From Alphaproteobacteria bacterium (GTDB taxonomy: Bacteria > Pseudomonadota > Alphaproteobacteria > CALKHQ01): a stretch of DNA of 64,000 nucleotides. Position 1 is the stretch's first letter. Each line of letters opens with the position of its first letter. The stretch is taken from NCBI GenBank assembly GCA_965227515.1, contig CBDDFZ010000001.1, positions 1,312,001 through 1,376,000 on the forward strand. The letters run 5' to 3'. Position numbers and translations under genes: made by a program. Positions 1 to 64,000 of this stretch are shown piece after piece. The notes under the pieces were generated by a model. That model was given only the letters and a program-made list of their open reading frames with translations, made no database searches and was not told where the DNA came from.

Positions 1-243
1 CTGGAGGCCGGCAATCTGCAAGCGGCGATGTTCTATAGCGCACGTACGGCGGAAGCGTTCATTGCGTTGGCGGATACATACGGCCTGAGCGAGGCGGCAC
101 AGTGCCTCGCTGCCGTATGTATCGGTGCGGCCGCCGCTGATGTCTTGCGGTCCGCCGGTTGGGATGACGTGACGGTTGCGGGGTCACCCGATCATGCTGC
201 CATGCTGCGGTGTGTACGTGCGATGGGCGTTGGCCGCGACTAG
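1..243 (+). CDS. hemD: Uroporphyrinogen-III synthase, 3' part (truncated by window start)
   Basis: Frame open from base 1: ...AAMFYSARTAEAF...AVCIGAAAA...W..V.VA.SPD.AAML matches the HemD C-terminus; position upstream of COG4223 and hemY is the conserved alphaproteobacterial order. Confidence 0.85.
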   Translation: MEAGNLQAAMFYSARTAEAFIALADTYGLSEAAQCLAAVCIGAAAADVLRSAGWDDVTVAGSPDHAAMLRCVRAMGVGRD

Positions 244-407
244 ACCGCGGCGGGTGCGTACGCCTCCGCATCGCCGCGCTGCCTGCCGTACAGGGCGCGT
301 TGTCGCAGCATCGCAAAATGGAACCCCGGCCGCATTTAGCAGTTGTGCATGTGGCCGCGTGTGTGTCATCTCAATAACGTACGCGTGGTGCTAGCGAAGG
401 TCAGTCA

Positions 408-2453
408 ATGGCAGATGACCCCAAGACGCCTGATGAGAAGAATTCGCCCGACCCGCTGTCCCCAAATGCCGAAAAGGCGCAGGACGCGCAGCCGGACACC
501 AAACCCGCCGATGCGGACGCTCAGGCAACCGCGGGCGGTGCGCCATCCGCGCCTGACGGCGACGTGGTGGCCGCGCCCGTGATCGCGGCGTTCGGCGGCA
601 TCCGGCCGACGGCGAACAAGCTTGGCATACCGGTCAGCACCGTGCAGGGCTGGAAGCAGCGCAACACCATCCCCGCGCAGCGTATCGCGGAGATCCAGAG
701 CGCGGCGCGTGCCGACAGCATCGACCTGACGCTGGAGGCGGTGCCGGCCGACGACGACGCCGGTGCGTCAACGACCACGACTGAAACCACGACCGAAACC
801 ACGGCCCGCCCGAGCGGGCCGGCGGTTGCGCGGGCCAGTACGCCGGGCCGGGCCAGTTCGCCGGGCCGCGCTCCGCGTAGCGGCGGGCGTGCGTCCCAAC
901 CGACGCGATCCGGACAACCGACGCGACCGGGGCGGCCGCGCGAGCCGATGCGGGTGATGCCGATTACTGAACCGAGTGGCAGCTCAGGGCCAAGCGGCAG
1001 CTCAGGGCCAAGTGGAAGTACCAGTGGTTCTGCCGGAGCCAGTGGGCCGAGCAGCACAAGCAGCACGGGAAGTGGCCAATCGAGTTCCGGGCCTTCCACA
1101 CCCGCCACGCCGACGCCACCGACCCCGCCCACGCCGCCGGCCCCGCCGGCACGCACCGACGAGACATCCGGCGGTCGTGGCCTGCTGGTCGGCCTGCTTC
1201 TGGTGCTGCTGTTCGCGGTTGTGTGGCCGATCGTCTACCCGATGCTGGCCGGCGACGCCGATGCCGGCGGCGCAGATGCCGACGCATTGTCGGCGGAGAT
1301 CGCCGACCTGCAACAGCGCCTGGACGCGGTTGAGGCCGCGGGCGGCGCCGGCGATGACGCGGCCGTCGCCGAACTGCGCGAGGCGCTGGACGCCGTCCAG
1401 GCAAACGTCGCCAGTCTCACCGGCACGTCCGATCAGATCGATGCCCTGAATGGCGAGATCACCGAGTTGAAGGCGTCGCTCGCCGCCGTGGCGGGGGCCG
1501 TCGGCGATGGCAATGGCGGCACCGTCGATCCGGCGCTGTTCGCCGGGATCGGCACCCGTCTGGACGATCTGACCGCGCAGCTTGGCGCGATGCAGAACGT
1601 GATCGCCGCCCTGGAGGGCCATATCGAGACCCTGGGCGGTCAGGTTGCTGCCGTCGAGCAGCAGGCCGGGTCGAATGCCCAGGACCTGGCGCAGGTGGGC
1701 GAGGCGACCGACGCCTTGTCGGCTAGCCTGGCCGAGGTGCAGGCCGCACTCGATGCCGCGCGCGGCGAGATGCAGTCCATGGCCGAGACGCTGCAGGCCG
1801 ACCTGGACGCGGCCACGGACAACCTGTCCCAGCGCATCGACATTCTGGCCAACCGCGACGACGCCGCGGCCGACGGGCAGGCGGTGTTGATCGCGCTCGG
1901 CCAGCTCGACGACCGGCTGCGCTCGCCGGATCCGTTCGCGACCGAGCTGGAGAGCCTGGCCGCCATCATCGCCGCGCGGCCGGAGCTGGCCAGCCGGCTG
2001 GATCCGACCTTGGCGGGCGTGCAGGCGGCGGTGGGCGATGCGGCGGCGACCGGCGTGCCGACCCTGCGCAGCCTGCGCATGGAATTCGACGATGTGCGCC
2101 GCGCTGTGCTGCAGGCCGATCCGGAGCCGCCGGAAGACACCATCGACGAGGTGCTGTCGGAGGTGAGCGACCTCGTGACCATCTCGCGCATCGACGAGAC
2201 CGGCTACCAGTCGGTCGACGCGATCCTGGTGACGGCCGACGAGCATCTGGCTGCCGGCGACCTGGGCAGCGCGGTCGAGGCGATGGCGGCGCTGGACAAT
2301 TTCGGCCCCGGCTATGCCGCCGCGGCGGCCGACTGGCTGGCCGAAGCCCGGCTGCGCGTCGCCGTCGATGCCGCGATGGCCGACATGCAGGCCGCGGCCC
2401 TGGAAGCGTTCCGGCCGACCGATCCCGGCACGCCGGACAGCGACAGCGAATGA
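408..2453 (+). CDS. COG4223 / alphaproteobacterial Mic60 (mitofilin) homologue with N-terminal Cro-like HTH and long low-complexity linker
   Basis: Single TM (GLLVGLLLVLLFAVVWPIVY), long coiled coil, C-terminal mitofilin-like region (PFATEL...GVPTL.SL...F...L..GDL..AV...A.WL..AR.R); lies between hemD and hemY. Confidence 0.85.
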   Translation: MADDPKTPDEKNSPDPLSPNAEKAQDAQPDTKPADADAQATAGGAPSAPDGDVVAAPVIAAFGGIRPTANKLGIPVSTVQGWKQRNTIPAQRIAEIQSAARADSIDLTLEAVPADDDAGASTTTTETTTETTARPSGPAVARASTPGRASSPGRAPRSGGRASQPTRSGQPTRPGRPREPMRVMPITEPSGSSGPSGSSGPSGSTSGSAGASGPSSTSSTGSGQSSSGPSTPATPTPPTPPTPPAPPARTDETSGGRGLLVGLLLVLLFAVVWPIVYPMLAGDADAGGADADALSAEIADLQQRLDAVEAAGGAGDDAAVAELREALDAVQANVASLTGTSDQIDALNGEITELKASLAAVAGAVGDGNGGTVDPALFAGIGTRLDDLTAQLGAMQNVIAALEGHIETLGGQVAAVEQQAGSNAQDLAQVGEATDALSASLAEVQAALDAARGEMQSMAETLQADLDAATDNLSQRIDILANRDDAAADGQAVLIALGQLDDRLRSPDPFATELESLAAIIAARPELASRLDPTLAGVQAAVGDAAATGVPTLRSLRMEFDDVRRAVLQADPEPPEDTIDEVLSEVSDLVTISRIDETGYQSVDAILVTADEHLAAGDLGSAVEAMAALDNFGPGYAAAAADWLAEARLRVAVDAAMADMQAAALEAFRPTDPGTPDSDSE

Positions 2454-2492
2454 CTCATCTCTAGCGCCCGCGAACGAGAGATCTGACCACCC

Positions 2493-4070
2493 ATGCGCGT
2501 CGTCATCTTCTTCTTCGTCCAACTCGCCATTCTGGTGGCGATCGGGCTGTTCCTGCAGTCCCATCCCGGCGCGGTCACGCTGGAGTGGCTGGGCTACCGC
2601 ATCGAAACCAGCATGGGCGTGCTGGCGGTGGCGCTGGCCGTGCTGGTGGTGGTGGCGGTGTTCGTCCATCGGCTGTTGCGCACCGTCATCCTGACGCCGG
2701 GCCGGCTGGCCGACTGGTGGGTCTATGACCGCGAGAAGCGCGGCTACAAGGCGCTCTCCACCGGCCTGGTCGCCGCCGCTGCCGGCGACACCGACGAGAC
2801 CCAGCGCCAGGCCAAGCGCGCGGGCGCGATGCTGCACGACGCGCCGCTGGCGCGCCTGCTGTCGGCCCAGGCCGCCCAGATGCGCGGCGAGGAGGATTCG
2901 GCGCGGCGCTACTTCGAGACCATGCTCGAGGAGTCCGACACCGCGTTCCTGGGGTTGCGCGGGCTGTTGATGCAGGCATTGCGCGCCGGCGACAGCGCAC
3001 GCGCCCTGGAGCTGGCCGAGCAGGCGCACGCCCTGCGGCCGAAGGCGCCGTGGGTGTTGCAGACGCTGGTCGACCTGCGCGCCCGTGCCGAGCAGTGGCC
3101 GAAGGTGCTGGAGACGGTGACCCAGGCCGCCAAGGTTGGCGCCTACACGCCGGCCGAGGCCAATCATGTGCTGGCGGTGGCGAACACCGAGGCGGCGCGT
3201 GCCGCCGTGGCCGATGGCGATGTCGACGCCGGCCTGCGCCACATCCGCCAGGCACTGAAGGCCGAGCCGGGCTTCGCGCCCGCCGCTGTCCACCTGGCCG
3301 ACCTGCATCGCGCGGCGGGCAAGCCGGCCCGCGCCGCCGACGCCTTGATCAAGGCCTGGACCAACCGGCCGCACCCGTCGATCGCCGACCAGTTCCGCAA
3401 CCTCTATGCGGACAACAAGCCGGCGCAGCGGGCCAAGCGCCTGCGCGCGCTGGCGGCCGCCAATCCCGACCATCCGGAAAGCCACCTGGTGCTGGCCGAA
3501 CTCGCCATCGACGAGGAGAACTGGGAGGAGGCGCGGCGCGAGCTGCAGCAGGTCAGCGAGGATGCCGTGGGCGCGCGCGGTTACATGCTGCTCGCCGAGG
3601 TCGAGGACCGCGCCGGCACCGACCCGGCCGCCGTGCGCGAGCTGCTCGACAAGGCGGCGATGGTCGGCCAGCACGTCGGCTGGCAGTGCGATCACTGCGG
3701 TACCCAGGTCGGCGAGTGGGCCAGCCACTGCCCGAAGTGCGGCAGCTTCGCCACCATCGCCTGGCAGACCCTGATGATCACGCCCGACAGCGCGCACATC
3801 ATGATCACCGCGCCCAAGCGCCCGCCGGCGCCCTCGATTGCGGCGCCCGCCGATCCCCCCGCTGGCGCCAAGACGGATGCGGCAGCCGTCGAGGACGTGA
3901 AGCCGGTGACGAACGATGCCAAGTCGTCGGAGCCAACAGCGAAGCCCGCGGCAGCAAAGTCAGGCGCGAAGGACTCCGGTACCGGCAAGGGCAACGGTCC
4001 GACAGCCACTGGTGCCGCAAAAGTGAAGGTGGGCGCCGAGACGGCGGTCGAGGGCCAGCCCAGAAAATAG
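2493..4070 (+). CDS. hemY: HemY-family membrane TPR protein with C-terminal rubredoxin-like Zn ribbon
   Basis: Two N-terminal TMs with PG.V.LEWLGY.IETS, GY.AL..GL.A..AGD motif, TPR-like helices, WQCDHCG...W...CPKCGSF. Confidence 0.9.
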   Translation: MRVVIFFFVQLAILVAIGLFLQSHPGAVTLEWLGYRIETSMGVLAVALAVLVVVAVFVHRLLRTVILTPGRLADWWVYDREKRGYKALSTGLVAAAAGDTDETQRQAKRAGAMLHDAPLARLLSAQAAQMRGEEDSARRYFETMLEESDTAFLGLRGLLMQALRAGDSARALELAEQAHALRPKAPWVLQTLVDLRARAEQWPKVLETVTQAAKVGAYTPAEANHVLAVANTEAARAAVADGDVDAGLRHIRQALKAEPGFAPAAVHLADLHRAAGKPARAADALIKAWTNRPHPSIADQFRNLYADNKPAQRAKRLRALAAANPDHPESHLVLAELAIDEENWEEARRELQQVSEDAVGARGYMLLAEVEDRAGTDPAAVRELLDKAAMVGQHVGWQCDHCGTQVGEWASHCPKCGSFATIAWQTLMITPDSAHIMITAPKRPPAPSIAAPADPPAGAKTDAAAVEDVKPVTNDAKSSEPTAKPAAAKSGAKDSGTGKGNGPTATGAAKVKVGAETAVEGQPRK

Positions 4071-4169
4071 CCGCGACAAGACACCCCCGGGCCTTGCCGG
4101 CGGCGGCATCCCCAGCCTACCATCGCTGCTGCTGAGTTTCGGGGTGGCTCCCCTTGATCCAGGACGGGG

Positions 4170-4532
4170 ATGAGATCGATGAACCAGGTATGGGGATTTG
4201 CGCTGGCTGGTTGCGTGACGATGCTGTCGGCGACCGCCGGATTGGCCAGCGAACAACCCGCGCGCGAAGACCAGATCATCCAGAACCCATCCGATGCCGG
4301 CCTGGTGCGGGCTGGGGAGAACCTGCAGGCGTTCAACGCGCCGCCGCCGGTGGGTGAGGGCTTCGGCTTCGATACCCATGCTGCGTCCCCTGCCGAGCCG
4401 TGCTCCAGCGAGGATGCCGGCGCGTGGCGGGTGATGGTGCTGCATGGCCCGGACCAGCCCGAGATCGTGACCGGCGGGCTCGACAGCGCCTCGCCAGGAT
4501 CGCGCCTGTTGAGGTTGGAACCCACGTGCTGA
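4170..4532 (+). CDS. Hypothetical secreted protein
   Basis: Signal-peptide-like N-terminus (VWGFALAGCVTMLSATAGLA); no recognised domain. Confidence 0.55.
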   Translation: MRSMNQVWGFALAGCVTMLSATAGLASEQPAREDQIIQNPSDAGLVRAGENLQAFNAPPPVGEGFGFDTHAASPAEPCSSEDAGAWRVMVLHGPDQPEIVTGGLDSASPGSRLLRLEPTC

Positions 4533-4575
4533 GTCTATTTGCGAAAATGAGCGGGAACCGCTCATTTTCAGCGCG

Positions 4576-4652
4576 GCGCCGGCCCACACCCCCTCCCGGC
4601 CACCCAGTTCACGATACTGTCGTTGGGCGGCCGGGAGGGGGTGTGGGCTGGA
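4576..4652. repeat. Dispersed palindromic element, family A (copy 1, reverse orientation)
   Basis: Arms CCCACACCCCCTCCCGGCC.CCCA / TGGGCGGCCGGGAGGGGGTGTGGG around core GATACTGTCGTTG; homologous to 7503, 17338 and 55768. Confidence 0.85.
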
Positions 4653-5482
4653 ACCGAATTCTCAATCAAACGAAAAGAATCCGGCCGTCCGCATTTGCGT
4701 GCGGGGCGGCCATCCTGGCCAGCGCGACGGCGCAGGCAGCAAACACCGATATTACATGGGACTGGGTGCTGAGCGACGACGCCATGGAGGTCGCCACCGG
4801 GCTCGACTATCTGGGCGTCGACGGTTTCGACACGCCGGCCAGCGCGGTCGCCCACCATGCCGCCCATGGTACGCGGATGTGGTGCTACCTCTCCGTCGGC
4901 ACGCTGGAGGACTGGCGGCCGGACCTCGGCGCGTTCGAGGCGCTGGACGCGGCCACCGGCGAACCCTCGTTTATCGGCGATGTCTATGACGAGTGGCCGG
5001 ACGAGACCTGGCTCGACGCCGGCCGTTTTGCTCTGTTCATGCCGCTGATGGAGGCGCGGCTCGATATGTGCGCGGCCAAGGGTTTCGCGCTGGTCGAGTT
5101 CGACAATGTCGACGCCTTCGACAACGACACCGGTTTCGACATCTCGCGCGCCCAGCAGGTGGCCTATCTGCGCGCGCTGGCCGCCGCCACCCACGCGCGC
5201 GGCATGGGGGCGATCCTGAAGAACGTGCCGGACCTGACCGCCGAGCTGGCGCCAGAGTTCGACTTGCTGCTGCTGGAGGACTGCGTGCTGAACGGGACGT
5301 GCGCCTCCGCCACGCCGTTCCTGGCCGCCGGCAAGCCGGCGCTGAATGCCGAGTACCCGGAGAACTACGACGACGAGCCGTTCGATGCCGCCGCCATTTG
5401 CGGGGAGGTGGCCGCGGCCGGCATCAGCGGCATCCTGAAGCGCGCGACGCTGGACGGCCACAACATCCCCTGCCAGAAGTGA
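4643..5482 (+). CDS. Endo-alpha-1,4-polygalactosaminidase (GH114 family), secreted; start uncertain (GTG 4643 or ATG 4547)
   Basis: Motifs TWDWVL, VDGFD, CYLSVGTLEDWRPD, WPDE.WLD, CAAKGF..VEFDNVD, LKN..DL, GKP.LNAEY. Confidence 0.85.
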   Translation: MGWNRILNQTKRIRPSAFACGAAILASATAQAANTDITWDWVLSDDAMEVATGLDYLGVDGFDTPASAVAHHAAHGTRMWCYLSVGTLEDWRPDLGAFEALDAATGEPSFIGDVYDEWPDETWLDAGRFALFMPLMEARLDMCAAKGFALVEFDNVDAFDNDTGFDISRAQQVAYLRALAAATHARGMGAILKNVPDLTAELAPEFDLLLLEDCVLNGTCASATPFLAAGKPALNAEYPENYDDEPFDAAAICGEVAAAGISGILKRATLDGHNIPCQK

Positions 5483-5550
5483 GCACGAATACCAGGGCCG
5501 GTTCGCGCTAGGCGTATGCCAGCCCTGCATGTGCAGTGGAGGACCAACAT

Positions 5551-6777
5551 ATGCCCGGTCCGTTGGACGGCATTCGCATCATCGACCTGACCAGCATGAT
5601 CTCCGGCCCGTTGGGGACGCTGATCCTGGCCGACCAGGGTGCTGACGTGATTAAGGTCGAGAACCCCAAGGGCGGCGATCACGCGCGCCAGGTCGCCACC
5701 CGCCGTGGCGGCTTCTCCGCCTCGTTCGTCAACAACAACCGCAACAAGCGCTCGGTGGCGCTGGACCTGAAGCGGCCGGAAGGCGTGGCCGCCGTCAAGC
5801 GGCTGGCGGCGACCGCCGATGTGGTGATCCAGAACTTCCGGCCCGGCGTGGCCGACCGCATCGGGGTCGGCGAGGCGGCGATCCGCGAGGCCGCGCCCGA
5901 CATCATCTATGTGTCGATCAGCGGCTTCGGCGAGGACGGGCCCTATGCCCACAAGCCGGTGTTCGATCCGCTGGTGCAGGCACTGACCGGGCTGACGACG
6001 GTGCAGGCCGGCTCCGACGAGGCCCGGCCGCGGCTGGTGCGCACCATCCTGCCCGACAAGCTGACCGGGTTCGCGGTCTCCCAGGCGGTCACCGCCGCCC
6101 TGCTGGCCCGCGCGCGCACCGGCGTGGCCCAGCATGTGCGGCTGTCGATGTTGGACACCATCATCGCGTTCCTGTGGTCGTCCGATATGGGCGGGCACAC
6201 CTTCGTCGGCGACGAGTTGCCGGCCGAGACCGCGCAGAGCTGGATCGACCTGATCTACGAGACGGCGGACGGCTTCATCAGCGTCGCCGTGATGCGCCTG
6301 AAGGAGTGGCAGGGGCTGGCGCGCGCCTGCGAACGGCCGGAATGGCTTGCCGACCCCCGGTTCCAAAACTCGGAAGGCCTGGACAAGCATCGCGGCGCGC
6401 GCCTGGAGCTGACCCAGGAGGCGCTGAAGGAACGCAGCACCGCAGACTGGCTGACGCGGCTGGAGGCCGAGGATGTGCCCTGCGCGCCGATCCTCACCCG
6501 CCGCGAGGTGATCCGCCATCCGCAGGTCCAGGCCAGCGGCATCGTGGTGGAGCACGACCACCCGCAGGCCGGCCGGGTGCGCCAGACCCGCACGCCGGCA
6601 AGATTCTCCGAGACAACGCCCGAATACCGCAGCCCGGCGCCGGTCCTGGGCGCCCACACCCGCGAAGTGCTGGTCGAGGCCGGGCTCTCCGACTCGGAGA
6701 TCGCCAAGCTGCTGGACGGGGGTGTCGCAGTCGATTCGGACAGCGAAACAATCGAGAAGAGCGGAGCGGCGGCATGA
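5551..6777 (+). CDS. CaiB/BaiF family (class III) CoA transferase
   Basis: GPLDGIRIIDLT, LADQGADVIKVE.P.GGD, NRNKRSVALDLK, NFRPG; GGAGG RBS before ATG 5551. Confidence 0.92.
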   Translation: MPGPLDGIRIIDLTSMISGPLGTLILADQGADVIKVENPKGGDHARQVATRRGGFSASFVNNNRNKRSVALDLKRPEGVAAVKRLAATADVVIQNFRPGVADRIGVGEAAIREAAPDIIYVSISGFGEDGPYAHKPVFDPLVQALTGLTTVQAGSDEARPRLVRTILPDKLTGFAVSQAVTAALLARARTGVAQHVRLSMLDTIIAFLWSSDMGGHTFVGDELPAETAQSWIDLIYETADGFISVAVMRLKEWQGLARACERPEWLADPRFQNSEGLDKHRGARLELTQEALKERSTADWLTRLEAEDVPCAPILTRREVIRHPQVQASGIVVEHDHPQAGRVRQTRTPARFSETTPEYRSPAPVLGAHTREVLVEAGLSDSEIAKLLDGGVAVDSDSETIEKSGAAA

Positions 6778-7478
6778 TCGATTTCTACTATTGGCCGACG
6801 CCGAACGGCTGGAAGGTCTCGATCCTGCTGGAAGAGCTCGGCATTCCCTACAACACGATCCCGCTCGACATTCGTTCCGGCGCACAGTTCACGCCCGAAT
6901 TCCTGGACATCAGCCCGAACAACCGGATGCCGGCGATCGTCGACCACGACGTGCCCGGAGACCCGGTGACGGTGTTCGAGTCGGGCGCGATCATGATCTA
7001 TCTGGGCGAGAAGACCGGCCGGTTCTGGCCGACCGATTCGCTGAAGCGCAAGCAGGCGCTGGAATGGATGTTCTGGCAGGTCGGCAACCAGGGGCCGATG
7101 GCCGGCCAGCTCAGCCACTTCGTGAACTATGCGCCACAGGACCAGGCCGGCTATGGCCGCGAGCGCTATGCCAACGAATACGACCGCTGCCTGGGGGTGA
7201 TGGACCGCTGGCTGGAGGGCAAGCAGTACTTCCTGGGCGACGACTACAGCGTCGTCGACATGATCAACTGGCCCTGGATCTTGATTGCCAAGCCGCTGGG
7301 GGCGGACCTGACGCCGTTCCCGCATCTGGCGGCGTGGCGCAACCGGGTGAAGGAACGCCCGGCGGTGCGGCGCGGCGTCGATCTTGGCAAGGACTACCGC
7401 CCCGGCCACCCGGACGAAGCGGCCCGCAAGGTGCTGTTCGGCCAGACCGCGGCATCGGTGCGCGAACGCACAAGCTAG
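6774..7478 (+). CDS. Glutathione S-transferase, YfcG-like disulfide oxidoreductase
   Basis: MIDFYYWPTPNGWKVSILLEELG, SPNNRMPAIVD, FESGAI; ATGA overlap with the upstream stop. Confidence 0.92.
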   Translation: MIDFYYWPTPNGWKVSILLEELGIPYNTIPLDIRSGAQFTPEFLDISPNNRMPAIVDHDVPGDPVTVFESGAIMIYLGEKTGRFWPTDSLKRKQALEWMFWQVGNQGPMAGQLSHFVNYAPQDQAGYGRERYANEYDRCLGVMDRWLEGKQYFLGDDYSVVDMINWPWILIAKPLGADLTPFPHLAAWRNRVKERPAVRRGVDLGKDYRPGHPDEAARKVLFGQTAASVRERTS

Positions 7479-7502
7479 GGTGTCATTCGCTTTCGCTCAG
7501 TC

Positions 7503-7635
7503 GGCACCGGCCCTCTCCCCCACCCGGCCGCCCAACGACAGTATCCAGTTTGGGTGGCCGGGTGCCAAAAGGGAGCGCGGATGCGCGACCGCATGGAAAT
7601 GGGAGAGGGCTGGCGCAGACTTCAGCGCAAGCTGA
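7503..7635. repeat. Dispersed palindromic element, family A (copy 2; about 35-bp insertion in the right arm)
   Basis: GGCACCGGCCCTCTCCCCCACCCGGCCGCCCAACGACAGTATC...TGGGTGGCCGGGTG [insert] GGGAGAGGGCTGGCGC + tail GACTTCAGCGCAAGCTG. Confidence 0.85.
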
Positions 7636-7659
7636 TCCTGACATAGGGTGCGGCCCGCG

Positions 7660-7866
7660 CTACTCCGCGTCCGCCTTCACGACCGTGAGATGGCCATGAT
7701 CGGCCTCTCGCAGCATTTGTCTTATCGACATCGGGCCCTTGCGACTGGCTGGCAGATTCGCCCGCGCGGTGCGCAGATCTGACTCGGCCTTGCCGAGGTC
7801 GCGCAGCGGACGCCGCAGATATGGGCTAACCAGTTGCTCAGGCTCGTTTTCGTCAATGTAGTCCAC
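7660..7866 (-). CDS. Small hypothetical protein (about 68 aa, SPYLRRPLR motif)
   Basis: GTG start giving MDYIDENEPEQLVSPYLRRPLRDLGKAESDL; fills the intergenic gap; CtrA box upstream. Confidence 0.55.
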   Translation of the reverse strand: MDYIDENEPEQLVSPYLRRPLRDLGKAESDLRTARANLPASRKGPMSIRQMLREADHGHLTVVKADAE

Positions 7867-7931
7867 AGCTTTTCCCCACCGTTTTCCACAATATGTAGTG
7901 CCTCCTGGCAACCAATACGCACGATCTGCGG

Positions 7932-7947
7932 TTAACAAGGCGTTAAC
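7932..7947. promoter_or_regulatory. CtrA-binding box
   Basis: TTAA-CAAGGCG-TTAAC is a perfect TTAA-N7-TTAAC in an intergenic region of a GC-rich genome. Confidence 0.7.
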
Positions 7948-8027
7948 AGGGGGCAACCTGTGCGAAAATTCACACGCAACATACGGGCCGCTGCGGTGCC
8001 GCGCAGTGCGCGCGATCACTCACGATT

Positions 8028-9020
8028 TCATAACCCTTCCAGGACGTCGCGCATGCCCTCGGCCAGCTCGTCCAGACCGCCGTCCAGGATGTCGCGTGCC
8101 GGGTCGTGGGCGGCGGGTCCGTCGCCAGCCTCGTAGGCAGCGATGGCGGCTGCCTCCGCGTCGCTGAGTTCGCGCGGCGGCGTACCCTCGGGCGCGGTGG
8201 TCTCGTATTGCAGGTAGACCATCGGGTCGGTCGCCTGGGGCAGCAGGGCCGGGTCGATGTCCAGGAACCCGATGCTGCCGACGGCGGTCAGCGGCGTGCC
8301 CCCGCTGTAGCTGCCCTGGGAGAGATACTGGCGCGCGTCCGCGATGGCAGCACCGGACTCGTCGTCCGCAACCGGCACCAGCGCCATCGGCGAGATCTGG
8401 AACGGCGCGCCGAACAGGCCGGAGACATGGAGGCCGCCGGTCGCGGCTTCGGTCCGGCCCGGCTGCACCACCGGGTCCGCGAAACCCCAGAACGCCAGCA
8501 GCTCGGCGGGCGCACCCTCCAGCGTCAGGGTCAACTCCAGGGTTAGCGGCGCATAGTCCAGGCGTTCGGGCGCATGCGCGTCGGCCAACGCGAAGATGTG
8601 GTCCTTGAAGACGTTGTCGTCGTCGTGCCGGTGCACCTCGTCGATCACGCGGCCGGTGACCGAGAACGCGGCGTCGATGACACCGTCGATCCGGCAATAG
8701 GGCGGCGCGTAGCGGTCCGGATAGGGCGGTGCCCACTCGCACGGTGCCATGTAGGTGTAGATCACCACGCCGTTCCCGCTGACGCTGCCGTCGGCGGCGA
8801 CGTCGACCGCGCCATAGAGGCCGAGGACGATGTGGTCGACGGCGTTCTCGCCGGCCATCAGCTCGACCGCGCCGGCCAGCGGATAGCTGACGATGGCAAC
8901 CGGCGCATCCGTCTCCAGCGCATTGCCGGCATCGGCGGCGATGGCGGATGCGGAAAGCGCCGTTAGCACTGCGGCGGCGGATGCGATTCGGTGAAGATGC
9001 GGGCGGATGTGCGGACGCAT
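8028..9020 (-). CDS. Hypothetical secreted acidic protein
   Basis: Signal peptide (IASAAAVLTALSASAIA), GGAGG RBS, host-like codon usage. Confidence 0.75.
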   Translation of the reverse strand: MRPHIRPHLHRIASAAAVLTALSASAIAADAGNALETDAPVAIVSYPLAGAVELMAGENAVDHIVLGLYGAVDVAADGSVSGNGVVIYTYMAPCEWAPPYPDRYAPPYCRIDGVIDAAFSVTGRVIDEVHRHDDDNVFKDHIFALADAHAPERLDYAPLTLELTLTLEGAPAELLAFWGFADPVVQPGRTEAATGGLHVSGLFGAPFQISPMALVPVADDESGAAIADARQYLSQGSYSGGTPLTAVGSIGFLDIDPALLPQATDPMVYLQYETTAPEGTPPRELSDAEAAAIAAYEAGDGPAAHDPARDILDGGLDELAEGMRDVLEGL

Positions 9021-9130
9021 GGGACCCTCCTGGTCTTTGTGGGCGTCAGTTCAGCATGAAGTGGATGAAAAACGGCTAATCTTCGCGGAAAACGGGACGG
9101 CGTACCTGCCATCCCGTCCCCGAGCGGTGG

Positions 9131-9886
9131 CTACCAGCCCGGCGGGCAGAAGCCATTGCCGCCGTTCGCGTAGCCGCTCCCATAACCGTCGTTGCCGTAG
9201 CCGGCATTGTATTGCGGCCAGCCCTGCTGCGGGCCGGGCTGCCATTGCGGGCCCTGGGTCTGATAGCCGGAGGTCTGGTCCTGCGTCGGGCCCTGGTTCC
9301 ATGGGTCGGTCTTGCCAATCCAACTCGCCAAATAGTCGCGGACATATTGCGAGTTCCAGTCGGCGGCCTGTTCCACCACATCCAGCAGGTCGCCATTGCG
9401 GTCGACGATCAGCGTGGTCGGAAACATGCTGACGCCGAGGTAGTTGGTCACCTCGCCGCCGCCGTCGACATAGGAGGTCATGCCCCTCAGGCCCAGCCGC
9501 TGTTGCAGGAACTGGTTGATCTGGGCGGGCGGCGCCTGGTCCGCGGCGATCAGCACCACGCGGCCGCCTTGCGGCACCAGCCAGTCGTTCAGCGCCGCGA
9601 GCGATGGCAGTTCTTGCAGGCATGGACCGCACCAGCTTCCCCAGATGTTGACCACCAGCGGCTCCGGCCCCAGGAGATCGGTCACCGGAACGATCGATCC
9701 GTCGGGCGCGTACAGCCGTGGCACGTAGTCTTGGTCGCCATAACCTTGGCCTCCATTACCCTGGCCCCCATAACCCTGGCCCCCGTAACCCTGGCCCCCG
9801 TAACTTCCCCCTTGCGGGTTTGCGGCTTGCGCGCCGACGCTGGCCGTACAGGCGGCCAGCAGTGCGGCAATGGCAGTGGCTCTCAT
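9131..9886 (-). CDS. TlpA/ResA-like periplasmic thioredoxin with G/Q/Y-rich low-complexity flanks
   Basis: VVNIWGSWCGPCLQELPSL and PTT.IVDRNG motifs; signal peptide MRATAIAALLAAC. Confidence 0.85.
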   Translation of the reverse strand: MRATAIAALLAACTASVGAQAANPQGGSYGGQGYGGQGYGGQGNGGQGYGDQDYVPRLYAPDGSIVPVTDLLGPEPLVVNIWGSWCGPCLQELPSLAALNDWLVPQGGRVVLIAADQAPPAQINQFLQQRLGLRGMTSYVDGGGEVTNYLGVSMFPTTLIVDRNGDLLDVVEQAADWNSQYVRDYLASWIGKTDPWNQGPTQDQTSGYQTQGPQWQPGPQQGWPQYNAGYGNDGYGSGYANGGNGFCPPGW

Positions 9887-10076
9887 GGATCCCTCCATCA
9901 TCCTCGTGCCGCCGCACATGCCTATATCTGCCGTGAAATGTGGCCGGTCGAAGGCCCTGGGGTGGCGGAAATGGAGCATCGGGTAATGATTTGCGCCCGC
10001 GCCTCCCCGACCGGCCCTCAATTGGGGCGCCGCAACCCGGTATGCGCCACACGCATGGCTGGACGGGCGAATTGCC

Positions 10077-11429
10077 TTGACGCGCCCGGCCCTGGCCGAT
10101 ACCCGAAAACTGTTCCCGAATGCCGGCTATGGTGCGCGGCAGGGTTCCGGGAAATCTGTCATCGCTACCATCACGACATCACCGGCGTCGGCGAACGGCG
10201 CCCCTGCGGCGCGGTCGGGCCCCGGCTTCGCGGAATTCATCGCGCTCATGGCGCTGATGACCGCGTTGATGGCGCTGTCGATCGACCTGATGCTGCCTGG
10301 CTTGGGCGAAATCGGCGGCGACCTCGGTGCCGGCGACGAGAACGAGCGCCAACTGGTGCTGACCATGCTGTTCCTGGGCCTTGCCGGCGGGCAGCTTCTC
10401 TATGGCCCGTTGTCGGACCGCTACGGGCGCAAGCCGCCGCTTTATGTCGGGCTGGCGATCTTCGTGGTCGGCTGCGTGATCTCGATGCTGGCCGGCGACT
10501 TCACCACCATGCTGATCGGCCGCCTGCTGCAGGGTATCGGTATCGCCGCACCCCGCGTGGTCTCGCTGGCGCTGATCCGCGACCGCTTTGCCGGGGACGG
10601 CATGGCCCGGGTGATGTCGCTGATCCTGGCGGTGTTCATCCTGGTGCCGATGGTGGCGCCGGCCATCGGCCAGGGCATCCTGCTGATCGCGCATTGGCGG
10701 GTGATCTTCGCCGCCCTGATGGTGCTCGGCGTCATGCTCGGCATCTGGTTCGCATTGCGCCAGCCTGAGACGCTGCCGCCGGAACGGCGCTCGCCGCTGT
10801 CGGTCCGCCACATATGGCATGCGACGGTCGAGACCTGCACCAACCGCACGGCGGCGGGCTACACCATCGCGGCGGGGCTCATCTTCGGCGCGTTCCTGGG
10901 CTACCTGAACTCGGTGCAGCAGATCTTCCAGGAGCAATATGGGCTCGGTGTCTGGTTTCCGGCGGTGTTCGCGGCATTGGCCGTCTTCATCGGCGCCGCG
11001 TCGGTGGCCAATGCCCGGCTCGTGATGCGCATGGGCATGCGGCGGCTTTGCTACATGGCACTGTACGTCCTGGCCGCGATCAGTTGCGTCTTCACCGTGG
11101 TGGCGCTGTCGACCTCGGGCCATCCGCCGCTGTGGTCGATGATGGTGTTCCTGTCGGTGTGCCTGTTCTGCTTCGGCTTGTTGTTCGGCAATTTCAACGC
11201 GGTGGCGATGGAGCCGCTGGGCCACATAGCCGGCATCGCCGCGGCGGTCATCGCGTCGGTCACCACGTTCATCTCGCTGGCGGGCGGGCTGGTCATCGGC
11301 CAGATGTACGACGGATCGGTGCGCCCGGTGGTCATCGGGTTCGCGGTGCTGTCGCTGATCTCGATTGCCGTGGTGAAGTGGACCGACAAGGGCCGGGTGC
11401 CGGCCCGATCCGGGCGCGGGTTAGTCTAG
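10077..11429 (+). CDS. Bcr/CflA-family MFS multidrug efflux transporter (true start may be downstream)
   Basis: EFIALMA..AL.ALSID.MLP, GPLSDRYGRKP, ETLPPERR; about 12 hydrophobic segments. Confidence 0.9.
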   Translation: MTRPALADTRKLFPNAGYGARQGSGKSVIATITTSPASANGAPAARSGPGFAEFIALMALMTALMALSIDLMLPGLGEIGGDLGAGDENERQLVLTMLFLGLAGGQLLYGPLSDRYGRKPPLYVGLAIFVVGCVISMLAGDFTTMLIGRLLQGIGIAAPRVVSLALIRDRFAGDGMARVMSLILAVFILVPMVAPAIGQGILLIAHWRVIFAALMVLGVMLGIWFALRQPETLPPERRSPLSVRHIWHATVETCTNRTAAGYTIAAGLIFGAFLGYLNSVQQIFQEQYGLGVWFPAVFAALAVFIGAASVANARLVMRMGMRRLCYMALYVLAAISCVFTVVALSTSGHPPLWSMMVFLSVCLFCFGLLFGNFNAVAMEPLGHIAGIAAAVIASVTTFISLAGGLVIGQMYDGSVRPVVIGFAVLSLISIAVVKWTDKGRVPARSGRGLV

Positions 11430-11439
11430 CCTCTTTCCC

Positions 11440-11865
11440 TCACGGCGCGAGCGAGACCACCATATCGGCATCGGTCCCATGCCAGGCGCCGTCGTCGGCC
11501 CGGCAATAGGTGCCGCGCGACTGGATCTGGGCATCGGCGCCCAGGTAGGCGACGCTGCGGCATGGCTGGCCGTCGGGTCCGATGGCGGTGTCGACGATGG
11601 TGACCGTGGTATCGGTCTGGCGCACCTGGTCGATCACCCGCACGGTCTCGCCGTCGGGCAGGAACTCCAGCGCCTGCTGCACCGATTCCTGGAATGCCAC
11701 CACGGTCGGGTCGCCGCCCGCCGCCGGCATCAGGGCAGCGGGGTCGAGGTTGGCCAGCGACGACTCCACGATCAGGCAGCCGCTCAGGCCGGCCAGCGCA
11801 AGGCAGGCGGAGGCGACGGGAACGAGCGGCAGCTTGCGGGGGCGGTGATGGCGTCGGTCAGTCAT
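11440..11865 (-). CDS. Lipoprotein, 17-kDa surface antigen (RT0821/Lpp0805)-like
   Basis: Lipobox LSGC; C-terminal G.PCR...GTYCR..DG.W motif. Confidence 0.7.
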   Translation of the reverse strand: MTDRRHHRPRKLPLVPVASACLALAGLSGCLIVESSLANLDPAALMPAAGGDPTVVAFQESVQQALEFLPDGETVRVIDQVRQTDTTVTIVDTAIGPDGQPCRSVAYLGADAQIQSRGTYCRADDGAWHGTDADMVVSLAP

Positions 11866-12129
11866 CGCACGGGTCCTGATCGGTTCTGAAGGGTCGTTGC
11901 GAGCCTCTCAAAGATGCACCGGGACCGGTTGCATTCGTCTTAATTCCGGGCGTTTCGGTTGTTCGCCGCTAACCAACTCGAACGTGCGTGACTCCAACCG
12001 CCGCCACACCGCCGTCCTTGCAATGCCAAAGTGTTGCCGCATATTGCTTGTTGCATCGCGGCTCTGGGCTGCGACCCCAAGCTCTCGTCACACGTGACGG
12101 GATATCGCCACACATGAAGGGTATGCCAG

Positions 12130-12759
12130 ATGCCAAATCCCATGATCATCGCGCGCCGGATCGCCAGCTTGGGCGCCGCGGCGGTGACGGCAGCCATGAT
12201 CGCCGGTCCGGCCTCTGCCGTGACGCCGGCGGTTCTCTCGCCCGCAGACCAACAGGATGTTTCGCGGATCGAGAACTACCTGAATTCGATCACCTCGATG
12301 GAAGCGCGCTTCCTGCAGATCGACCCCAGCGGCAATAACGTGCAGGGCACGCTGTTCATCCTGCGGCCGGGCCGGCTGCGGTTCGAGTATGACGAGCCGT
12401 CGCCTATTCTGATCGTCGCGGACGGCACGTGGGTGCACTACCACGACAAGGAGCTGGACCAGACCTCGCGCGCGCTGATCAGCGACACGACGGTGGAGTA
12501 CTTCACCAGCTCCAACCTGCGGCTTTCCGGCGACATCACCGTCACCGCGTTCAACCGCAACGACGGTTTGTTGAACATGACCATCGTCGACACCAACAAC
12601 CCGGACGAGGGCGAGGTGACCTTCACCTTCGATCCGGAGCCGATGAATTTGCGCCAGTGGGTGGTGCGCGATCCGGACGGCAACGAGACGCTGGTGGCGT
12701 TGTTGACCTTCAAGTCAAACGTGCCGTTGGACACGGAGATGTTCTACTTCTACGACTGA
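12130..12759 (+). CDS. lolA: Outer-membrane lipoprotein carrier LolA
   Basis: YLNSI..M.ARF.Q, RPGRLRFEYD, IVADG, LRQW.V.D..G. Confidence 0.88.
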   Translation: MPNPMIIARRIASLGAAAVTAAMIAGPASAVTPAVLSPADQQDVSRIENYLNSITSMEARFLQIDPSGNNVQGTLFILRPGRLRFEYDEPSPILIVADGTWVHYHDKELDQTSRALISDTTVEYFTSSNLRLSGDITVTAFNRNDGLLNMTIVDTNNPDEGEVTFTFDPEPMNLRQWVVRDPDGNETLVALLTFKSNVPLDTEMFYFYD

Positions 12760-12792
12760 GCCTTCCAGTTCGGTTTCGGTCGCAGTTTCAGC

Positions 12793-12824
12793 GATGCCCG
12801 CACATGCTGCGGGCATCTTTTTTT
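12793..12824 (+). terminator. Rho-independent terminator after lolA
   Basis: GATGCCCGCA-catgc-TGCGGGCATC followed by T7. Confidence 0.8.
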
Positions 12825-12969
12825 CATCGAAGCGGAGGTGGAGAGGGCTGGCGCGGTTTCCGCGCGAGCCGATCCTGACCCAAACGTCGCGCGCAGCTTC
12901 CGGCGCGGCGATTCTGTGTGGTAGTCTCCGCGCCGCTCACATCAGACTCAAGACGAGGTTCGCCGGGCC

Positions 12970-13719
12970 ATGGCCGGTCATTCCCAATTCAAGAACATCA
13001 TGTACCGCAAGGGCGCGCAGGACGCGAAGCGCGCCAAGCAGTTCGCCAAGCTGGCGCGCGAGATCACCGTCGCCGCCAAGATGGGCCTGCCCGACCCGGC
13101 GATGAACCCGCGCCTGCGCGGCGCCATCTCGGCCGCGCGCTCGGCCAACATGCCGAAGGACCGCATCGACCGGGCGATCAAGCAGGGCACCGGCGAGGGC
13201 GACGACGCGAACTACGAGGAGGTGCGCTACGAGGGCTATGGCCCCGGCGGTGTGGCCTTTATCGTCGAGACGCTGACCGACAACCGCAACCGCACCGCGT
13301 CCGACGTGCGCTCGTCGTTCAACAAGTTCGGCGGCACCCTGGGTGAGACCGGGTCGGTCGCCTTCATGTTCAACCGGCTGGGCGAGATCGTCTATCCGGC
13401 CGACGTCGCCAGCGCCGACGAGGTGTTCGAGGCGGCGTTGGAGGCTGGCGCCGACGACGTGCAGAGCCTGGAGGACCGCCACGAGATCCACTGCGCGCCC
13501 GACGATTTCAACGACGTGCGCGACGGGCTGGAGAAGGCGTTCGGCGAGGCGCAGTCCGCCGGCCTGGTCTGGAAGCCGGAGACGACCACCGAGGTGGACG
13601 AGGACAGCGCGCGCACGGTGCTGAAGCTGATCGAAAGCCTGGAAGACAGCGACGACGTGCAGACCGTGTCGGCCAATTTCGACATCGACGACGAGATCAT
13701 GGAGCGTCTGAGCGCCTGA
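12970..13719 (+). CDS. yebC: YebC/PmpR family protein
   Basis: [33 protein letters not shown]. Confidence 0.97.
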
Positions 13720-13737
13720 GTTCGGGCGTCCGGACGC

Positions 13738-14289
13738 ATGACAGGGGGCGGCATCCGCGTGAGCCAGACCGCCATTCGCCTGATGGGCATCGACCCCGGC
13801 CTGCAGCGCACCGGCTGGGGCATTGTCGATGTCGACGGCTCACGGCTCAGCCATGTCGCCAATGGCACGGTCGCCTCCACCGCGACCCTCAGCCTGGCTG
13901 AACGGCTGGCCGAGCTCTACGCCGGCCTGAGTTCGGCGATCGAGGCGCATCGCCCGGCCGCCGCCGCGGTGGAAGAGACCTTCGTCAACAAGAACCCGAA
14001 CTCCACCCTCAAGCTCGGCATCGCCCGCGGTGCCGCGCTGCTGGCGCCGGCCCTGTGCGGCCTGCCGGTGGCCGAGTACCCGGCCAACCTGATCAAGAAG
14101 ACCGTGGTCGGGGTCGGCCATGCCGACAAGGCGCAGGTGATGGCGATGGTGAAGGTGTTGCTGCCGGGCTGCCCCATCGACGGGGCGGACGCCGCCGATG
14201 CGCTGGCGGTCGCGATCTGCCACGCCCATCACGGCACCGCGCGGTCGTGGTCGGAGAAGGCGAGCAGGCCCGGGGGCGTGGCGGCATGA
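13738..14289 (+). CDS. ruvC: Holliday junction resolvase RuvC
   Basis: [29 protein letters not shown]. Confidence 0.96.
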
Positions 14290-14909
14290 TCGCGCAACTC
14301 TCGGGCCGCATGGTCTCGACCGACGAGGACACCGCCGTCATCGACGTCAACGGCGTCGGCTACCTGGTGCATTGCGCCAGCCGCACGCTCGGCCGCCTGC
14401 CCGGCCCCGGCGAGGCGGTGACGCTGTTGATCGAGACCCATGTCCGCGAGGACCGTATCCAGCTCTTCGGTTTCGCCGATGCCGGCGAGCGCACTTGGTT
14501 TCGGCTGCTGACCGGGGTGCAGGGTGTCGGCAACAAGGTGGCGCTCGGCATCCTGGCGGCACTGTCGCCGAACGAACTGATCCAGGCGATCGCCGCCCAG
14601 GACAAGGCGGTGCTGACCCGCGCGCCCAGCGTCGGGCCGAAACTGGCGCAACGCATCGTCAGCGAACTGAAGGACAAGGCAACCGGCATCGCATTTACCC
14701 CGTCGCCTGCCGCCGGCACGGTTGCCCCTGCCGGTGCGGCCGCCGGCGTCGACAGCGACGCTGCGGCGGACGCGGTCTCCGCGCTGGTCAATTTGGGCTT
14801 CGGGCGCACCCAGGCGGTGGGCGCGGTCGCCAATGCGGTGGCGTCGCTGGGACCAGACGCCAAGGTCGAGGGCCTGATCACCCAGGGGCTGAAGGAGCTT
14901 AGCCAGTGA
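14286..14909 (+). CDS. ruvA: Holliday junction branch migration protein RuvA
   Basis: [36 protein letters not shown]. Confidence 0.96.
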
Positions 14910-15988
14910 GTGCCATCCCTGGCGATGACGACCGCCTGGTCGAGACGGCGGAGACCGCCGGCGACGGGGCGGAGCGTGCGCTCAGGCCGCTGTCGCTGGA
15001 CGCCTTCATCGGCCAGGACCAGTTGCGCGCCAACCTGACGGTCTATGTCCGCGCCGCCCACGCGCGCGGCGAGGCGATGGACCATGTGCTGCTCAGCGGC
15101 CCGCCGGGACTGGGCAAGACGACGCTCGCCCAGATCATCGCCCGCGAACTGGGGGTCAACTTCCGCGCCACCTCCGGCCCGGTCATCGCGAAGGCCGGCG
15201 ACCTGGCCGCGGTGCTGACCAACCTGGAGCCGCGCGATGTGCTCTTCATCGACGAAATCCACCGCCTGAACCCGGCGGTCGAGGAAATCCTCTACCCGGC
15301 GATGGAGGACTTGCAGCTCGACCTGATCATCGGCGAGGGGCCGGCGGCGCGCTCGGTGCGCATCGACCTGCCGCCGTTCACCTTGATCGGCGCCACCACG
15401 CGCTCCGGGCTGATCACCACGCCGCTGCGCGACCGCTTCGGCATCCCGCTGCAGCTCGATTTCTATTCGCCGGAGGAACTGGTGGCGATCGTGCGCCGTG
15501 GCGGCGGTCTGCTCTCGGTACCGCTGACCGACGACGGCGCATTCGAGATCGCCCGCCGCTCCCGTGGCACCCCGCGCATCGCCGGGCGCCTGCTGCGCCG
15601 GGTGCGCGATTTCGCGGTCGTCGACAGCCTTGACGAGGTCAACGCCAAGGTGGCGGATGCGGCATTGGCACGGATGGATGTCGACAGCCAGGGGCTCGAC
15701 GCGCTCGACCGCCGCTATCTCCGCTGCATCGTCGACAATTACGCCGGCGGGCCGGTGGGGGTGGAGACGCTGGCCGCCGCCTTGTCCGAACAACGCGATG
15801 TGCTCGAAGAAGTGATCGAGCCTTACCTCATCCAGCAGGGCTTCCTGCAGCGCACGCCGCGCGGGCGCATGGTGGCGGCACGGGGCTGGAAGCACCTGGG
15901 CGTCACCCCGCCGGCCGAGCAGCCGAACGCCCGGTCCGACCCGCAGCTTGGCCTGGCCATCGACGAGCGCTGGACCGCCGATGACTGA
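14906..15988 (+). CDS. ruvB: Holliday junction branch migration ATPase RuvB
   Basis: [36 protein letters not shown]. Confidence 0.98.
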
Positions 15989-16439
15989 GTTGCCGACGCC
16001 TGACGCTGTGATGACTGACGCGCCGCGCCACGTCTTTCCGGTGCGGGTCTATTACGAGGACACCGATGCCGGTGGCATCGTCTACCACGCCAACTACCTG
16101 CGGTTCGCCGAGCGCGGGCGCACCGAATGGCTGCGCCAGAGCGGGGTCGACCATACCGAACTCAGGCGCGACGGCGGCCTTGTTTTCACCGTAAAGCGGT
16201 GCGACGTCGAGTTCGTGAAGCCTGCCGTGCTGGACGATGCCTTGCAGGTCGTGACCACGTTTCTGGCCGTGCGCGGCGCCTCGTTCGACCTGCGCCAGAC
16301 CGTGGAGCGGGACGGCGAGGTGCTGGCCGACCTGGGCGTGAAGATCGCCTGTGTCGACGTGTCCGGCCGGCCGGCACGACTGCCCGGCGATCTGCGGCGC
16401 GGCCTCGCCGCGCTGGTTGCAGGCCCGGCGCAGTCATAA
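15981..16439 (+). CDS. ybgC: Tol-Pal-associated acyl-CoA thioesterase YbgC
   Basis: [28 protein letters not shown]. Confidence 0.95.
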
Positions 16440-16581
16440 TACTGATACGCCGCGCTTGCGCGCCGACTCGGCAGGGCGGACCCGATTCGATTGAGCGCAC
16501 GGGCCGCAGGATATTTGGAGCTCACCCGGCGGCGCCCGCGATTGGCGCGCCCGGACCGCAAAGGCACTTGGATTACCCGAC

Positions 16582-17319
16582 ATGGAACCCACTGAAGACG
16601 GCCAACTAACCGGCGAAGGTATCGTCGACCTGACGGTCTCGCCGATGGAGGATCTGGACCTCGTCAGCCTGTTCATGCAGGCGGACATCGTGGTCAAGGC
16701 GGTGATGGTGCTGCTGGTACTGGCCTCGATCTGGTCCTGGGCGATCATCATCGAGAAATGGCTGCGCTTTGCGCGCCTGAAGCGCAATGCCGACAAGTTC
16801 GAGGATGCGTTCTGGTCCGGCGGCTCGCTGGAAGACCTCTACGACCGCATCGGCAACGCGCCGGCCGACCCGATGGCGGCGGTGTTCGCGTCCGCGATGC
16901 GCGAGTGGCGCCGCTCGGCGGTGCAGTCGACCTCCGACGTCATCCACAGCCTGCAGGACCGCATCGAGCGGGTGATGTCGGTGACCATCGAGCGCGAGAG
17001 CGAGCGGGTCGGCAAGCGCGTCACCTTCCTGGCGACGGCGGGCAGCGTCGCGCCGTTCCTTGGCCTGTTCGGCACCGTCTGGGGCATCATGAACACGTTC
17101 ACCGCGATTGCGGCGATGAACAACACGACCCTGACCACGGTGGCGCCGGGCATCGCGGAGGCGCTGTTCGCCACCGCCATGGGCCTGTTCGTCGCCATTC
17201 CGGCGGTCGTCGCCTACAACCGGGCGGCAGATTCCATGCGCCGCTACACCGCGCGACTGACGAATTTCGCCACCGAGTTCGCTGCCATCATTTCGCGCCA
17301 ATTGGACGCGAAGGCTTAA
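16582..17319 (+). CDS. tolQ: TolQ
   Basis: ADIVVK.VM..L..ASIWSW, PFLGLFGTVWGIM, APGIAEALFATA. Confidence 0.96.
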   Translation: MEPTEDGQLTGEGIVDLTVSPMEDLDLVSLFMQADIVVKAVMVLLVLASIWSWAIIIEKWLRFARLKRNADKFEDAFWSGGSLEDLYDRIGNAPADPMAAVFASAMREWRRSAVQSTSDVIHSLQDRIERVMSVTIERESERVGKRVTFLATAGSVAPFLGLFGTVWGIMNTFTAIAAMNNTTLTTVAPGIAEALFATAMGLFVAIPAVVAYNRAADSMRRYTARLTNFATEFAAIISRQLDAKA

Positions 17320-17337
17320 GCATGGGCGCAACAATTC

Positions 17338-17431
17338 GGCACCAGCCCTCTCCCCCACCCGGCCCCCCACGAAAGTATCCTGGCTGGGTGGCCGGGTGGG
17401 GGAGAGGGCCGGCGCAGACTCAGCGCAAGCT
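17338..17431. repeat. Dispersed palindromic element, family A (copy 3) between tolQ and tolR
   Basis: GGCACCAGCCCTCTCCCCCACCCGGCC...ACGAAAGTATC...GGCCGGGTGGGGGAGAGGGCCGGCGC + GACTCAGCGCAAGCT tail. Confidence 0.88.
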
Positions 17432-17462
17432 GGACTAAGATTGGGCGAAGAGGAGCTGCGGG

Positions 17463-17888
17463 ATGGCCTTCAATCTGCGCCAGGGCAACCAGGACCGCAA
17501 TGCGCCGATGGCGGAGATCAACGTCACGCCGTTCGTCGACGTGATGCTGGTGCTGCTGATCGTCTTCATCGTCACCGCGCCGCTGCTTGCGGTTGGCGTG
17601 GACGTCGACCTGCCGCAGGCCGACGCGCCGGCGCTGCCGTCCCAGGACGTGCCGCTGGTGGTCTCCATCGACCGTGATGCCAATGTCTTTCTGGGCGATG
17701 AGCCGGTCGAGGTCGGCCAACTGGCCTCGCAGCTCAGTGCCATCGTCGGCGAGGACGAGAACCGGCGCATCTTCGTGCGCGGCGACCAGACCATCACTTA
17801 CGGGCGGATCATGGAAGTGATGGGTCTGATCATCCAGGCGGGCTTCACCCGGGTCGCTTTGGTCGCCGAATTGCCGAGCGACCGCTGA
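17463..17888 (+). CDS. tolR: TolR
   Basis: MAEINVTPFVDVMLVLLIVF, VDLP, IFVRGD. Confidence 0.96.
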   Translation: MAFNLRQGNQDRNAPMAEINVTPFVDVMLVLLIVFIVTAPLLAVGVDVDLPQADAPALPSQDVPLVVSIDRDANVFLGDEPVEVGQLASQLSAIVGEDENRRIFVRGDQTITYGRIMEVMGLIIQAGFTRVALVAELPSDR

Positions 17889-17945
17889 GCAGGCGTTGCG
17901 GATGATCCCCACGGTCAAGCGACCGAACCGTCGGAGCACCGGGCC

Positions 17946-19268
17946 ATGAACGGCGCGACACTGCCGTTTGCCGGGATTGCGTCCGTGCTGCTGCACGTTG
18001 CCGCCATGCTGGCGGTGATCTTCCTGAACTTCGAGGACATCGAGGAACCGCCGTTTGCGTTCGCGGTCGGCATGGTGTCGCTGGACGAGATCACCGCGGC
18101 GCCCAACGTGGCCGACATTGCGCCGCCCCGCCCGGATGTGACGCCGGACGAGCCAGCGGGCCGCGAGGCGGCACCGGTGGAGGAGGTCAGCGACCTGCCG
18201 GAGCAGGCGCAGACCGCCGATCCCGCGCCGGCTGCGTCCGACCAGCCGGACGCGCCCGATGTGGCCGAAGTGCCGGACCGCGCGCCCGATCCGCTGTCCG
18301 ACGCCGCGAACGATTCGCCCGACGTGCCGGACGTGGCCGACACACCGGCGGACCCGCCGCCGGCGCTCGCTGCCGCACCGTCACCGCCGGAACAGACCGC
18401 ACCCGATGTGGCCGATGCCGATCCCGTGCCGCCGGCGCCCGACGCCCCGGTGCAAGACGTGCCGAACGCGCCGGTGCCGGAACTGCCCGACGCGCCGACT
18501 GGCGCCGAAAGCGCCGACCAGGGGCCGCCGGCCGCCGATCTGCTGCCGCCACAGGCGCCGGAGCGCGATCCGACCGTGGTGGCCGCGCTGGAGGCGCCCG
18601 AGGCGCCGCCGGAGCAGGACGTCCAGCCGGTCGACGAGCCGCAGCAGGCCGAGGACCAGGCCCCGGTGCCGGAACTGGCGGCCCTGGACACGCCGGACGT
18701 GCCGGTGCCGGACCTGATGCCGGCGCGGACCGAGGATCCCTCGCCGCCGCCACCGCCGCCGCAGCAGCAAAGCCCGGTCACGGACGATTCGGCGGAGCCG
18801 GCCGAACAGCCCGACGAGATTGCCAGCGTGCTGCAATCGCTGACCGATCCCACCTCGCGCGCCCCGGACTCGGCGGATGGGGCGGCAAGCGGCCCCGGCT
18901 CAGGTGGCCAGGACGGCGCCGGCGTGGCGCCGCTGGGCGCGCCGGTGCGGGCCGAACAGGTGCTTGGCGCGCCCGGCGTGGACGCGGTGCGGCGTGCGAT
19001 CAAGCCCTGCTACAACCCGCCGTTCGGGGCGCAGGGGGCGGAAAACATGCGCATTCCGATCCGCGCCACCTTGAACAGCAGTGGCGTGGTGATCGATGCC
19101 CAGATCGTCGAGCAGAACAACATGGGCGATCCGGTCTATCGCGCCGCCGCGGATTCGGCGCGTCGCGCGCTGTTGAACGGCGCCTGCCAGCCGCTGCCGC
19201 TGGCCAGCAATTTGTGGCCGCAATGGCAGTACATAACGTTCAACTTCAGCATGGATGACATGTTATGA
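17946..19268 (+). CDS. tolA: TolA (long Pro/Asp-rich linker)
   Basis: N-terminal SVLLH TM motif, Pro-rich acidic stalk, C-terminal domain AVRRAI..CYN.P...AADSARRA; position between tolR and tolB. Confidence 0.85.
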   Translation: MNGATLPFAGIASVLLHVAAMLAVIFLNFEDIEEPPFAFAVGMVSLDEITAAPNVADIAPPRPDVTPDEPAGREAAPVEEVSDLPEQAQTADPAPAASDQPDAPDVAEVPDRAPDPLSDAANDSPDVPDVADTPADPPPALAAAPSPPEQTAPDVADADPVPPAPDAPVQDVPNAPVPELPDAPTGAESADQGPPAADLLPPQAPERDPTVVAALEAPEAPPEQDVQPVDEPQQAEDQAPVPELAALDTPDVPVPDLMPARTEDPSPPPPPPQQQSPVTDDSAEPAEQPDEIASVLQSLTDPTSRAPDSADGAASGPGSGGQDGAGVAPLGAPVRAEQVLGAPGVDAVRRAIKPCYNPPFGAQGAENMRIPIRATLNSSGVVIDAQIVEQNNMGDPVYRAAADSARRALLNGACQPLPLASNLWPQWQYITFNFSMDDML

Positions 19269-19442
19269 GATGCCGCAACCTTGCCAAGATTTTGGTTTCA
19301 ATTGGCCTGGGCAGTCGGTAACGACAGCCGATGTTACGCGAATCGGCTGGTATTGCTCGACTTGCGCGAGAATGCGCTCCGGGAGCACGCGGCAGAACCT
19401 GCGGCAACAGGGAGGTCGCCCGCTGGGTGATCCATTTGGGGG

Positions 19443-20813
19443 ATGATCGATAACATGAAACATGCCACGTCTCGGCGCGGGGCCTTGTTGGCCGCCCTGC
19501 TGGCCATGGCTGTCGTGGCGTTCGGCGTGGCGGGCCAAGGCCAGGCGCGTGCCGAACTGGTCATCGACATTACCGAAGGCACGGTCGAGCCGCTGCCGAT
19601 CGCGATTCCGGATTTCACCGGCGCCTCGCTGGAAGGCTCGGAACTCGGCCGTCAGATCGCCGGCGTGATCACGTCGGACCTGGAAAGCTCCGGCCTGTTC
19701 CGCCCGATCGCGGTGCAGAGCCTGCCGCAGACCGCGCAGCAACTGGCGGCGGATGCCGGCCCCGACTTCGGGCTGTGGACCAGTTCCGGCGCCCAGGCGC
19801 TGGTGACCGGGACGTCGACGATCCAAAGCGACGGGCGGCTGTCGGTGGACTTCCGGCTGTGGGACGTGCTGGCCAACGAGCAGATCGAGGGCCTGAACTT
19901 CACCACCGATGCCGACAACTGGCGCCGCATCGCGCACAAGATCGCCGACGCGATCTACGCGCGGATCACCGGCGAGACCGGCTATTTCGATACCCGCGTG
20001 GTCTATGTCGCGGAATCCGGCCCGGCCGACCAGCGCGTTAAGCGGCTGGCGATCATGGACCAGGACGGCGCCAACCACGCCTATCTGACCGACGGCAGCT
20101 ATCTGGTGCTGACACCGCGCTTCTCGCCGTCGAACCAGACCATCACCTACGTCGCCTACATCAACAACCAGCCGCGGGTGTACCTGTTCAACCTGGAGTC
20201 GGGCCAGCAGCGCTCGCTCGGCGACTTTCCGGGCATGACCTATGCGCCGCGGTTCACGCCGGACGGCGGATCGCTGCTGATGAGCCTGGATCAGGGCGGC
20301 AACAGCGAGATCTATCGCATCAACCTGGCCAGCGGGGCGCAGACCCGGCTGACCAACCATCCGGCGATCGATACCGGCGCCAGCATGGCGCCCGACGGCG
20401 CGCGCATCGTGTTCGAGTCCGACCGCAGCGGGTCGCAGCAACTTTACGTGATGGGTGCCGGCGGCGGCGGCGCGCAGCGGATCAGCTTCGGCGAGGGACG
20501 CTACGGCACGCCGGTGTGGTCGCCGCGCGGCGACCTGATCGCCTTCACCAAGATTCTGGGCGGCAAGTTCTATATCGGCGTCATGCGGCCGGACGGCAGC
20601 GGCGAACGGCTGCTGGCCGAGGGCTTTCTGGTCGAAAGCCCGACCTGGGCGCCGAACGGGCGCGTGCTGATGTTCTACACGCAAAGCCCCACCACATCGG
20701 CCGGCCAGACGTCGGCCCGGCTGTTTTCCGTCGACCTGACCGGCTTCAATCAGCGTTCGGTCGGTTCGCCGGGGGACGGATCGGATCCGGCGTGGTCGCC
20801 TTTGCTGCCCTGA
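19443..20813 (+). CDS. tolB: TolB (start may be ATG 19455)
   Basis: PLPIAIPDF, AHKIADAIY..ITGE.GYFDTR, beta-propeller repeats (P.FSP, P.WSP). Confidence 0.97.
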   Translation: MIDNMKHATSRRGALLAALLAMAVVAFGVAGQGQARAELVIDITEGTVEPLPIAIPDFTGASLEGSELGRQIAGVITSDLESSGLFRPIAVQSLPQTAQQLAADAGPDFGLWTSSGAQALVTGTSTIQSDGRLSVDFRLWDVLANEQIEGLNFTTDADNWRRIAHKIADAIYARITGETGYFDTRVVYVAESGPADQRVKRLAIMDQDGANHAYLTDGSYLVLTPRFSPSNQTITYVAYINNQPRVYLFNLESGQQRSLGDFPGMTYAPRFTPDGGSLLMSLDQGGNSEIYRINLASGAQTRLTNHPAIDTGASMAPDGARIVFESDRSGSQQLYVMGAGGGGAQRISFGEGRYGTPVWSPRGDLIAFTKILGGKFYIGVMRPDGSGERLLAEGFLVESPTWAPNGRVLMFYTQSPTTSAGQTSARLFSVDLTGFNQRSVGSPGDGSDPAWSPLLP

Positions 20814-20944
20814 TGGGATGTGCCGGGCGCGGCGGTGTTGCCGCTCCGGCGGACTCGCACTTCACGATAGTTTGCGGTGCTTTTTGAGCGGCGCTGCAGC
20901 CCTGCTATTGGTCAACAAAGCTCAATGGTCGTGAGAGGGTAAGG

Positions 20945-21430
20945 ATGTTTCGTACGGTTTTGGCATTCGTGGGAATCGCGTTCCTGCTTGCCGCCTGTGG
21001 GTCGGACAGCAGCCAGACCGGCAATCAGGCCGCGATTTCGCAGCCGGTGGTCGCCGGCACCGCAGGCCCGGTGCCTGGCACGCAGGAGGATCTGCGCGTC
21101 AACATCGGTGACCGGGTGTTCTTCGACTACGACCAGTCCACGTTGCGGCCGGAAGCGCGCCAGCTTGTGGAGCGCTGGGCGCAGTGGCTGAACCAGTATC
21201 CCAATCTGCGGGTGACCCTGGAGGGGCATGCCGACGAGCGCGGCACCCGCGAGTATAACCTGGCCTTGGGCGCGCGGCGCGCGAACGCGGTCCGCGACTA
21301 CCTAGTGTCTCTCGGTATCTCGGGCGCGCGGCTGGCGACGATCAGCTACGGCAAGGAACGGCCGGCGATCCCGGGGTCGAACGAGACGTCGTACTCGCAG
21401 AACCGCCGCGGCGTGATGCTGGTGAACTAG
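20945..21430 (+). CDS. pal: Peptidoglycan-associated lipoprotein Pal
   Basis: Lipobox LAAC, EGHADERGTREYNLALG.RRA, SYGKERP, NRR. Confidence 0.97.
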   Translation: MFRTVLAFVGIAFLLAACGSDSSQTGNQAAISQPVVAGTAGPVPGTQEDLRVNIGDRVFFDYDQSTLRPEARQLVERWAQWLNQYPNLRVTLEGHADERGTREYNLALGARRANAVRDYLVSLGISGARLATISYGKERPAIPGSNETSYSQNRRGVMLVN

Positions 21431-21480
21431 GCACGCGGCGCGTGTAGGTCAGGGTTTCGAGCAGTTTGTGGAGAAAGGCG

Positions 21481-22266
21481 ATGGTCGGGTTTCGTCGCAC
21501 GACAGGTAGGGTTCGCATCGGCAGCTTCGCCGCCGCCGCGGTGGTGGCGGTCATGGGGGCGGCCGGCGCGTCGGCGCAGGACTCGAACATCGGCCTTCTC
21601 TACGACAAGCTCACGACCCTGGAAGCGCAGATGAGCGACCTAACCAACCGGGTCGAACGGCTGGAATACAGCGTGGGCCAGTTGACCCAGCGACTTGAGG
21701 CGCTGGCCCGCGACGTCGACTTCCGCTTCAACGAGCTTGGCGGCAGTTCGGGCAGTTCCGGCGCGGTGTCGCCGTCGCTGACCGCCCCGCAGCCGCCCGG
21801 CAATAACGGTGGCGGCAATAGCGTCGGCAGCAGCGATGTCGCGGCACCGTCGCAGACCGCCTCGCTGAACATCCCGAATGGAGAGGCGGAGCAGCAGTTC
21901 CAGTTCATCCGCCAATTGCTGGACGCCGGCGACTATCCCACCGCCGATGCATCGTTGCGCCGGTTCATCGAGCAGTATCCGACCCATCCGCTGGCTTCGA
22001 GCGCGTTCTTCTGGCTGGGCGAGATCTACTACGACCAGCGCGACTACATGCGCGCGGCGGAGACCTATGCCGCTGGCCTGTCGAACTATCCGCAGGGCTA
22101 CAAGGCGCCGGATACGCTGTTGAAGCTGGCGCTGGCGCTGACCGAGCTTGGCCGGGCGAGTGACGCCTGCGCCGCGCTGAACCAGCTCCAGACCGCTTAT
22201 CCGACGGCCCCGTTCAACATTCAGCAGCGCGCCATCACGGCGCGTGCGACCGCGGGCTGCGGCTGA
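21481..22266 (+). CDS. cpoB: Cell division coordinator CpoB/YbgF
   Basis: Signal peptide, coiled coil, TPR with FWLGE, KAPD.LLKL, AC..L; follows pal. Confidence 0.9.
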   Translation: MVGFRRTTGRVRIGSFAAAAVVAVMGAAGASAQDSNIGLLYDKLTTLEAQMSDLTNRVERLEYSVGQLTQRLEALARDVDFRFNELGGSSGSSGAVSPSLTAPQPPGNNGGGNSVGSSDVAAPSQTASLNIPNGEAEQQFQFIRQLLDAGDYPTADASLRRFIEQYPTHPLASSAFFWLGEIYYDQRDYMRAAETYAAGLSNYPQGYKAPDTLLKLALALTELGRASDACAALNQLQTAYPTAPFNIQQRAITARATAGCG

Positions 22267-22349
22267 TCGCAACTCCCGACGCGACCGAACGGGCGGCGGC
22301 CGGCACGGACAACGCCGCGGCGCTGACCGATGCCGATTTCGGCAGCCGG

Positions 22350-23618
22350 ATGGCGCGGTTCGCGCCGTTCGAGCCGTCACCGACTGTGGCTGTCGCGGTA
22401 TCGGGCGGCGCGGACAGCATGGCGCTCGCCTGGCTTGCCGGGCGGTGGGCGCGGCAGGCCGGCGGGCGGACCATCGGATTGATCGTCGACCACGGCCTGC
22501 GCCCGGAAGCGGCGGACGAGGCGGCGCGGGCGGCGGCCTGGCTGACCGCCATGGATATCGAGGCCCATGTCCTGACCGTGTCGGCGGCCCCGCCGGCCAC
22601 CGGCAATGTGCAGGCCTGGGCCCGCGACCAGCGCTATCACGCCATGGAAGAGTGGTGCCGGGCGCAAGGCGTTCTGCACCTGCTGGTCGGCCATCATGCC
22701 GACGACCAGGCGGAGACGGTGTTGCAGCGCCTGGCGCGCGGCAGCGGCGTCCATGGCCTGTCCGCGATGACGCCGTGCCGGATGCTGACCCATGTGCGTG
22801 TGCTGCGGCCGTTGCTGAGCTGCGCGCGCGCCGCACTGCGGCGAACCTTGCAGGCGGCGGGGCAGGACTGGCTGGACGATCCCTCAAACGAGGACGAGCG
22901 GTTCGACCGGGTGCGCCTGCGCAAGGCGCTGGCAAGCCTAGCGCCGGAGAATGCGGTGGGCCAGCACCTGGCGGATTCCGCCGCGGCGCTGCAACGCGCC
23001 CGTGCGGCACTGGACACGGCGGTGAGCGCGTGCCTGGCATCGGCGGTCACCATCGACCCGGCGGGCTATGCCTGGCTGCTGTCCGCGCCACTGTGCGCGG
23101 CCCCGGACGAAGTGGCGCACCGGGCGATGACGCAATTGTTGGCCTGCATTGGCGGCGGCGCGCATCCGTCGTCGCAAGCGGCGGTGGCGCGGGTGGTCGA
23201 CACGGTGCGCCAGCACGCCGGCGGGGCCCGCACCCTGGCCGGTTGCCGGCTCGTCGCCAAGACCCATGGGTGGCTGATTTGTCGCGAAAACCGCCGGATT
23301 CCGGCGCCTTTGACGTTGCAGCCGGGCGACATGGGGCGTTGGGACAAGCGGTTCGTCTGCCGGCTCGATTCCACGGCCCGAGGCCCGATGACGGTGCGGG
23401 CGCGACAGCGTGGCGACCGCCTGGGCAGCGAGGCGATCGGCATTCCGGGGCCGGCACGGGCGGGCGTTCCGGTGGTGGAGGCGCTTGACGGCCGCATCTG
23501 GCTTCCCCACCTCTATCGTCGGGCGGATGACGCAGGATCCGTGATGGCTTGCCTGTCGGTGGCGTTCGCGCCACATCGTCCGTTGAGCGAGCCGTTGGTG
23601 AAGGTAAGGCCCGCGTAG
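22350..23618 (+). CDS. tilS: tRNA(Ile)-lysidine synthetase (start possibly upstream, at in-frame CTG 22263)
   Basis: AVAVSGGADSMAL, VDHGLR, HHADDQAET, RPLL, DDPSN...R.R.R. Confidence 0.95.
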   Translation: MARFAPFEPSPTVAVAVSGGADSMALAWLAGRWARQAGGRTIGLIVDHGLRPEAADEAARAAAWLTAMDIEAHVLTVSAAPPATGNVQAWARDQRYHAMEEWCRAQGVLHLLVGHHADDQAETVLQRLARGSGVHGLSAMTPCRMLTHVRVLRPLLSCARAALRRTLQAAGQDWLDDPSNEDERFDRVRLRKALASLAPENAVGQHLADSAAALQRARAALDTAVSACLASAVTIDPAGYAWLLSAPLCAAPDEVAHRAMTQLLACIGGGAHPSSQAAVARVVDTVRQHAGGARTLAGCRLVAKTHGWLICRENRRIPAPLTLQPGDMGRWDKRFVCRLDSTARGPMTVRARQRGDRLGSEAIGIPGPARAGVPVVEALDGRIWLPHLYRRADDAGSVMACLSVAFAPHRPLSEPLVKVRPA

Positions 23619-23680
23619 GTGATGGTTTCTGAGGGCTGGCGCGGACTTCAGCGTGAGCTGACGCTGTTCAAGCGCGCTGA

Positions 23681-23696
23681 TGGCATGACGGTTGCG
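23681..23696 (+). promoter_or_regulatory. Putative sigma54 -24/-12 promoter upstream of ftsH
   Basis: TGGCATGACGGTTGCG: GG-N10-GC in TGGCA...TTGC context. Confidence 0.4.
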
Positions 23697-23785
23697 TATT
23701 TGCTACAATGCCCCTGAAGCTGGGGCTGCCATGATGGCTTGGCCGTGATGGCTCTGATGGGCGGCGTTCGAGGAAGGACGATCAG

Positions 23786-25729
23786 TTGAACAATTTCGGC
23801 AAGAATATCTTGTTGTGGGTGATCATCGGCTTGTTGCTGCTGGCACTCTTCAACCTGTTCTCCACATCGGGCGGGCGCAGCGGCCAGCAGGCGGTGGGCT
23901 ACACCGAATTCCTGGAGCAGGTGGACCGCGGCCAGGTCCGCGAGGTCACCATCCAGGGCCACAACATCACCGGCCAGACCCAGCAGGGTCTCGTTTTCCA
24001 GACCTACGCCCCGGACGACCCGATGCTGGTCGACCGGCTGATCGCCTCCGGCGTCAACGTGTCGGCCTCGCCGCCGGACGAGGGCATGCACCCGCTGCTG
24101 TCGATCCTGGCGTCATGGCTGCCGTTCATCATCCTGATCGCGATCTGGATCTTCTTCATGCGCCAGATGCAGTCGGGCGGCGGCCGGGCCATGGGCTTCG
24201 GCAAGTCGCGCGCCAGGCTGCTGACCGAAAAGGTCGGCCGGGTGACGTTCGACGACGTGGCCGGTGTCGACGAGGCGAAGGACGAGCTGCAGGAGATCGT
24301 CGAGTTCCTGCGCGACCCGCAGAAGTTCCAGCGCCTGGGCGGCAAGATCCCGAAGGGCGCGCTGCTGGTCGGCCCGCCCGGCACCGGTAAGACGCTGCTG
24401 GCCCGCGCCATTGCCGGCGAGGCCAACGTGCCGTTCTTCACCATCTCCGGCTCCGACTTCGTGGAGATGTTCGTCGGCGTCGGCGCGTCGCGGGTGCGCG
24501 ACATGTTCGAGCAGGGCAAGAAGAACGCGCCCTGCATCATCTTCATTGACGAGATCGACGCGGTCGGCCGCCATCGCGGCGCCGGCCTGGGCGGCGGCAA
24601 CGACGAGCGCGAGCAGACGCTGAACCAGTTGCTGGTTGAGATGGACGGTTTCGAGTCCAACGAGGGCGTCATCCTGATCGCCGCCACCAACCGGCCGGAC
24701 GTGCTGGATCCGGCGCTGCTGCGCCCGGGCCGCTTCGACCGCCAGATCGTGGTGCCGAACCCGGATATCCTGGGCCGCGAGAAGATCTTGAAGGTTCACA
24801 TGCGCAAGGTGCCGCTGGCGCCCGATGTGGACGCGCGGGTTGTCGCGCGCGGCACGCCGGGCTTCTCCGGCGCCGACCTGGCCAATCTGGTCAACGAGGC
24901 CGCCCTGATGGCGGCGCGGCGCGGCAAGCGCATGGTCACCATGGCCGATTTCGAGGCCGCCAAGGACAAGGTGCTGATGGGCTCCGAGCGCCGGTCCATG
25001 GTGATGACCGAGGACGAGAAGAAGCTGACCGCCTATCACGAGGCCGGTCACGCCCTTGTCGGCCTGAACACCCCGGCCAGCGACCCGCTGCACAAGGTCA
25101 CCATCATCCCGCGCGGCCGCGCGCTGGGCGTGACCATGATGCTGCCGGAGCGCGACAAGTACGGCTACACGCTGCAGGAGGTCACCTCCAAGATCGCGAT
25201 GATGTTCGGCGGTCGGGTGGCCGAGGACCTGGTGTTCGGCCGCGAGAAGGTGACCACCGGTGCGGCCGACGACATTCGCCAGGCGACCAACCTTGCCCGC
25301 AAGATGGTCACCGAATGGGGCATGTCGGACCGGCTTGGCCCGTTGCGCTACTCCGGCGATCAGGAGGAGGTGTTCCTGGGCCACTCGGTGACCCAGACCA
25401 AGAACACGTCCGATGCGACGGCTAAGATCATCGACGAGGAAGTGCGCCGGCTGGTGGAGGAAGGGCAGGACCGCGCCCGTACCATCCTGACCGAGCACCG
25501 CGATGACCTGGAGACGCTGGCGCAGGCGCTGCTGGAGTATGAGACCCTGAGCGGCGAGGAAGTGGAGGCGCTGCTGCGCGGCGAGTCCATCAATCGCGAT
25601 GAGGACAGCGGCAGTGCGCCGACCACGCCGCCGCGCTCCTCGGTGCCGACCAGCGGCGCCGCCGGCGGTACCGGCGACCGCAAGCAGGACGGCGGCATCG
25701 GCCCCGAGCCGGAGCCCCAGGGGACCTGA
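23786..25729 (+). CDS. ftsH: ATP-dependent zinc metalloprotease FtsH
   Basis: Two TMs, [26 protein letters not shown]. Confidence 0.98.
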
Positions 25730-25777
25730 CGCCAGGGGACCTGACGCCCGGGGACCTGACGCCCGGGCACCTCACGC
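25718..25777 (+). repeat. Four 15-bp tandem repeats; the first contains the ftsH stop
   Basis: CAGGGGACCTGACGC x2, CCGGGGACCTGACGC, CCGGGCACCTCACGC. Confidence 0.9.
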
Positions 25778-25834
25778 CAGGTTGGGGGTTAGGGTAGGCC
25801 CACTCAGCGCAAGCGCAGAACGACCTAGCTTCTG

Positions 25835-26389
25835 TCAGATGTAGACCGAACCGGCATCGGGCGCCGCATGGGTTGGCGGCCGGCCGGGCGCGTGCCCGCG
25901 CGTGCCGGTATCGGTGAAGATCGCCCGGATGTGCGACGACATGGCGATGTCCATGTCCAGCATCACCAGCTTGCAGATGGCGGCCTGTATGCCGGCGAGC
26001 GCATCGTCGTCGCTGAATGCGTCTGCGGCGCAGCGCAGAAATTCCTGCAGCATCGCCGAATAGCCCGCCGAATAGAGCGAGGGAATGCCGCCGGCCTTGC
26101 GATGGGCCGCGCCGACCTTGATGGTCCGCCGAATATAGGCGTCACCGAAGTCGCAGGCGAACAGCCCCAGCCAGTGCTCGCGCTGTTTCTCGAACAGCCT
26201 CTTGTCGTCGGTGGCGGCCAGGATCTTGTCGATCTGGGGGTCCATGCGAACCACCCGGTAGAATGCGTGCATGATGTTGTCGAGGTCGCGCGTGACCACC
26301 GGAATGAACGGCTCCAGGACGGGCTTGGTCGTTTCGTCGATGCCGAACAGGCGCAACCGGCCCGGCAGGTCGATGGTGGCATTCTTCAT
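25835..26389 (-). CDS. Stand-alone protoglobin / globin-sensor domain protein
   Basis: RL.LFGID, ...FY, KQ.EHW..LF...F...Y, VGAAH..AG..P..Y.AGY, K..MLDMD.AM (globin-coupled-sensor globin signature). Confidence 0.85.
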   Translation of the reverse strand: MKNATIDLPGRLRLFGIDETTKPVLEPFIPVVTRDLDNIMHAFYRVVRMDPQIDKILAATDDKRLFEKQREHWLGLFACDFGDAYIRRTIKVGAAHRKAGGIPSLYSAGYSAMLQEFLRCAADAFSDDDALAGIQAAICKLVMLDMDIAMSSHIRAIFTDTGTRGHAPGRPPTHAAPDAGSVYI

Positions 26390-26500
26390 GGGAGCGGCTC
26401 GATGCTCGTCGCGTTGGCGGCCGGCAGGACCGCAGCCCCGATGTAACGCCGTCACGGTTTGCCGTTGGTTAAACTGGTCGGGCCGATTGCGACAAAGACT

Positions 26501-26616
26501 GCGGCAGTGCGCCGACCGCGCCGACGCGCTCCTCGGTACTGACGGGCGGGGCCGCCGGTGGCACCGGCGACCGCAAGCAGGACGGCGGCATCGGCCCCGA
26601 GCCGGAGCCCCAGGGG
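26501..26616 (+). repeat. Duplicated 3' end of ftsH (direct repeat of 25608-25723)
   Basis: 116 bp with 9 mismatches by eye; last 54 bp identical. Confidence 0.92.
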
Positions 26617-26705
26617 GTCTGGCGTCCACGAGCGCCCGTGGTCAAACTAGGTCGTGACCAATCTTGCGGGGCCGCGCGATGCGCGGCCCTGATGTCTTCT
26701 AGCGG

Positions 26706-28337
26706 CTACTCCGCCGCTCTCGCCGGTGGCAAAGCCTGGTCCGTTTCGTCAGGCTCATCTTGATTTGCACCTTTGCCTTCGCAGGGCTCTTCATCCTCCG
26801 ACAGCCGGTCTTGGCCCTCAAGCCAGCGCTCGAGTTTGTATAGTGGTTCATTGAGCCAGGGCCGCGTGCGTAGCCAACGCAGTAGACCGGGAGCCGTGTT
26901 GCCTTCATCCGGTGCGCCGCCAGTGCGTTCAAATGCGATGGCCCAGGCCGCCCTGATCTTGCTGCGAATTTGTCGCTTGGCATGGCGTGATACTGCCCAT
27001 AGCAGCGCAAACCAGCCCATCAGCACGACGACAGCCGTTGGTATGCCCGCGAGTTCTTCGGCGGCCAACTGGTCAACAAACTGCATATATCCGGTCCAGA
27101 AGTTCCATTCGAGCGTTGCCAAATAGAGCAGTCCGGCAGCAACAAGTGTCACCACGCTGGTCACGAATACGCTGTTGGTCAGCCTGCGCAGGAAGACGAA
27201 GTCCGCAGCGCTTTGTTGTGCTGCGAAGCGCTCGACCGGATGGACTTCTTCAATGTCGGGCGCGTGCGGTGGCCCGACAATGTATTCGGCGGGCAGGTTC
27301 ACTGGCGCATAATCCGTCGCACCGGTATGCAGACGATACAACGCGCTGTCATGAAAGCGGGCGTCGATCCCATTGCGCGCACAGAGGCTTTCGATATGCC
27401 GGGGCTTGTAACGATAGAACCAAGCCATGCCGGCGCGAGAGTTATAGAGTTTTCCGTGCGTGCTGCATTCGCGGTTGAACTCCTTCCGCAGATCGGCGTC
27501 ATAGCGCAAGTCATGATCCGCAGCTCGATCCATCATCCAGATCAGCGAAATGTGGGCTAACTCGTCCTTCGGATATCCGCCGCCAACGTTGGCGTGTACA
27601 CCCGCAAACCATATCTGCTCGATCCAGTCCGCCGGCTTGCCGGTGGCCGGATTCGTCTGGTCCCACATCACGGGCTCGAACGTCCGCCGCTGGTCGTCGA
27701 TCGAGAGCACGTGGCATGCCTTGTCCACGACACAGGGGTCGAGCCGACGATTTGAGAATCGAAACCTGTATATGAGCCTGTTCCAGATATCCGCGACGAT
27801 ATCGATCGGGAAACCGACCGCGTCAACCGTATCCCAGACACCGATGAACCGGATGTGCCTGGAATCGCCGTGGACGAGCTTTTTGATGGCATTCGCCTTG
27901 TTGGGGCTCGGCCGTGCCTGCAACGTTAGCCGATGGGCACGATGGATCGCCTCAGACAAGAGCAACGTGCCGCATTTGTGCGGATCGATCACGCCAAACC
28001 TGGCAATAATTCCGCCAACGATACGGATCGTGTAGGCGCCCCGGCTGAACCCGAAGAGATAGATGTTGTCGCCGGGCTCATATACTCGGCACAACGATTC
28101 ATAGAGTTGGCGGACGTTCGCCGACAGGCCATGGCCGATTGCGCCGCCCAGTAGCCGCATTACCTTGTTGCCTTCGGTGCCGACCCCATCGTCATGAAAT
28201 GCGATTTGTTTGGGTTCGACCTCGTCGGTGTTTGTCGTGGCGTCGACCGCCTTGAAGATTCGCCAGACGTTTGTCGCGCGCATCTTGCCGCCGCGATTAC
28301 CGGTGCCGTCCGAGCACAGGACTATGTTCTTCGGCAT
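26706..28337 (-). CDS. DUF2235 (Tle1-like alpha/beta hydrolase) protein with C-terminal TM helices
   Basis: KNIVLCSDGTGN, TNVWR, GDNIYLFGFSRGAYT.R, FIGVWDTV, WFAGVHANVGGGY; lower GC than neighbours. Confidence 0.9.
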   Translation of the reverse strand: MPKNIVLCSDGTGNRGGKMRATNVWRIFKAVDATTNTDEVEPKQIAFHDDGVGTEGNKVMRLLGGAIGHGLSANVRQLYESLCRVYEPGDNIYLFGFSRGAYTIRIVGGIIARFGVIDPHKCGTLLLSEAIHRAHRLTLQARPSPNKANAIKKLVHGDSRHIRFIGVWDTVDAVGFPIDIVADIWNRLIYRFRFSNRRLDPCVVDKACHVLSIDDQRRTFEPVMWDQTNPATGKPADWIEQIWFAGVHANVGGGYPKDELAHISLIWMMDRAADHDLRYDADLRKEFNRECSTHGKLYNSRAGMAWFYRYKPRHIESLCARNGIDARFHDSALYRLHTGATDYAPVNLPAEYIVGPPHAPDIEEVHPVERFAAQQSAADFVFLRRLTNSVFVTSVVTLVAAGLLYLATLEWNFWTGYMQFVDQLAAEELAGIPTAVVVLMGWFALLWAVSRHAKRQIRSKIRAAWAIAFERTGGAPDEGNTAPGLLRWLRTRPWLNEPLYKLERWLEGQDRLSEDEEPCEGKGANQDEPDETDQALPPARAAE

Positions 28338-28494
28338 GTCAAAATTCCTTCGAGCAAGCATTTGAATATGCCGCCAGGGTGCCAAAAGACGGCCGCTGGC
28401 ACAAATCAAAACCGAATCAATGCTCGAAGGGCTTCGGTGGGCGTTGTACGGATCGCCGGGCGATCGATCGGAGGGTGCGGGCCTGGACTCCCGC

Positions 28495-30036
28495 CTACGA
28501 ACCGTCGTCGCCCCAGTCCAGCCGCTTGCGGTAGATCGTCGACGCGCTGATGCCGAGCCGGGCGGCGGCGCGCGGGATGTTGCCGCCGCAGGCGTCGATG
28601 GCGGCCTCGATGAAGGCGCGTTCCACGTCCTTCAGCGGGCGGATGTCGTCCTCGGTGCGCGGCAGCCGGTTGATCGCCATCGGCGCCTGGCCGCCGTCGG
28701 CCTCAATCGTCGATGGCGCGGCGGGGCTGGCGGGCGCCATGTGGGCGGGCGCTGCTGCCTGCCCGGGCAGGCCGTGATGCTGCGATACGGCATGCTGGGT
28801 TTGGGCCATCATCGCCGGCAGCATGTCCAGCGTCACCGCATCGCCGTCATGCAGCACCACGATGTTGCGCACCACGTTCAGCAGCTCGCGGATATTGCCG
28901 GGCCAGGTGTGCGCCCTGAGTGCGGCGATCACCTCGGGCGAGAACGACTTGAAGGCCTTGCCCTCCTCGGCCGCGAAGCTCTCAAGCATCTGTTCGGCGA
29001 TCTCGATCACGTCGCCGTCGCGCTCGCGCAGCGGCGGCATGTGCACCGGCACCACGTGGAGGCGGTAGTAGAGGTCCTCGCGAAAGCGTCCCTCGGTCAC
29101 TTCCACCAGTGGGTGGCGGTTGGTGGCGCAAACGAAGCGCACGTCGACCGAGACTTCCTTGGTGCCGCCCACCGGGGTGAACCGGCCAGTCTGGATGAAC
29201 CGCAGCAGCTTCGACTGCAGGTTCAGGTCCATCTCGCAGATCTCGTCCAGGAACAGGGTGCCGCCATCGGCCTGGGCCGCCGCGCCCACCCGGTCGGAAA
29301 TGGCGCCGGTGAACGCCCCCTTGTGATGGCCGAAGATCTCGCTCTCGATCAGGTCGCGCGGGATGGCGGCGCAGTTCAGCGCCACCAGCTCCGCCTTGGC
29401 GCGCCCGCTGCAGGCGTGGATCGCCTCGGCGCACAGCTCCTTGCCGGTCCCGCTCTCGCCGGTGATGAACACGGTCGCCTTGCTCGGCGCCGCACTCTCG
29501 ATGGTGCGATAGACCGCCTGCATCTTTGGCGAGGCGCCGATGAATTTGTGGTAAGTGTTGCGCGGGCCGTCGTGGGGTTTGACGTCGGCCAGCCGCCGCA
29601 TCTGGGTGCGCTGGCGCACGTTGCCCAGCGCGGTCAGCAGGCGGTCGGCCTTGAACGGCTTGACCAGGAAGTCGGTGGCGCCGGCCTGCATCGCCTCCAC
29701 CGCCACGTTCACCGACCCGTGTGCGGTGATGACGATAACAGGCGGCGGGTCGTCGTCGACGATGACCTTCGACAACAGGTCGAGCCCGTACATATCGGGC
29801 AGCTTCAGGTCGAGCAGGATGGCGTCGGGCGCGGCCTTGGCCATCAGGTCCAGTGCCGCGCCGCCGGTGGCGGCCACGGTGCAGGCGTATCCGCCCTGCT
29901 CGAGGTAGCGCGCATAGACGCGCGACAACGAGGGCGAATCCTCGATCACCAGAATATTGGAGAAGCTCTTGTCCGCCGCGGTTCCGGCGGCTGCGCCGAA
30001 TTCAGAACGGTGCGACGCCGGTTCGGCCCGATCCAT
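28495..30036 (-). CDS. Sigma54-dependent response regulator (NtrC/LuxO-like REC-AAA+-HTH)
   Basis: LLDLKLPD receiver, GESGTGKE, GAFTGA, FREDLYYRL, WPGNIREL, Fis-type HTH. Confidence 0.95.
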   Translation of the reverse strand: MDRAEPASHRSEFGAAAGTAADKSFSNILVIEDSPSLSRVYARYLEQGGYACTVAATGGAALDLMAKAAPDAILLDLKLPDMYGLDLLSKVIVDDDPPPVIVITAHGSVNVAVEAMQAGATDFLVKPFKADRLLTALGNVRQRTQMRRLADVKPHDGPRNTYHKFIGASPKMQAVYRTIESAAPSKATVFITGESGTGKELCAEAIHACSGRAKAELVALNCAAIPRDLIESEIFGHHKGAFTGAISDRVGAAAQADGGTLFLDEICEMDLNLQSKLLRFIQTGRFTPVGGTKEVSVDVRFVCATNRHPLVEVTEGRFREDLYYRLHVVPVHMPPLRERDGDVIEIAEQMLESFAAEEGKAFKSFSPEVIAALRAHTWPGNIRELLNVVRNIVVLHDGDAVTLDMLPAMMAQTQHAVSQHHGLPGQAAAPAHMAPASPAAPSTIEADGGQAPMAINRLPRTEDDIRPLKDVERAFIEAAIDACGGNIPRAAARLGISASTIYRKRLDWGDDGS

Positions 30037-31036
30037 TGCCCATCATCTCTGTCGCCTGGGCGGGCAGCGGCCCCAGGCACACCTGGTTCCGCCCCGCGTC
30101 CTTGGCCAGGTAGAGCGCTTGATCGGCAGTATGAAGGATTGATTCAGGCGTGTCGATTGCCGGGTCGGCCTGGGCCACGCCGATGCTGACGGTGATCGAC
30201 AGCATGCCGCTGACGGTCGACAACGGCATCGCCGCGACCTCGGCCCTGATCCGCTCCGCCACGATGCGCGCCGCGGCGGCATCGGTTTCCGGCATCAGCA
30301 CCGCGAATTCCTCGCCGCCCAGGCGGCCGATCAGGTCGTTGCGCCGCATGCAGTCCATGACGCTGGTGGTCAGGCAGCGCAGCACCTCGTCGCCGGCCTG
30401 GTGGCCATGGCTGTCGTTGACCGCCTTGAAGTGGTCGACGTCGATCAGCGCCACCGACACCGGGCTGCCATATCGGCGCGCGCGCTCCAGTTCCTGGGTC
30501 AGGCGCTTCAGGTAGTAACGGCGGTTGGCGGCGCCGGTCAGGCCATCGGTATTGGCCAGCCGGGCCAGCTCGGCATTGGCGTGCTTCAGCTCCTGCTGGC
30601 GCGCCCGCAGCCGCAGCATGTTGCGGGTGCGTGCGGTCAGCTCGATCGGATCGACCGGCTTCTTCAGGAAATCGTTGGCGCCGATGTGAAGCGCTTCGTA
30701 GAGCGCTTGCGGGCTTTCCTCGGCGGTGATGATGACGACCGGCACGTCCATCAGATGGGCCCGTTGGCGGAACTGGCGCAGGAACGTCAGGCCGTCCATC
30801 TTCGGCATCACATAGTCCAGCAACAGCACGTCGGGCGCATGGGACTCGCACCACGCGATGCCTTCGATCGGATCGACGAAGGTTCGGGTCGTGACGTCCT
30901 CGATCGACTGGACCAGCTTTTCCAGCAGCATCGCATTGGCGAGGATATCGTCGATGATGACGATCTCCATCGGCGCCGGCGCCTTGTCGTCTTCCTTGGG
31001 AGGAATGTCGGTGTGTTGGGCGGCTTCAATCAGCAT
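30002..31036 (-). CDS. Response-regulator diguanylate cyclase (REC-GGDEF); start uncertain (31036 or 30970)
   Basis: IIDD...LLDYVMP..DG receiver, TDGLTG..NRR, DVDHFK.VND..GH..GD, RRND I-site + GGEEF. Confidence 0.93.
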   Translation of the reverse strand: MLIEAAQHTDIPPKEDDKAPAPMEIVIIDDILANAMLLEKLVQSIEDVTTRTFVDPIEGIAWCESHAPDVLLLDYVMPKMDGLTFLRQFRQRAHLMDVPVVIITAEESPQALYEALHIGANDFLKKPVDPIELTARTRNMLRLRARQQELKHANAELARLANTDGLTGAANRRYYLKRLTQELERARRYGSPVSVALIDVDHFKAVNDSHGHQAGDEVLRCLTTSVMDCMRRNDLIGRLGGEEFAVLMPETDAAAARIVAERIRAEVAAMPLSTVSGMLSITVSIGVAQADPAIDTPESILHTADQALYLAKDAGRNQVCLGPLPAQATEMMGNGSGRTGVAPF

Positions 31037-31359
31037 GCGGGCGATGGAGCTTCTTCTGCGCGTTGTGCACGATCGGCCCAACATTCCGCCGCCGGTCGCG
31101 ACGTCGGCGGCATACGCGTTGGGGAGTCTATGCGGTCGGTGCGCGGGCGCGAGGTTGGTTCCAGGCGCGGCCTGCTCACTGACCTGCATCAATCCATACG
31201 TATCAAAGCTGAGCGTACCCTTAACGGCCCGGCGTCCGGTCGGGCCTCATGGGCGCGGGAATCGGGGCGATAGGCCGTTGCGAACGCGGGACAATCGTGC
31301 TGCGGGCCATCTAAAGCCGCCGAACGGGCGCCCGGCATGGACAGGACGGGTCGGACAAA

Positions 31360-32655
31360 TGAGCGGTCGGAGAGATAGGTGACGGATCGTACCGGAGACA
31401 TGGGTAACACTTTTGGCCTTTTGGCCGGGGGTGTTGATGCCGTGGAGACGGAGTACGGTTATGGAGGAACGCCTGCGGTTTGTGGCCCGTTTGCTGGAAG
31501 GCGAGAGCATGAGCGCGGTTTGTCGGTCTTTCGGGATATCCCGGAAGACCGGCTACAAGATTTTCAAGCGGTATCAGGCGGAGGGTGTGCATGCGCTGAG
31601 CGACCGGTCTCGCCGCCCGGTGCGCTACGCCAACCAGCTGCCGGCCGCGGTCGAGCGGCTGATCGTCGCGACGAAGAAAGAGAAGCCGCACTGGGGCGCA
31701 CGCAAGATCCGGGAGGTGTTGGTGCGCCGTCTTGCCGGCGACGTGCGCATTCCCGCCAGGAGCACGGTGCATGCGGTGCTCGACCGCCACGGCCTGGTCC
31801 AGCGCGCCCGGCGCCGGCGCCACAAGGCGGCGGGCACGCCGCTGTCGACGGCCCATGTCCCCAATGCGCTGTGGTGCACCGACTTCAAGGGCGAGTTCAA
31901 GCTCGGCACCGGCCGCTATTGTTACCCCCTGACGGTGACCGACCAGGCCTCGCGCTTCATCCTGGGCTGCGAAGCCCTTGAGACGACCAAGGAGGCGCAT
32001 GCCTTCCCGGTCTTCGAGCGCCTGTTCCAGGAGTTCGGCCTGCCCGATGCGATGCGCTCCGACAACGGCCTGCCATTCGCCAGTCCGAACGGGCTCTACA
32101 ACCTCTCCAGGCTCGCGGTCTGGTGGCTGAGGCTGGGGATCGCGATCGAGCGCATCAAACCCGGCCATCCGCAGCAGAACGGCCGCCATGAACGCATGCA
32201 CCTGACCCTGAAGAAGGAGACCACCAAGCCGGCCGGCGCCAACATCCTACAGCAGCAGGCCCGCTTCGACGCCTTCGTCGCCGAGTTCAATACCGAGCGC
32301 CCGCATGAGGCGCTCGCCATGAAGTGCCCGGCAGAGGTCTACACCCCCTCAGCCAAGCCCTATCGCGGCTTGACCGAGCTCGACTATCCGTTCCACGACC
32401 GGGATGTCGTCGTCACCTCATGCGGGCGGCTGTGCCTGCACCGAAAGAAGATCAACATCTCAACCGTCATGGCCGGACAGCGCCTGGGAATCAAAGAGGT
32501 CGACGAGGGCATATGGCTCGTCAGCTTCATGCACTACGATCTCGGATACATCGACCTGGAGCAGAAAACACTGCAGACACTCGACAGCCCGTTCGGCACG
32601 AGGTTGTCACCCATGTCTTAGGTACAAACTGTTACCTATGTCTCCGGGTCGGACA
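31360..32655 (+). mobile_element. IS481-family insertion sequence, copy 1 (1,296 bp)
   Basis: Left end TGAGCGGTCGGAGAGATAGGTGAC, right end GTTACCTATGTCTCCGGGTCGGACA; two internal GAGAC/GAT.GGT.AC repeats per end; flanked by AAA/AAA; boundaries defined by comparison with copy 2. Confidence 0.93.
31437..32621 (+). CDS. IS481-family DDE transposase
   Basis: MPW...VMEERLRFV, HTH (FGISRKTGYK), WCTDFKG, RSDNG.PF, PQQNGRHERMH, FN.ERPHEAL. Confidence 0.95.
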   Translation: MPWRRSTVMEERLRFVARLLEGESMSAVCRSFGISRKTGYKIFKRYQAEGVHALSDRSRRPVRYANQLPAAVERLIVATKKEKPHWGARKIREVLVRRLAGDVRIPARSTVHAVLDRHGLVQRARRRRHKAAGTPLSTAHVPNALWCTDFKGEFKLGTGRYCYPLTVTDQASRFILGCEALETTKEAHAFPVFERLFQEFGLPDAMRSDNGLPFASPNGLYNLSRLAVWWLRLGIAIERIKPGHPQQNGRHERMHLTLKKETTKPAGANILQQQARFDAFVAEFNTERPHEALAMKCPAEVYTPSAKPYRGLTELDYPFHDRDVVVTSCGRLCLHRKKINISTVMAGQRLGIKEVDEGIWLVSFMHYDLGYIDLEQKTLQTLDSPFGTRLSPMS

Positions 32656-32665
32656 AAAGGCGAGT

Positions 32666-32739
32666 TGGAGCGGGTGAGGGGAATCGAACCCCCGTCTTAA
32701 GCTTGGGAAGCTCCTGCTCTACCATTGAGCTACACCCGC
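32666..32739 (-). tRNA. tRNA-Gly(CCC)
   Basis: Reverse complement GCGGGTGTAGCTCAATGGTAGAGCAGGAGCTTCCCAAGCTTAAGACGGGGGTTCGATTCCCCTCACCCGCTCCA; 74 nt, CCA encoded. Confidence 0.97.
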
Positions 32740-33393
32740 GTCGCACCGGTCGGTCCGCGTCGCCCGAGGGCCGCCACCGGTCCGCCGATCGGGATTGATA
32801 CCGACGTTGGTCCGGGCGCGGCCAAAGCGCGCTTTGCGTTTGCCGCCCGTGCGATGCGATAATGAGTTATGTCGCGCCTGTATTCAATCGTCGGGTCGGC
32901 TGGCAGCGCATCCGCTTTGGGAATCGTATGCCGGTGTGGCGAACTACTTGCCACCCCTGTGAGTCGGCAGGCTGCGCAAAAGCAAAAACGGGCGCGCGAG
33001 GGCTCTGTGATCAAATTGCCGCACGGTGTTGCAAATTCATCGCAGTGGTTCGCGCAGGCCAATAACGCCATGGAAACAAAAGAGTTTTTGACAACGCACC
33101 GGCCTGTGGTGCATAGTCTGGGGGTGTTCGATTGCTTCTGGGCGGCCATTCGGCAGTCCGTCTGCTCAGGCGTTCGCTTGCAACCCGCAGCGATTTAGGT
33201 ACAAATTGCAGTCGCAAAGACCAGCGGTCGGCGTTTGAGCTGGCGTGTCGGTAACTGCCTGAATGGAGGCACGAAGTTAGTTTCGAGCGTTCGCATCATC
33301 AGGTTCGCGCCAGATGCCGGAGCTCGTGAAAATGACGAGGGTTGAAATCCTCACGATGAAGGAGGCGTTAGTTTCATGAGGAGTGTGACGGAA

Positions 33394-34215
33394 ATGACAC
33401 GAGGCGTTAAGGCTTGCGTCGCCGTTGGTGCCTTGGCGCTCGTTTCGGGTTGCGCCACGGGTTGGAACCTCGATGCATTGCAGTCGGCGGAGCGCGTTGG
33501 CGACCCGTTCACTGTGGCGCTGGCGAACGAATACCAGGCCCTGGCGGAATACGAAGCCAACACCATGCTCGACTGGACCGATGCGGATTACTTCGCAATC
33601 AAGGGTCTGGCCGCAGCGGGTGGCGAAGTGGTGCTGCCGGAAGACACGGCCAACTGGTACGTGCCGGAAGCTCACCTTGCCGAGCTGACCGATGCCCGCG
33701 CCCAGTTGCTGGCCGCGCTGGACAGTGGCGCTCGCGCCAACCAGCCGGAAGTGGCCGCGCGCTGTCAGGTTCTCTATGACTGCTGGATCGAGCAGGCTGA
33801 AGAGAACCATCAGCCGACCCACATCAGCGCTTGCCGCGACAACTTCTACGATTGCTTGGCCTCGCTTGGTCAGGTTGTCGTCGTTGCCGATAACTTCGTC
33901 ATCCTGTTCGACTTCGACAGCTCCGCGCTGACGGCAGCCGGCCAGGTGGTCGTGAACGAGGTTATCGCCGCGGCGTCCGCCGATCCGAGCCTGCCGGTGC
34001 AGTTGGTTGGTCACACCGACACCGTCGGTTCCCCGGCCTACAACCTGCGCCTGTCGCTGGCCCGTGCCGAGACCGTGCGTAATGCGCTGGTCACCGGTGG
34101 CGTGCAGCCGAACCGGATTTCCATCGAAGGTCGTGGTGAGACCGATCTCGCCGTTCCGACTGGCGATGGCGTCCGTAACCAGGCCAACCGTCGTGTGGTC
34201 GTGACCCTGTTCTAA
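33394..34215 (+). CDS. OmpA-family lipoprotein (start could be 33376)
   Basis: Lipobox VSGC, YDCWIEQ..EN.Q..HI.ACR, FDFDSS.L, GHTDTVG...YN..LS..RA, NRRV. Confidence 0.92.
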   Translation: MTRGVKACVAVGALALVSGCATGWNLDALQSAERVGDPFTVALANEYQALAEYEANTMLDWTDADYFAIKGLAAAGGEVVLPEDTANWYVPEAHLAELTDARAQLLAALDSGARANQPEVAARCQVLYDCWIEQAEENHQPTHISACRDNFYDCLASLGQVVVVADNFVILFDFDSSALTAAGQVVVNEVIAAASADPSLPVQLVGHTDTVGSPAYNLRLSLARAETVRNALVTGGVQPNRISIEGRGETDLAVPTGDGVRNQANRRVVVTLF

Positions 34216-34238
34216 TCGACCTGACGGATCGTTACAGA

Positions 34239-34272
34239 GAGCGGCGCTGCTTCGGCAGCGCCGTTTTCTTTT
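34239..34272 (+). terminator. Rho-independent terminator
   Basis: GCGGCGCTGC-TTCG-GCAGCGCCGT followed by TTTCTTTT. Confidence 0.88.
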
Positions 34273-34544
34273 GGGGCATTGGCCAGCGGGCCGACGGAGC
34301 GCGGGGCCGTGCCCGGCACCCCTGATGGCGGCTACCGGAGTCGTCGGAACATCCGCCTTGCCCAATGGGCCCGCCACCTGCCACAACCGGAAAGCCGGCA
34401 CGTCACGCGCGGCCCGGGCGGTGACCGGCCATAAGGCCCATTGGACGTGACCGCTGCCAACCTCGCTCGGCCCCAACCAGGATTGCCTGACGTGCCGCGC
34501 GCGACCGTGCCGAACCAAGAACCGCCGCCAGGAAACGCCAGCCG

Positions 34545-35558
34545 ATGAAGCGCATTATCATTCCCGATCACCAGCCCGCCGAGGAGGATGTCGAGCGCGC
34601 CGCCGCCGGCGCCGACATCGCGCTCGATATCTATCGGGTCCAGCAAGGCGAGAAGATCGATGAAGACGTCTGGCGGCGCTGCGACGGGATCGTCGCCTGG
34701 CACGAGGCGCATATCGACCGGGATCGAATCGCCACCTTGGACTCGTGCCGCATCATCGTGCGCGGCGGTGTCGGTTACGACAATATCGCGCTGGAAGAGG
34801 CGGGCGCGCGGGGCATCGCGGTCTGCAACGTCCCCGACTATGGCACCACGGAGGTTGCCGACCATGCCATCGGCCTGATGCTGGCGCTGACCCGCAACCT
34901 GATCGGCTATTGGGACGATCTGCGCGCCGAGCCGGAGGCGCATTGGGCCTGGCACCGCGGACGGACGGTGCGGCGGCTACGCGATCTGGTGTTCGGTGTG
35001 GTCGGCCTGGGCCGCATCGGCACCGCGGCCGCCCGGCGGGCTGCCGCGTTCGACATGGATGTGGTGTTCTACGACCCTTACCTGCCGGACGGGCACGAGC
35101 TCGCGGTCGGTTATCGCCGCGCGCTCAGCCTGTCGCAATTGCTGACCGAGGCCGATGTTCTCAGCGTCCACACCCCGCTGACCGAGGAGACCCACAATCT
35201 CATCGACGCCGATGCGCTGCACGCCATGAAGCCCGATGCCGTGCTGATCAACACCGCGCGCGGCGGGGTGGTTGATCCGCAGGCGGTGCTGGAGGCACTG
35301 CTGGATGGCCGCCTTGGCGGTGCCGGGCTCGATGTGTTGCCGCAAGAGCCGCTGCCGTCGGCACACCCGCTGACCAAGGCCTGGATCGAGGATCATCCCG
35401 CCCTCAAGGGGCGCCTGATCGTCACGCCGCACGCGGCGTTCTACAGCCCGCAAGGGCTGCGCTTCCTGCGCCACAAGGCAGTGGCGACGGCAGCCGAGTT
35501 CCTGCGTACCGGCGTGCTGCGCAACTGCGTCAACCGGCAGTACCTGAAGCAGACCTAG
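34545..35558 (+). CDS. D-2-hydroxyacid dehydrogenase, CtBP-like
   Basis: RGGVGYDN, NVPDYGTTEVADH, GLGRIG, INTARG, LDV..QEP, TPH.AFYS. Confidence 0.92.
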   Translation: MKRIIIPDHQPAEEDVERAAAGADIALDIYRVQQGEKIDEDVWRRCDGIVAWHEAHIDRDRIATLDSCRIIVRGGVGYDNIALEEAGARGIAVCNVPDYGTTEVADHAIGLMLALTRNLIGYWDDLRAEPEAHWAWHRGRTVRRLRDLVFGVVGLGRIGTAAARRAAAFDMDVVFYDPYLPDGHELAVGYRRALSLSQLLTEADVLSVHTPLTEETHNLIDADALHAMKPDAVLINTARGGVVDPQAVLEALLDGRLGGAGLDVLPQEPLPSAHPLTKAWIEDHPALKGRLIVTPHAAFYSPQGLRFLRHKAVATAAEFLRTGVLRNCVNRQYLKQT

Positions 35559-35575
35559 CTGGCCGGCCCGCCCAG

Positions 35576-36205
35576 ATGTACACGCCGAAGCTGTTCGCGC
35601 TGGACGACCGGGATGCCGCGCACGACATCATCCGCCGGCACGACTTCGCGCTTCTGGTCACCAGCCTGGACGGTGCCCCGGTCGCCACGCACCTGCCCTT
35701 CCTGTTGGACCCGGCGCGCGGGGAGCACGGCACGCTGATGGCCCACATGGCGCGGGCCAACCCGCAGTGGCGCGATTTCGAGGCGTTGCGCGGGCGCGGC
35801 GTCGACGTGCTGGTCGCCTTCACGGGACCGCATGCCTATGTGTCGCCGCGCTGGTACGGGCCCGGCGACGCCGTGCCGACATGGAACTACCTCGCGGTCC
35901 ATGCCTATGGACCGGCGCACGAATTGGACGATCCCGCTGCGGTTCGTGGCTACCTGGAGCGCCTGGTGGCGACTGCGGAAGCGGGCGCACCAACGCCCTG
36001 GTCCCTGGACGGCCAGTCCGAGCGATACATCGACGGGATGATGCGCGGCATCGTGGCGTTCGAGGTGCCGATCCGGCGCCTGGAAGCCAAGGCCAAGCTC
36101 AGCCAGAACAAGGATGAGGCCACCCGGGCCGCCGTTCGCGAGGAACTGGCCGCCTCTGAGGATCCGGCGGCCAGGTCCGTCGCTGAACGGATGCGCTCTA
36201 TCTGA
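35576..36205 (+). CDS. PaiB-like FMN-binding protein
   Basis: MYTP..F, ATHLP, HMARANPQW, GPHAYVSP.WY, VPTWNY.AVH, K.KLSQN. Confidence 0.92.
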   Translation: MYTPKLFALDDRDAAHDIIRRHDFALLVTSLDGAPVATHLPFLLDPARGEHGTLMAHMARANPQWRDFEALRGRGVDVLVAFTGPHAYVSPRWYGPGDAVPTWNYLAVHAYGPAHELDDPAAVRGYLERLVATAEAGAPTPWSLDGQSERYIDGMMRGIVAFEVPIRRLEAKAKLSQNKDEATRAAVREELAASEDPAARSVAERMRSI

Positions 36206-36628
36206 CTATCTGACGATTTCCATCAGCGCATCGGCGCGGTCACGCGCCAACTCGACACGACAGCCGTGACTGGCGATTCCGGTGCCGCTGCCGCCGCCAA
36301 ATGTGGTGCCGACGAACGCGCACTGCTGGTCGCGGTAGGCGATCCAGGCCGTCTGTGACGCTTCCAGGGCCGGCACCGCCATGCTGCGCCCGGTTGCGTC
36401 GTCGATCTCCGCGGCTGCATTCATCGCGAAGCCAAGCGCAAGCTCCATGGCCGCGTCCGCCGCGTCTTCGGCGGCGCCGACGCAATTGCCGATCTCGATC
36501 TGGCTGTTGAACTGGACGCTGCACTCCTCCACTGGGCCAGCTGTCGCGGGCAAGGCGGCGGCGAGGGTCGTGGCAACGGCGATGGCCGGCGCGCCGAGAG
36601 TGGCCATGAGATGGGTCATCGATATCAT
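36206..36628 (-). CDS. LprI/DUF1311-family secreted protein
   Basis: Signal peptide, L..SQ.AW.AYRD.QC.F...GGSG......C...L...R; AGGAG RBS. Confidence 0.82.
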   Translation of the reverse strand: MISMTHLMATLGAPAIAVATTLAAALPATAGPVEECSVQFNSQIEIGNCVGAAEDAADAAMELALGFAMNAAAEIDDATGRSMAVPALEASQTAWIAYRDQQCAFVGTTFGGGSGTGIASHGCRVELARDRADALMEIVR

Positions 36629-36929
36629 CGAGAGACTCCTTGTCTGCAAGATTGGATAGCTATGGATGCGTATTTGGGCAGGGACTTTGGGGGACACTGC
36701 CCATGTGTGTCGATACATCGCCGCGATGCTGCCTTGCAGCCTCAACCGCACGGATACTGCGCCTTCGCGCGACGCGTTTGCTTGCTCCGGCCCCAAGCAG
36801 TGTGTAGGCTGCCTTCACAAACCGGCCGGACAGGCCCGCGCTGCGCCACTCAGGGCGTCTGCTATGACTCAGCGGTGCGGGACTGAACCGGACGATGGAT
36901 AATCCTGGTCTGGCGACTTGGGGGAGGCG

Positions 36930-39388
<2,459 letters not shown>

Positions 39389-39508
39389 CACCAAACACGG
39401 AAGATCCTCGGCACCTCGCCCCGCTCCGGGGCTCGGGCCAAGGATGACAAAAGAGATGTGGGCGTCTGTCATCGTCGCCCCGTTATTGCAGCGAGCGCCG
39501 GCCCTAGT

Positions 39509-40963
39509 TCAGTACCGCAGCGCCCAGGCGGCGATGATGCTGCGCTCCAGCTCGCGGGCGCGGTTCAGCCAGGCCCGCGCCTCCGGCGGGATCGACGAAT
39601 CGCGCATGTTGAGCGAGGCGTCCATGGCCTGCCGCTTGGCGATGTCGGACACGAAGATCGCGAAGCCCAATGTGCGGCCGGACGCGGTGTCCAGGAAGCC
39701 CGCGAGGCCGACGGCATAGGCCATGGTGCCGGTCTTGGCCCGCACCGCGATGGTGGCCGCGCCGGGGTCCGCGTCCTGGTTCAGCCAGCTCCCCCACTGG
39801 ATCGACGGCAACAGGCCGTTCAGGTCGGGCGTATCCGGCCGGTTGGCATAGTTCAGGATTGCCGCCATCTGCGCCGGCGACACCCGTGTTTCGGAACTGA
39901 GGCCGGAGTGGTTGATCATGTCGTAGCCGGCCCAATTGACGTCCGTAATGCGGGTCTGCAGCCAGGCCGTGTTCAGCCGGGCGGCATGCTCCAGGCTGGC
40001 GACCGCGGAGCCGCTGTTGGTGCGCGCGGCGATCAGGCCGGTCAGTTCGGCGGCCAGATTGTTGCTGTGCTCGAGCACCCCGGCACAGATGGTCGCGAGC
40101 GGCTCGCCGGCATGGCTGACCAGCGTGCGCGCCGTTGCCGGGGTGATCCGCTGCACCGGGCGCGCGAGCTGGACGCCCTGGTCGGCCGCGACCGCGCGAA
40201 AGGCCATCGCGGCGTGGAAGGCGGCATTGCGCACCGGCAGCCAGACCCGGCCCTCGCCCTCCAGATTGCCGGTGTAGAGCCAGTGGTCGCCACCGTCGCC
40301 GCGCTCCTGGTAGTCCAGCACTGCGCCCAGCGCGCCGCCATTGGCGTAGCTGATCCAGTCCACCGGCACCACCGAGCGGTCGGCATAGGCCGCCAGGTCG
40401 AATTCCAGCCCGCCACCGCCCGGCTGCCAGCCCAGCGAGACCCGGTTGAAGTTGATCGACAGCGCGCTGACGCCGGGATTGTAGGACGCTACCTCCGGCT
40501 GCTGCGCGGTGATCTGGCGCACGTTCGGCAGCCAGGAAACGTCATAGTAGAAGGCGCCGGCCACCCGATCGACACCGGCCGCCTTCACCTGCTGGGCGAT
40601 GGCGATCAGCGAGTCGGTGTCCAGGAACGGGTCGCCATAACCGCGCAGGTAGAGGTCGCCCACCAGCACGCCGCCGGAGATCTCGCCATCGATCCAGACG
40701 TCGGTGCGCGGCTGGTAACCGGGCCCCAGGATGCCGAGGGCGGCAACCATGGTCGGCACCTTGGCGACCGATGCTGGGATGAAGCCCTGATCCGGGCGGC
40801 CGGCGGCCAGTCTCTCGCCGGTGGCCGGGTCGAACAGCACGTAGCCCACCTGCTCCAGCGGGAAGTTGCGGGCGCGGACCAGGCCGTCCTCGTCCACCTG
40901 CGCCCAGGCTGCCGGTGCCACAAGAACCCATGCCAGCGCGAATGCCAACAGCCGCCAATGCAT
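39509..40963 (-). CDS. dacB: D-alanyl-D-alanine carboxypeptidase/endopeptidase PBP4 (peptidase S13)
   Basis: PASVAK (SxxK), G.GDP, HSNN, SGLS, AKTGT; signal peptide. Confidence 0.93.
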   Translation of the reverse strand: MHWRLLAFALAWVLVAPAAWAQVDEDGLVRARNFPLEQVGYVLFDPATGERLAAGRPDQGFIPASVAKVPTMVAALGILGPGYQPRTDVWIDGEISGGVLVGDLYLRGYGDPFLDTDSLIAIAQQVKAAGVDRVAGAFYYDVSWLPNVRQITAQQPEVASYNPGVSALSINFNRVSLGWQPGGGGLEFDLAAYADRSVVPVDWISYANGGALGAVLDYQERGDGGDHWLYTGNLEGEGRVWLPVRNAAFHAAMAFRAVAADQGVQLARPVQRITPATARTLVSHAGEPLATICAGVLEHSNNLAAELTGLIAARTNSGSAVASLEHAARLNTAWLQTRITDVNWAGYDMINHSGLSSETRVSPAQMAAILNYANRPDTPDLNGLLPSIQWGSWLNQDADPGAATIAVRAKTGTMAYAVGLAGFLDTASGRTLGFAIFVSDIAKRQAMDASLNMRDSSIPPEARAWLNRARELERSIIAAWALRY

Positions 40964-41092
40964 CGCGGTGCCACCGCCGTCTCTCGGTGCCATCATCGCC
41001 CACTCATTCCCGTCTATCCGATTCGGCGCATCAATAGCGCATTCGGGCCGGCGGCGGAAACGCCGCATCGCTCTGTTGCGGGCGCAACCCGA

Positions 41093-44032
41093 TCAATTCT
41101 GCGCGGCGCTGACGGTCAGGTTGACGTCGCCGAAGAAGACATAGCTCAGGAAGGTCGGGTCGCCGGTCTCCGCGAACTGGGCGCGCAGGTCGCGCAGCAC
41201 CGCGGCCGGATGCACGTCGCCGCCACCGGCCGCCGGCATGGCGGCATAGAAATCGGCCGCGAACCGGGCCGCACTCTCATCGAACACCGGCCACAGCCCG
41301 CCGATGAAGCCGAGCGCGCCGGCATCCAGCACCGCGGGCGCCCAGCCGTCGACGAAGTTGGCCACATACTGGGTCTGGGCGACGTCGCAGGCGTTGAAGA
41401 ACACCAGCACGTCGTCCAGCACGGCGCTGCCGATCATGCCGCGCCACGACATCAGGTCGAGTTCCGCATCTTCCAGCGCGATCGCGAAGTACGGCACCGT
41501 CTGGCCGTCGCCGCGCACGACGCCGTGGCCGGCGAAGTGGATGATGCCCGCCGGCGCGCCGGTCAGCAGGCTGAAGACGGCATTCAAGGTGCCCGGCACG
41601 TTGCGGTAGCCGGGCATGGCGCCGATCGCCGCCAGCTCCACGGTCTGGTAGGACAGCCGGTCGGTGGCGTCATAGCTGGGCGCGACCGCCGCGATGGTGT
41701 CCAGGTGCAATTCCTGCGACGGGCGCGGGCGCACGATCTCGTCGCCGCCGACATGCCAGCGCGCGATCTGGAACTCCGCGCCCATATAGTTGCGCGCGTC
41801 GCCACCGCCGGGCGGCACCGGGCGCATCAGCTCCCACGGCAAGATCGGGTTGTTGCTGTAGACCTGGATGGTGGAGAGGTCGACGTCAGGATTGTCGATC
41901 AACTCCCACAGCGCCTCTTTGAACAGCTCGGGCGCGAACTCCTGGTAGAGCCGTTGGCCGAACCCGTCCAGGCGCAGGCGTGCCAACTGCACCTCGCCGG
42001 CGTCGGCGGACCCGTTCTCGGTCGGATGGGTGGCGCCGCGCGCCTGCAGGTCGCGGTGGCGGGCATCGACGAAGCCGCGATACTGCTCGCGCAGCCAGTC
42101 GGTGGTGGACGGCGGCACCTCGAACTCGCCGATCAACAGGCCCTCCAGATAGGGCGAGGCGATAATCACCTGGCCGCTGCCGAGTGCGGCCGGGTCGTCA
42201 TAGTCGATCCGCACCGTCAGGTCGGGCTGAAGCGTGAGCGCGGTCGGCGCGATCTGATTGGCGTCGACGACGGCGATCTGCTGCCCGCCGCCGTCGGTCG
42301 GCCCGTTCTCCGCTGGCACGGCGATTACCCGCGCCACTTCCGCCAGGAAGCTGCCGTCGTGCCACAGGGTGGCGCTGATCCTGGCCGTGGACTGCTCGGC
42401 CAGCGCATCGGTGGCGCGCAGCATGAACAAGGCCCGCGTGCTGTCGCCCACCGTGGTCAGTTGCACCGTTGCCGCCGGATCGCCGCCTTCGAACGCGAAC
42501 CCCGGTGCGTGCACCACGACCGAGATGTCCCAGACCGGATTGTTCGGGTCGTCGACCGGCAGGTCGAAGGTGAGCAGACCATCGTCGCCCACGGAGGCTG
42601 CGCCCGCTGAGATTTCCAGCGGTTCCGCGAATGGTGCGGTGCTGAGCCAGACCATCACCGGCACCAGGTCTCCCGGAGCAGCGGTATCGGGTGTCTGGAG
42701 CGCCGGATAGCGCGAAACCTGCTCGGTCACGGGCGGTGGCGGTGGCATCGGCTCGGCCTGCACGTCGGGCAGCGGCTCGGTCATATCGACGAAGCCCAGA
42801 ACGATGATGTCCTCGTCGGCGGCCATCGGTTCGTCAGCCGGCTCGTTGGGCACATCGTCGGCGCTCACAACAACGGGTGGCGACTGTGACACGGCGCCGG
42901 GCTGGCCGGTCTCCGTCGCGTCGGCGTCAACGCCCGGTTCTTCGTAGACCTCGGGCACCGGTTCGGCGACGGGGTCGGAGACGGCAGGCTCCGGCACCGC
43001 CGGCGCGGTCTCTGGCATTGGCGGCACGCGGCCGGTATCGCCACCGTCACCCGCTTCCGCCAGCAGCCCCACAACCTCTTCGCGCGCGAGGGCTGCGAGC
43101 GGATGGTCGGGGAAGAGCGCAATCAGCTCCTCCAGGATCCATCGCCGTTGTTCGGGGTCGACGCTCATTTGGGCCTGCAGGTACAGGTCGATCGCGCCCG
43201 ATGTTGGCGAGGGCGGCTGCGGCGCGTCCGGCGCCTGGTTCAGTACGATGGCGCCGTCGCCGGGTGCCTGGGCAGCGAACAGGTTGCTCCATGGCTCCTG
43301 GGCACCGTTGGTGGCGGCGATAACGTCGCTTCGCACCAGTTCCAGCAGCATATCCAGACCGATGCCCGGTGTTGACAGGTTCCGGAGCAATGCATTGGCG
43401 AAGACCGAGCCAGCGCCGTCGCCATCGCCCGCGCCATCGAATGTCACCATGTCGGGCTGGGCGGCCATCAGCACCGCGACGTTCGACGGTGCGGCGATCT
43501 GTGCGAGCCCGCGCGGCGGCGGCGCGCGATCCGGCCAGTCGAATATCCTCGGCAGTCCGGTCACGTTGGCGTCGACAAGCAACACACCTGCCAGGTCCGG
43601 CCGGTCGAACACCCGCACGACAGTCTCAAGCTCGACCGCCGTTGCGACGAGATCGGCAGGGTCGTTCACGTCGGCGCCGATCGGCAACAGATAGTTGCGA
43701 CCCTCCAACTGCACCGCGTGACCGGCGTAGTAGACGAGGCCGATGTCGGCCTCGTTCAGATTGGCGGAAAACGCTTCGATCCGAGAGAGAAGCTGGTCGG
43801 CGTCGGCATCCAGGCTGAGATCGACCTCAAACCCCAGCTCCAGCAGCACCACCGCAACGTTGGTGGCGTCGTAGGCCGGGTCCCTCAGCGGCGGCAAGTT
43901 CCGATAGCCGGCGTTGCCTATGACCAGTGCTATCCGGCGCTCAGCCGCCGTTTCGGCACCGGACGAGCCGGGCCAGCCGGCCCAGGTCATCAGCGCCGCC
44001 GCGATCACGGCGAGAAAACCGAGCGCGACCAT
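41093..44032 (-). CDS. Putatively exported protein: caspase-like (peptidase C14) domain + acidic linker + C-terminal CHAT domain; start uncertain (44032-44134)
   Basis: RRIALVIGN.GY...L..P..DA, YYAGH, DAN in place of DAC, QEPW; CHAT motifs ILPWEL, IIHFAGHG, VFFNAC, FIG.LWPV.D, Y.FFGD. Confidence 0.88.
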   Translation of the reverse strand: MVALGFLAVIAAALMTWAGWPGSSGAETAAERRIALVIGNAGYRNLPPLRDPAYDATNVAVVLLELGFEVDLSLDADADQLLSRIEAFSANLNEADIGLVYYAGHAVQLEGRNYLLPIGADVNDPADLVATAVELETVVRVFDRPDLAGVLLVDANVTGLPRIFDWPDRAPPPRGLAQIAAPSNVAVLMAAQPDMVTFDGAGDGDGAGSVFANALLRNLSTPGIGLDMLLELVRSDVIAATNGAQEPWSNLFAAQAPGDGAIVLNQAPDAPQPPSPTSGAIDLYLQAQMSVDPEQRRWILEELIALFPDHPLAALAREEVVGLLAEAGDGGDTGRVPPMPETAPAVPEPAVSDPVAEPVPEVYEEPGVDADATETGQPGAVSQSPPVVVSADDVPNEPADEPMAADEDIIVLGFVDMTEPLPDVQAEPMPPPPPVTEQVSRYPALQTPDTAAPGDLVPVMVWLSTAPFAEPLEISAGAASVGDDGLLTFDLPVDDPNNPVWDISVVVHAPGFAFEGGDPAATVQLTTVGDSTRALFMLRATDALAEQSTARISATLWHDGSFLAEVARVIAVPAENGPTDGGGQQIAVVDANQIAPTALTLQPDLTVRIDYDDPAALGSGQVIIASPYLEGLLIGEFEVPPSTTDWLREQYRGFVDARHRDLQARGATHPTENGSADAGEVQLARLRLDGFGQRLYQEFAPELFKEALWELIDNPDVDLSTIQVYSNNPILPWELMRPVPPGGGDARNYMGAEFQIARWHVGGDEIVRPRPSQELHLDTIAAVAPSYDATDRLSYQTVELAAIGAMPGYRNVPGTLNAVFSLLTGAPAGIIHFAGHGVVRGDGQTVPYFAIALEDAELDLMSWRGMIGSAVLDDVLVFFNACDVAQTQYVANFVDGWAPAVLDAGALGFIGGLWPVFDESAARFAADFYAAMPAAGGGDVHPAAVLRDLRAQFAETGDPTFLSYVFFGDVNLTVSAAQN

Positions 44033-44252
44033 GGCGCGGCGACGCGGTGCGGCGATCGGCGGTGCGATGAACACTCTTGCGCTCCCCAGGCAGTGGCGCG
44101 TGCGTTTGGAGCATATGATCGCACATCCGATCACACAAATGCGGCATCGCCGCGGCGCGCCTGCGGCCTGCTAGGCTCTTGCATCCTGACAGTAATGCTA
44201 TAGTTCCGGCGACGCACCAACGCGCCTGTCACCAGCTCATCGCGGAGGGGCC

Positions 44253-45632
44253 ATGGCCTCCTACGACTACGATCTCTTTGTCATTGGCGCCGGCTCCGGC
44301 GGCGTCCGCGCGGCCCGCATCTCGTCCGGCCACGGCGCGCGGGTCGCCATCGCCGAGGAATGGCGTGTCGGCGGCACCTGCGTGCTGCGCGGCTGCGTGC
44401 CGAAGAAGCTGCTGGTCTATGGCGCCCACGTTGCCGAGGAGTTGGAGACCGCCGCCGGCTATGGCTGGGACATCGAGGGCGCGCGCCACGACTGGGGACG
44501 GCTGATCGCCAACAAGGACACCGAGCTGGACCGGCTGAACACGGCCTACATCAACACGCTGGAGAACGCGGGCGTCGAGATCATCATGGGCCGGGCCACC
44601 GTCTCCGGCCCGCACGAGGTGACCATCGACGGCCGCACGATTACCGCCGGCATCATCCTGGTCGCCGTCGGCGGGGCGCCGTGGAAGCCGTCCTACGAGG
44701 GCATCGAGCACGCGATCACGTCCAACGAGGCGCTGGACCTGCCGCAACGGCCGGACTCCATCGTCATCGCCGGCGGCGGCTTCATCGCGGTCGAGTTCGC
44801 GGGCATCTTCAATGCGCTCGGCTCCGACGTCACCGTGGTCTACCGCCGCGACCAGATCCTGCGTGGCTTCGACGACGACGTGCGCGACTTCCTGGCCGAG
44901 GAACTGCGCAAGAAGGGCATCGCCATCCGCTATGGCGTGACCGGCGAGAAGATCGAGCAGGCCGGCGGACGCCTGCGCTATCACCTGAGCGACGGCACCG
45001 TGCTGGACGCCGACCGGGTGATGTACGCGACCGGGCGCCGGCCGAGCACCCAGGGGCTGGGCCTGGAATCTGCGGGCGTCACGCTGACCGAGGGCAACGG
45101 CGCGGTGGTGGTGGACGACGACAGCCGCTCGTCGGTGCCGTCGATCTTCGCCGTGGGCGACGTCACCGACCGCATCAACCTGACCCCGGTGGCGATTGCC
45201 GAGGGCCACGCCTTTGCCGACACCCAGTTCGGCAACCGGCCGCGCCAGGCCAACCACGCCAACGTGCCGTCGGCCGTGTTCAGCCAGCCGCCGGTGGGCA
45301 CGGTGGGGATGACCGAGGCCGAGGCGGGCAAGGCCGGCCACGCGGTCGATATCTATCGCTCCGAGTTCCGGCCCATGAAGCAGACGCTGGGCGGCGGTTC
45401 GGAACGCGCGATGATGAAGCTGGTGGTCGACCGCGAGACCGACCGGGTGCTGGGCGCCCACATGGTCGGCGCCGACGCGCCGGAAATCGTGCAGGGGGTG
45501 GCCATCGCCATCAAGTGCGGGGCGACCAAGGCGGACTTCGACGCCACCGTCGGCATTCACCCCACCGCGGCGGAGGAGTTCGTCACCATGCGCACCCCGG
45601 TACGTCGCGAGGACCGCAAGGCCGCCGAATAG
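44253..45632 (+). CDS. gor: Glutathione-disulfide reductase
   Basis: GAGSGG, GGTCVLRGCVPKK, GGGFIAVE, LTPVAI, IHPTAAEE. Confidence 0.96.
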   Translation: MASYDYDLFVIGAGSGGVRAARISSGHGARVAIAEEWRVGGTCVLRGCVPKKLLVYGAHVAEELETAAGYGWDIEGARHDWGRLIANKDTELDRLNTAYINTLENAGVEIIMGRATVSGPHEVTIDGRTITAGIILVAVGGAPWKPSYEGIEHAITSNEALDLPQRPDSIVIAGGGFIAVEFAGIFNALGSDVTVVYRRDQILRGFDDDVRDFLAEELRKKGIAIRYGVTGEKIEQAGGRLRYHLSDGTVLDADRVMYATGRRPSTQGLGLESAGVTLTEGNGAVVVDDDSRSSVPSIFAVGDVTDRINLTPVAIAEGHAFADTQFGNRPRQANHANVPSAVFSQPPVGTVGMTEAEAGKAGHAVDIYRSEFRPMKQTLGGGSERAMMKLVVDRETDRVLGAHMVGADAPEIVQGVAIAIKCGATKADFDATVGIHPTAAEEFVTMRTPVRREDRKAAE

Positions 45633-45919
45633 CCGCCGCTGTTACCTGCCGTTACACATCGTCACACGGCGCTGTCCGGTATCCGCCGCGCTTGGATACA
45701 ATTCGCGCGGGTTTTGACGAAAATGCCAATTACCTTTATTACAATATTAACCTTTTTCGCACCCCGCGCGTTCGCTAGCCTGTTTCCCGACGGTGATCGG
45801 TTGAGTGGCGGTTTCGGGGCGCGCTCTTATCGCAGCCCCGCTTCAGGTAGCGTCGCTCTTGCATGGTCGATCGGGGGACATGACCATGCGCCGGGGCCGT
45901 CAACCGCTGGGGGGCGGCG

Positions 45920-45959
45920 GCGGGAGGGGGCTGAATTGCCCCCTCCCGCACGTTTCTTT
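45920..45959 (+). terminator. Terminator-like hairpin in the gor-DAHP synthase intergenic region
   Basis: 12-bp perfect stem GCGGGAGGGGGC-TGAATT-GCCCCCTCCCGC followed by ACGTTTCTTT. Confidence 0.65.
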
Positions 45960-45986
45960 GACCCGATGAAAGTCTCACGACATTCG

Positions 45987-46002
45987 TTAACGAAAGATTA
46001 AC
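45987..46002. promoter_or_regulatory. CtrA-binding box
   Basis: TTAA-CGAAAGA-TTAAC, perfect consensus. Confidence 0.7.
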
Positions 46003-46170
46003 GGGCCGGCCAAGTGGCCTCGGCCCTGGATTCTTTCCGCACTTCGGCGTATATCAGCCGCCCGCACCCGCGCGGGAACGGCGGTTTTGCGCGCGGAAAC
46101 GATGAACGAACCTGATTGGGGGGAGGTGCAGCAGCACTAGGCGCTGCACCGAGTTTGAGGAGACAAGGTC

Positions 46171-47544
46171 ATGGCTGCACAATGGACGCCTCAGTCCTGG
46201 CGCGAAAAACAGGCGCTGCAGCAGCCCAACTATCCGGACGCTGCGGCCGTGGCGCGCGCGGAAGAAGAGCTGCGCAGCTTTCCGCCGCTGGTGTTCGCCG
46301 GTGAGGCACGCGCGCTGATAGGCGAGTTGGCCGAGGTGGCCGACGGCAAGGCGGTGCTGCTGCAAGGCGGCGATTGCGCCGAGAGCTTCGCCGAGTTCCG
46401 GGCCAACGACATTCGCGACACCCTGCGCGTGCTGCTGCAGATGACGGTCGCGCTGATGTGGGGCACCGGCATGCCGGTGGTGAAGGTCGGCCGGTTGGCG
46501 GGCCAGTTCGCCAAGCCGCGCTCCGCCGACACCGAGACGGTGGACGGCGCCGAGTTGCCCAGCTACCGCGGCGACATCATCAACGGCATCGAGTTCGAAG
46601 CGGCGGCGCGGGTGCCCGATCCGGAACGGATGATCCACGCCTACAACCAGTCGGCCGCCACGCTCAACCTGCTGCGCGCGTTCACACGCGGCGGCTATGC
46701 CGATCTGCATCAGGTCCACGCCTGGACCATGGACTCCCTCGACGGCTCGCCGGCGGCGGAACGCTTCGGCGAGGTCGCCGACCGCATTGCCGAGGCGCTG
46801 GACTTCATGCGCGCCTGCGGCATCGACCAGTCCGTCCCGCAGGTTTCCCAGGCCGATTTCTACACCTCGCACGAGGCGCTGCTGCTGCCGTACGAAGAGG
46901 CGCTGACCCGTCAGGACAGCCTGACCGGGCGCTGGTACTCGACCTCCGCGCACATGGTGTGGATCGGCGAGCGTACCCGCCAGTTGGACGGCGCCCACGT
47001 CGAATACGCGCGCGGCATCGGCAACCCGATCGGGCTGAAGTGCGGCCCGACCATCACGCCGGATGAGCTGCTGGCGCTGATCGACGCGCTGAACCCGGAC
47101 AACACGCCCGGCAAGCTGACGCTGATCGTGCGCATGGGCGCCGGCCGGCTGGAAGACCGGCTGCCGCAATTGCTCCGTGCCGTCGAGCGCGAGGGGCGCA
47201 AGGTGGTGTGGTCGTGCGATCCGATGCACGGCAACACGCTGAAGTCGAGCACCGGCTACAAGACCCGGCCGTTCGAGCGCATTCTGGCCGAGGTGCGCGA
47301 GTTCTTCGACGTGCACTACGCCGAGGGCACCCACCCGGGCGGCGTGCACTTCGAGATGACGGGCCGCGACGTGACCGAGTGCCTGGGCGGCGCCCAGGCG
47401 ATCACCGAGGAGCAGCTCGCCGATCGGTATCACACTCACTGCGACCCGCGGCTGAATGGCAGCCAGGCCCTGGAGCTGGCTTTCCTGATCGCCGAGCAAC
47501 GCAAGCGCGAGCGCAACGACGAGCGGCTGCGGCGCGCCTCGTAG
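46171..47544 (+). CDS. Class II DAHP synthase
   Basis: W.P.SWR...[46 protein letters not shown]. Confidence 0.96.
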
Positions 47545-47601
47545 GCACGCCGCCCGATCCGCCGCGGCCGCGCCGCGACCCCACGCACGGAGGGCCTTGC
47601 G

Positions 47602-48753
47602 ATGCCCGACGACCAAGTTGCCGGCCCGCCGGTCAGCCTGTCGGACGATGACGTCCGGCGCCGCACCGACCAGTATTTCAATCGCACCAAGGAAACGATC
47701 GCCCGCCACGGCGACACCCAGGTGACCTACGCCATCTTCATGCGGCGCCCGGTGGTCTCCGCCTTGCGGCTGGCAATTGCGTTCCTGGAGGCGACGGCGA
47801 AGTCGCGCGGCACGTCGTTCGAGATCGAGCGCTGCCAGGACGAGAGCAAGTGGGTCGGCGCCGGCGAGCCGCTGATGTACCTGACCGGCTCGTTCTATCA
47901 CCTGGTCGATTTGGAGACGATCTACCTGCAGAAGATCGGCCCGCCGTGCGTTGCCGCCTACAACGCCTATACCATGTGCTCCGAATTGCCGAACGTGGCG
48001 TTCCTGGCCATGGACGCGCGCCACTGCGCCGGCCGCGAGATGGCCGACATGATGGCCTATGCCGCGTCGGTCGGCAGCGCGCGGGCGCAGCGCAAGCACG
48101 GCGCCAAGGGGTTCGTCGCCAATGCCAACGACGAGACCGCGCACTATTTCGGCCTGGAGCGCGGGCGGGGCACCATGCCCCACGCGCTGATCGGTTATGC
48201 CGGCTCCACGGTGCGGGCGGCCGAGATGTATCGCGAGACCTATCCCGACGAGGACATGGTGGTGCTGGTCGACTATTTCGGCCGCGAGGTCTCCGACAGC
48301 ATCGAGGTGGCGAAGCGGTTTCGCGACCTGGCCGACAGCGGCCGGCTTTCGGTGCGGCTCGATACCGGCGGTGGCCGGTTCTGCGAGGGCCTGGATACCC
48401 AGGAGTCCTATGCGGTGCTGGAGCGCAACGTGCCGGAGGCGATCCGCGGCTACCGCAGCGACGACGACCTGCGGCACCTGATCGGCACCGGCGTGTCGGC
48501 GGCGGCGATCTGGCACATGCGCGAGCAGCTCGACGCGGCCGGCTTCGGCCAGGTGAAGATCGTCGCCAGCTCCGGCTTCGGCCCGGCCAAGTGCCGGGTG
48601 ATGGCGATCGCCAATGCGCCCATCGATGTGGTGGGCACCGGCTCCTACCTGCCGGAGAAGTGGTCGGAGACGTATGCGACCGCGGATATCATCGAGTATG
48701 GCGGCACGCCACGGGTCAAGGTCGGGCGCGAGTTCCTGTTCCGGCGCGCCTGA
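47602..48753 (+). CDS. Nicotinate phosphoribosyltransferase-like protein
   Basis: TDQYF, LET.YL, MDARH, GTMPHAL, LVDYF, VRLDT, SSGF. Confidence 0.8.
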   Translation: MPDDQVAGPPVSLSDDDVRRRTDQYFNRTKETIARHGDTQVTYAIFMRRPVVSALRLAIAFLEATAKSRGTSFEIERCQDESKWVGAGEPLMYLTGSFYHLVDLETIYLQKIGPPCVAAYNAYTMCSELPNVAFLAMDARHCAGREMADMMAYAASVGSARAQRKHGAKGFVANANDETAHYFGLERGRGTMPHALIGYAGSTVRAAEMYRETYPDEDMVVLVDYFGREVSDSIEVAKRFRDLADSGRLSVRLDTGGGRFCEGLDTQESYAVLERNVPEAIRGYRSDDDLRHLIGTGVSAAAIWHMREQLDAAGFGQVKIVASSGFGPAKCRVMAIANAPIDVVGTGSYLPEKWSETYATADIIEYGGTPRVKVGREFLFRRA

Positions 48754-48759
48754 GCGCAG

Positions 48760-48800
48760 GCACATGAACCCGGGCACGTGAACCCGGACACTTAACCCGG
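48760..48800 (+). repeat. Three 13-14-bp tandem repeats
   Basis: GCACATGAACCCGG, GCACGTGAACCCGG, ACACTTAACCCGG. Confidence 0.8.
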
Positions 48801-48867
48801 TCTGGGGTCGCGCCGGCCTCGAGTTGCTGGCAAGCTGTGCCGGTCACCACGAAGCGAGGGGCCGGCC

Positions 48868-49086
48868 ATGCCGCTGATCGACATCCATGTGCTTGAGGGC
48901 GTTTTCACCCCTGAAGAGAAACACCAGCTGATCACCGAGAGCGCCAAGGTATTCGGCAAGGTTGCCGGCAAGCCGATGCAGGATGCCACCTCGGTGCGCA
49001 TCCACGAGGTGCCGAGCGGGTGCTGGGGCGGCGCTGATGCGGTGTGGACAACCGAACGCGCCCTGGCGCTGAAGGCCGGCACCTAG
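48868..49086 (+). CDS. 4-oxalocrotonate tautomerase-family protein
   Basis: N-terminal Pro (MPLI.I), EK..LI, V.I.EV..G.WGG; 72 aa. Confidence 0.88.
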   Translation: MPLIDIHVLEGVFTPEEKHQLITESAKVFGKVAGKPMQDATSVRIHEVPSGCWGGADAVWTTERALALKAGT

Positions 49087-50133
49087 AGCGGGATCGTTTT
49101 ATGCGGAAGCGTATCCTGCATTGACGATGTAGTTGTTGCATTCGTGTGGCTGGAACGCGTCGAGTAGTTTTCCGATACGCCGCCATGTGTCGTCGATGGT
49201 GCGCTCTGCGGCGCGCCTGAGCAGGTGCTTGAGCTTGGCGAACACCTGCTCGATGGGATTGAGGTCGGGGCTGTAGGGCGGCAGGAAGAGCAGCCTTGCG
49301 CCGGCTTGGCGCAGGGCGGCCCGTACGGCCTTGCCCTTGTGGCTGCCCAGGTTGTCCATGATGACGATGTCGCCGGGTTTGAGCGTCGGCACCAGGATTT
49401 GCTCGACATAGGCGAGGAAGGCCTGACCGTTAATCGGGCCGTCGAAGACGCACGGTGCGGTGAGCTGGTCGCAGCGCAGAGCAGCGAGGAAGGTCAGGGT
49501 GCGCCAGCGGCCGTGCGGTGCCTTGCCGACGAGGCGCCGGCCGCGCCGGCTCCAGCCCCGCAACGGCGCCATGTTGGTCTTGGCCCAGGTCTCGTCAATG
49601 AAGACCAGGCGGGCGGGATCAAGTTTCGCCTGATGACGCTTCCAGCGCGCGCGGCGCCGCGCCACGTCGGGACGATCCTGCTCGCTGGCGAACGCGGTTT
49701 TTTTTGAAGCTCAATCCCTCGGCATGCACAAAGCGCCAGATCGCGCCGTAGCTCACCCGGATGCCGCGATCGGCCAACTCGCGCTGCAAGGAGCGCAAGG
49801 GAAGGTGCGGCTCGGCAGCCAAACGAGCCTGCACGAAGTCGCGATGCGGCGCCAATATGATCCGCTTGTGGCCACCGACCTTGCCCGGCGCAACGCTCCC
49901 GGTGCGCCGATATCGCTGCGACCACTTCACAACCGCAGACACGCTCACATCGAACGCGGATGCCACAGAGCGAACCGTCTCACCGGCCATCACCCGGGCA
50001 ACAGCACGCTCACGAAGATCATTCGAATAGGGTCGACCCATCGCGCCAGCCTCCTCTCAAGACCAACACGTTGAATCAGATTGCCACCCGAGTCGGGAAT
50101 CCCCTTTCGATTCTTCCAAAAAAGACCCCGCTC
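49086..50133 (-). mobile_element. IS630-family insertion sequence
   Basis: Imperfect IRs GAGCGGGATC / GACCCCGCTC, TA on both sides (49084-85, 50134-35). Confidence 0.9.
49099..50041 (-). CDS. IS630 transposase, two ORFs joined by a probable -1 frameshift at an A8 tract (49698-49705)
   Basis: orfA MGRPYSNDLRER HTH; orfB FIDETW, MDNL..HK, LPPYSPDLNPIE. Confidence 0.9.
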
Positions 50134-50135
50134 TA

Positions 50136-50956
50136 AGGCCTGTTGAGATTCAGGATTCCTCTCCGTGCTTGGTTGTGATTCAAGCTTCGGATGGAACGAT
50201 TCGTACTGAGTGACGCCCAATGGGCGAAGATGGAACCCCATTGCTTGGGCAAGCCGAGCGATCCGGGCCGCAGTGGCGCTGACAACCGGCGCTTTGTCGA
50301 AGCCGTGCTGTGGGTGGTGCGTACGGGCAGCCCGTGGCGTGATCTCCCGACATCTTTTGGCCCTTGGAACACGGTCTTTAAGCGATACCGCGACTGGGTC
50401 AAAGCAGACGTCTTCGTGCGGCTGTTCGAGGCCTGCTTGGACGAGCCGGACATGGAATACGCCATGGTTGATGCCACCATTGTCAAGGTGCACCGCCACG
50501 GCCAGGGCGCAAAAGGGGGACTCAAAGCCAGGCCATCGGCCGCTCCAAGGGCGGGATGACGACGAAGATCCTCGCGCTGTGTGATGCGCTTGGCAATCTG
50601 GTGCGTTTCGTGCTCCTGCCCGGCCATCGCTACGATACGGTTGGCGTGCCGCCGCTCATCGACGGACTCTCCTTCAAGGCGATGATCGCGGACAAAGCGT
50701 TCGACACCAGCGCCATCGTTGCTGACCTCAACGAGCGCGGTGCCAAGATCGTCATATCCCAGCATCCGCGCCGCGCCAGCCCGCTGCAAATCGACGCCGA
50801 GATGTACAAATGGCGTCATCTGATCGAAAACTTCTTCTGCAAACTCAAAGAGTTCAAGCGAATCGCCATGCGTGCAGACAAAACCGACACAAGCTTCAAC
50901 GCCATCATCCATCTCGCAGCAGCTGTCATAAACTCGCGATGAATCTCAACAGGCCC
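50136..50956 (+). mobile_element. IS5-family (IS427-like) insertion sequence
   Basis: IRs AGGCCTGTTGAGATTCA / TGAATCTCAACAGGCCC, TA on both sides (50134-35, 50957-58). Confidence 0.92.
50191..50942 (+). CDS. IS5-family transposase, two ORFs with a probable -1 frameshift at AAAAGGGGG (50511-50519)
   Basis: LSDAQW, RTGSPWRDLP..FG.W.TV, VDAT; orfB TTKI, ADKAFD, YKWR.LIENFF.KLK.F.R.A.R. Confidence 0.9.
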
Positions 50957-50993
50957 TAGTCGGGCGGATGGCGCCGGAGACCGTCGAGCGCGC

Positions 50994-51701
50994 CTATGCC
51001 TGCTTCGTCAGAAAGACACTGATCTCGTCGCACAACAGCGTCGGGAACCGCTTCTTGAGCCCAAGCCTGCCGCCCACCGGGACAACCCTGTCGACGCGCA
51101 GCGCGTTCAGGCCGGCAATGCGCTCGATCGACTCCAAGGTGAAGTAGTGCAGGTGGTTGCCATCCCATTCGCGCTTGTCCCACCAGTCCAGCGACGAGGT
51201 GACCGGCAGCCTGCCGCGCAGGACGCGCATCCGGTTCTTGATGCCGGTGATCAATGGCAGGTTCACGATGGCAACCGACCTGTCGTGCATGACTTTGTGG
51301 AGTTGTTCGAACGAATGAAAGGGATCGAACAGGTGCTCGAAAATCATGAGCGCCACGATCAGATCGAATTTTTGATCGATGTCCCAATCATGATCTAGGT
51401 CGCGGTGCACCAATTCAACGTTATCAAATCTATTCATGCCGAGCGATCTATCGACAATATCGATGCCGAGATACGTTTTGGCATATTTTGAGTAGATCTT
51501 GAAATATTGTGGACCGCCATAGCCGACTTCAAAAACAGAAAATTCTCCCTGGTGTGATCGAAGAAAGTCATAGACGGGATAGTAACGGTCTCCCGGGGAG
51601 ATTTCGGCCTCCTCGACAAATGTTACAGCCGAATCCTCGGCCTGCAGCCAGTTTTCATGAGACCGGGCGTAAAATTTCTCTGACGGTCCGGTTGTCTGCA
51701 T
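50994..51701 (-). CDS. Class I SAM-dependent methyltransferase (lower GC)
   Basis: VFEVGYG, GIDI, FDLIVA..IFEHL.DP, HLHYFT. Confidence 0.85.
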   Translation of the reverse strand: MQTTGPSEKFYARSHENWLQAEDSAVTFVEEAEISPGDRYYPVYDFLRSHQGEFSVFEVGYGGPQYFKIYSKYAKTYLGIDIVDRSLGMNRFDNVELVHRDLDHDWDIDQKFDLIVALMIFEHLFDPFHSFEQLHKVMHDRSVAIVNLPLITGIKNRMRVLRGRLPVTSSLDWWDKREWDGNHLHYFTLESIERIAGLNALRVDRVVPVGGRLGLKKRFPTLLCDEISVFLTKQA

Positions 51702-51944
51702 AAGACCGGCATCCCCAGTTGCCACAAATTTGAAACTTGAAGACGGACATAAATTGGCAGTTAACGCGCTCGACTATTCTGAATCCCCGTCGTGAGTTAT
51801 GCAACCAATAATAGATATGGTCTCCGCGCATCGGTGACGGCAGGCCGGTTTGCATCCGGGGTTTGCATCGGGGCGGCATTCGCGGTCCCGGTGCGCATGT
51901 CACCGGGGTCGACGGACCGAGATCGGATCGGAAATTTTTTTTTT

Positions 51945-53240
51945 TGAGCGGTCGGAGAGATAGGTGACGGATCGTACCGGAGACATGGGTAACACTTTTG
52001 GCCTTTTGGCCGGGGGTGTTGATGCCGTGGAGACGGAGTACGGTTATGGAGGAACGCCTGCGGTTTGTGGCCCGTTTGCTGGAAGGCGAGAGCATGAGCG
52101 CGGTTTGTCGGTCTTTCGGGATATCCCGGAAGACCGGCTACAAGATTTTCAAGCGGTATCAGGCGGAGGGTGTGCATGCGCTGAGCGACCGGTCTCGCCG
52201 CCCGGTGCGCTACGCCAACCAGCTGCCGGCCGCGGTCGAGCGGCTGATCGTCGCGACGAAGAAAGAGAAGCCGCACTGGGGCGCACGCAAGATCCGGGAG
52301 GTGTTGGTGCGCCGTCTTGCCGGCGACGTGCGCATTCCCGCCAGGAGCACGGTGCATGCGGTGCTCGACCGCCACGGCCTGGTCCAGCGCGCCCGGCGCC
52401 GGCGCCACAAGGCGGCGGGCACGCCGCTGTCGACGGCCCATGTCCCCAATGCGCTGTGGTGCACCGACTTCAAGGGCGAGTTCAAGCTCGGCACCGGCCG
52501 CTATTGTTACCCCCTGACGGTGACCGACCAGGCCTCGCGCTTCATCCTGGGCTGCGAAGCCCTTGAGACGACCAAGGAGGCGCATGCCTTCCCGGTCTTC
52601 GAGCGCCTGTTCCAGGAGTTCGGCCTGCCCGATGCGATGCGCTCCGACAACGGCCTGCCATTCGCCAGTCCGAACGGGCTCTACAACCTCTCCAGGCTCG
52701 CGGTCTGGTGGCTGAGGCTGGGGATCGCGATCGAGCGCATCAAACCCGGCCATCCGCAGCAGAACGGCCGCCATGAACGCATGCACCTGACCCTGAAGAA
52801 GGAGACCACCAAGCCGGCCGGCGCCAACATCCTACAGCAGCAGGCCCGCTTCGACGCCTTCGTCGCCGAGTTCAATACCGAGCGCCCGCATGAGGCGCTC
52901 GCCATGAAGTGCCCGGCAGAGGTCTACACCCCCTCAGCCAAGCCCTATCGCGGCTTGACCGAGCTCGACTATCCGTTCCACGACCGGGATGTCGTCGTCA
53001 CCTCATGCGGGCGGCTGTGCCTGCACCGAAAGAAGATCAACATCTCAACCGTCATGGCCGGACAGCGCCTGGGAATCAAAGAGGTCGACGAGGGCATATG
53101 GCTCGTCAGCTTCATGCACTACGATCTCGGATACATCGACCTGGAGCAGAAAACACTGCAGACACTCGACAGCCCGTTCGGCACGAGGTTGTCACCCATG
53201 TCTTAGGTACAAACTGTTACCTATGTCTCCGGGTCGGACA
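51945..53240 (+). mobile_element. IS481-family insertion sequence, copy 2 (1,296 bp)
   Basis: Same ends, length and translated ORF as copy 1; flanked by TTT/TTT. Confidence 0.93.
52022..53206 (+). CDS. IS481-family DDE transposase
   Basis: Translation identical to 31437-32621. Confidence 0.95.
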   Translation: MPWRRSTVMEERLRFVARLLEGESMSAVCRSFGISRKTGYKIFKRYQAEGVHALSDRSRRPVRYANQLPAAVERLIVATKKEKPHWGARKIREVLVRRLAGDVRIPARSTVHAVLDRHGLVQRARRRRHKAAGTPLSTAHVPNALWCTDFKGEFKLGTGRYCYPLTVTDQASRFILGCEALETTKEAHAFPVFERLFQEFGLPDAMRSDNGLPFASPNGLYNLSRLAVWWLRLGIAIERIKPGHPQQNGRHERMHLTLKKETTKPAGANILQQQARFDAFVAEFNTERPHEALAMKCPAEVYTPSAKPYRGLTELDYPFHDRDVVVTSCGRLCLHRKKINISTVMAGQRLGIKEVDEGIWLVSFMHYDLGYIDLEQKTLQTLDSPFGTRLSPMS

Positions 53241-53249
53241 TTTGGAGGG

Positions 53250-53325
53250 TGGTGCCGATGGAGGGACTCGAACCCCCGACCCACGCATTACGAATGCGTT
53301 GCTCTACCGGCTGAGCTACATCGGC
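53250..53325 (-). tRNA. tRNA-Thr(CGT)
   Basis: Reverse complement GCCGATGTAGCTCAGCCGGTAGAGCAACGCATTCGTAATGCGTGGGTCGGGGGTTCGAGTCCCTCCATCGGCACCA; 76 nt. Confidence 0.97.
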
Positions 53326-53457
53326 AGTATCCGGTGGCAAATATCCGGCGCGAACGCCCGAAAATCGCGCGGACCATAGCCGATATGGGGCTGGAGCGGC
53401 AAAACAAAAGTCCCGCGCAAGCGGGTGGCACGCTAATTCATCCTTGCCCATTGATCA

Positions 53458-53638
53458 TCGTCGTCCTCGCCCTTGTGGCGAGGACCCATCGTTGTCCAGG
53501 GCTCCAACCGATGCCGCGTGCAATATGGTTCGGATGGCCATCGCACGAAAGGCATAACGGCACGTCGTTCGAGCGCAGCGACGCGCGAACTGAGCCACGC
53601 ACTGGAATGGGCCCTCGCCACAAGGGCGAGGGCGACGA
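53458..53638. repeat. REP-like palindromic element, family B
   Basis: TCGTCGTCCTCGCCCTTGTGGCGAGGACCCAT ... ATGGGCCCTCGCCACAAGGGCGAGGGCGACGA inverted pair. Confidence 0.8.
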
Positions 53639-53693
53639 GCGTTTTTTGTCTGCGAAGGGCAAGGCCGGCTGGAAGTGCTGGTGTCCCGCGCGC

Positions 53694-55340
53694 TCAGTCG
53701 ATCTGCGCTTCCAGGGTTTCAAGGCGGTCGGCCTCGGCCGCCGGTTTGTCCCAGCGGATGCGGTGGACGCGCGGGAAGCGCATGGCGACGCCCGACTTGT
53801 GGCGGTTGGAGCGCTGCACCGCGTCGAACGCCACCTCCAGCACCAGGGACTGGGTCACCTCGCGTACCGGGCCGAAGCGGTTGGTGGTGTTGTTGCGCAC
53901 GAAGCGGTCGAGCTGGCCGAGTTCCTCGTCGGTGAAGCCGAAATAGGCCTTGCCCACCGGCACCAGTTCGTCGGTGCCGTCCTGGGTCTCGCGCCAGCAG
54001 CCGAAGGTGAAGTCGGAGTAGAAAGACGAGCGCTTGCCGTGGCCGCGCTGGGCGTACATCAGCACGGTATCGACCAGCAGCGGGTCGCGCTTCCACTTGA
54101 ACCACGGCCCTTTCGGCCGGCCGGCGAGATAGGGCGCGTCGCGGCGTTTGAGCATCAGGCCCTCGATGCCGGCCTCCCGCGCGCCGTCGCGGATCGTGGC
54201 CAGCCCGGCCCAGTCGTCGAACGCCACCAGGTCGGAGAGGTCGAAACGCGGCCACGGGCGCCGCTCCAGCCAAGCCGCCAGCCGGGCGCGGCGGTCCACC
54301 AGCGGCAGGGCGCGGATGTCCTCCGGCCCGTCGAACAGCATGTCGTAGAGGCGCACGAAGGCCGGTGCGTCGCGCAGCATCTTCGCGGTCACCGTCTTGC
54401 GGTTCAGCCGCTGCTGCAGGTCGTTGAACGAGCCCACGTGCCAGCCCTCGTCCTGGTCGAAGCGGCCGACCAGCAGTTCGCCGTCGACGACCACGTCCTC
54501 GTCCAAGGTGTCGGTGACGTCGGGGAAGGCGGTCGAGATATCGTCGCCGGTGCGCGAGTAGAGCCGCGCCGCGCCGCCGCGCCGGGCAAGCTGCACCCGG
54601 ATGCCGTCCCACTTCCATTCGGCGAGGTAGTCTGCCGGGTCGAGCTTCGGCAGGTCGGCCTCCACATCGATGGGATTGGCCAGCATCAGCGGCCGGAACA
54701 CGTCGGTCTGCGAGATGTCGGGGCGGTCGGTGTCGCCAGCCAGCCAGTCGAACACGTCGCGGTAGGGCGGCGCGAAGGCGTGCCACACTTCCTCCACGGT
54801 ATCGGCGGACTGGCCGAATGCTTGGCCCAGCGCGGTCTTGGCGAGCCGTGCCGACACGCCGATGCGCAGCGCGCCGGTGATCAGCTTCAACAGCGCCCAG
54901 CGGCCGGTGGCGTCCATGCCGTCCAGCCAGCCGGCGACGATATCGGGCACCTCGCCACGCTTGGCCATGGACAGGGTGTCGACCACGTGGGTCAGCGAAG
55001 GCGCCAGCCGTTCCGGCGGCATGTCCGGATCGGTGCCGCCGACCGCCGCGCGGTTGCCGTCGGGCCAGATCAGGGCGGCGGTCTCGGCCAGGTCGCCGAC
55101 GAAATCGTACGACCAGCCGAACAGCACCGGGTCGACGCGTGCGTTCACCAGGTCCCGGATCATCGCCGGCTTGGCCTGCTTGATGCTGAGCGCGCCGGTG
55201 AAGGCGGCCATCGCCCAGCCGCGGTCGGCGCGCAGTGCCGGGTCGCGCGCCTCGCCCAGATAATCGGCCAGCAGCGCGAGCTTGGCATTGCGCGATGCGG
55301 TGTAGGACAGGGCGTCCAGCAGGTCGGCGAACGGCTTCAT
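53694..55340 (-). CDS. ATP-dependent DNA ligase (cisplatin damage response type)
   Basis: AEWKWDGIR.Q, YSRTGDDIS, DGEL, EGLMLK, KWKRDP, RFPR. Confidence 0.95.
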   Translation of the reverse strand: MKPFADLLDALSYTASRNAKLALLADYLGEARDPALRADRGWAMAAFTGALSIKQAKPAMIRDLVNARVDPVLFGWSYDFVGDLAETAALIWPDGNRAAVGGTDPDMPPERLAPSLTHVVDTLSMAKRGEVPDIVAGWLDGMDATGRWALLKLITGALRIGVSARLAKTALGQAFGQSADTVEEVWHAFAPPYRDVFDWLAGDTDRPDISQTDVFRPLMLANPIDVEADLPKLDPADYLAEWKWDGIRVQLARRGGAARLYSRTGDDISTAFPDVTDTLDEDVVVDGELLVGRFDQDEGWHVGSFNDLQQRLNRKTVTAKMLRDAPAFVRLYDMLFDGPEDIRALPLVDRRARLAAWLERRPWPRFDLSDLVAFDDWAGLATIRDGAREAGIEGLMLKRRDAPYLAGRPKGPWFKWKRDPLLVDTVLMYAQRGHGKRSSFYSDFTFGCWRETQDGTDELVPVGKAYFGFTDEELGQLDRFVRNNTTNRFGPVREVTQSLVLEVAFDAVQRSNRHKSGVAMRFPRVHRIRWDKPAAEADRLETLEAQID

Positions 55341-55405
55341 GCCGAACAGGTGGCCGCAGCCCTGCCCGCGGTCAACAGTTTGGTGCAGTCAATCGCGTGA
55401 GGGGA

Positions 55406-55735
55406 TCAGCTGGTGAACTGGCAGCGTTCCCAGATCTCGCCCTCGTTGTCGGTGCTGTCGACGTGCACGCGGATCGTCTGCTCGTTCAGCTGAAACATCA
55501 GGATGCGCTCGCCCGCGACCGGTTCGCCGTCTGGAATGTCATAGGCGAAAGCATGCCGGGTGTAGTCGCCGGTCAGGGTCAGCCCCGTCGGGGTCACGAT
55601 CTCCGGCCCACGGATCGACATCCGCTGCTCGCCGTTGCACCAGTTGCCATCGATGGCATCGGCCAGGGCCGTGCCGGTGGTCAGTGCGAAGGCCGCCGCC
55701 ACAACCGCGGCCCCCAGTAGCGCGTGCCGTTTCAT
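55406..55735 (-). CDS. Hypothetical secreted protein
   Basis: Signal peptide, ADAIDG.WC, I.GP.I.TP.G, Y.RHAF.Y, W.RC. Confidence 0.75.
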   Translation of the reverse strand: MKRHALLGAAVVAAAFALTTGTALADAIDGNWCNGEQRMSIRGPEIVTPTGLTLTGDYTRHAFAYDIPDGEPVAGERILMFQLNEQTIRVHVDSTDNEGEIWERCQFTS

Positions 55736-55767
55736 TGCCTGCCTCCCTGCCGGTTGGATCATCTTTC

Positions 55768-55863
55768 GCTTACACTGAATCGGTGCCGGCCCGCACCCCC
55801 ACCCGGCCACCCAGACAGGATACTATCGTTGGGCGGTCGGGTGGGGGGGTGCGGGCTGGTGCC
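55768..55863. repeat. Dispersed palindromic element, family A (copy 4, reverse orientation)
   Basis: GGTGCCGGCCCGCACCCCCACCCGGCCACCCA...GATACTATCGTTGGGCGGTCGGGTGGGGGGGTGCGGGCTGGTGCC, with tail GCTTACACTGAATC. Confidence 0.85.
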
Positions 55864-55950
55864 GACTTCGCGTACGCGACAAGCAAACAAGCCCAGCAAT
55901 ACAGCCGAACGGGCCGGCAGGGAAATCACAGGCTGGCTATGTGCGCGGGC

Positions 55951-56343
55951 TCAGCTCTCGCGCGGTGCATAGGTCATCAGGCTGACCGCGGCACCGCCCG
56001 GGTCGGCAATCGTCGCCATGCGGCCGACGCCGGGAATGTCGAAGGCCGGCACGATCACGGTGCCGCCTGCCGCCTGGGCCTTGGCCACCCGGTCGTCGAC
56101 ATTGTCGACGGTGACATAACCCATCCAATGGTCGGGGACCCCGGCCATCTCCGGCGTCTTCGGCATGATGCCGCCGACCGGCGTGTCGCCCACCTTCAGC
56201 ACGGTGTAGGTGAAGGCCTGCATGTCCATGTCCTCGGCCGTCCAGCCGATCACGTCGGTGTAGAACGCCTTCACCTTGTCGGCGTCGCTGGTGCGCAGTT
56301 CGGCCCAACTGAAAGCGCCATGGGTCTGAAACGGATCACTCAT
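55951..56343 (-). CDS. VOC/glyoxalase-family protein
   Basis: GAFSWAEL.T.D, FY..V.GW, W..Y.TVD.VD, DIPGVGR.A...DPGGA. Confidence 0.9.
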   Translation of the reverse strand: MSDPFQTHGAFSWAELRTSDADKVKAFYTDVIGWTAEDMDMQAFTYTVLKVGDTPVGGIMPKTPEMAGVPDHWMGYVTVDNVDDRVAKAQAAGGTVIVPAFDIPGVGRMATIADPGGAAVSLMTYAPRES

Positions 56344-56479
56344 TGGTATTGCTCCCTGTTAATCTGCTTGATGGTGAAAGCGCACAGTAAGCGATTGCTT
56401 ACATACGTGCGACCGAATACTAGCCCATCGGCGATGACGTTTCGGTGACGCGCCGCGCCGGGGGATGCGGGAGGAAGAC

Positions 56480-56818
56480 ATGAGCGTGAGCGACTGGCTG
56501 GTCGGCATGGACGACATCATGGCGCGGCTGGAAGCGGACCCGGAGAACAGCCGCGTGCACTATCCGATCCGCCACGGCAGCATGCGGGTCGGCATCTACG
56601 CGCCGCGCGGCGAGGACCCGCAAAGCCCCCACACCCAGGACGAGCTCTACATCGTGGCCAGCGGCACCGGCGTGTTCATGCGCGACGGCGAGCGCCGGCC
56701 GTTCAAGCCGGGCGACCTGATCTTCGTGCCCGCCGCCGCCGAGCACAGGTTCGAGGACTTCAGTGACGACTTCTCGGCCTGGGTCGTGTTCTGGGGACCG
56801 CATGGCGGCGAGCGATAG
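56480..56818 (+). CDS. Cupin-domain protein
   Basis: YAPRG.DPQ.PH.QDELYIV..G.G, GD..FVPA...HRFEDF, WV.FWG. Confidence 0.9.
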   Translation: MSVSDWLVGMDDIMARLEADPENSRVHYPIRHGSMRVGIYAPRGEDPQSPHTQDELYIVASGTGVFMRDGERRPFKPGDLIFVPAAAEHRFEDFSDDFSAWVVFWGPHGGER

Positions 56819-56844
56819 CGGCAAGGTCTCTCCCCATACGACAA

Positions 56845-56883
56845 TTGGCCCGAATTTCGCATTTGTTTGGCTTCGGAATTGCT
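56845..56883 (+). promoter_or_regulatory. Putative sigma54 -24/-12 promoter(s) for the deaminase-ABC operon
   Basis: TTGGCCCGAATTTCGCA (56845-61) and TTGGCTTCGGAATTGCT (56867-83), both GG-N10-GC. Confidence 0.45.
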
Positions 56884-56920
56884 GACACTCTTGTGCCGGG
56901 AAACAGGGGGAGCCGGGCGC

Positions 56921-58180
56921 ATGCTCGACACGATCATCAGGGGCTGCAATCTGCAGGACGGGCGCACGGGCATCGACATCGGCGTGAAGGATGGCGCGAT
57001 TGCCGAGGTCGGCCACGCCCTTGACGCCGAGGCCAATGAGGAGATCGATGCCACCGGCCGGCTGGTGGTGCCGCCCTTCGTCGACTGCCACTTGCATCTC
57101 GATGCGGTGCTGACCCACGGCAACCCGCGCATCAACGAGAGTGGCGAGCTTTACGAGGGCATCGACCTGTGGGCCGACCTGAAGGCGACCCTGACGCCCG
57201 ACGACTACAAGCGCCGCGCCATCGACTACTGCCACTGGGCCATCGCCCAGGGCACGCTGGCGATCCGCGCCCACGTCGATACGTGCGATCCCCGGCTGGC
57301 GCAGGTGGAGGCACTGATCGAGGCGCGCGACGAGATGCGCCCGTACATCGACCTCCAGCTCGTCGCCTTTCCGCAGGACGGCTACTACCGTTACGAGGGC
57401 GGGGTGGAGCTGTTGCGCCGGGCCATCGACATGGGCCTGGACGCGGTCGGCGGCATCCCCGACTTCGAGCTGACGGCGGGGCTGGGCAACGAGTCCGTGC
57501 GCGAACTGGCGGAACTGGCGGTCGACAAGGGCCTGCTGGTGGACATGCACACCGACCAGACGCTGGACCCGCAATCGCGCCAGATCGAGGCGCTGACCTG
57601 GGAGACCAAGCGGCTGAAGCTGGGGTCGCGGGCCAGCGCCAGCCATTGCACGTCGCTGACCACGTTCCACGACAACTACGCGATGAAGCTGATCGCGCAG
57701 ATCGCCGACGCCGGCCTCAACGTGATCGTCAGCCCGATGACCAGCGCCACCTGCCTGAAAACCATGACCCGCGTCTCCGAGCTGTGGGATGCCGGGGTTA
57801 ACATCGGCTTCGGCCAGGACTGCGTGATGGACCCGTGGTACGCTTTCGGCATGGAGGACATGCTGGATGTGGCCCACATGGCGATCCACTTCGGCCGCCT
57901 GCTCAGCGAGCAGCGCAAGGCGCAGGTGTTCAACGGCATCACCTATGGCGGGGCGCACGCCCTCAGCCTGGAGCGCTACGGCCTGGAGCCGGGTTGCCGC
58001 GCCGACATGATCCTGCTGCAGGCCTCCACCCCGATGGAGGCGGTGCGTACCAAGGCGGCGCGGCTGAAGGTGATCCGCGGAGGCCAGACCATCGCCGAGA
58101 CCGCGCCGCGCCAGTCGACGGTGACCCTTGGCAATACCAGCCGCACCGTCGATTTCTCGGCCGAGAGCGTGCGCCATTGA
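56921..58180 (+). CDS. Cytosine-deaminase-like amidohydrolase (divergent active site)
   Basis: PPFVD.H.HLD, R.HVD, LQLVAFPQDG, VGGIP, ASH, GQDCVMDPW. Confidence 0.88.
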   Translation: MLDTIIRGCNLQDGRTGIDIGVKDGAIAEVGHALDAEANEEIDATGRLVVPPFVDCHLHLDAVLTHGNPRINESGELYEGIDLWADLKATLTPDDYKRRAIDYCHWAIAQGTLAIRAHVDTCDPRLAQVEALIEARDEMRPYIDLQLVAFPQDGYYRYEGGVELLRRAIDMGLDAVGGIPDFELTAGLGNESVRELAELAVDKGLLVDMHTDQTLDPQSRQIEALTWETKRLKLGSRASASHCTSLTTFHDNYAMKLIAQIADAGLNVIVSPMTSATCLKTMTRVSELWDAGVNIGFGQDCVMDPWYAFGMEDMLDVAHMAIHFGRLLSEQRKAQVFNGITYGGAHALSLERYGLEPGCRADMILLQASTPMEAVRTKAARLKVIRGGQTIAETAPRQSTVTLGNTSRTVDFSAESVRH

Positions 58181-58262
58181 CCTGACGCTGCCGACTGGCG
58201 GCCCACCCCACAACGATTTCGAACCACACAAAGCCCGAACCACACAACGAGGGAGTTTGGTA

Positions 58263-59261
58263 ATGACAATGCGTTGGATGCTGACCGCCGCGACGGCGAC
58301 CGCGACCGCCGCGATGCTGGCCGCGTCGGCGGCAAGTGCCCAGGAACCGACCAGGGTTGCCGCGATCTACACCGTGCCGGTCGAGCAGCAGTGGGTGAGC
58401 CGCATCCACAAGGCGATGCTGGCCGCCCAGGAGCGTGGCGACATCACCTATGAGTGGGCGGAGAACGTCGCCCAGACCGACAACGACCGCGTGGTGCGCG
58501 AATATGCCGAGTCAGGCGTCGACCTGATCGTTGGCGAGGCGTTCTCTTGGGAGCGCGCCGCCCGCGACGTCGCTGCCGAGTATCCGGAGATCGCCTTCCT
58601 GATGGGCTCCAGCTTCGGCCCCAGCGGCGAGAACTTCGCGGTGTTCGACAACTGGATCCATGAGCCGTCGTACCTGACCGGCATTCTGGCCGGCACCCTG
58701 ACCGAGTCCAACAAGATCGGCATGGTCGGCGGCTACCCGATCCCCGAGGTGAACCGGCTGATGCACGCGTTCCTGGACGGCGCCTGCTCGGTGAACCCGG
58801 ACATCGAGTACGTGGTCACCTTCATCGGCAGCTGGTACGACCCGCCGAAGGCCAAGGAAGCGGCATTCGCGATGATCGATGCCGGCGCCGACCTGATGTA
58901 TGCCGAGCGTTACGGCGTGTCGGATGCCGCACAGGAGCGCGGCGTGCTCGCCATCGGCAACGTCATCGACACCGAGGCGGAATACCCCGGCACGGTGGCG
59001 GCCAGCGCCATCTGGCACTTCGAGCCGACCGCCGACCAGGCGATCGAGGCGGTTGCCGCCGACGTGTTCGAGGCCGCCGACTACGGCCAGTTCAGCTTCA
59101 TGGCCTATGGTGGCGGTTCGGTCGTCTATGACGAGGAGCTGGTGCCGGCCGACGCGGCGGAAGCGATGCAGGCGATCGAGGCCGACATCAACGCCGGCAT
59201 GTTCCGCGTCAACGTCAACGACAGCGAGCCGAAGTCGGGCACGTGCGCCGACCGCGGCTAG
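58263..59261 (+). CDS. BMP-family ABC transporter substrate-binding protein
   Basis: Signal peptide, YTVPVEQQW.S.IH, E..YL.G, IG.VGG..IPEV, FIGSW.DP. Confidence 0.92.
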   Translation: MTMRWMLTAATATATAAMLAASAASAQEPTRVAAIYTVPVEQQWVSRIHKAMLAAQERGDITYEWAENVAQTDNDRVVREYAESGVDLIVGEAFSWERAARDVAAEYPEIAFLMGSSFGPSGENFAVFDNWIHEPSYLTGILAGTLTESNKIGMVGGYPIPEVNRLMHAFLDGACSVNPDIEYVVTFIGSWYDPPKAKEAAFAMIDAGADLMYAERYGVSDAAQERGVLAIGNVIDTEAEYPGTVAASAIWHFEPTADQAIEAVAADVFEAADYGQFSFMAYGGGSVVYDEELVPADAAEAMQAIEADINAGMFRVNVNDSEPKSGTCADRG

Positions 59262-59314
59262 TTCCGTTGCGGGGCGGCACCATGCCGCCCCGTCCGTCGA
59301 ACCGCATATACAAT

Positions 59315-59452
59315 TGTCATCCTTGGCCGGCGCACCTTGAACTTGTTCGGGGCGCCGCGCCGAGGATCCATTTTCGATATCGCGCGATGCTGACCATGGG
59401 TCCTCGACGCGCCGCCCTGGGCAAGCCCGGTGGGCGGCGGTCAAGGACGACA
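59315..59452. repeat. REP-like palindromic element, family B, containing an empty IS110 target (59361-59372)
   Basis: TGTCATCCTTGGCCG ... CGAGGATCCAT ... ATGGGTCCTCG ... CGGTCAAGGACGACA. Confidence 0.82.
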
Positions 59453-59484
59453 GAAGTCTTATCACTTCATTCGCCTGCTAGCCG

Positions 59485-61053
59485 ATGACCTCCAATCCGC
59501 CCAACCACACCGTCCTGTCGATCCGCGGGGTGACCAAGCGGTTCGGCGACCTTGTGGCCAACGAGGCCATCGACCTGGAGCTGGAGGCGGGCGAGATCCT
59601 GGCCCTGCTCGGCGAGAACGGCGCCGGCAAGACCACGCTGATGAACATCCTGTTCGGCCACTATGTCGCCGACGAGGGGCACATCGAGGTCGCCGACGAG
59701 GCGGGGCATCTGCGCCCGCTGCGCCCCGGCTCGCCGCAGGCGGCGCTGGCGGCCGGCATCGGCATGGTGCACCAGCACTTCACCCTGGCCGAGAACCTGA
59801 CCGCGCTCGACAATATCGTGCTCGGCACCGAACCGATGTGGCGGCCGTTCCAGCGCAAGCGCGCCGCCATCGCGCACCTGAAGGCGCTGATGGCACGCGC
59901 CGGGCTGAGCGTCGACCTGGAGGTCCCGGTGGCGCGCCTCTCGGTGGGCGAGCGCCAGCGGGTGGAGATCCTGAAGGCGCTCTATCGCGGCGCGCGCGTG
60001 CTGATCCTGGACGAGCCGACGGCGGTGCTGACGCCGCAGGAAAGCGACCAGTTGTTCGAGGTGCTGCGCCGGCTTGCCGCCGACGGCCTTGCCGTCGTCT
60101 TCATCTCCCACAAACTCGCCGAAGTGGTCGCGATCAGCCGCCGAGTGGTGGTGATGCGCGCCGGCCGCCTGGTCGCCACCACCGACACCGCCACCAGCGG
60201 CCCGGCCGAGCTTGCCGCCCTGATGGTCGGGCGCGAGGTCAGCCCGCCGAAGCGCGAGCCGCAGCCGGCCGGCGCGCACCTGCTGCGGATGTCGGCGGTA
60301 ACGGTGATCCGGCCGGACGGGCGCACCGGCCTCGACGCGGTCGACCTGGACGTGCGCCACGGCGAGATCGTCGGCATCGCCGGCGTCTCCGGCAACGGCC
60401 AGACCGCGCTGTCGGACGTGGTGGCCGGGCTGGCGGCCCCGCGATCCGGTCGGATCGAGATCGATGACGCAGACTACCCCGTGCTCAAGCCGCGCGCGCT
60501 GTTGGACGCAAGCGTCGGCCGGGTGCCGGAGGATCGCCACCACGACGCCGTGGTCGGCGACATGGCGGTGTGGGAGAACGCGATCCTGGAGGAGCACGCG
60601 ACGCCCCGTTTTGCCCGGCGCGGTTTCATCGCCCGTGGGGAGGCCATGAGCCACACGCGGCGCATCATCGAAGGTTACGACGTGCGCGGGCGTGGGCCGC
60701 ACACCCGCACCCGCCTGCTTTCCGGCGGCAACATGCAGAAACTCGTCCTGGGCCGGGTGATGGAGCGCTCGCCGTCGCTGATCCTGGCCAACCAGCCGAC
60801 GCGCGGGCTTGATGTCGGCGCGGTCAGCTACGTCCACGGCCAGTTGCTGGCGGCGCGGGGCCGGGGTGCCGGCGTGCTGCTGATCTCCGAGGATCTGGAC
60901 GAGCTGTTCGCGCTCGCCGACCGCATCGCCGTCATCTACGCCGGGCGCCTGTCGCCGCCTGAGCCGACGGAGGAACTGGACCGCGAGCGGGTCGGCCTGA
61001 TGATGGCGGGCCACGCTTCCGATACCGATTCGGGAGCACACCATGCGGCTTGA
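59485..61053 (+). CDS. ABC transporter ATP-binding protein (CUT2 / nucleoside type, duplicated domain)
   Basis: GENGAGKTT, LSVGERQRVEI, LDEPT, LSGGNMQK, QPTRGLDV. Confidence 0.95.
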   Translation: MTSNPPNHTVLSIRGVTKRFGDLVANEAIDLELEAGEILALLGENGAGKTTLMNILFGHYVADEGHIEVADEAGHLRPLRPGSPQAALAAGIGMVHQHFTLAENLTALDNIVLGTEPMWRPFQRKRAAIAHLKALMARAGLSVDLEVPVARLSVGERQRVEILKALYRGARVLILDEPTAVLTPQESDQLFEVLRRLAADGLAVVFISHKLAEVVAISRRVVVMRAGRLVATTDTATSGPAELAALMVGREVSPPKREPQPAGAHLLRMSAVTVIRPDGRTGLDAVDLDVRHGEIVGIAGVSGNGQTALSDVVAGLAAPRSGRIEIDDADYPVLKPRALLDASVGRVPEDRHHDAVVGDMAVWENAILEEHATPRFARRGFIARGEAMSHTRRIIEGYDVRGRGPHTRTRLLSGGNMQKLVLGRVMERSPSLILANQPTRGLDVGAVSYVHGQLLAARGRGAGVLLISEDLDELFALADRIAVIYAGRLSPPEPTEELDRERVGLMMAGHASDTDSGAHHAA

Positions 61054-62125
61054 GCCACGGGATTCGGTGCCGCTGTCGCTTTCCATCGGCGCGCCGATCT
61101 GTGCCGGTGTGGCGGCCCTCATCCTGTCGGCGATCCCGCTGCTGTGGGCGGAGGCGAGCATCGGCGAGGCCATCGGCCTGATGTTCGAGGGCGCGCTCGG
61201 CTCGCGGCTGGCGATCACCGAGACGCTGACCCGGGCGACCCCGCTGATCTTCACCGGGCTGGCCGCCGCCATCGCCTTCCGCGCCAAGCTGTGGAACATC
61301 GGCGCCGAGGGCCAGCTCTATATCGGGGCGCTGGCGGCGGTCGGCATCTCCATGTGGCTTGGGCCAGCGGACTCGTTCGCCTCGCCGGAGGGGCTTGCCG
61401 CCGAGCCGTGGCTGATGATCCCGCTGACCATGCTGGTGGGCGCGATCGCCGGCGCCGTCATGATGCTCGGCCCGACGCTGTTGAAGCTGTTCGCCGGCGT
61501 CGACGAGGTGGTCACCACGCTCTTGATGAACTTCATCATCCTGCTGTTCGTCGGCATGATGCTGGAAGGCGCGATGCAGGACCCGATGGGCATGGGCTGG
61601 CCGCAGACCCCGCCGGTCATGGAGTCCGCCGAGCTGCCGAAGCTGATCCCGCGCACCCGCCTGCACCTGGGCCTGGTGCTCGGCGTCATCGCGGCGTGTG
61701 TGCTGTGGGTGATGGTGCAGCGCTCGGTCTGGGGCTACCGGGTGCGCGCGGTCGGGCTGAACCCGCGCGCGGCGGCATTCGCCGGCATGCCGGTCACCCG
61801 GGTGATGCTGGGTGTCGGCGCGCTCTCCGGCGCGCTGGCCGGGCTCGCGGGCGTCAGCGAGGTCGCGGGCGTGAAGGGCTATGTCACCGAGGATCTGTCG
61901 CCCGGCTTCGGCTACAGCGGCATCGTCGTCGCCATGCTGGCGCAGCTCAATGCGCTCGGCGTCATCGCGGCGGCGATCTTCATCGCGGCGGTGTTCGTCG
62001 GCGCCGACTCCATGAGCCGCGCCATCGGTGTGTCCACCTATCTCGCCAACCTCGTCGTCGCGCTGTCGCTGCTGACGATGCTGCTGGCCGGGCTCGCGGT
62101 GCGCTACCGCATCCGCTGGCGGTAG
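61043..62125 (+). CDS. ABC transporter permease
   Basis: TPLIFTGLA, WNIGAEGQ, DEVVTTL.MNF, G.G.SGI.VA.L. Confidence 0.93.
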   Translation: MRLEPRDSVPLSLSIGAPICAGVAALILSAIPLLWAEASIGEAIGLMFEGALGSRLAITETLTRATPLIFTGLAAAIAFRAKLWNIGAEGQLYIGALAAVGISMWLGPADSFASPEGLAAEPWLMIPLTMLVGAIAGAVMMLGPTLLKLFAGVDEVVTTLLMNFIILLFVGMMLEGAMQDPMGMGWPQTPPVMESAELPKLIPRTRLHLGLVLGVIAACVLWVMVQRSVWGYRVRAVGLNPRAAAFAGMPVTRVMLGVGALSGALAGLAGVSEVAGVKGYVTEDLSPGFGYSGIVVAMLAQLNALGVIAAAIFIAAVFVGADSMSRAIGVSTYLANLVVALSLLTMLLAGLAVRYRIRWR

Positions 62126-62135
62126 GTGCGGGACC

Positions 62136-63083
62136 ATGTTCGAGCAGGCCATCGAGATCTTGTGGACCGTGTCGTTCTGGGCGGCGGCGGTGCGCATCGC
62201 CACCCCGCTGATCTTCGGCACCCTGGGCGAGCTGATCTGCGAGCGCGCCGGCGTGCTGAACCTGGGCATCGAGGGTATTTTCACCGCCGGCGCCATGGTC
62301 GGCTGGCTCACCGTCTACCAAGGCGGCGGGCTGTGGGGCGGCGTCATCGCGGCCGCCGCCGTCGGCATGGTGTTCGGGCTGGTCCATGCGTCGCTGGTGG
62401 TGCCGCTGGGCCTGTCGCAGCATGTCTCCGGCATCGGCGTCACCCTGCTGGCGACCAGCCTGACCTATTTCACCTACCGCATGATCCTGCCCGATGTGGA
62501 CACCCCGCCGCGGATCGATCCGTTCCAGGAGCTGCCGATCCCGCTGTTGTCCGACATCCCGGTCATCGGCCCGGCGCTGTTCCAGCAGACCGCGCTCACC
62601 TACCTCGCGTTCATCTCGGTGGTGGTGGTCGCCTACGTGCTCTACCGCACGCCGCTGGGGCTCGCGGTGCGCACGGTGGGTGAGAACCCGGCCGCCGCCG
62701 AGGCCCAGGGTATCGACGTCTATCTGGTGCGCATGGGTGCGGTGATGGTGGGCAGCGCCTTCATGGCCATCGGCGGCGCGTTCCTCACCATGTCGGCGTT
62801 TAACGCGTTCTTCTTCGAGATGGTTGGCGGGCGCGGCTGGATATGCATCGCGCTGGTGGTGTTCGCGTCATGGAAGCCCGGCAAGGCGCTGCTCGGCGCA
62901 CTGCTGTTCGGCGCGTTCGATGCCTACCAGGTCCGCCTGCAGCAGATCGTCGGCGGCGACGTGCCCTACCAGCTCTTCCTGATGCTGCCCTACGTGCTGT
63001 CGATCCTGGCGCTGATCGTGATGTCGCGCCGCGCCGCCTACCCGCAGGCGCTGATGGTGCCGTACCGGAAGGGGGAGCGGTAG
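62136..63083 (+). CDS. ABC transporter permease
   Basis: ATPL..GTLGE...ERAGVLNLGIEG, GENP.AA...GI, GRGWI..ALV.F..W.P, MLPY. Confidence 0.93.
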   Translation: MFEQAIEILWTVSFWAAAVRIATPLIFGTLGELICERAGVLNLGIEGIFTAGAMVGWLTVYQGGGLWGGVIAAAAVGMVFGLVHASLVVPLGLSQHVSGIGVTLLATSLTYFTYRMILPDVDTPPRIDPFQELPIPLLSDIPVIGPALFQQTALTYLAFISVVVVAYVLYRTPLGLAVRTVGENPAAAEAQGIDVYLVRMGAVMVGSAFMAIGGAFLTMSAFNAFFFEMVGGRGWICIALVVFASWKPGKALLGALLFGAFDAYQVRLQQIVGGDVPYQLFLMLPYVLSILALIVMSRRAAYPQALMVPYRKGER

Positions 63084-63124
63084 TCTGCTGCCCAGACAAG
63101 GCGGCCAAGCCTGTTCCAAGACTC

Positions 63125-63218
63125 CGTCATGCTCGGGCTTGACCCGAGCATCCACGAGATGGCGGCAGCGCCGCCAAGAAGGAAGACGTGGATGCCCGCA
63201 ACAAGTGCGGGCATGACG
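63125..63218. repeat. REP-like palindromic element, family B-related, between convergent genes
   Basis: CGTCATGCTCGGGCTTGACCCGAGCATCCAC ... GTGGATGCCCGCAACAAGTGCGGGCATGACG. Confidence 0.82.
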
Positions 63219-63242
63219 AATAGGGAATTGGATGTCGACGAA

Positions 63243-64000
63243 CTACCGCTCGCCCACGCACACGATGTTGGGCACGTAGCGGTCGATGGCGGGACCGACG
63301 AACAGGTCAGTGTCGCGCAGGTAGAGGTGCGCGCTGGGCCCGCCGTCCAGGTTGATCGCGCGGTCGATCACCGCTCCATCCGGCAGGCGGAGGGCGGCAA
63401 GGAAGTCGGCGAAGTCCTTCAGCGACAGTGACGTGCGCTTTCCGGTGGGCAGGCCGAAGAGGATCGGCCCGGTGACCGCGATCAGCACGACGTCGCCCCG
63501 GTCGGTGATGGCGAACGCCACCCGGTCGTCGCGCGGGCCCTGGCTGACCAGCCCGTCGTTCTGGTTGTCGCGCACCAGGATCGGTTTGGACTGCACCGCC
63601 TCCTCGACGCCGTCGCGCGCATCGCCCTGCAGCTCATGCCAGTACAGAATCGAAGCGGCGCGTTCGCCGCCGACCACCAGCGCACCGCCGACCTGCCAGC
63701 CGACCCATGGCGCGGTCTCGGCGCCGGAGGCCATCGTCCAGCCCAACGGGTAGAACGCGCCGTCCTCGATGCCGAAATAGCCGCCGGTGATGGTCGCCGC
63801 CATGCCGCCGCACGGCCCATCCGCATAGAGCTGGCGGTTGTCCAGTGTCTCGGCGACGTGGACGACCCGCACGTCGAACACGTCGGCGGGGAAGGCGGCG
63901 ACGACGGCGGTCATCTCGACGCCTTGCAGCGGTGACGGCGCCGTCGATTCGCAAATGGTGGAACCGCCGCGGCCCGCCGCGCAGTCGAGATCGAGCAGCG
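63243..64000 (-). CDS. Phosphodiester glycosidase (DUF2233/NAGPA-like) family protein, 5' end outside window
   Basis: I.GGYF, P.G, QS.P.LV, R.A..I, AINLDGGPS; frame open to the window end. Confidence 0.8.
   Translation of the reverse strand, partial: LLDLDCAAGRGGSTICESTAPSPLQGVEMTAVVAAFPADVFDVRVVHVAETLDNRQLYADGPCGGMAATITGGYFGIEDGAFYPLGWTMASGAETAPWVGWQVGGALVVGGERAASILYWHELQGDARDGVEEAVQSKPILVRDNQNDGLVSQGPRDDRVAFAITDRGDVVLIAVTGPILFGLPTGKRTSLSLKDFADFLAALRLPDGAVIDRAINLDGGPSAHLYLRDTDLFVGPAIDRYVPNIVCVGER

Follow-up and report, generated by a model that had tools for sequence, protein, structure and literature searches.

Why should both copies of a simple insertion sequence (IS) in one stretch of alphaproteobacterial DNA sit just behind a tRNA gene, and what does the element recognise when it inserts there? 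A sequence-only reading had proposed that this single-ORF, IS481-family element picks tRNA genes by position, and the data from the whole genome and from relatives support that proposal. Textbooks describe homing to set positions at tRNA genes for eukaryotic retrotransposons; among bacterial elements, multi-protein Tn7-like/CAST elements and integrases do the same.

Two identical copies behind two tRNA genes

The window, the whole stretch of 64,000 nucleotides analysed here, carries two copies of 1,296 bp on the forward strand, exactly as had been claimed: copy 1 at 31360..32655, with its right end towards tRNA-Gly, and copy 2 at 51945..53240, with its right end towards tRNA-Thr. They are identical at 1,296 of 1,296 bases. 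ARAGORN bears out that only two tRNA genes are present in the window, tRNA-Gly(CCC) at 32666..32739 and tRNA-Thr(CGT) at 53250..53325, both intact and on the reverse strand. Each right end faces a tRNA 3′ end, and the gaps of 10 and 9 bp given earlier are correct, with the spacers to the CCA ends of tRNA-Gly and tRNA-Thr at 32656..32665 and 53241..53249, respectively. The two loci do share the T-arm, and in both the IS end lies 27-28 bp beyond the last base of GTTCGA; measured from the edge of the T-loop (32682-32688 in tRNA-Gly, 53266-53272 in tRNA-Thr), the IS ends lie 26 and 25 bp away. The differing target-site duplications can be read directly from the sequence, AAA for copy 1 (31357..31359 on the left, 32656..32658 on the right) and TTT for copy 2 (51942..51944 and 53241..53243).

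The left end of copy 1 (31360..31411, forward strand) consists of a terminal inverted repeat and two subterminal repeats of the ...GAGA(C/G)AT(A/G)GGT(A/G)AC type, a layout found unchanged in upwards of 60 relatives. It runs into a conserved 5′ leader stem-loop (31408..31433, forward strand), for which RNAalifold with 16 relatives gives an 11-pair stem, four of the pairs showing compensatory changes. The 3′ arm contains GGAGG just ahead of an in-frame ATG at 31437, and the hairpin looks like a translational control. The transposase gene (31461..32621, forward strand) encodes 386 aa from the ATG at 31461, the ATG at 31437 being a possible earlier start. The right end (32622..32655, forward strand) is formed by the 34 nt past the stop codon, with the tip ...GGACA; contigs of relatives that end in a collapsed repeat terminate at the same right-end length. 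The right-end profile also matches the left end on the opposite strand. The inverted repeat itself is clear. Most copies end in ...ACA on the right; on the left, those of this genome begin with TGA and those of relatives with TGA, TGC or TGT. The element holds one coherent gene and no second gene (istB, TnsC, TniQ/TnsD or a CRISPR selector).

The transposase has a paired-like double HTH, a DDE/RNase H core and a C-terminal beta barrel, in that order. It matches the IS481-family model NCBIfam NF033577 over residues 4-294 with 232.6 bits, above the cut-off of 224, whereas the IS3, IS630 and IS21 models all score below their cut-offs (IS21 reaching 28.9 bits against 160). The Pfam matches are rve, rve_3, HTH_32, HTH_28 and LZ_Tnp_IS481, and no tyrosine or serine recombinase or reverse transcriptase domain is among the domain matches. 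Unlike in IS3, the protein is read from one uninterrupted frame without a programmed frameshift; 70 further distinct full-length translations are likewise single-frame, most of them 386-388 aa and all 368-399 aa long. D141, D201 and E244 are invariant in 53 sequences and, from their position in the fold, are the putative catalytic triad. The closest folds to the AF2 model (pLDDT 84) are IstA, the best structural match, TnsB, MuA and retroviral integrases; the AAA+ helper istB of the IS21 family is absent here even though IstA heads the list.

With the IS481 family the element shares the single unframeshifted DDE transposase, the rve core, the N-terminal HTH, the IS481-type zipper and the ...ACA tip. 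IS481 of Bordetella is said to prefer a short palindromic hexamer, whereas the present clade ignores local sequence and measures from the tRNA gene. TGT/ACA ends are noted for the family (PMC11406308), and its duplications are put at 2-15 bp per ISfinder, with 6 bp in most members (PMC10045372). The 3-bp duplication of this clade falls inside that range but differs from what most members make.

A fixed position behind tRNA genes

Beyond the window the geometry is the same. The element lands 9-11 bp past the encoded CCA and 25-27 bp from the T-loop, always with its right end beside the tRNA and its transposase gene convergent on the tRNA gene. All five copies in the genome (four full, one remnant) are at tRNA 3′ ends, 9-10 bp from five different tRNAs, with gaps of 10, 9, 10, 10 and 10 at Gly-ccc, Thr-cgt, Pro-ggg, Ser-gct and Thr-tgt. 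With 49 tRNA genes in 5,518,080 bp, the chance that a random insertion in one orientation falls 9-11 bp past a tRNA 3′ end is 49 x 3 / (2 x 5.52 Mb), or about 1.3e-5. The four full copies are 100% identical and their duplications, each an exact 3 bp, are AAA, TTT, GAT and AAT, so the insertions are recent and independent. The element is an active member of its clade.

For the relatives we took loci from the 80 top-ranking of 564 relatives in genomes, and likewise from the top 80 of 581 in metagenomes, a non-random sample in which related genomes may share inherited insertions, and pooled them into 150 distinct, de-duplicated right-end flanks. A complete tRNA gene adjoins 103 of the 150, and most of the others adjoin pieces of one. 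All 103 are convergent, they cover 26 anticodon types, and 102 of them lie at 9-11 bp (gap 9 at 40 sites, 10 at 56 and 11 at 6, with the last at 18). Among standard copies in genomes with at least 100 nt of flank, 52 of 65 are at a complete tRNA (gap 9 in 18, 10 in 32, 11 in 2), as are 32 of the 57 metagenome loci with enough flank. The second complete genome (G024) has seven copies, six at complete tRNAs at 9-10 bp and one at a 17-bp fragment of a tRNA-Ser 3′ end. Of 60 loci, 31 have an exact 3-bp duplication and 12 more agree at two of three bases, where chance would give about one exact match. Five sites are off register, with gaps of 18 (L115), 19 (L067), 20 (L156), about 22 (L195) and 4 (L134), and about five have no convincing tRNA-like sequence (L155, L068, L076, L077 and L042, which is degenerate). 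We looked for a clean pair of empty and filled sites and obtained none.

The left flank of copy 1 carries a relic of 10 nt (31348..31357, forward strand) identical to the terminal 10 bases at the right tip of the IS; it is the leftover of an earlier insertion at the same tRNA. Analogous right-end relics occur at the Ser copy in the same genome and at three loci in relatives (L003, L007, L105). Newer copies have been placed between the tRNA and the relics of older right ends, a stacking order predicted by a ruler anchored on the tRNA.

Could such a pattern arise without targeting, by random insertion and survival behind tRNAs or by the IS riding on integrase-borne islands? The 3′ flanks of tRNA genes are known neutral ground and island hot spots, and roughly one occupied site in five is a tRNA fragment such as islands leave behind. 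Selection cannot, however, yield one orientation and a position only 3 bp wide at 102 of 103 sites and at five of five in one genome, and four identical copies with different 3-bp duplications indicate recent transposition. The element has no integrase, both tRNAs in the window are intact with no segment duplicated, as the sequence-only reading had noted, and to the left of the window copies lie ordinary genes that do not belong to an island. In addition, this genome has a related IS with quite different sites. We regard this explanation as extremely improbable and the targeting as shown.

The trait follows one branch of the transposase tree, which answers the question whether it defines a clade. 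Relatives at 58-81% transposase identity retain the tRNA geometry, and those at 58% or more with a readable flank all adjoin a tRNA gene or piece, one remnant lying further off; in the tree this group is set apart by a single split (SH-aLRT 99). No tRNA is present in the fetched stretch of any of 17 loci at 47% identity or less. The clade is widespread in Alpha- and Betaproteobacteria, with one 60%-identical relative in a genome of a further class. The elements occur in many bacteria of soil and water.

The use of tRNA genes is uneven. Ser (25), Arg (15), Thr (13) and Met (12) are frequent, Leu and Ala occur once each, and Val, Ile, Phe, Tyr and Cys are absent from the 103 complete-tRNA sites. 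A plain reader of the T-arm does not explain this; selection against insertions within tRNA or rRNA operons may account for it. On pSymB of Sinorhizobium meliloti, the essential single-copy tRNA-Arg(CCG) carries one such element.

What is read at the target

The insertion point is not defined by its sequence, as had been proposed: positions 1-10 beyond the IS carry at most 0.2 bit, and the sole information is in TGG and the T-arm. Local sequence is irrelevant and the tRNA is left intact. The 47 of 150 sites without a complete tRNA are informative here, as 27 of them have a T-arm match at the right offset (p<1e-3 against 200,000 random genome positions) and about 12 have short CCA/acceptor fragments. 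At six loci the CCA is absent and the distance from T-loop to IS is still 25-27 bp (L131, L132, L133, L150, L163, L190), which places the anchor of the ruler in the body of the tRNA and not on the CCA.

These elements form a distinct IS481 clade whose lone transposase, to judge from its sites, probably recognises the tRNA gene as DNA, by its T-arm/3′ part. Direct DNA binding is suggested by the ±1-bp precision together with the comparison of sites. The transposase would bind the conserved T-arm/3′ portion as double-stranded DNA, perhaps through subunits or domains of the transpososome not engaged with the IS ends, for which the second HTH and the C-terminal barrel are candidates. Residues fixed in the clade and differing in all six sisters are densest in the C-terminal barrel (14 of 63), with HTH2 close (12 of 56), but the C-terminal beta domain, suggested in the sequence-only reading as a possible reader of the T-arm, also occurs outside the clade, in REP-targeting relatives at 33-46% identity. 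Binding at the T-arm would put the active sites downstream by some two and a half turns of the helix, and the unequal IS ends would fix the orientation. Two consequences would follow: a genome would offer about 50 harmless, universally conserved landing sites, and the strong tRNA promoter would read antisense, not sense, into the transposase gene.

The habits of the sister lineages raise another possibility for what is recognised. A 35% relative in the same genome has five copies, none of them closer than 21 kb to a tRNA 3′ end that faces it, and all five in the 5-nt loop of a REP hairpin, of which the genome has at least 51 intact copies; a 36% relative in another genome (G116) adjoins other GC-rich palindromes. 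In the tRNA clade, by contrast, neither the copies in this genome nor those at the 150 pooled flanks lie within repetitive extragenic palindromes. What the tRNA clade recognises might be structure and not sequence, a hairpin or cruciform formed by the palindromic T-arm or by the tRNA gene when single-stranded during replication; the habit of the REP-hairpin-targeting sisters would then be the ancestral one. The T-arm, with a 5-bp GC-rich stem and a 7-nt loop, and the palindromes used by the two sister lineages are consistent with this. However, the tRNA clade inserts 25-27 bp from the hairpin and not within its loop, a 5-bp stem makes a poor cruciform, and the 3-bp duplication points to integration into duplex DNA. 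The T-loop bases, beyond stem complementarity, are also conserved at occupied non-tRNA sites, which tells against structure but would be expected as well if those sites derive from tRNAs. Recognition of structure seems unlikely.

It is possible, though unlikely, that the transposase does not read DNA and is instead brought to tRNA genes by an RNA or a host factor. The tether might be the nascent or mature tRNA paired with its own gene (an R-loop), RNA polymerase at the transcript end, or a processing or modification enzyme that binds the T-arm. The nearest folds argue for this, as IstA, TnsB, MuA and the retroviral integrases all have their targets chosen with the help of partner proteins or host factors. 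The fragments bear on it too. About 12 of the 150 sites lack a T-loop and have only the acceptor strand with CCA, 12-20 nt of a tRNA 3′ end (among them L021, L063, L075, L106, L117, L123, L128, L142 and L166), and pairing of the tRNA 3′ end would account for these and for the CCA-less fragments without a second event. If the T-arm is read as DNA, the acceptor-only fragments would be displaced 3′ pieces, left when an integrase-borne island entered a tRNA gene that was already occupied; if the IS arrived after the island, the T-arm is not required. At L106 a mobilisation-type gene comes next.

The 26 anticodon types are likewise what tethering predicts if each tRNA guides the transposase to its own gene. 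A precision of ±1 bp at 102 of 103 complete-tRNA sites, on the other hand, is hard to achieve through a flexible tether, and degenerate T-arm-like sites that match no real tRNA elsewhere are still used (L163, L190, L150). Promoterless 3′ fragments are occupied as well, though the IS may have arrived either before or after fragmentation. We know of no bacterial protein that marks tRNA genes on DNA, and the element has no second protein and no conserved RNA besides the leader hairpin.

In its most radical form, the cell's own tRNAs or the nascent transcript would guide the transposase, the 3′ half pairing with the gene and integration taking place at a constant distance past the hybrid. Such an enzyme would be an RNA-guided DDE transposase of natural origin that needs no guide gene of its own, and it would explain in one step the targeting of any tRNA, the sites with 12-20 nt of CCA/acceptor and the CCA-less T-arm sites. 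A guide within the element is not apparent, as no match of 7 nt or more was found between the IS and four T-arm consensus variants. We consider tRNA guiding very doubtful. A single protein of 386 aa that reads the universal T-arm is itself a new reading, less radical than guiding by tRNA, and we take it as the best explanation of the data.

Other elements with a fixed address

Tn7-like elements offer one bacterial parallel. Some Tn7-like/CAST elements have tRNA genes as attachment sites (PMC11406308), and type I-B2 CAST has a tRNA-targeting TnsD. Like the present element, Tn7 inserts at a fixed distance and in a fixed orientation downstream of an essential conserved gene (glmS), with its right end at the recognised site, and its transposase fold is related, TnsB chains being among the top structure matches. 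Tn7 and CAST elements, however, cannot do without the AAA+ adaptor TnsC and a separate selector, either TnsD/TniQ or a guide RNA complex, and they usually home to one gene, whereas this one-protein element of 1.3 kb uses many tRNA genes.

Single transposases with fixed addresses are found in the dif/pdif-targeting IS1202 group, which inserts 5 bp from the XerC site (PMC10132070), and among IS elements that use REP elements as targets (PMC1525189). They too recur in a single orientation, a few bp away from a conserved motif of the chromosome, but the address of the tRNA clade is a class of genes recognised by a common feature, 25-27 bp off and outside the gene. Islands and prophages with tyrosine integrases have the same address, the tRNA 3′ end, and often share it with the IS, as the tRNA 3′ fragments beside it indicate. 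Their recombination takes place within the gene, where its sequence matches attP exactly, and leaves the 3′ part of the tRNA duplicated; this IS, in contrast, has no integrase, inserts outside the gene and has flanks that share only 3 bp of spacer.

Ty1, Ty3, Dictyostelium TRE and DGLT-A integrate at specific positions near any tRNA gene in compact genomes (PMC5911963, PMC5006619). The strategy is the same, tRNA genes serving as multi-copy safe harbours for an integrase-fold enzyme. Those retrotransposons, however, are copied through RNA and tethered to RNA polymerase III factors, machinery that bacteria lack, whereas this is a DNA transposon with inverted repeats; their insertions lie upstream of the start site, and those of the IS lie downstream, at about +10. 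The trait is not shared by descent.

In the literature searched, which did not extend to ISfinder entries, we found no published report of an IS that homes to tRNA genes in this way. Here the habit appears in a mobile element of the simplest type, 1.3 kb long and encoding one protein. In bacteria it seems to play the part that tRNA-seeking retrotransposons play in yeast and amoebae, and it offers, in tractable organisms, a clear instance of convergence on the tRNA safe harbour. It raises the structural question of how about 26 bp can be gauged from a 17-bp motif by a DDE transposase acting alone, and the 35%-identical REP-hairpin relative in the same genome provides a natural contrast to the tRNA clade. 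If the T-arm is read as DNA, a single 386-aa protein would serve as a safe-harbour integrase without any guide, and each bacterial genome would offer it about 50 natural sites. A transposase so compact, with an address that is universal, harmless and present in many copies, would make a good basis for tools that insert DNA at defined sites in bacteria. Genome annotators should be prepared for such elements and their stacks of relics directly behind tRNA genes, and island-finding tools that rely on tRNA flanks will encounter them.

Neighbours of the element in the window and its genome

The window has two tRNA genes, tRNA-Gly(CCC) at 32666-32739 and tRNA-Thr(CGT) at 53250-53325, both complete and both on the minus strand (ARAGORN), and each is faced by one copy of the IS481-family element. 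The copies, at 31360-32655 and 51945-53240, are identical at 1,296 of 1,296 bases. Reading the sequence gives the element's tips as TGAGCGG... on the left and ...GGGTCGGACA on the right, and the 3-bp flanking duplications as AAA for copy 1 and TTT for copy 2. The right end lies 10 bp (copy 1) or 9 bp (copy 2) from the TGG that encodes CCA. The sequence-only reading took these as two independent insertions that leave the tRNA genes intact, and all its coordinates and counts for the window were confirmed.

The same geometry holds throughout the genome, which consists of two contigs totalling 5.52 Mb with 49 tRNA genes (ARAGORN). BLAST found four full identical copies and, on the second contig, a 193-bp right-end remnant at 82% identity. 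All five right ends face tRNA 3' ends, at gaps of 10 bp (Gly-ccc), 9 bp (Thr-cgt), 10 bp (Pro-ggg), 10 bp (Ser-gct) and 10 bp (Thr-tgt). A profile of the last 60 nt found no further right end away from tRNAs in this genome. The four full copies carry distinct duplications, AAA, TTT, GAT and AAT. As a random insertion here has a probability of about 1.3e-5 of showing the tRNA-facing geometry, five out of five is not chance. Passive riding on islands was rejected because no integrase gene lies in the left flanks in the window, which code for a GGDEF response regulator, a sigma-54 activator, a methyltransferase and an IS630-like transposase. For practical purposes, both random insertion followed by selection and passive carriage on islands are excluded.

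The wider surroundings include a protein with a T6SS Tle1-like phospholipase domain (26706-28409, minus strand), a truncated IS630-like DDE_3 frame (49099-49665, minus strand) and, just upstream of tRNA-Thr, a 47-nt imperfect inverted repeat pair (53458-53638).

The 60-nt profile also picked up an older right-end relic directly to the left of the Ser copy (C1:3891115-3891172), and copy 1 has a comparable relic in the 10 bases on its left (window 31348-31357). Relics also lie directly left of resident copies at three loci in relatives, L003 (about 2850-2900, three short ones in tandem), L105 (323-380) and L007 (2844-2896). New copies thus enter between the tRNA and the older occupant, in keeping with a ruler that starts at the tRNA. 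The relics suggest that one tRNA can be entered, and the insert lost, several times over.

The 700-bp left flank of copy 2 had no match in 20 related genomes. Nor did Sinorhizobium meliloti provide a clean filled and empty pair at its tRNA-Arg, as strains with and without the element differ on the far side too. Evidence of insertion comes instead from the 3-bp duplications.

Spacing across relatives

Scanning one genome per species gave at least 564 relatives, of which we kept the best 80 (74-81% protein identity); the hosts of these 80 are Alphaproteobacteria of many families and Betaproteobacteria. Eight of the 80 (L065-L068, L070, L072, L073 and L075) represent a variant from Bradyrhizobium. 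Close to the 3' end of its transposase gene it has gained about 240 bp with internal palindromes; roughly the final 50 nt of the gene occur a second time beyond this insert, and the frame terminates early. The variant keeps the right end and the tRNA spacing, the true right end of L072 being 10 bp from tRNA-Thr. Among the other 72 loci, the downstream sequence reaches 100 nt or more in 65, and 52 of these 65 have a complete tRNA on the opposite strand at a gap of 9 (18 loci), 10 (32) or 11 bp (2). Both flanks are available for 60 loci; 31 of these have a perfect 3-bp duplication, and two of the three bases match in 12 more. Seven copies occur in a second complete genome (G024), six of them beside complete tRNA genes (Asn, Gly, His, Met, Arg-tct and Arg-cct) and the seventh at a 17-nt 3' fragment of tRNA-Ser followed by a mobilisation-type gene.

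A metagenome scan, from which the best 80 of at least 581 relatives were taken, gave 57 loci with sufficient flank; a complete tRNA was present at 32, with gaps of 9 (12), 10 (16) and 11 bp (4). Plasmids and chromids carry the element in 120 records, among them pSymB of S. meliloti 1021, where it adjoins tRNA-Arg(CCG).

The strip behind this essential tRNA varies between strains on pSymB and its homologues (L081, L202, L203). Strain 1021 and others have the element there with unlike far flanks; SM11 lacks it, but a different IS-like end is present there at a distance of about 50 nt. The strip behind tRNA-Arg(CCG) of pSymB is a hot spot.

For a pooled tally we located right ends by the 60-nt profile, kept those with 75 nt or more of flank and counted identical flanks once, leaving 150 distinct sites. 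This tabulation of distances bore out the proposed association, with a complete tRNA at 103 of the 150 and gaps of 9 (40), 10 (56), 11 (6) and 18 bp (1). The targets span 26 anticodon types and 14 amino-acid families, and a separate tRNA-Gln site was also seen. Their use is uneven: Ser, Arg, Thr and Met are in excess and Leu, Val, Ile, Phe, Tyr and Cys nearly absent.

A weight matrix derived from the 102 regular sites was then applied to the remaining 47, with 200,000 random genome positions as background. In 27 of the 47 a T-arm, the tRNA-gene segment proposed as recognised, lies at the right offset (p<1e-3); they comprise longer 3' pieces of tRNAs, tRNAs truncated at contig ends, and tRNA-like sequences. 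About 12 retain only the acceptor strand and CCA (12-20 nt, gap 9-11). At four, the tRNA 3' end lies in a displaced register (gaps of 19, 20, about 22 and 4), and about five show nothing convincingly tRNA-like. Whole or fragmentary tRNA genes thus border some 95% of the 150 pooled sites. Rfam, run on 20 and later on 19 loci that had no tRNA call, detected no RNA gene of another kind beside the element; its hits were tRNAs elsewhere in those loci and a group II intron in L148. No tmRNA adjoins any copy in 205 records.

A few sites depart from the usual spacing. At L115, L067, L156 and L195 the element lies 18-22 bp from the CCA rather than 9-11, a shift of 8-12 bp or about one helical turn, and L134 has an unusually short gap of 4 bp. 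An IS481 phylogeny describes duplication-length classes about 10 bp apart among IS481 relatives (PMC10045372), and a link between these and the 18-22-bp register is speculation. At L148, the tRNA 3' fragment that has the element at a gap of 12 is also flanked by a group II intron domain (1755-1911, RF02005, 69.6 bits).

Features of the target

The insertion point had been thought not to be sequence-defined, and the flanks agree: the first ten positions carry at most 0.2 bit each, and when flanks are aligned on the element's end the information lies solely at the TGG and the T-arm. Six sites (L131, L132, L133, L150, L163 and L190) have a T-arm and no CCA, and there the element is 25-27 bp from the T-loop, the same as at real tRNAs. 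Because these sites keep the T-loop spacing, the CCA is not needed, and it is the tRNA gene's body that anchors the ruler. The fragments with CCA only, if taken at face value, argue against such a ruler. We take them to be probable far-end remnants, left after an integrase-borne island recombined inside an already occupied tRNA, as integrase recombination in an occupied tRNA leaves exactly such pieces.

Three of the relatives, one from Mesorhizobium and two from Bradyrhizobium (L021, L063 and L075, counted in our analysis as three genera), have the same 12-14-nt tRNA-Met 3' end beside the element, followed by a short hairpin-forming sequence. This motif is probably the border of a common family of integrative elements.

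We also considered whether the element brings its own means of finding or serving the tRNA. An element-encoded guide was rejected: comparing the element with four T-arm consensus variants on both strands gave no match of 7 nt or more, and the sole conserved leader hairpin looks translational. Similarity between the element's tips and the T-arm was rejected as the basis of targeting, since the tips vary among relatives (GGGTCGGACA, GGGCTGGACA, GGTCCGTACA and others) and the target is constant. An IS-supplied terminator for the tRNA was rejected too, the matches being weak and at about chance level (3 found against 0.9 +/- 1.0 expected).

The transposase, its clade and the proposed mechanism

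The element carries one gene. Its transposase passes the NCBI IS481 family model (232.6 bits, cut-off 224), falls below the cut-off of the IS3, IS630, ISNCY and IS21 models, and matches rve, rve_3, several HTH models and the IS481 zipper in Pfam. AlphaFold, using a 53-sequence alignment, predicts two N-terminal helical DNA-binding units, an RNase H-like core and a C-terminal beta barrel (mean pLDDT 84). Sequence profiles match retroviral integrase cores, IstA of IS21 (residues 125-379) and paired-box domains (residues 3-109); the top Foldseek matches are IstA, TnsB of CAST V-K and Tn7, MuA and retroviral integrases. At either end of the element, one motif occurs twice in subterminal position in addition to the tip repeat. 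It is an IS481-family member on every feature tested, with the caveat that its left tip in this genome is TGA, not TGT, and a Tn7-like, IS21 or integrase element was rejected as its identity.

A leader stem-loop lies at 31408-31433 in copy 1 and 51993-52018 in copy 2, with four compensatory pairs among 16 relatives. Its 3' arm contains GGAGG, followed by an in-frame ATG at 31437, which suggests that the true start of the transposase is 8 codons upstream of the ATG used in our analysis. IS elements usually shield translation from outside transcripts, and the arrangement suggests that the hairpin may do this for the transposase in read-through transcripts.

Samples of 400 genomes apiece, drawn from the phylum and from the class, showed a bimodal pattern, and targeting follows one branch of the transposases. 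Among the loci retrieved after this sampling, the 18 at 58% identity or above (full copies 60-81%, degraded or partial copies at least 58%) show the geometry or a tRNA fragment, save L097, a remnant 128 nt from a tRNA, and L115, with its gap of 18. One of the relatives, L083 at 60%, comes from a genome of another class; another, L098, is the C-terminal part of a copy and has no tRNA call. At 47% or below, none of the 17 loci retrieved has a tRNA in the stretch covered, several of them ending at contig ends. A maximum-likelihood tree of 40 sequences gathers the relatives at 58% or above into one split with a long stem (SH-aLRT 99). As this group was set by identity and not by trait, and takes in the flank-less L041 and L064 and the fragment-only or tRNA-less L018, L021, L058, L063 and L076, the tree shows a high-identity split and is no formal test of the trait.

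Two sister lineages are associated with palindromes instead. The window's genome has a second IS481-family element in five copies, 97.9-99.1% alike, whose transposase is 35% identical over all 386 residues. All five lie outside the window (C1 877741-878895, 385029-386183, 409873-411027, 2802571-2803725 and 1657181-1658335), with no facing tRNA 3' end within 21 kb of any of them, and all five sit inside the 5-nt loop of a REP-like palindrome (REP, repetitive extragenic palindrome) with a 5-bp duplication. A pattern search found at least 51 intact copies of this palindrome in the genome, one of them in the window (63129-63151). A 36% relative with TGT...ACA tips, present in four copies in another genome (L088-L091 in G116), adjoins different GC-rich palindromes, of the form CCCTCCCC...GGGGAGGG, on one side or on both, and is a further sister lineage associated with palindromes.

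The clade shares its architecture, including the C-terminal barrel, with the sisters. Residues fixed in the clade and different in all six sisters compared are densest in the second HTH (residues 57-112; 12/56) and the barrel (residues 313-375; 14/63), and sparse in the first HTH (2/56) and the catalytic core (13/165).

The target is chosen by position relative to the tRNA gene, in one orientation and to within 1 bp, at many tRNA species and irrespective of local sequence. We propose that the transposase itself binds the T-arm or 3' part of the tRNA gene as duplex DNA, that integration would follow two and a half turns from the bound T-arm and that the asymmetric ends of the element would fix its orientation. 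Tethering through the tRNA, or through the machinery of its transcription or processing, could also bring the element to these genes and seems to us less probable. Recognition of an extruded hairpin, a reading suggested by the REP-seeking sisters, seems slightly less probable again.

Full-text literature searches gave no published case of tRNA targeting by an IS481-family element or any single-gene bacterial IS, though ISfinder and TnPedia entries, subscription reviews and supplements may mention it; the word tRNA is absent from a broad IS-neighbour survey (PMC9208149) and from the IS481 phylogeny (PMC10045372). Among known systems, Ty3 and the Dictyostelium TRE elements are alike as a strategy, and the homing of Tn7 and CAST works in a similar way. 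In Tn7, TnsD positions the element behind glmS; the positioning proposed here would be alike, but achieved by the single-gene element without helper proteins.
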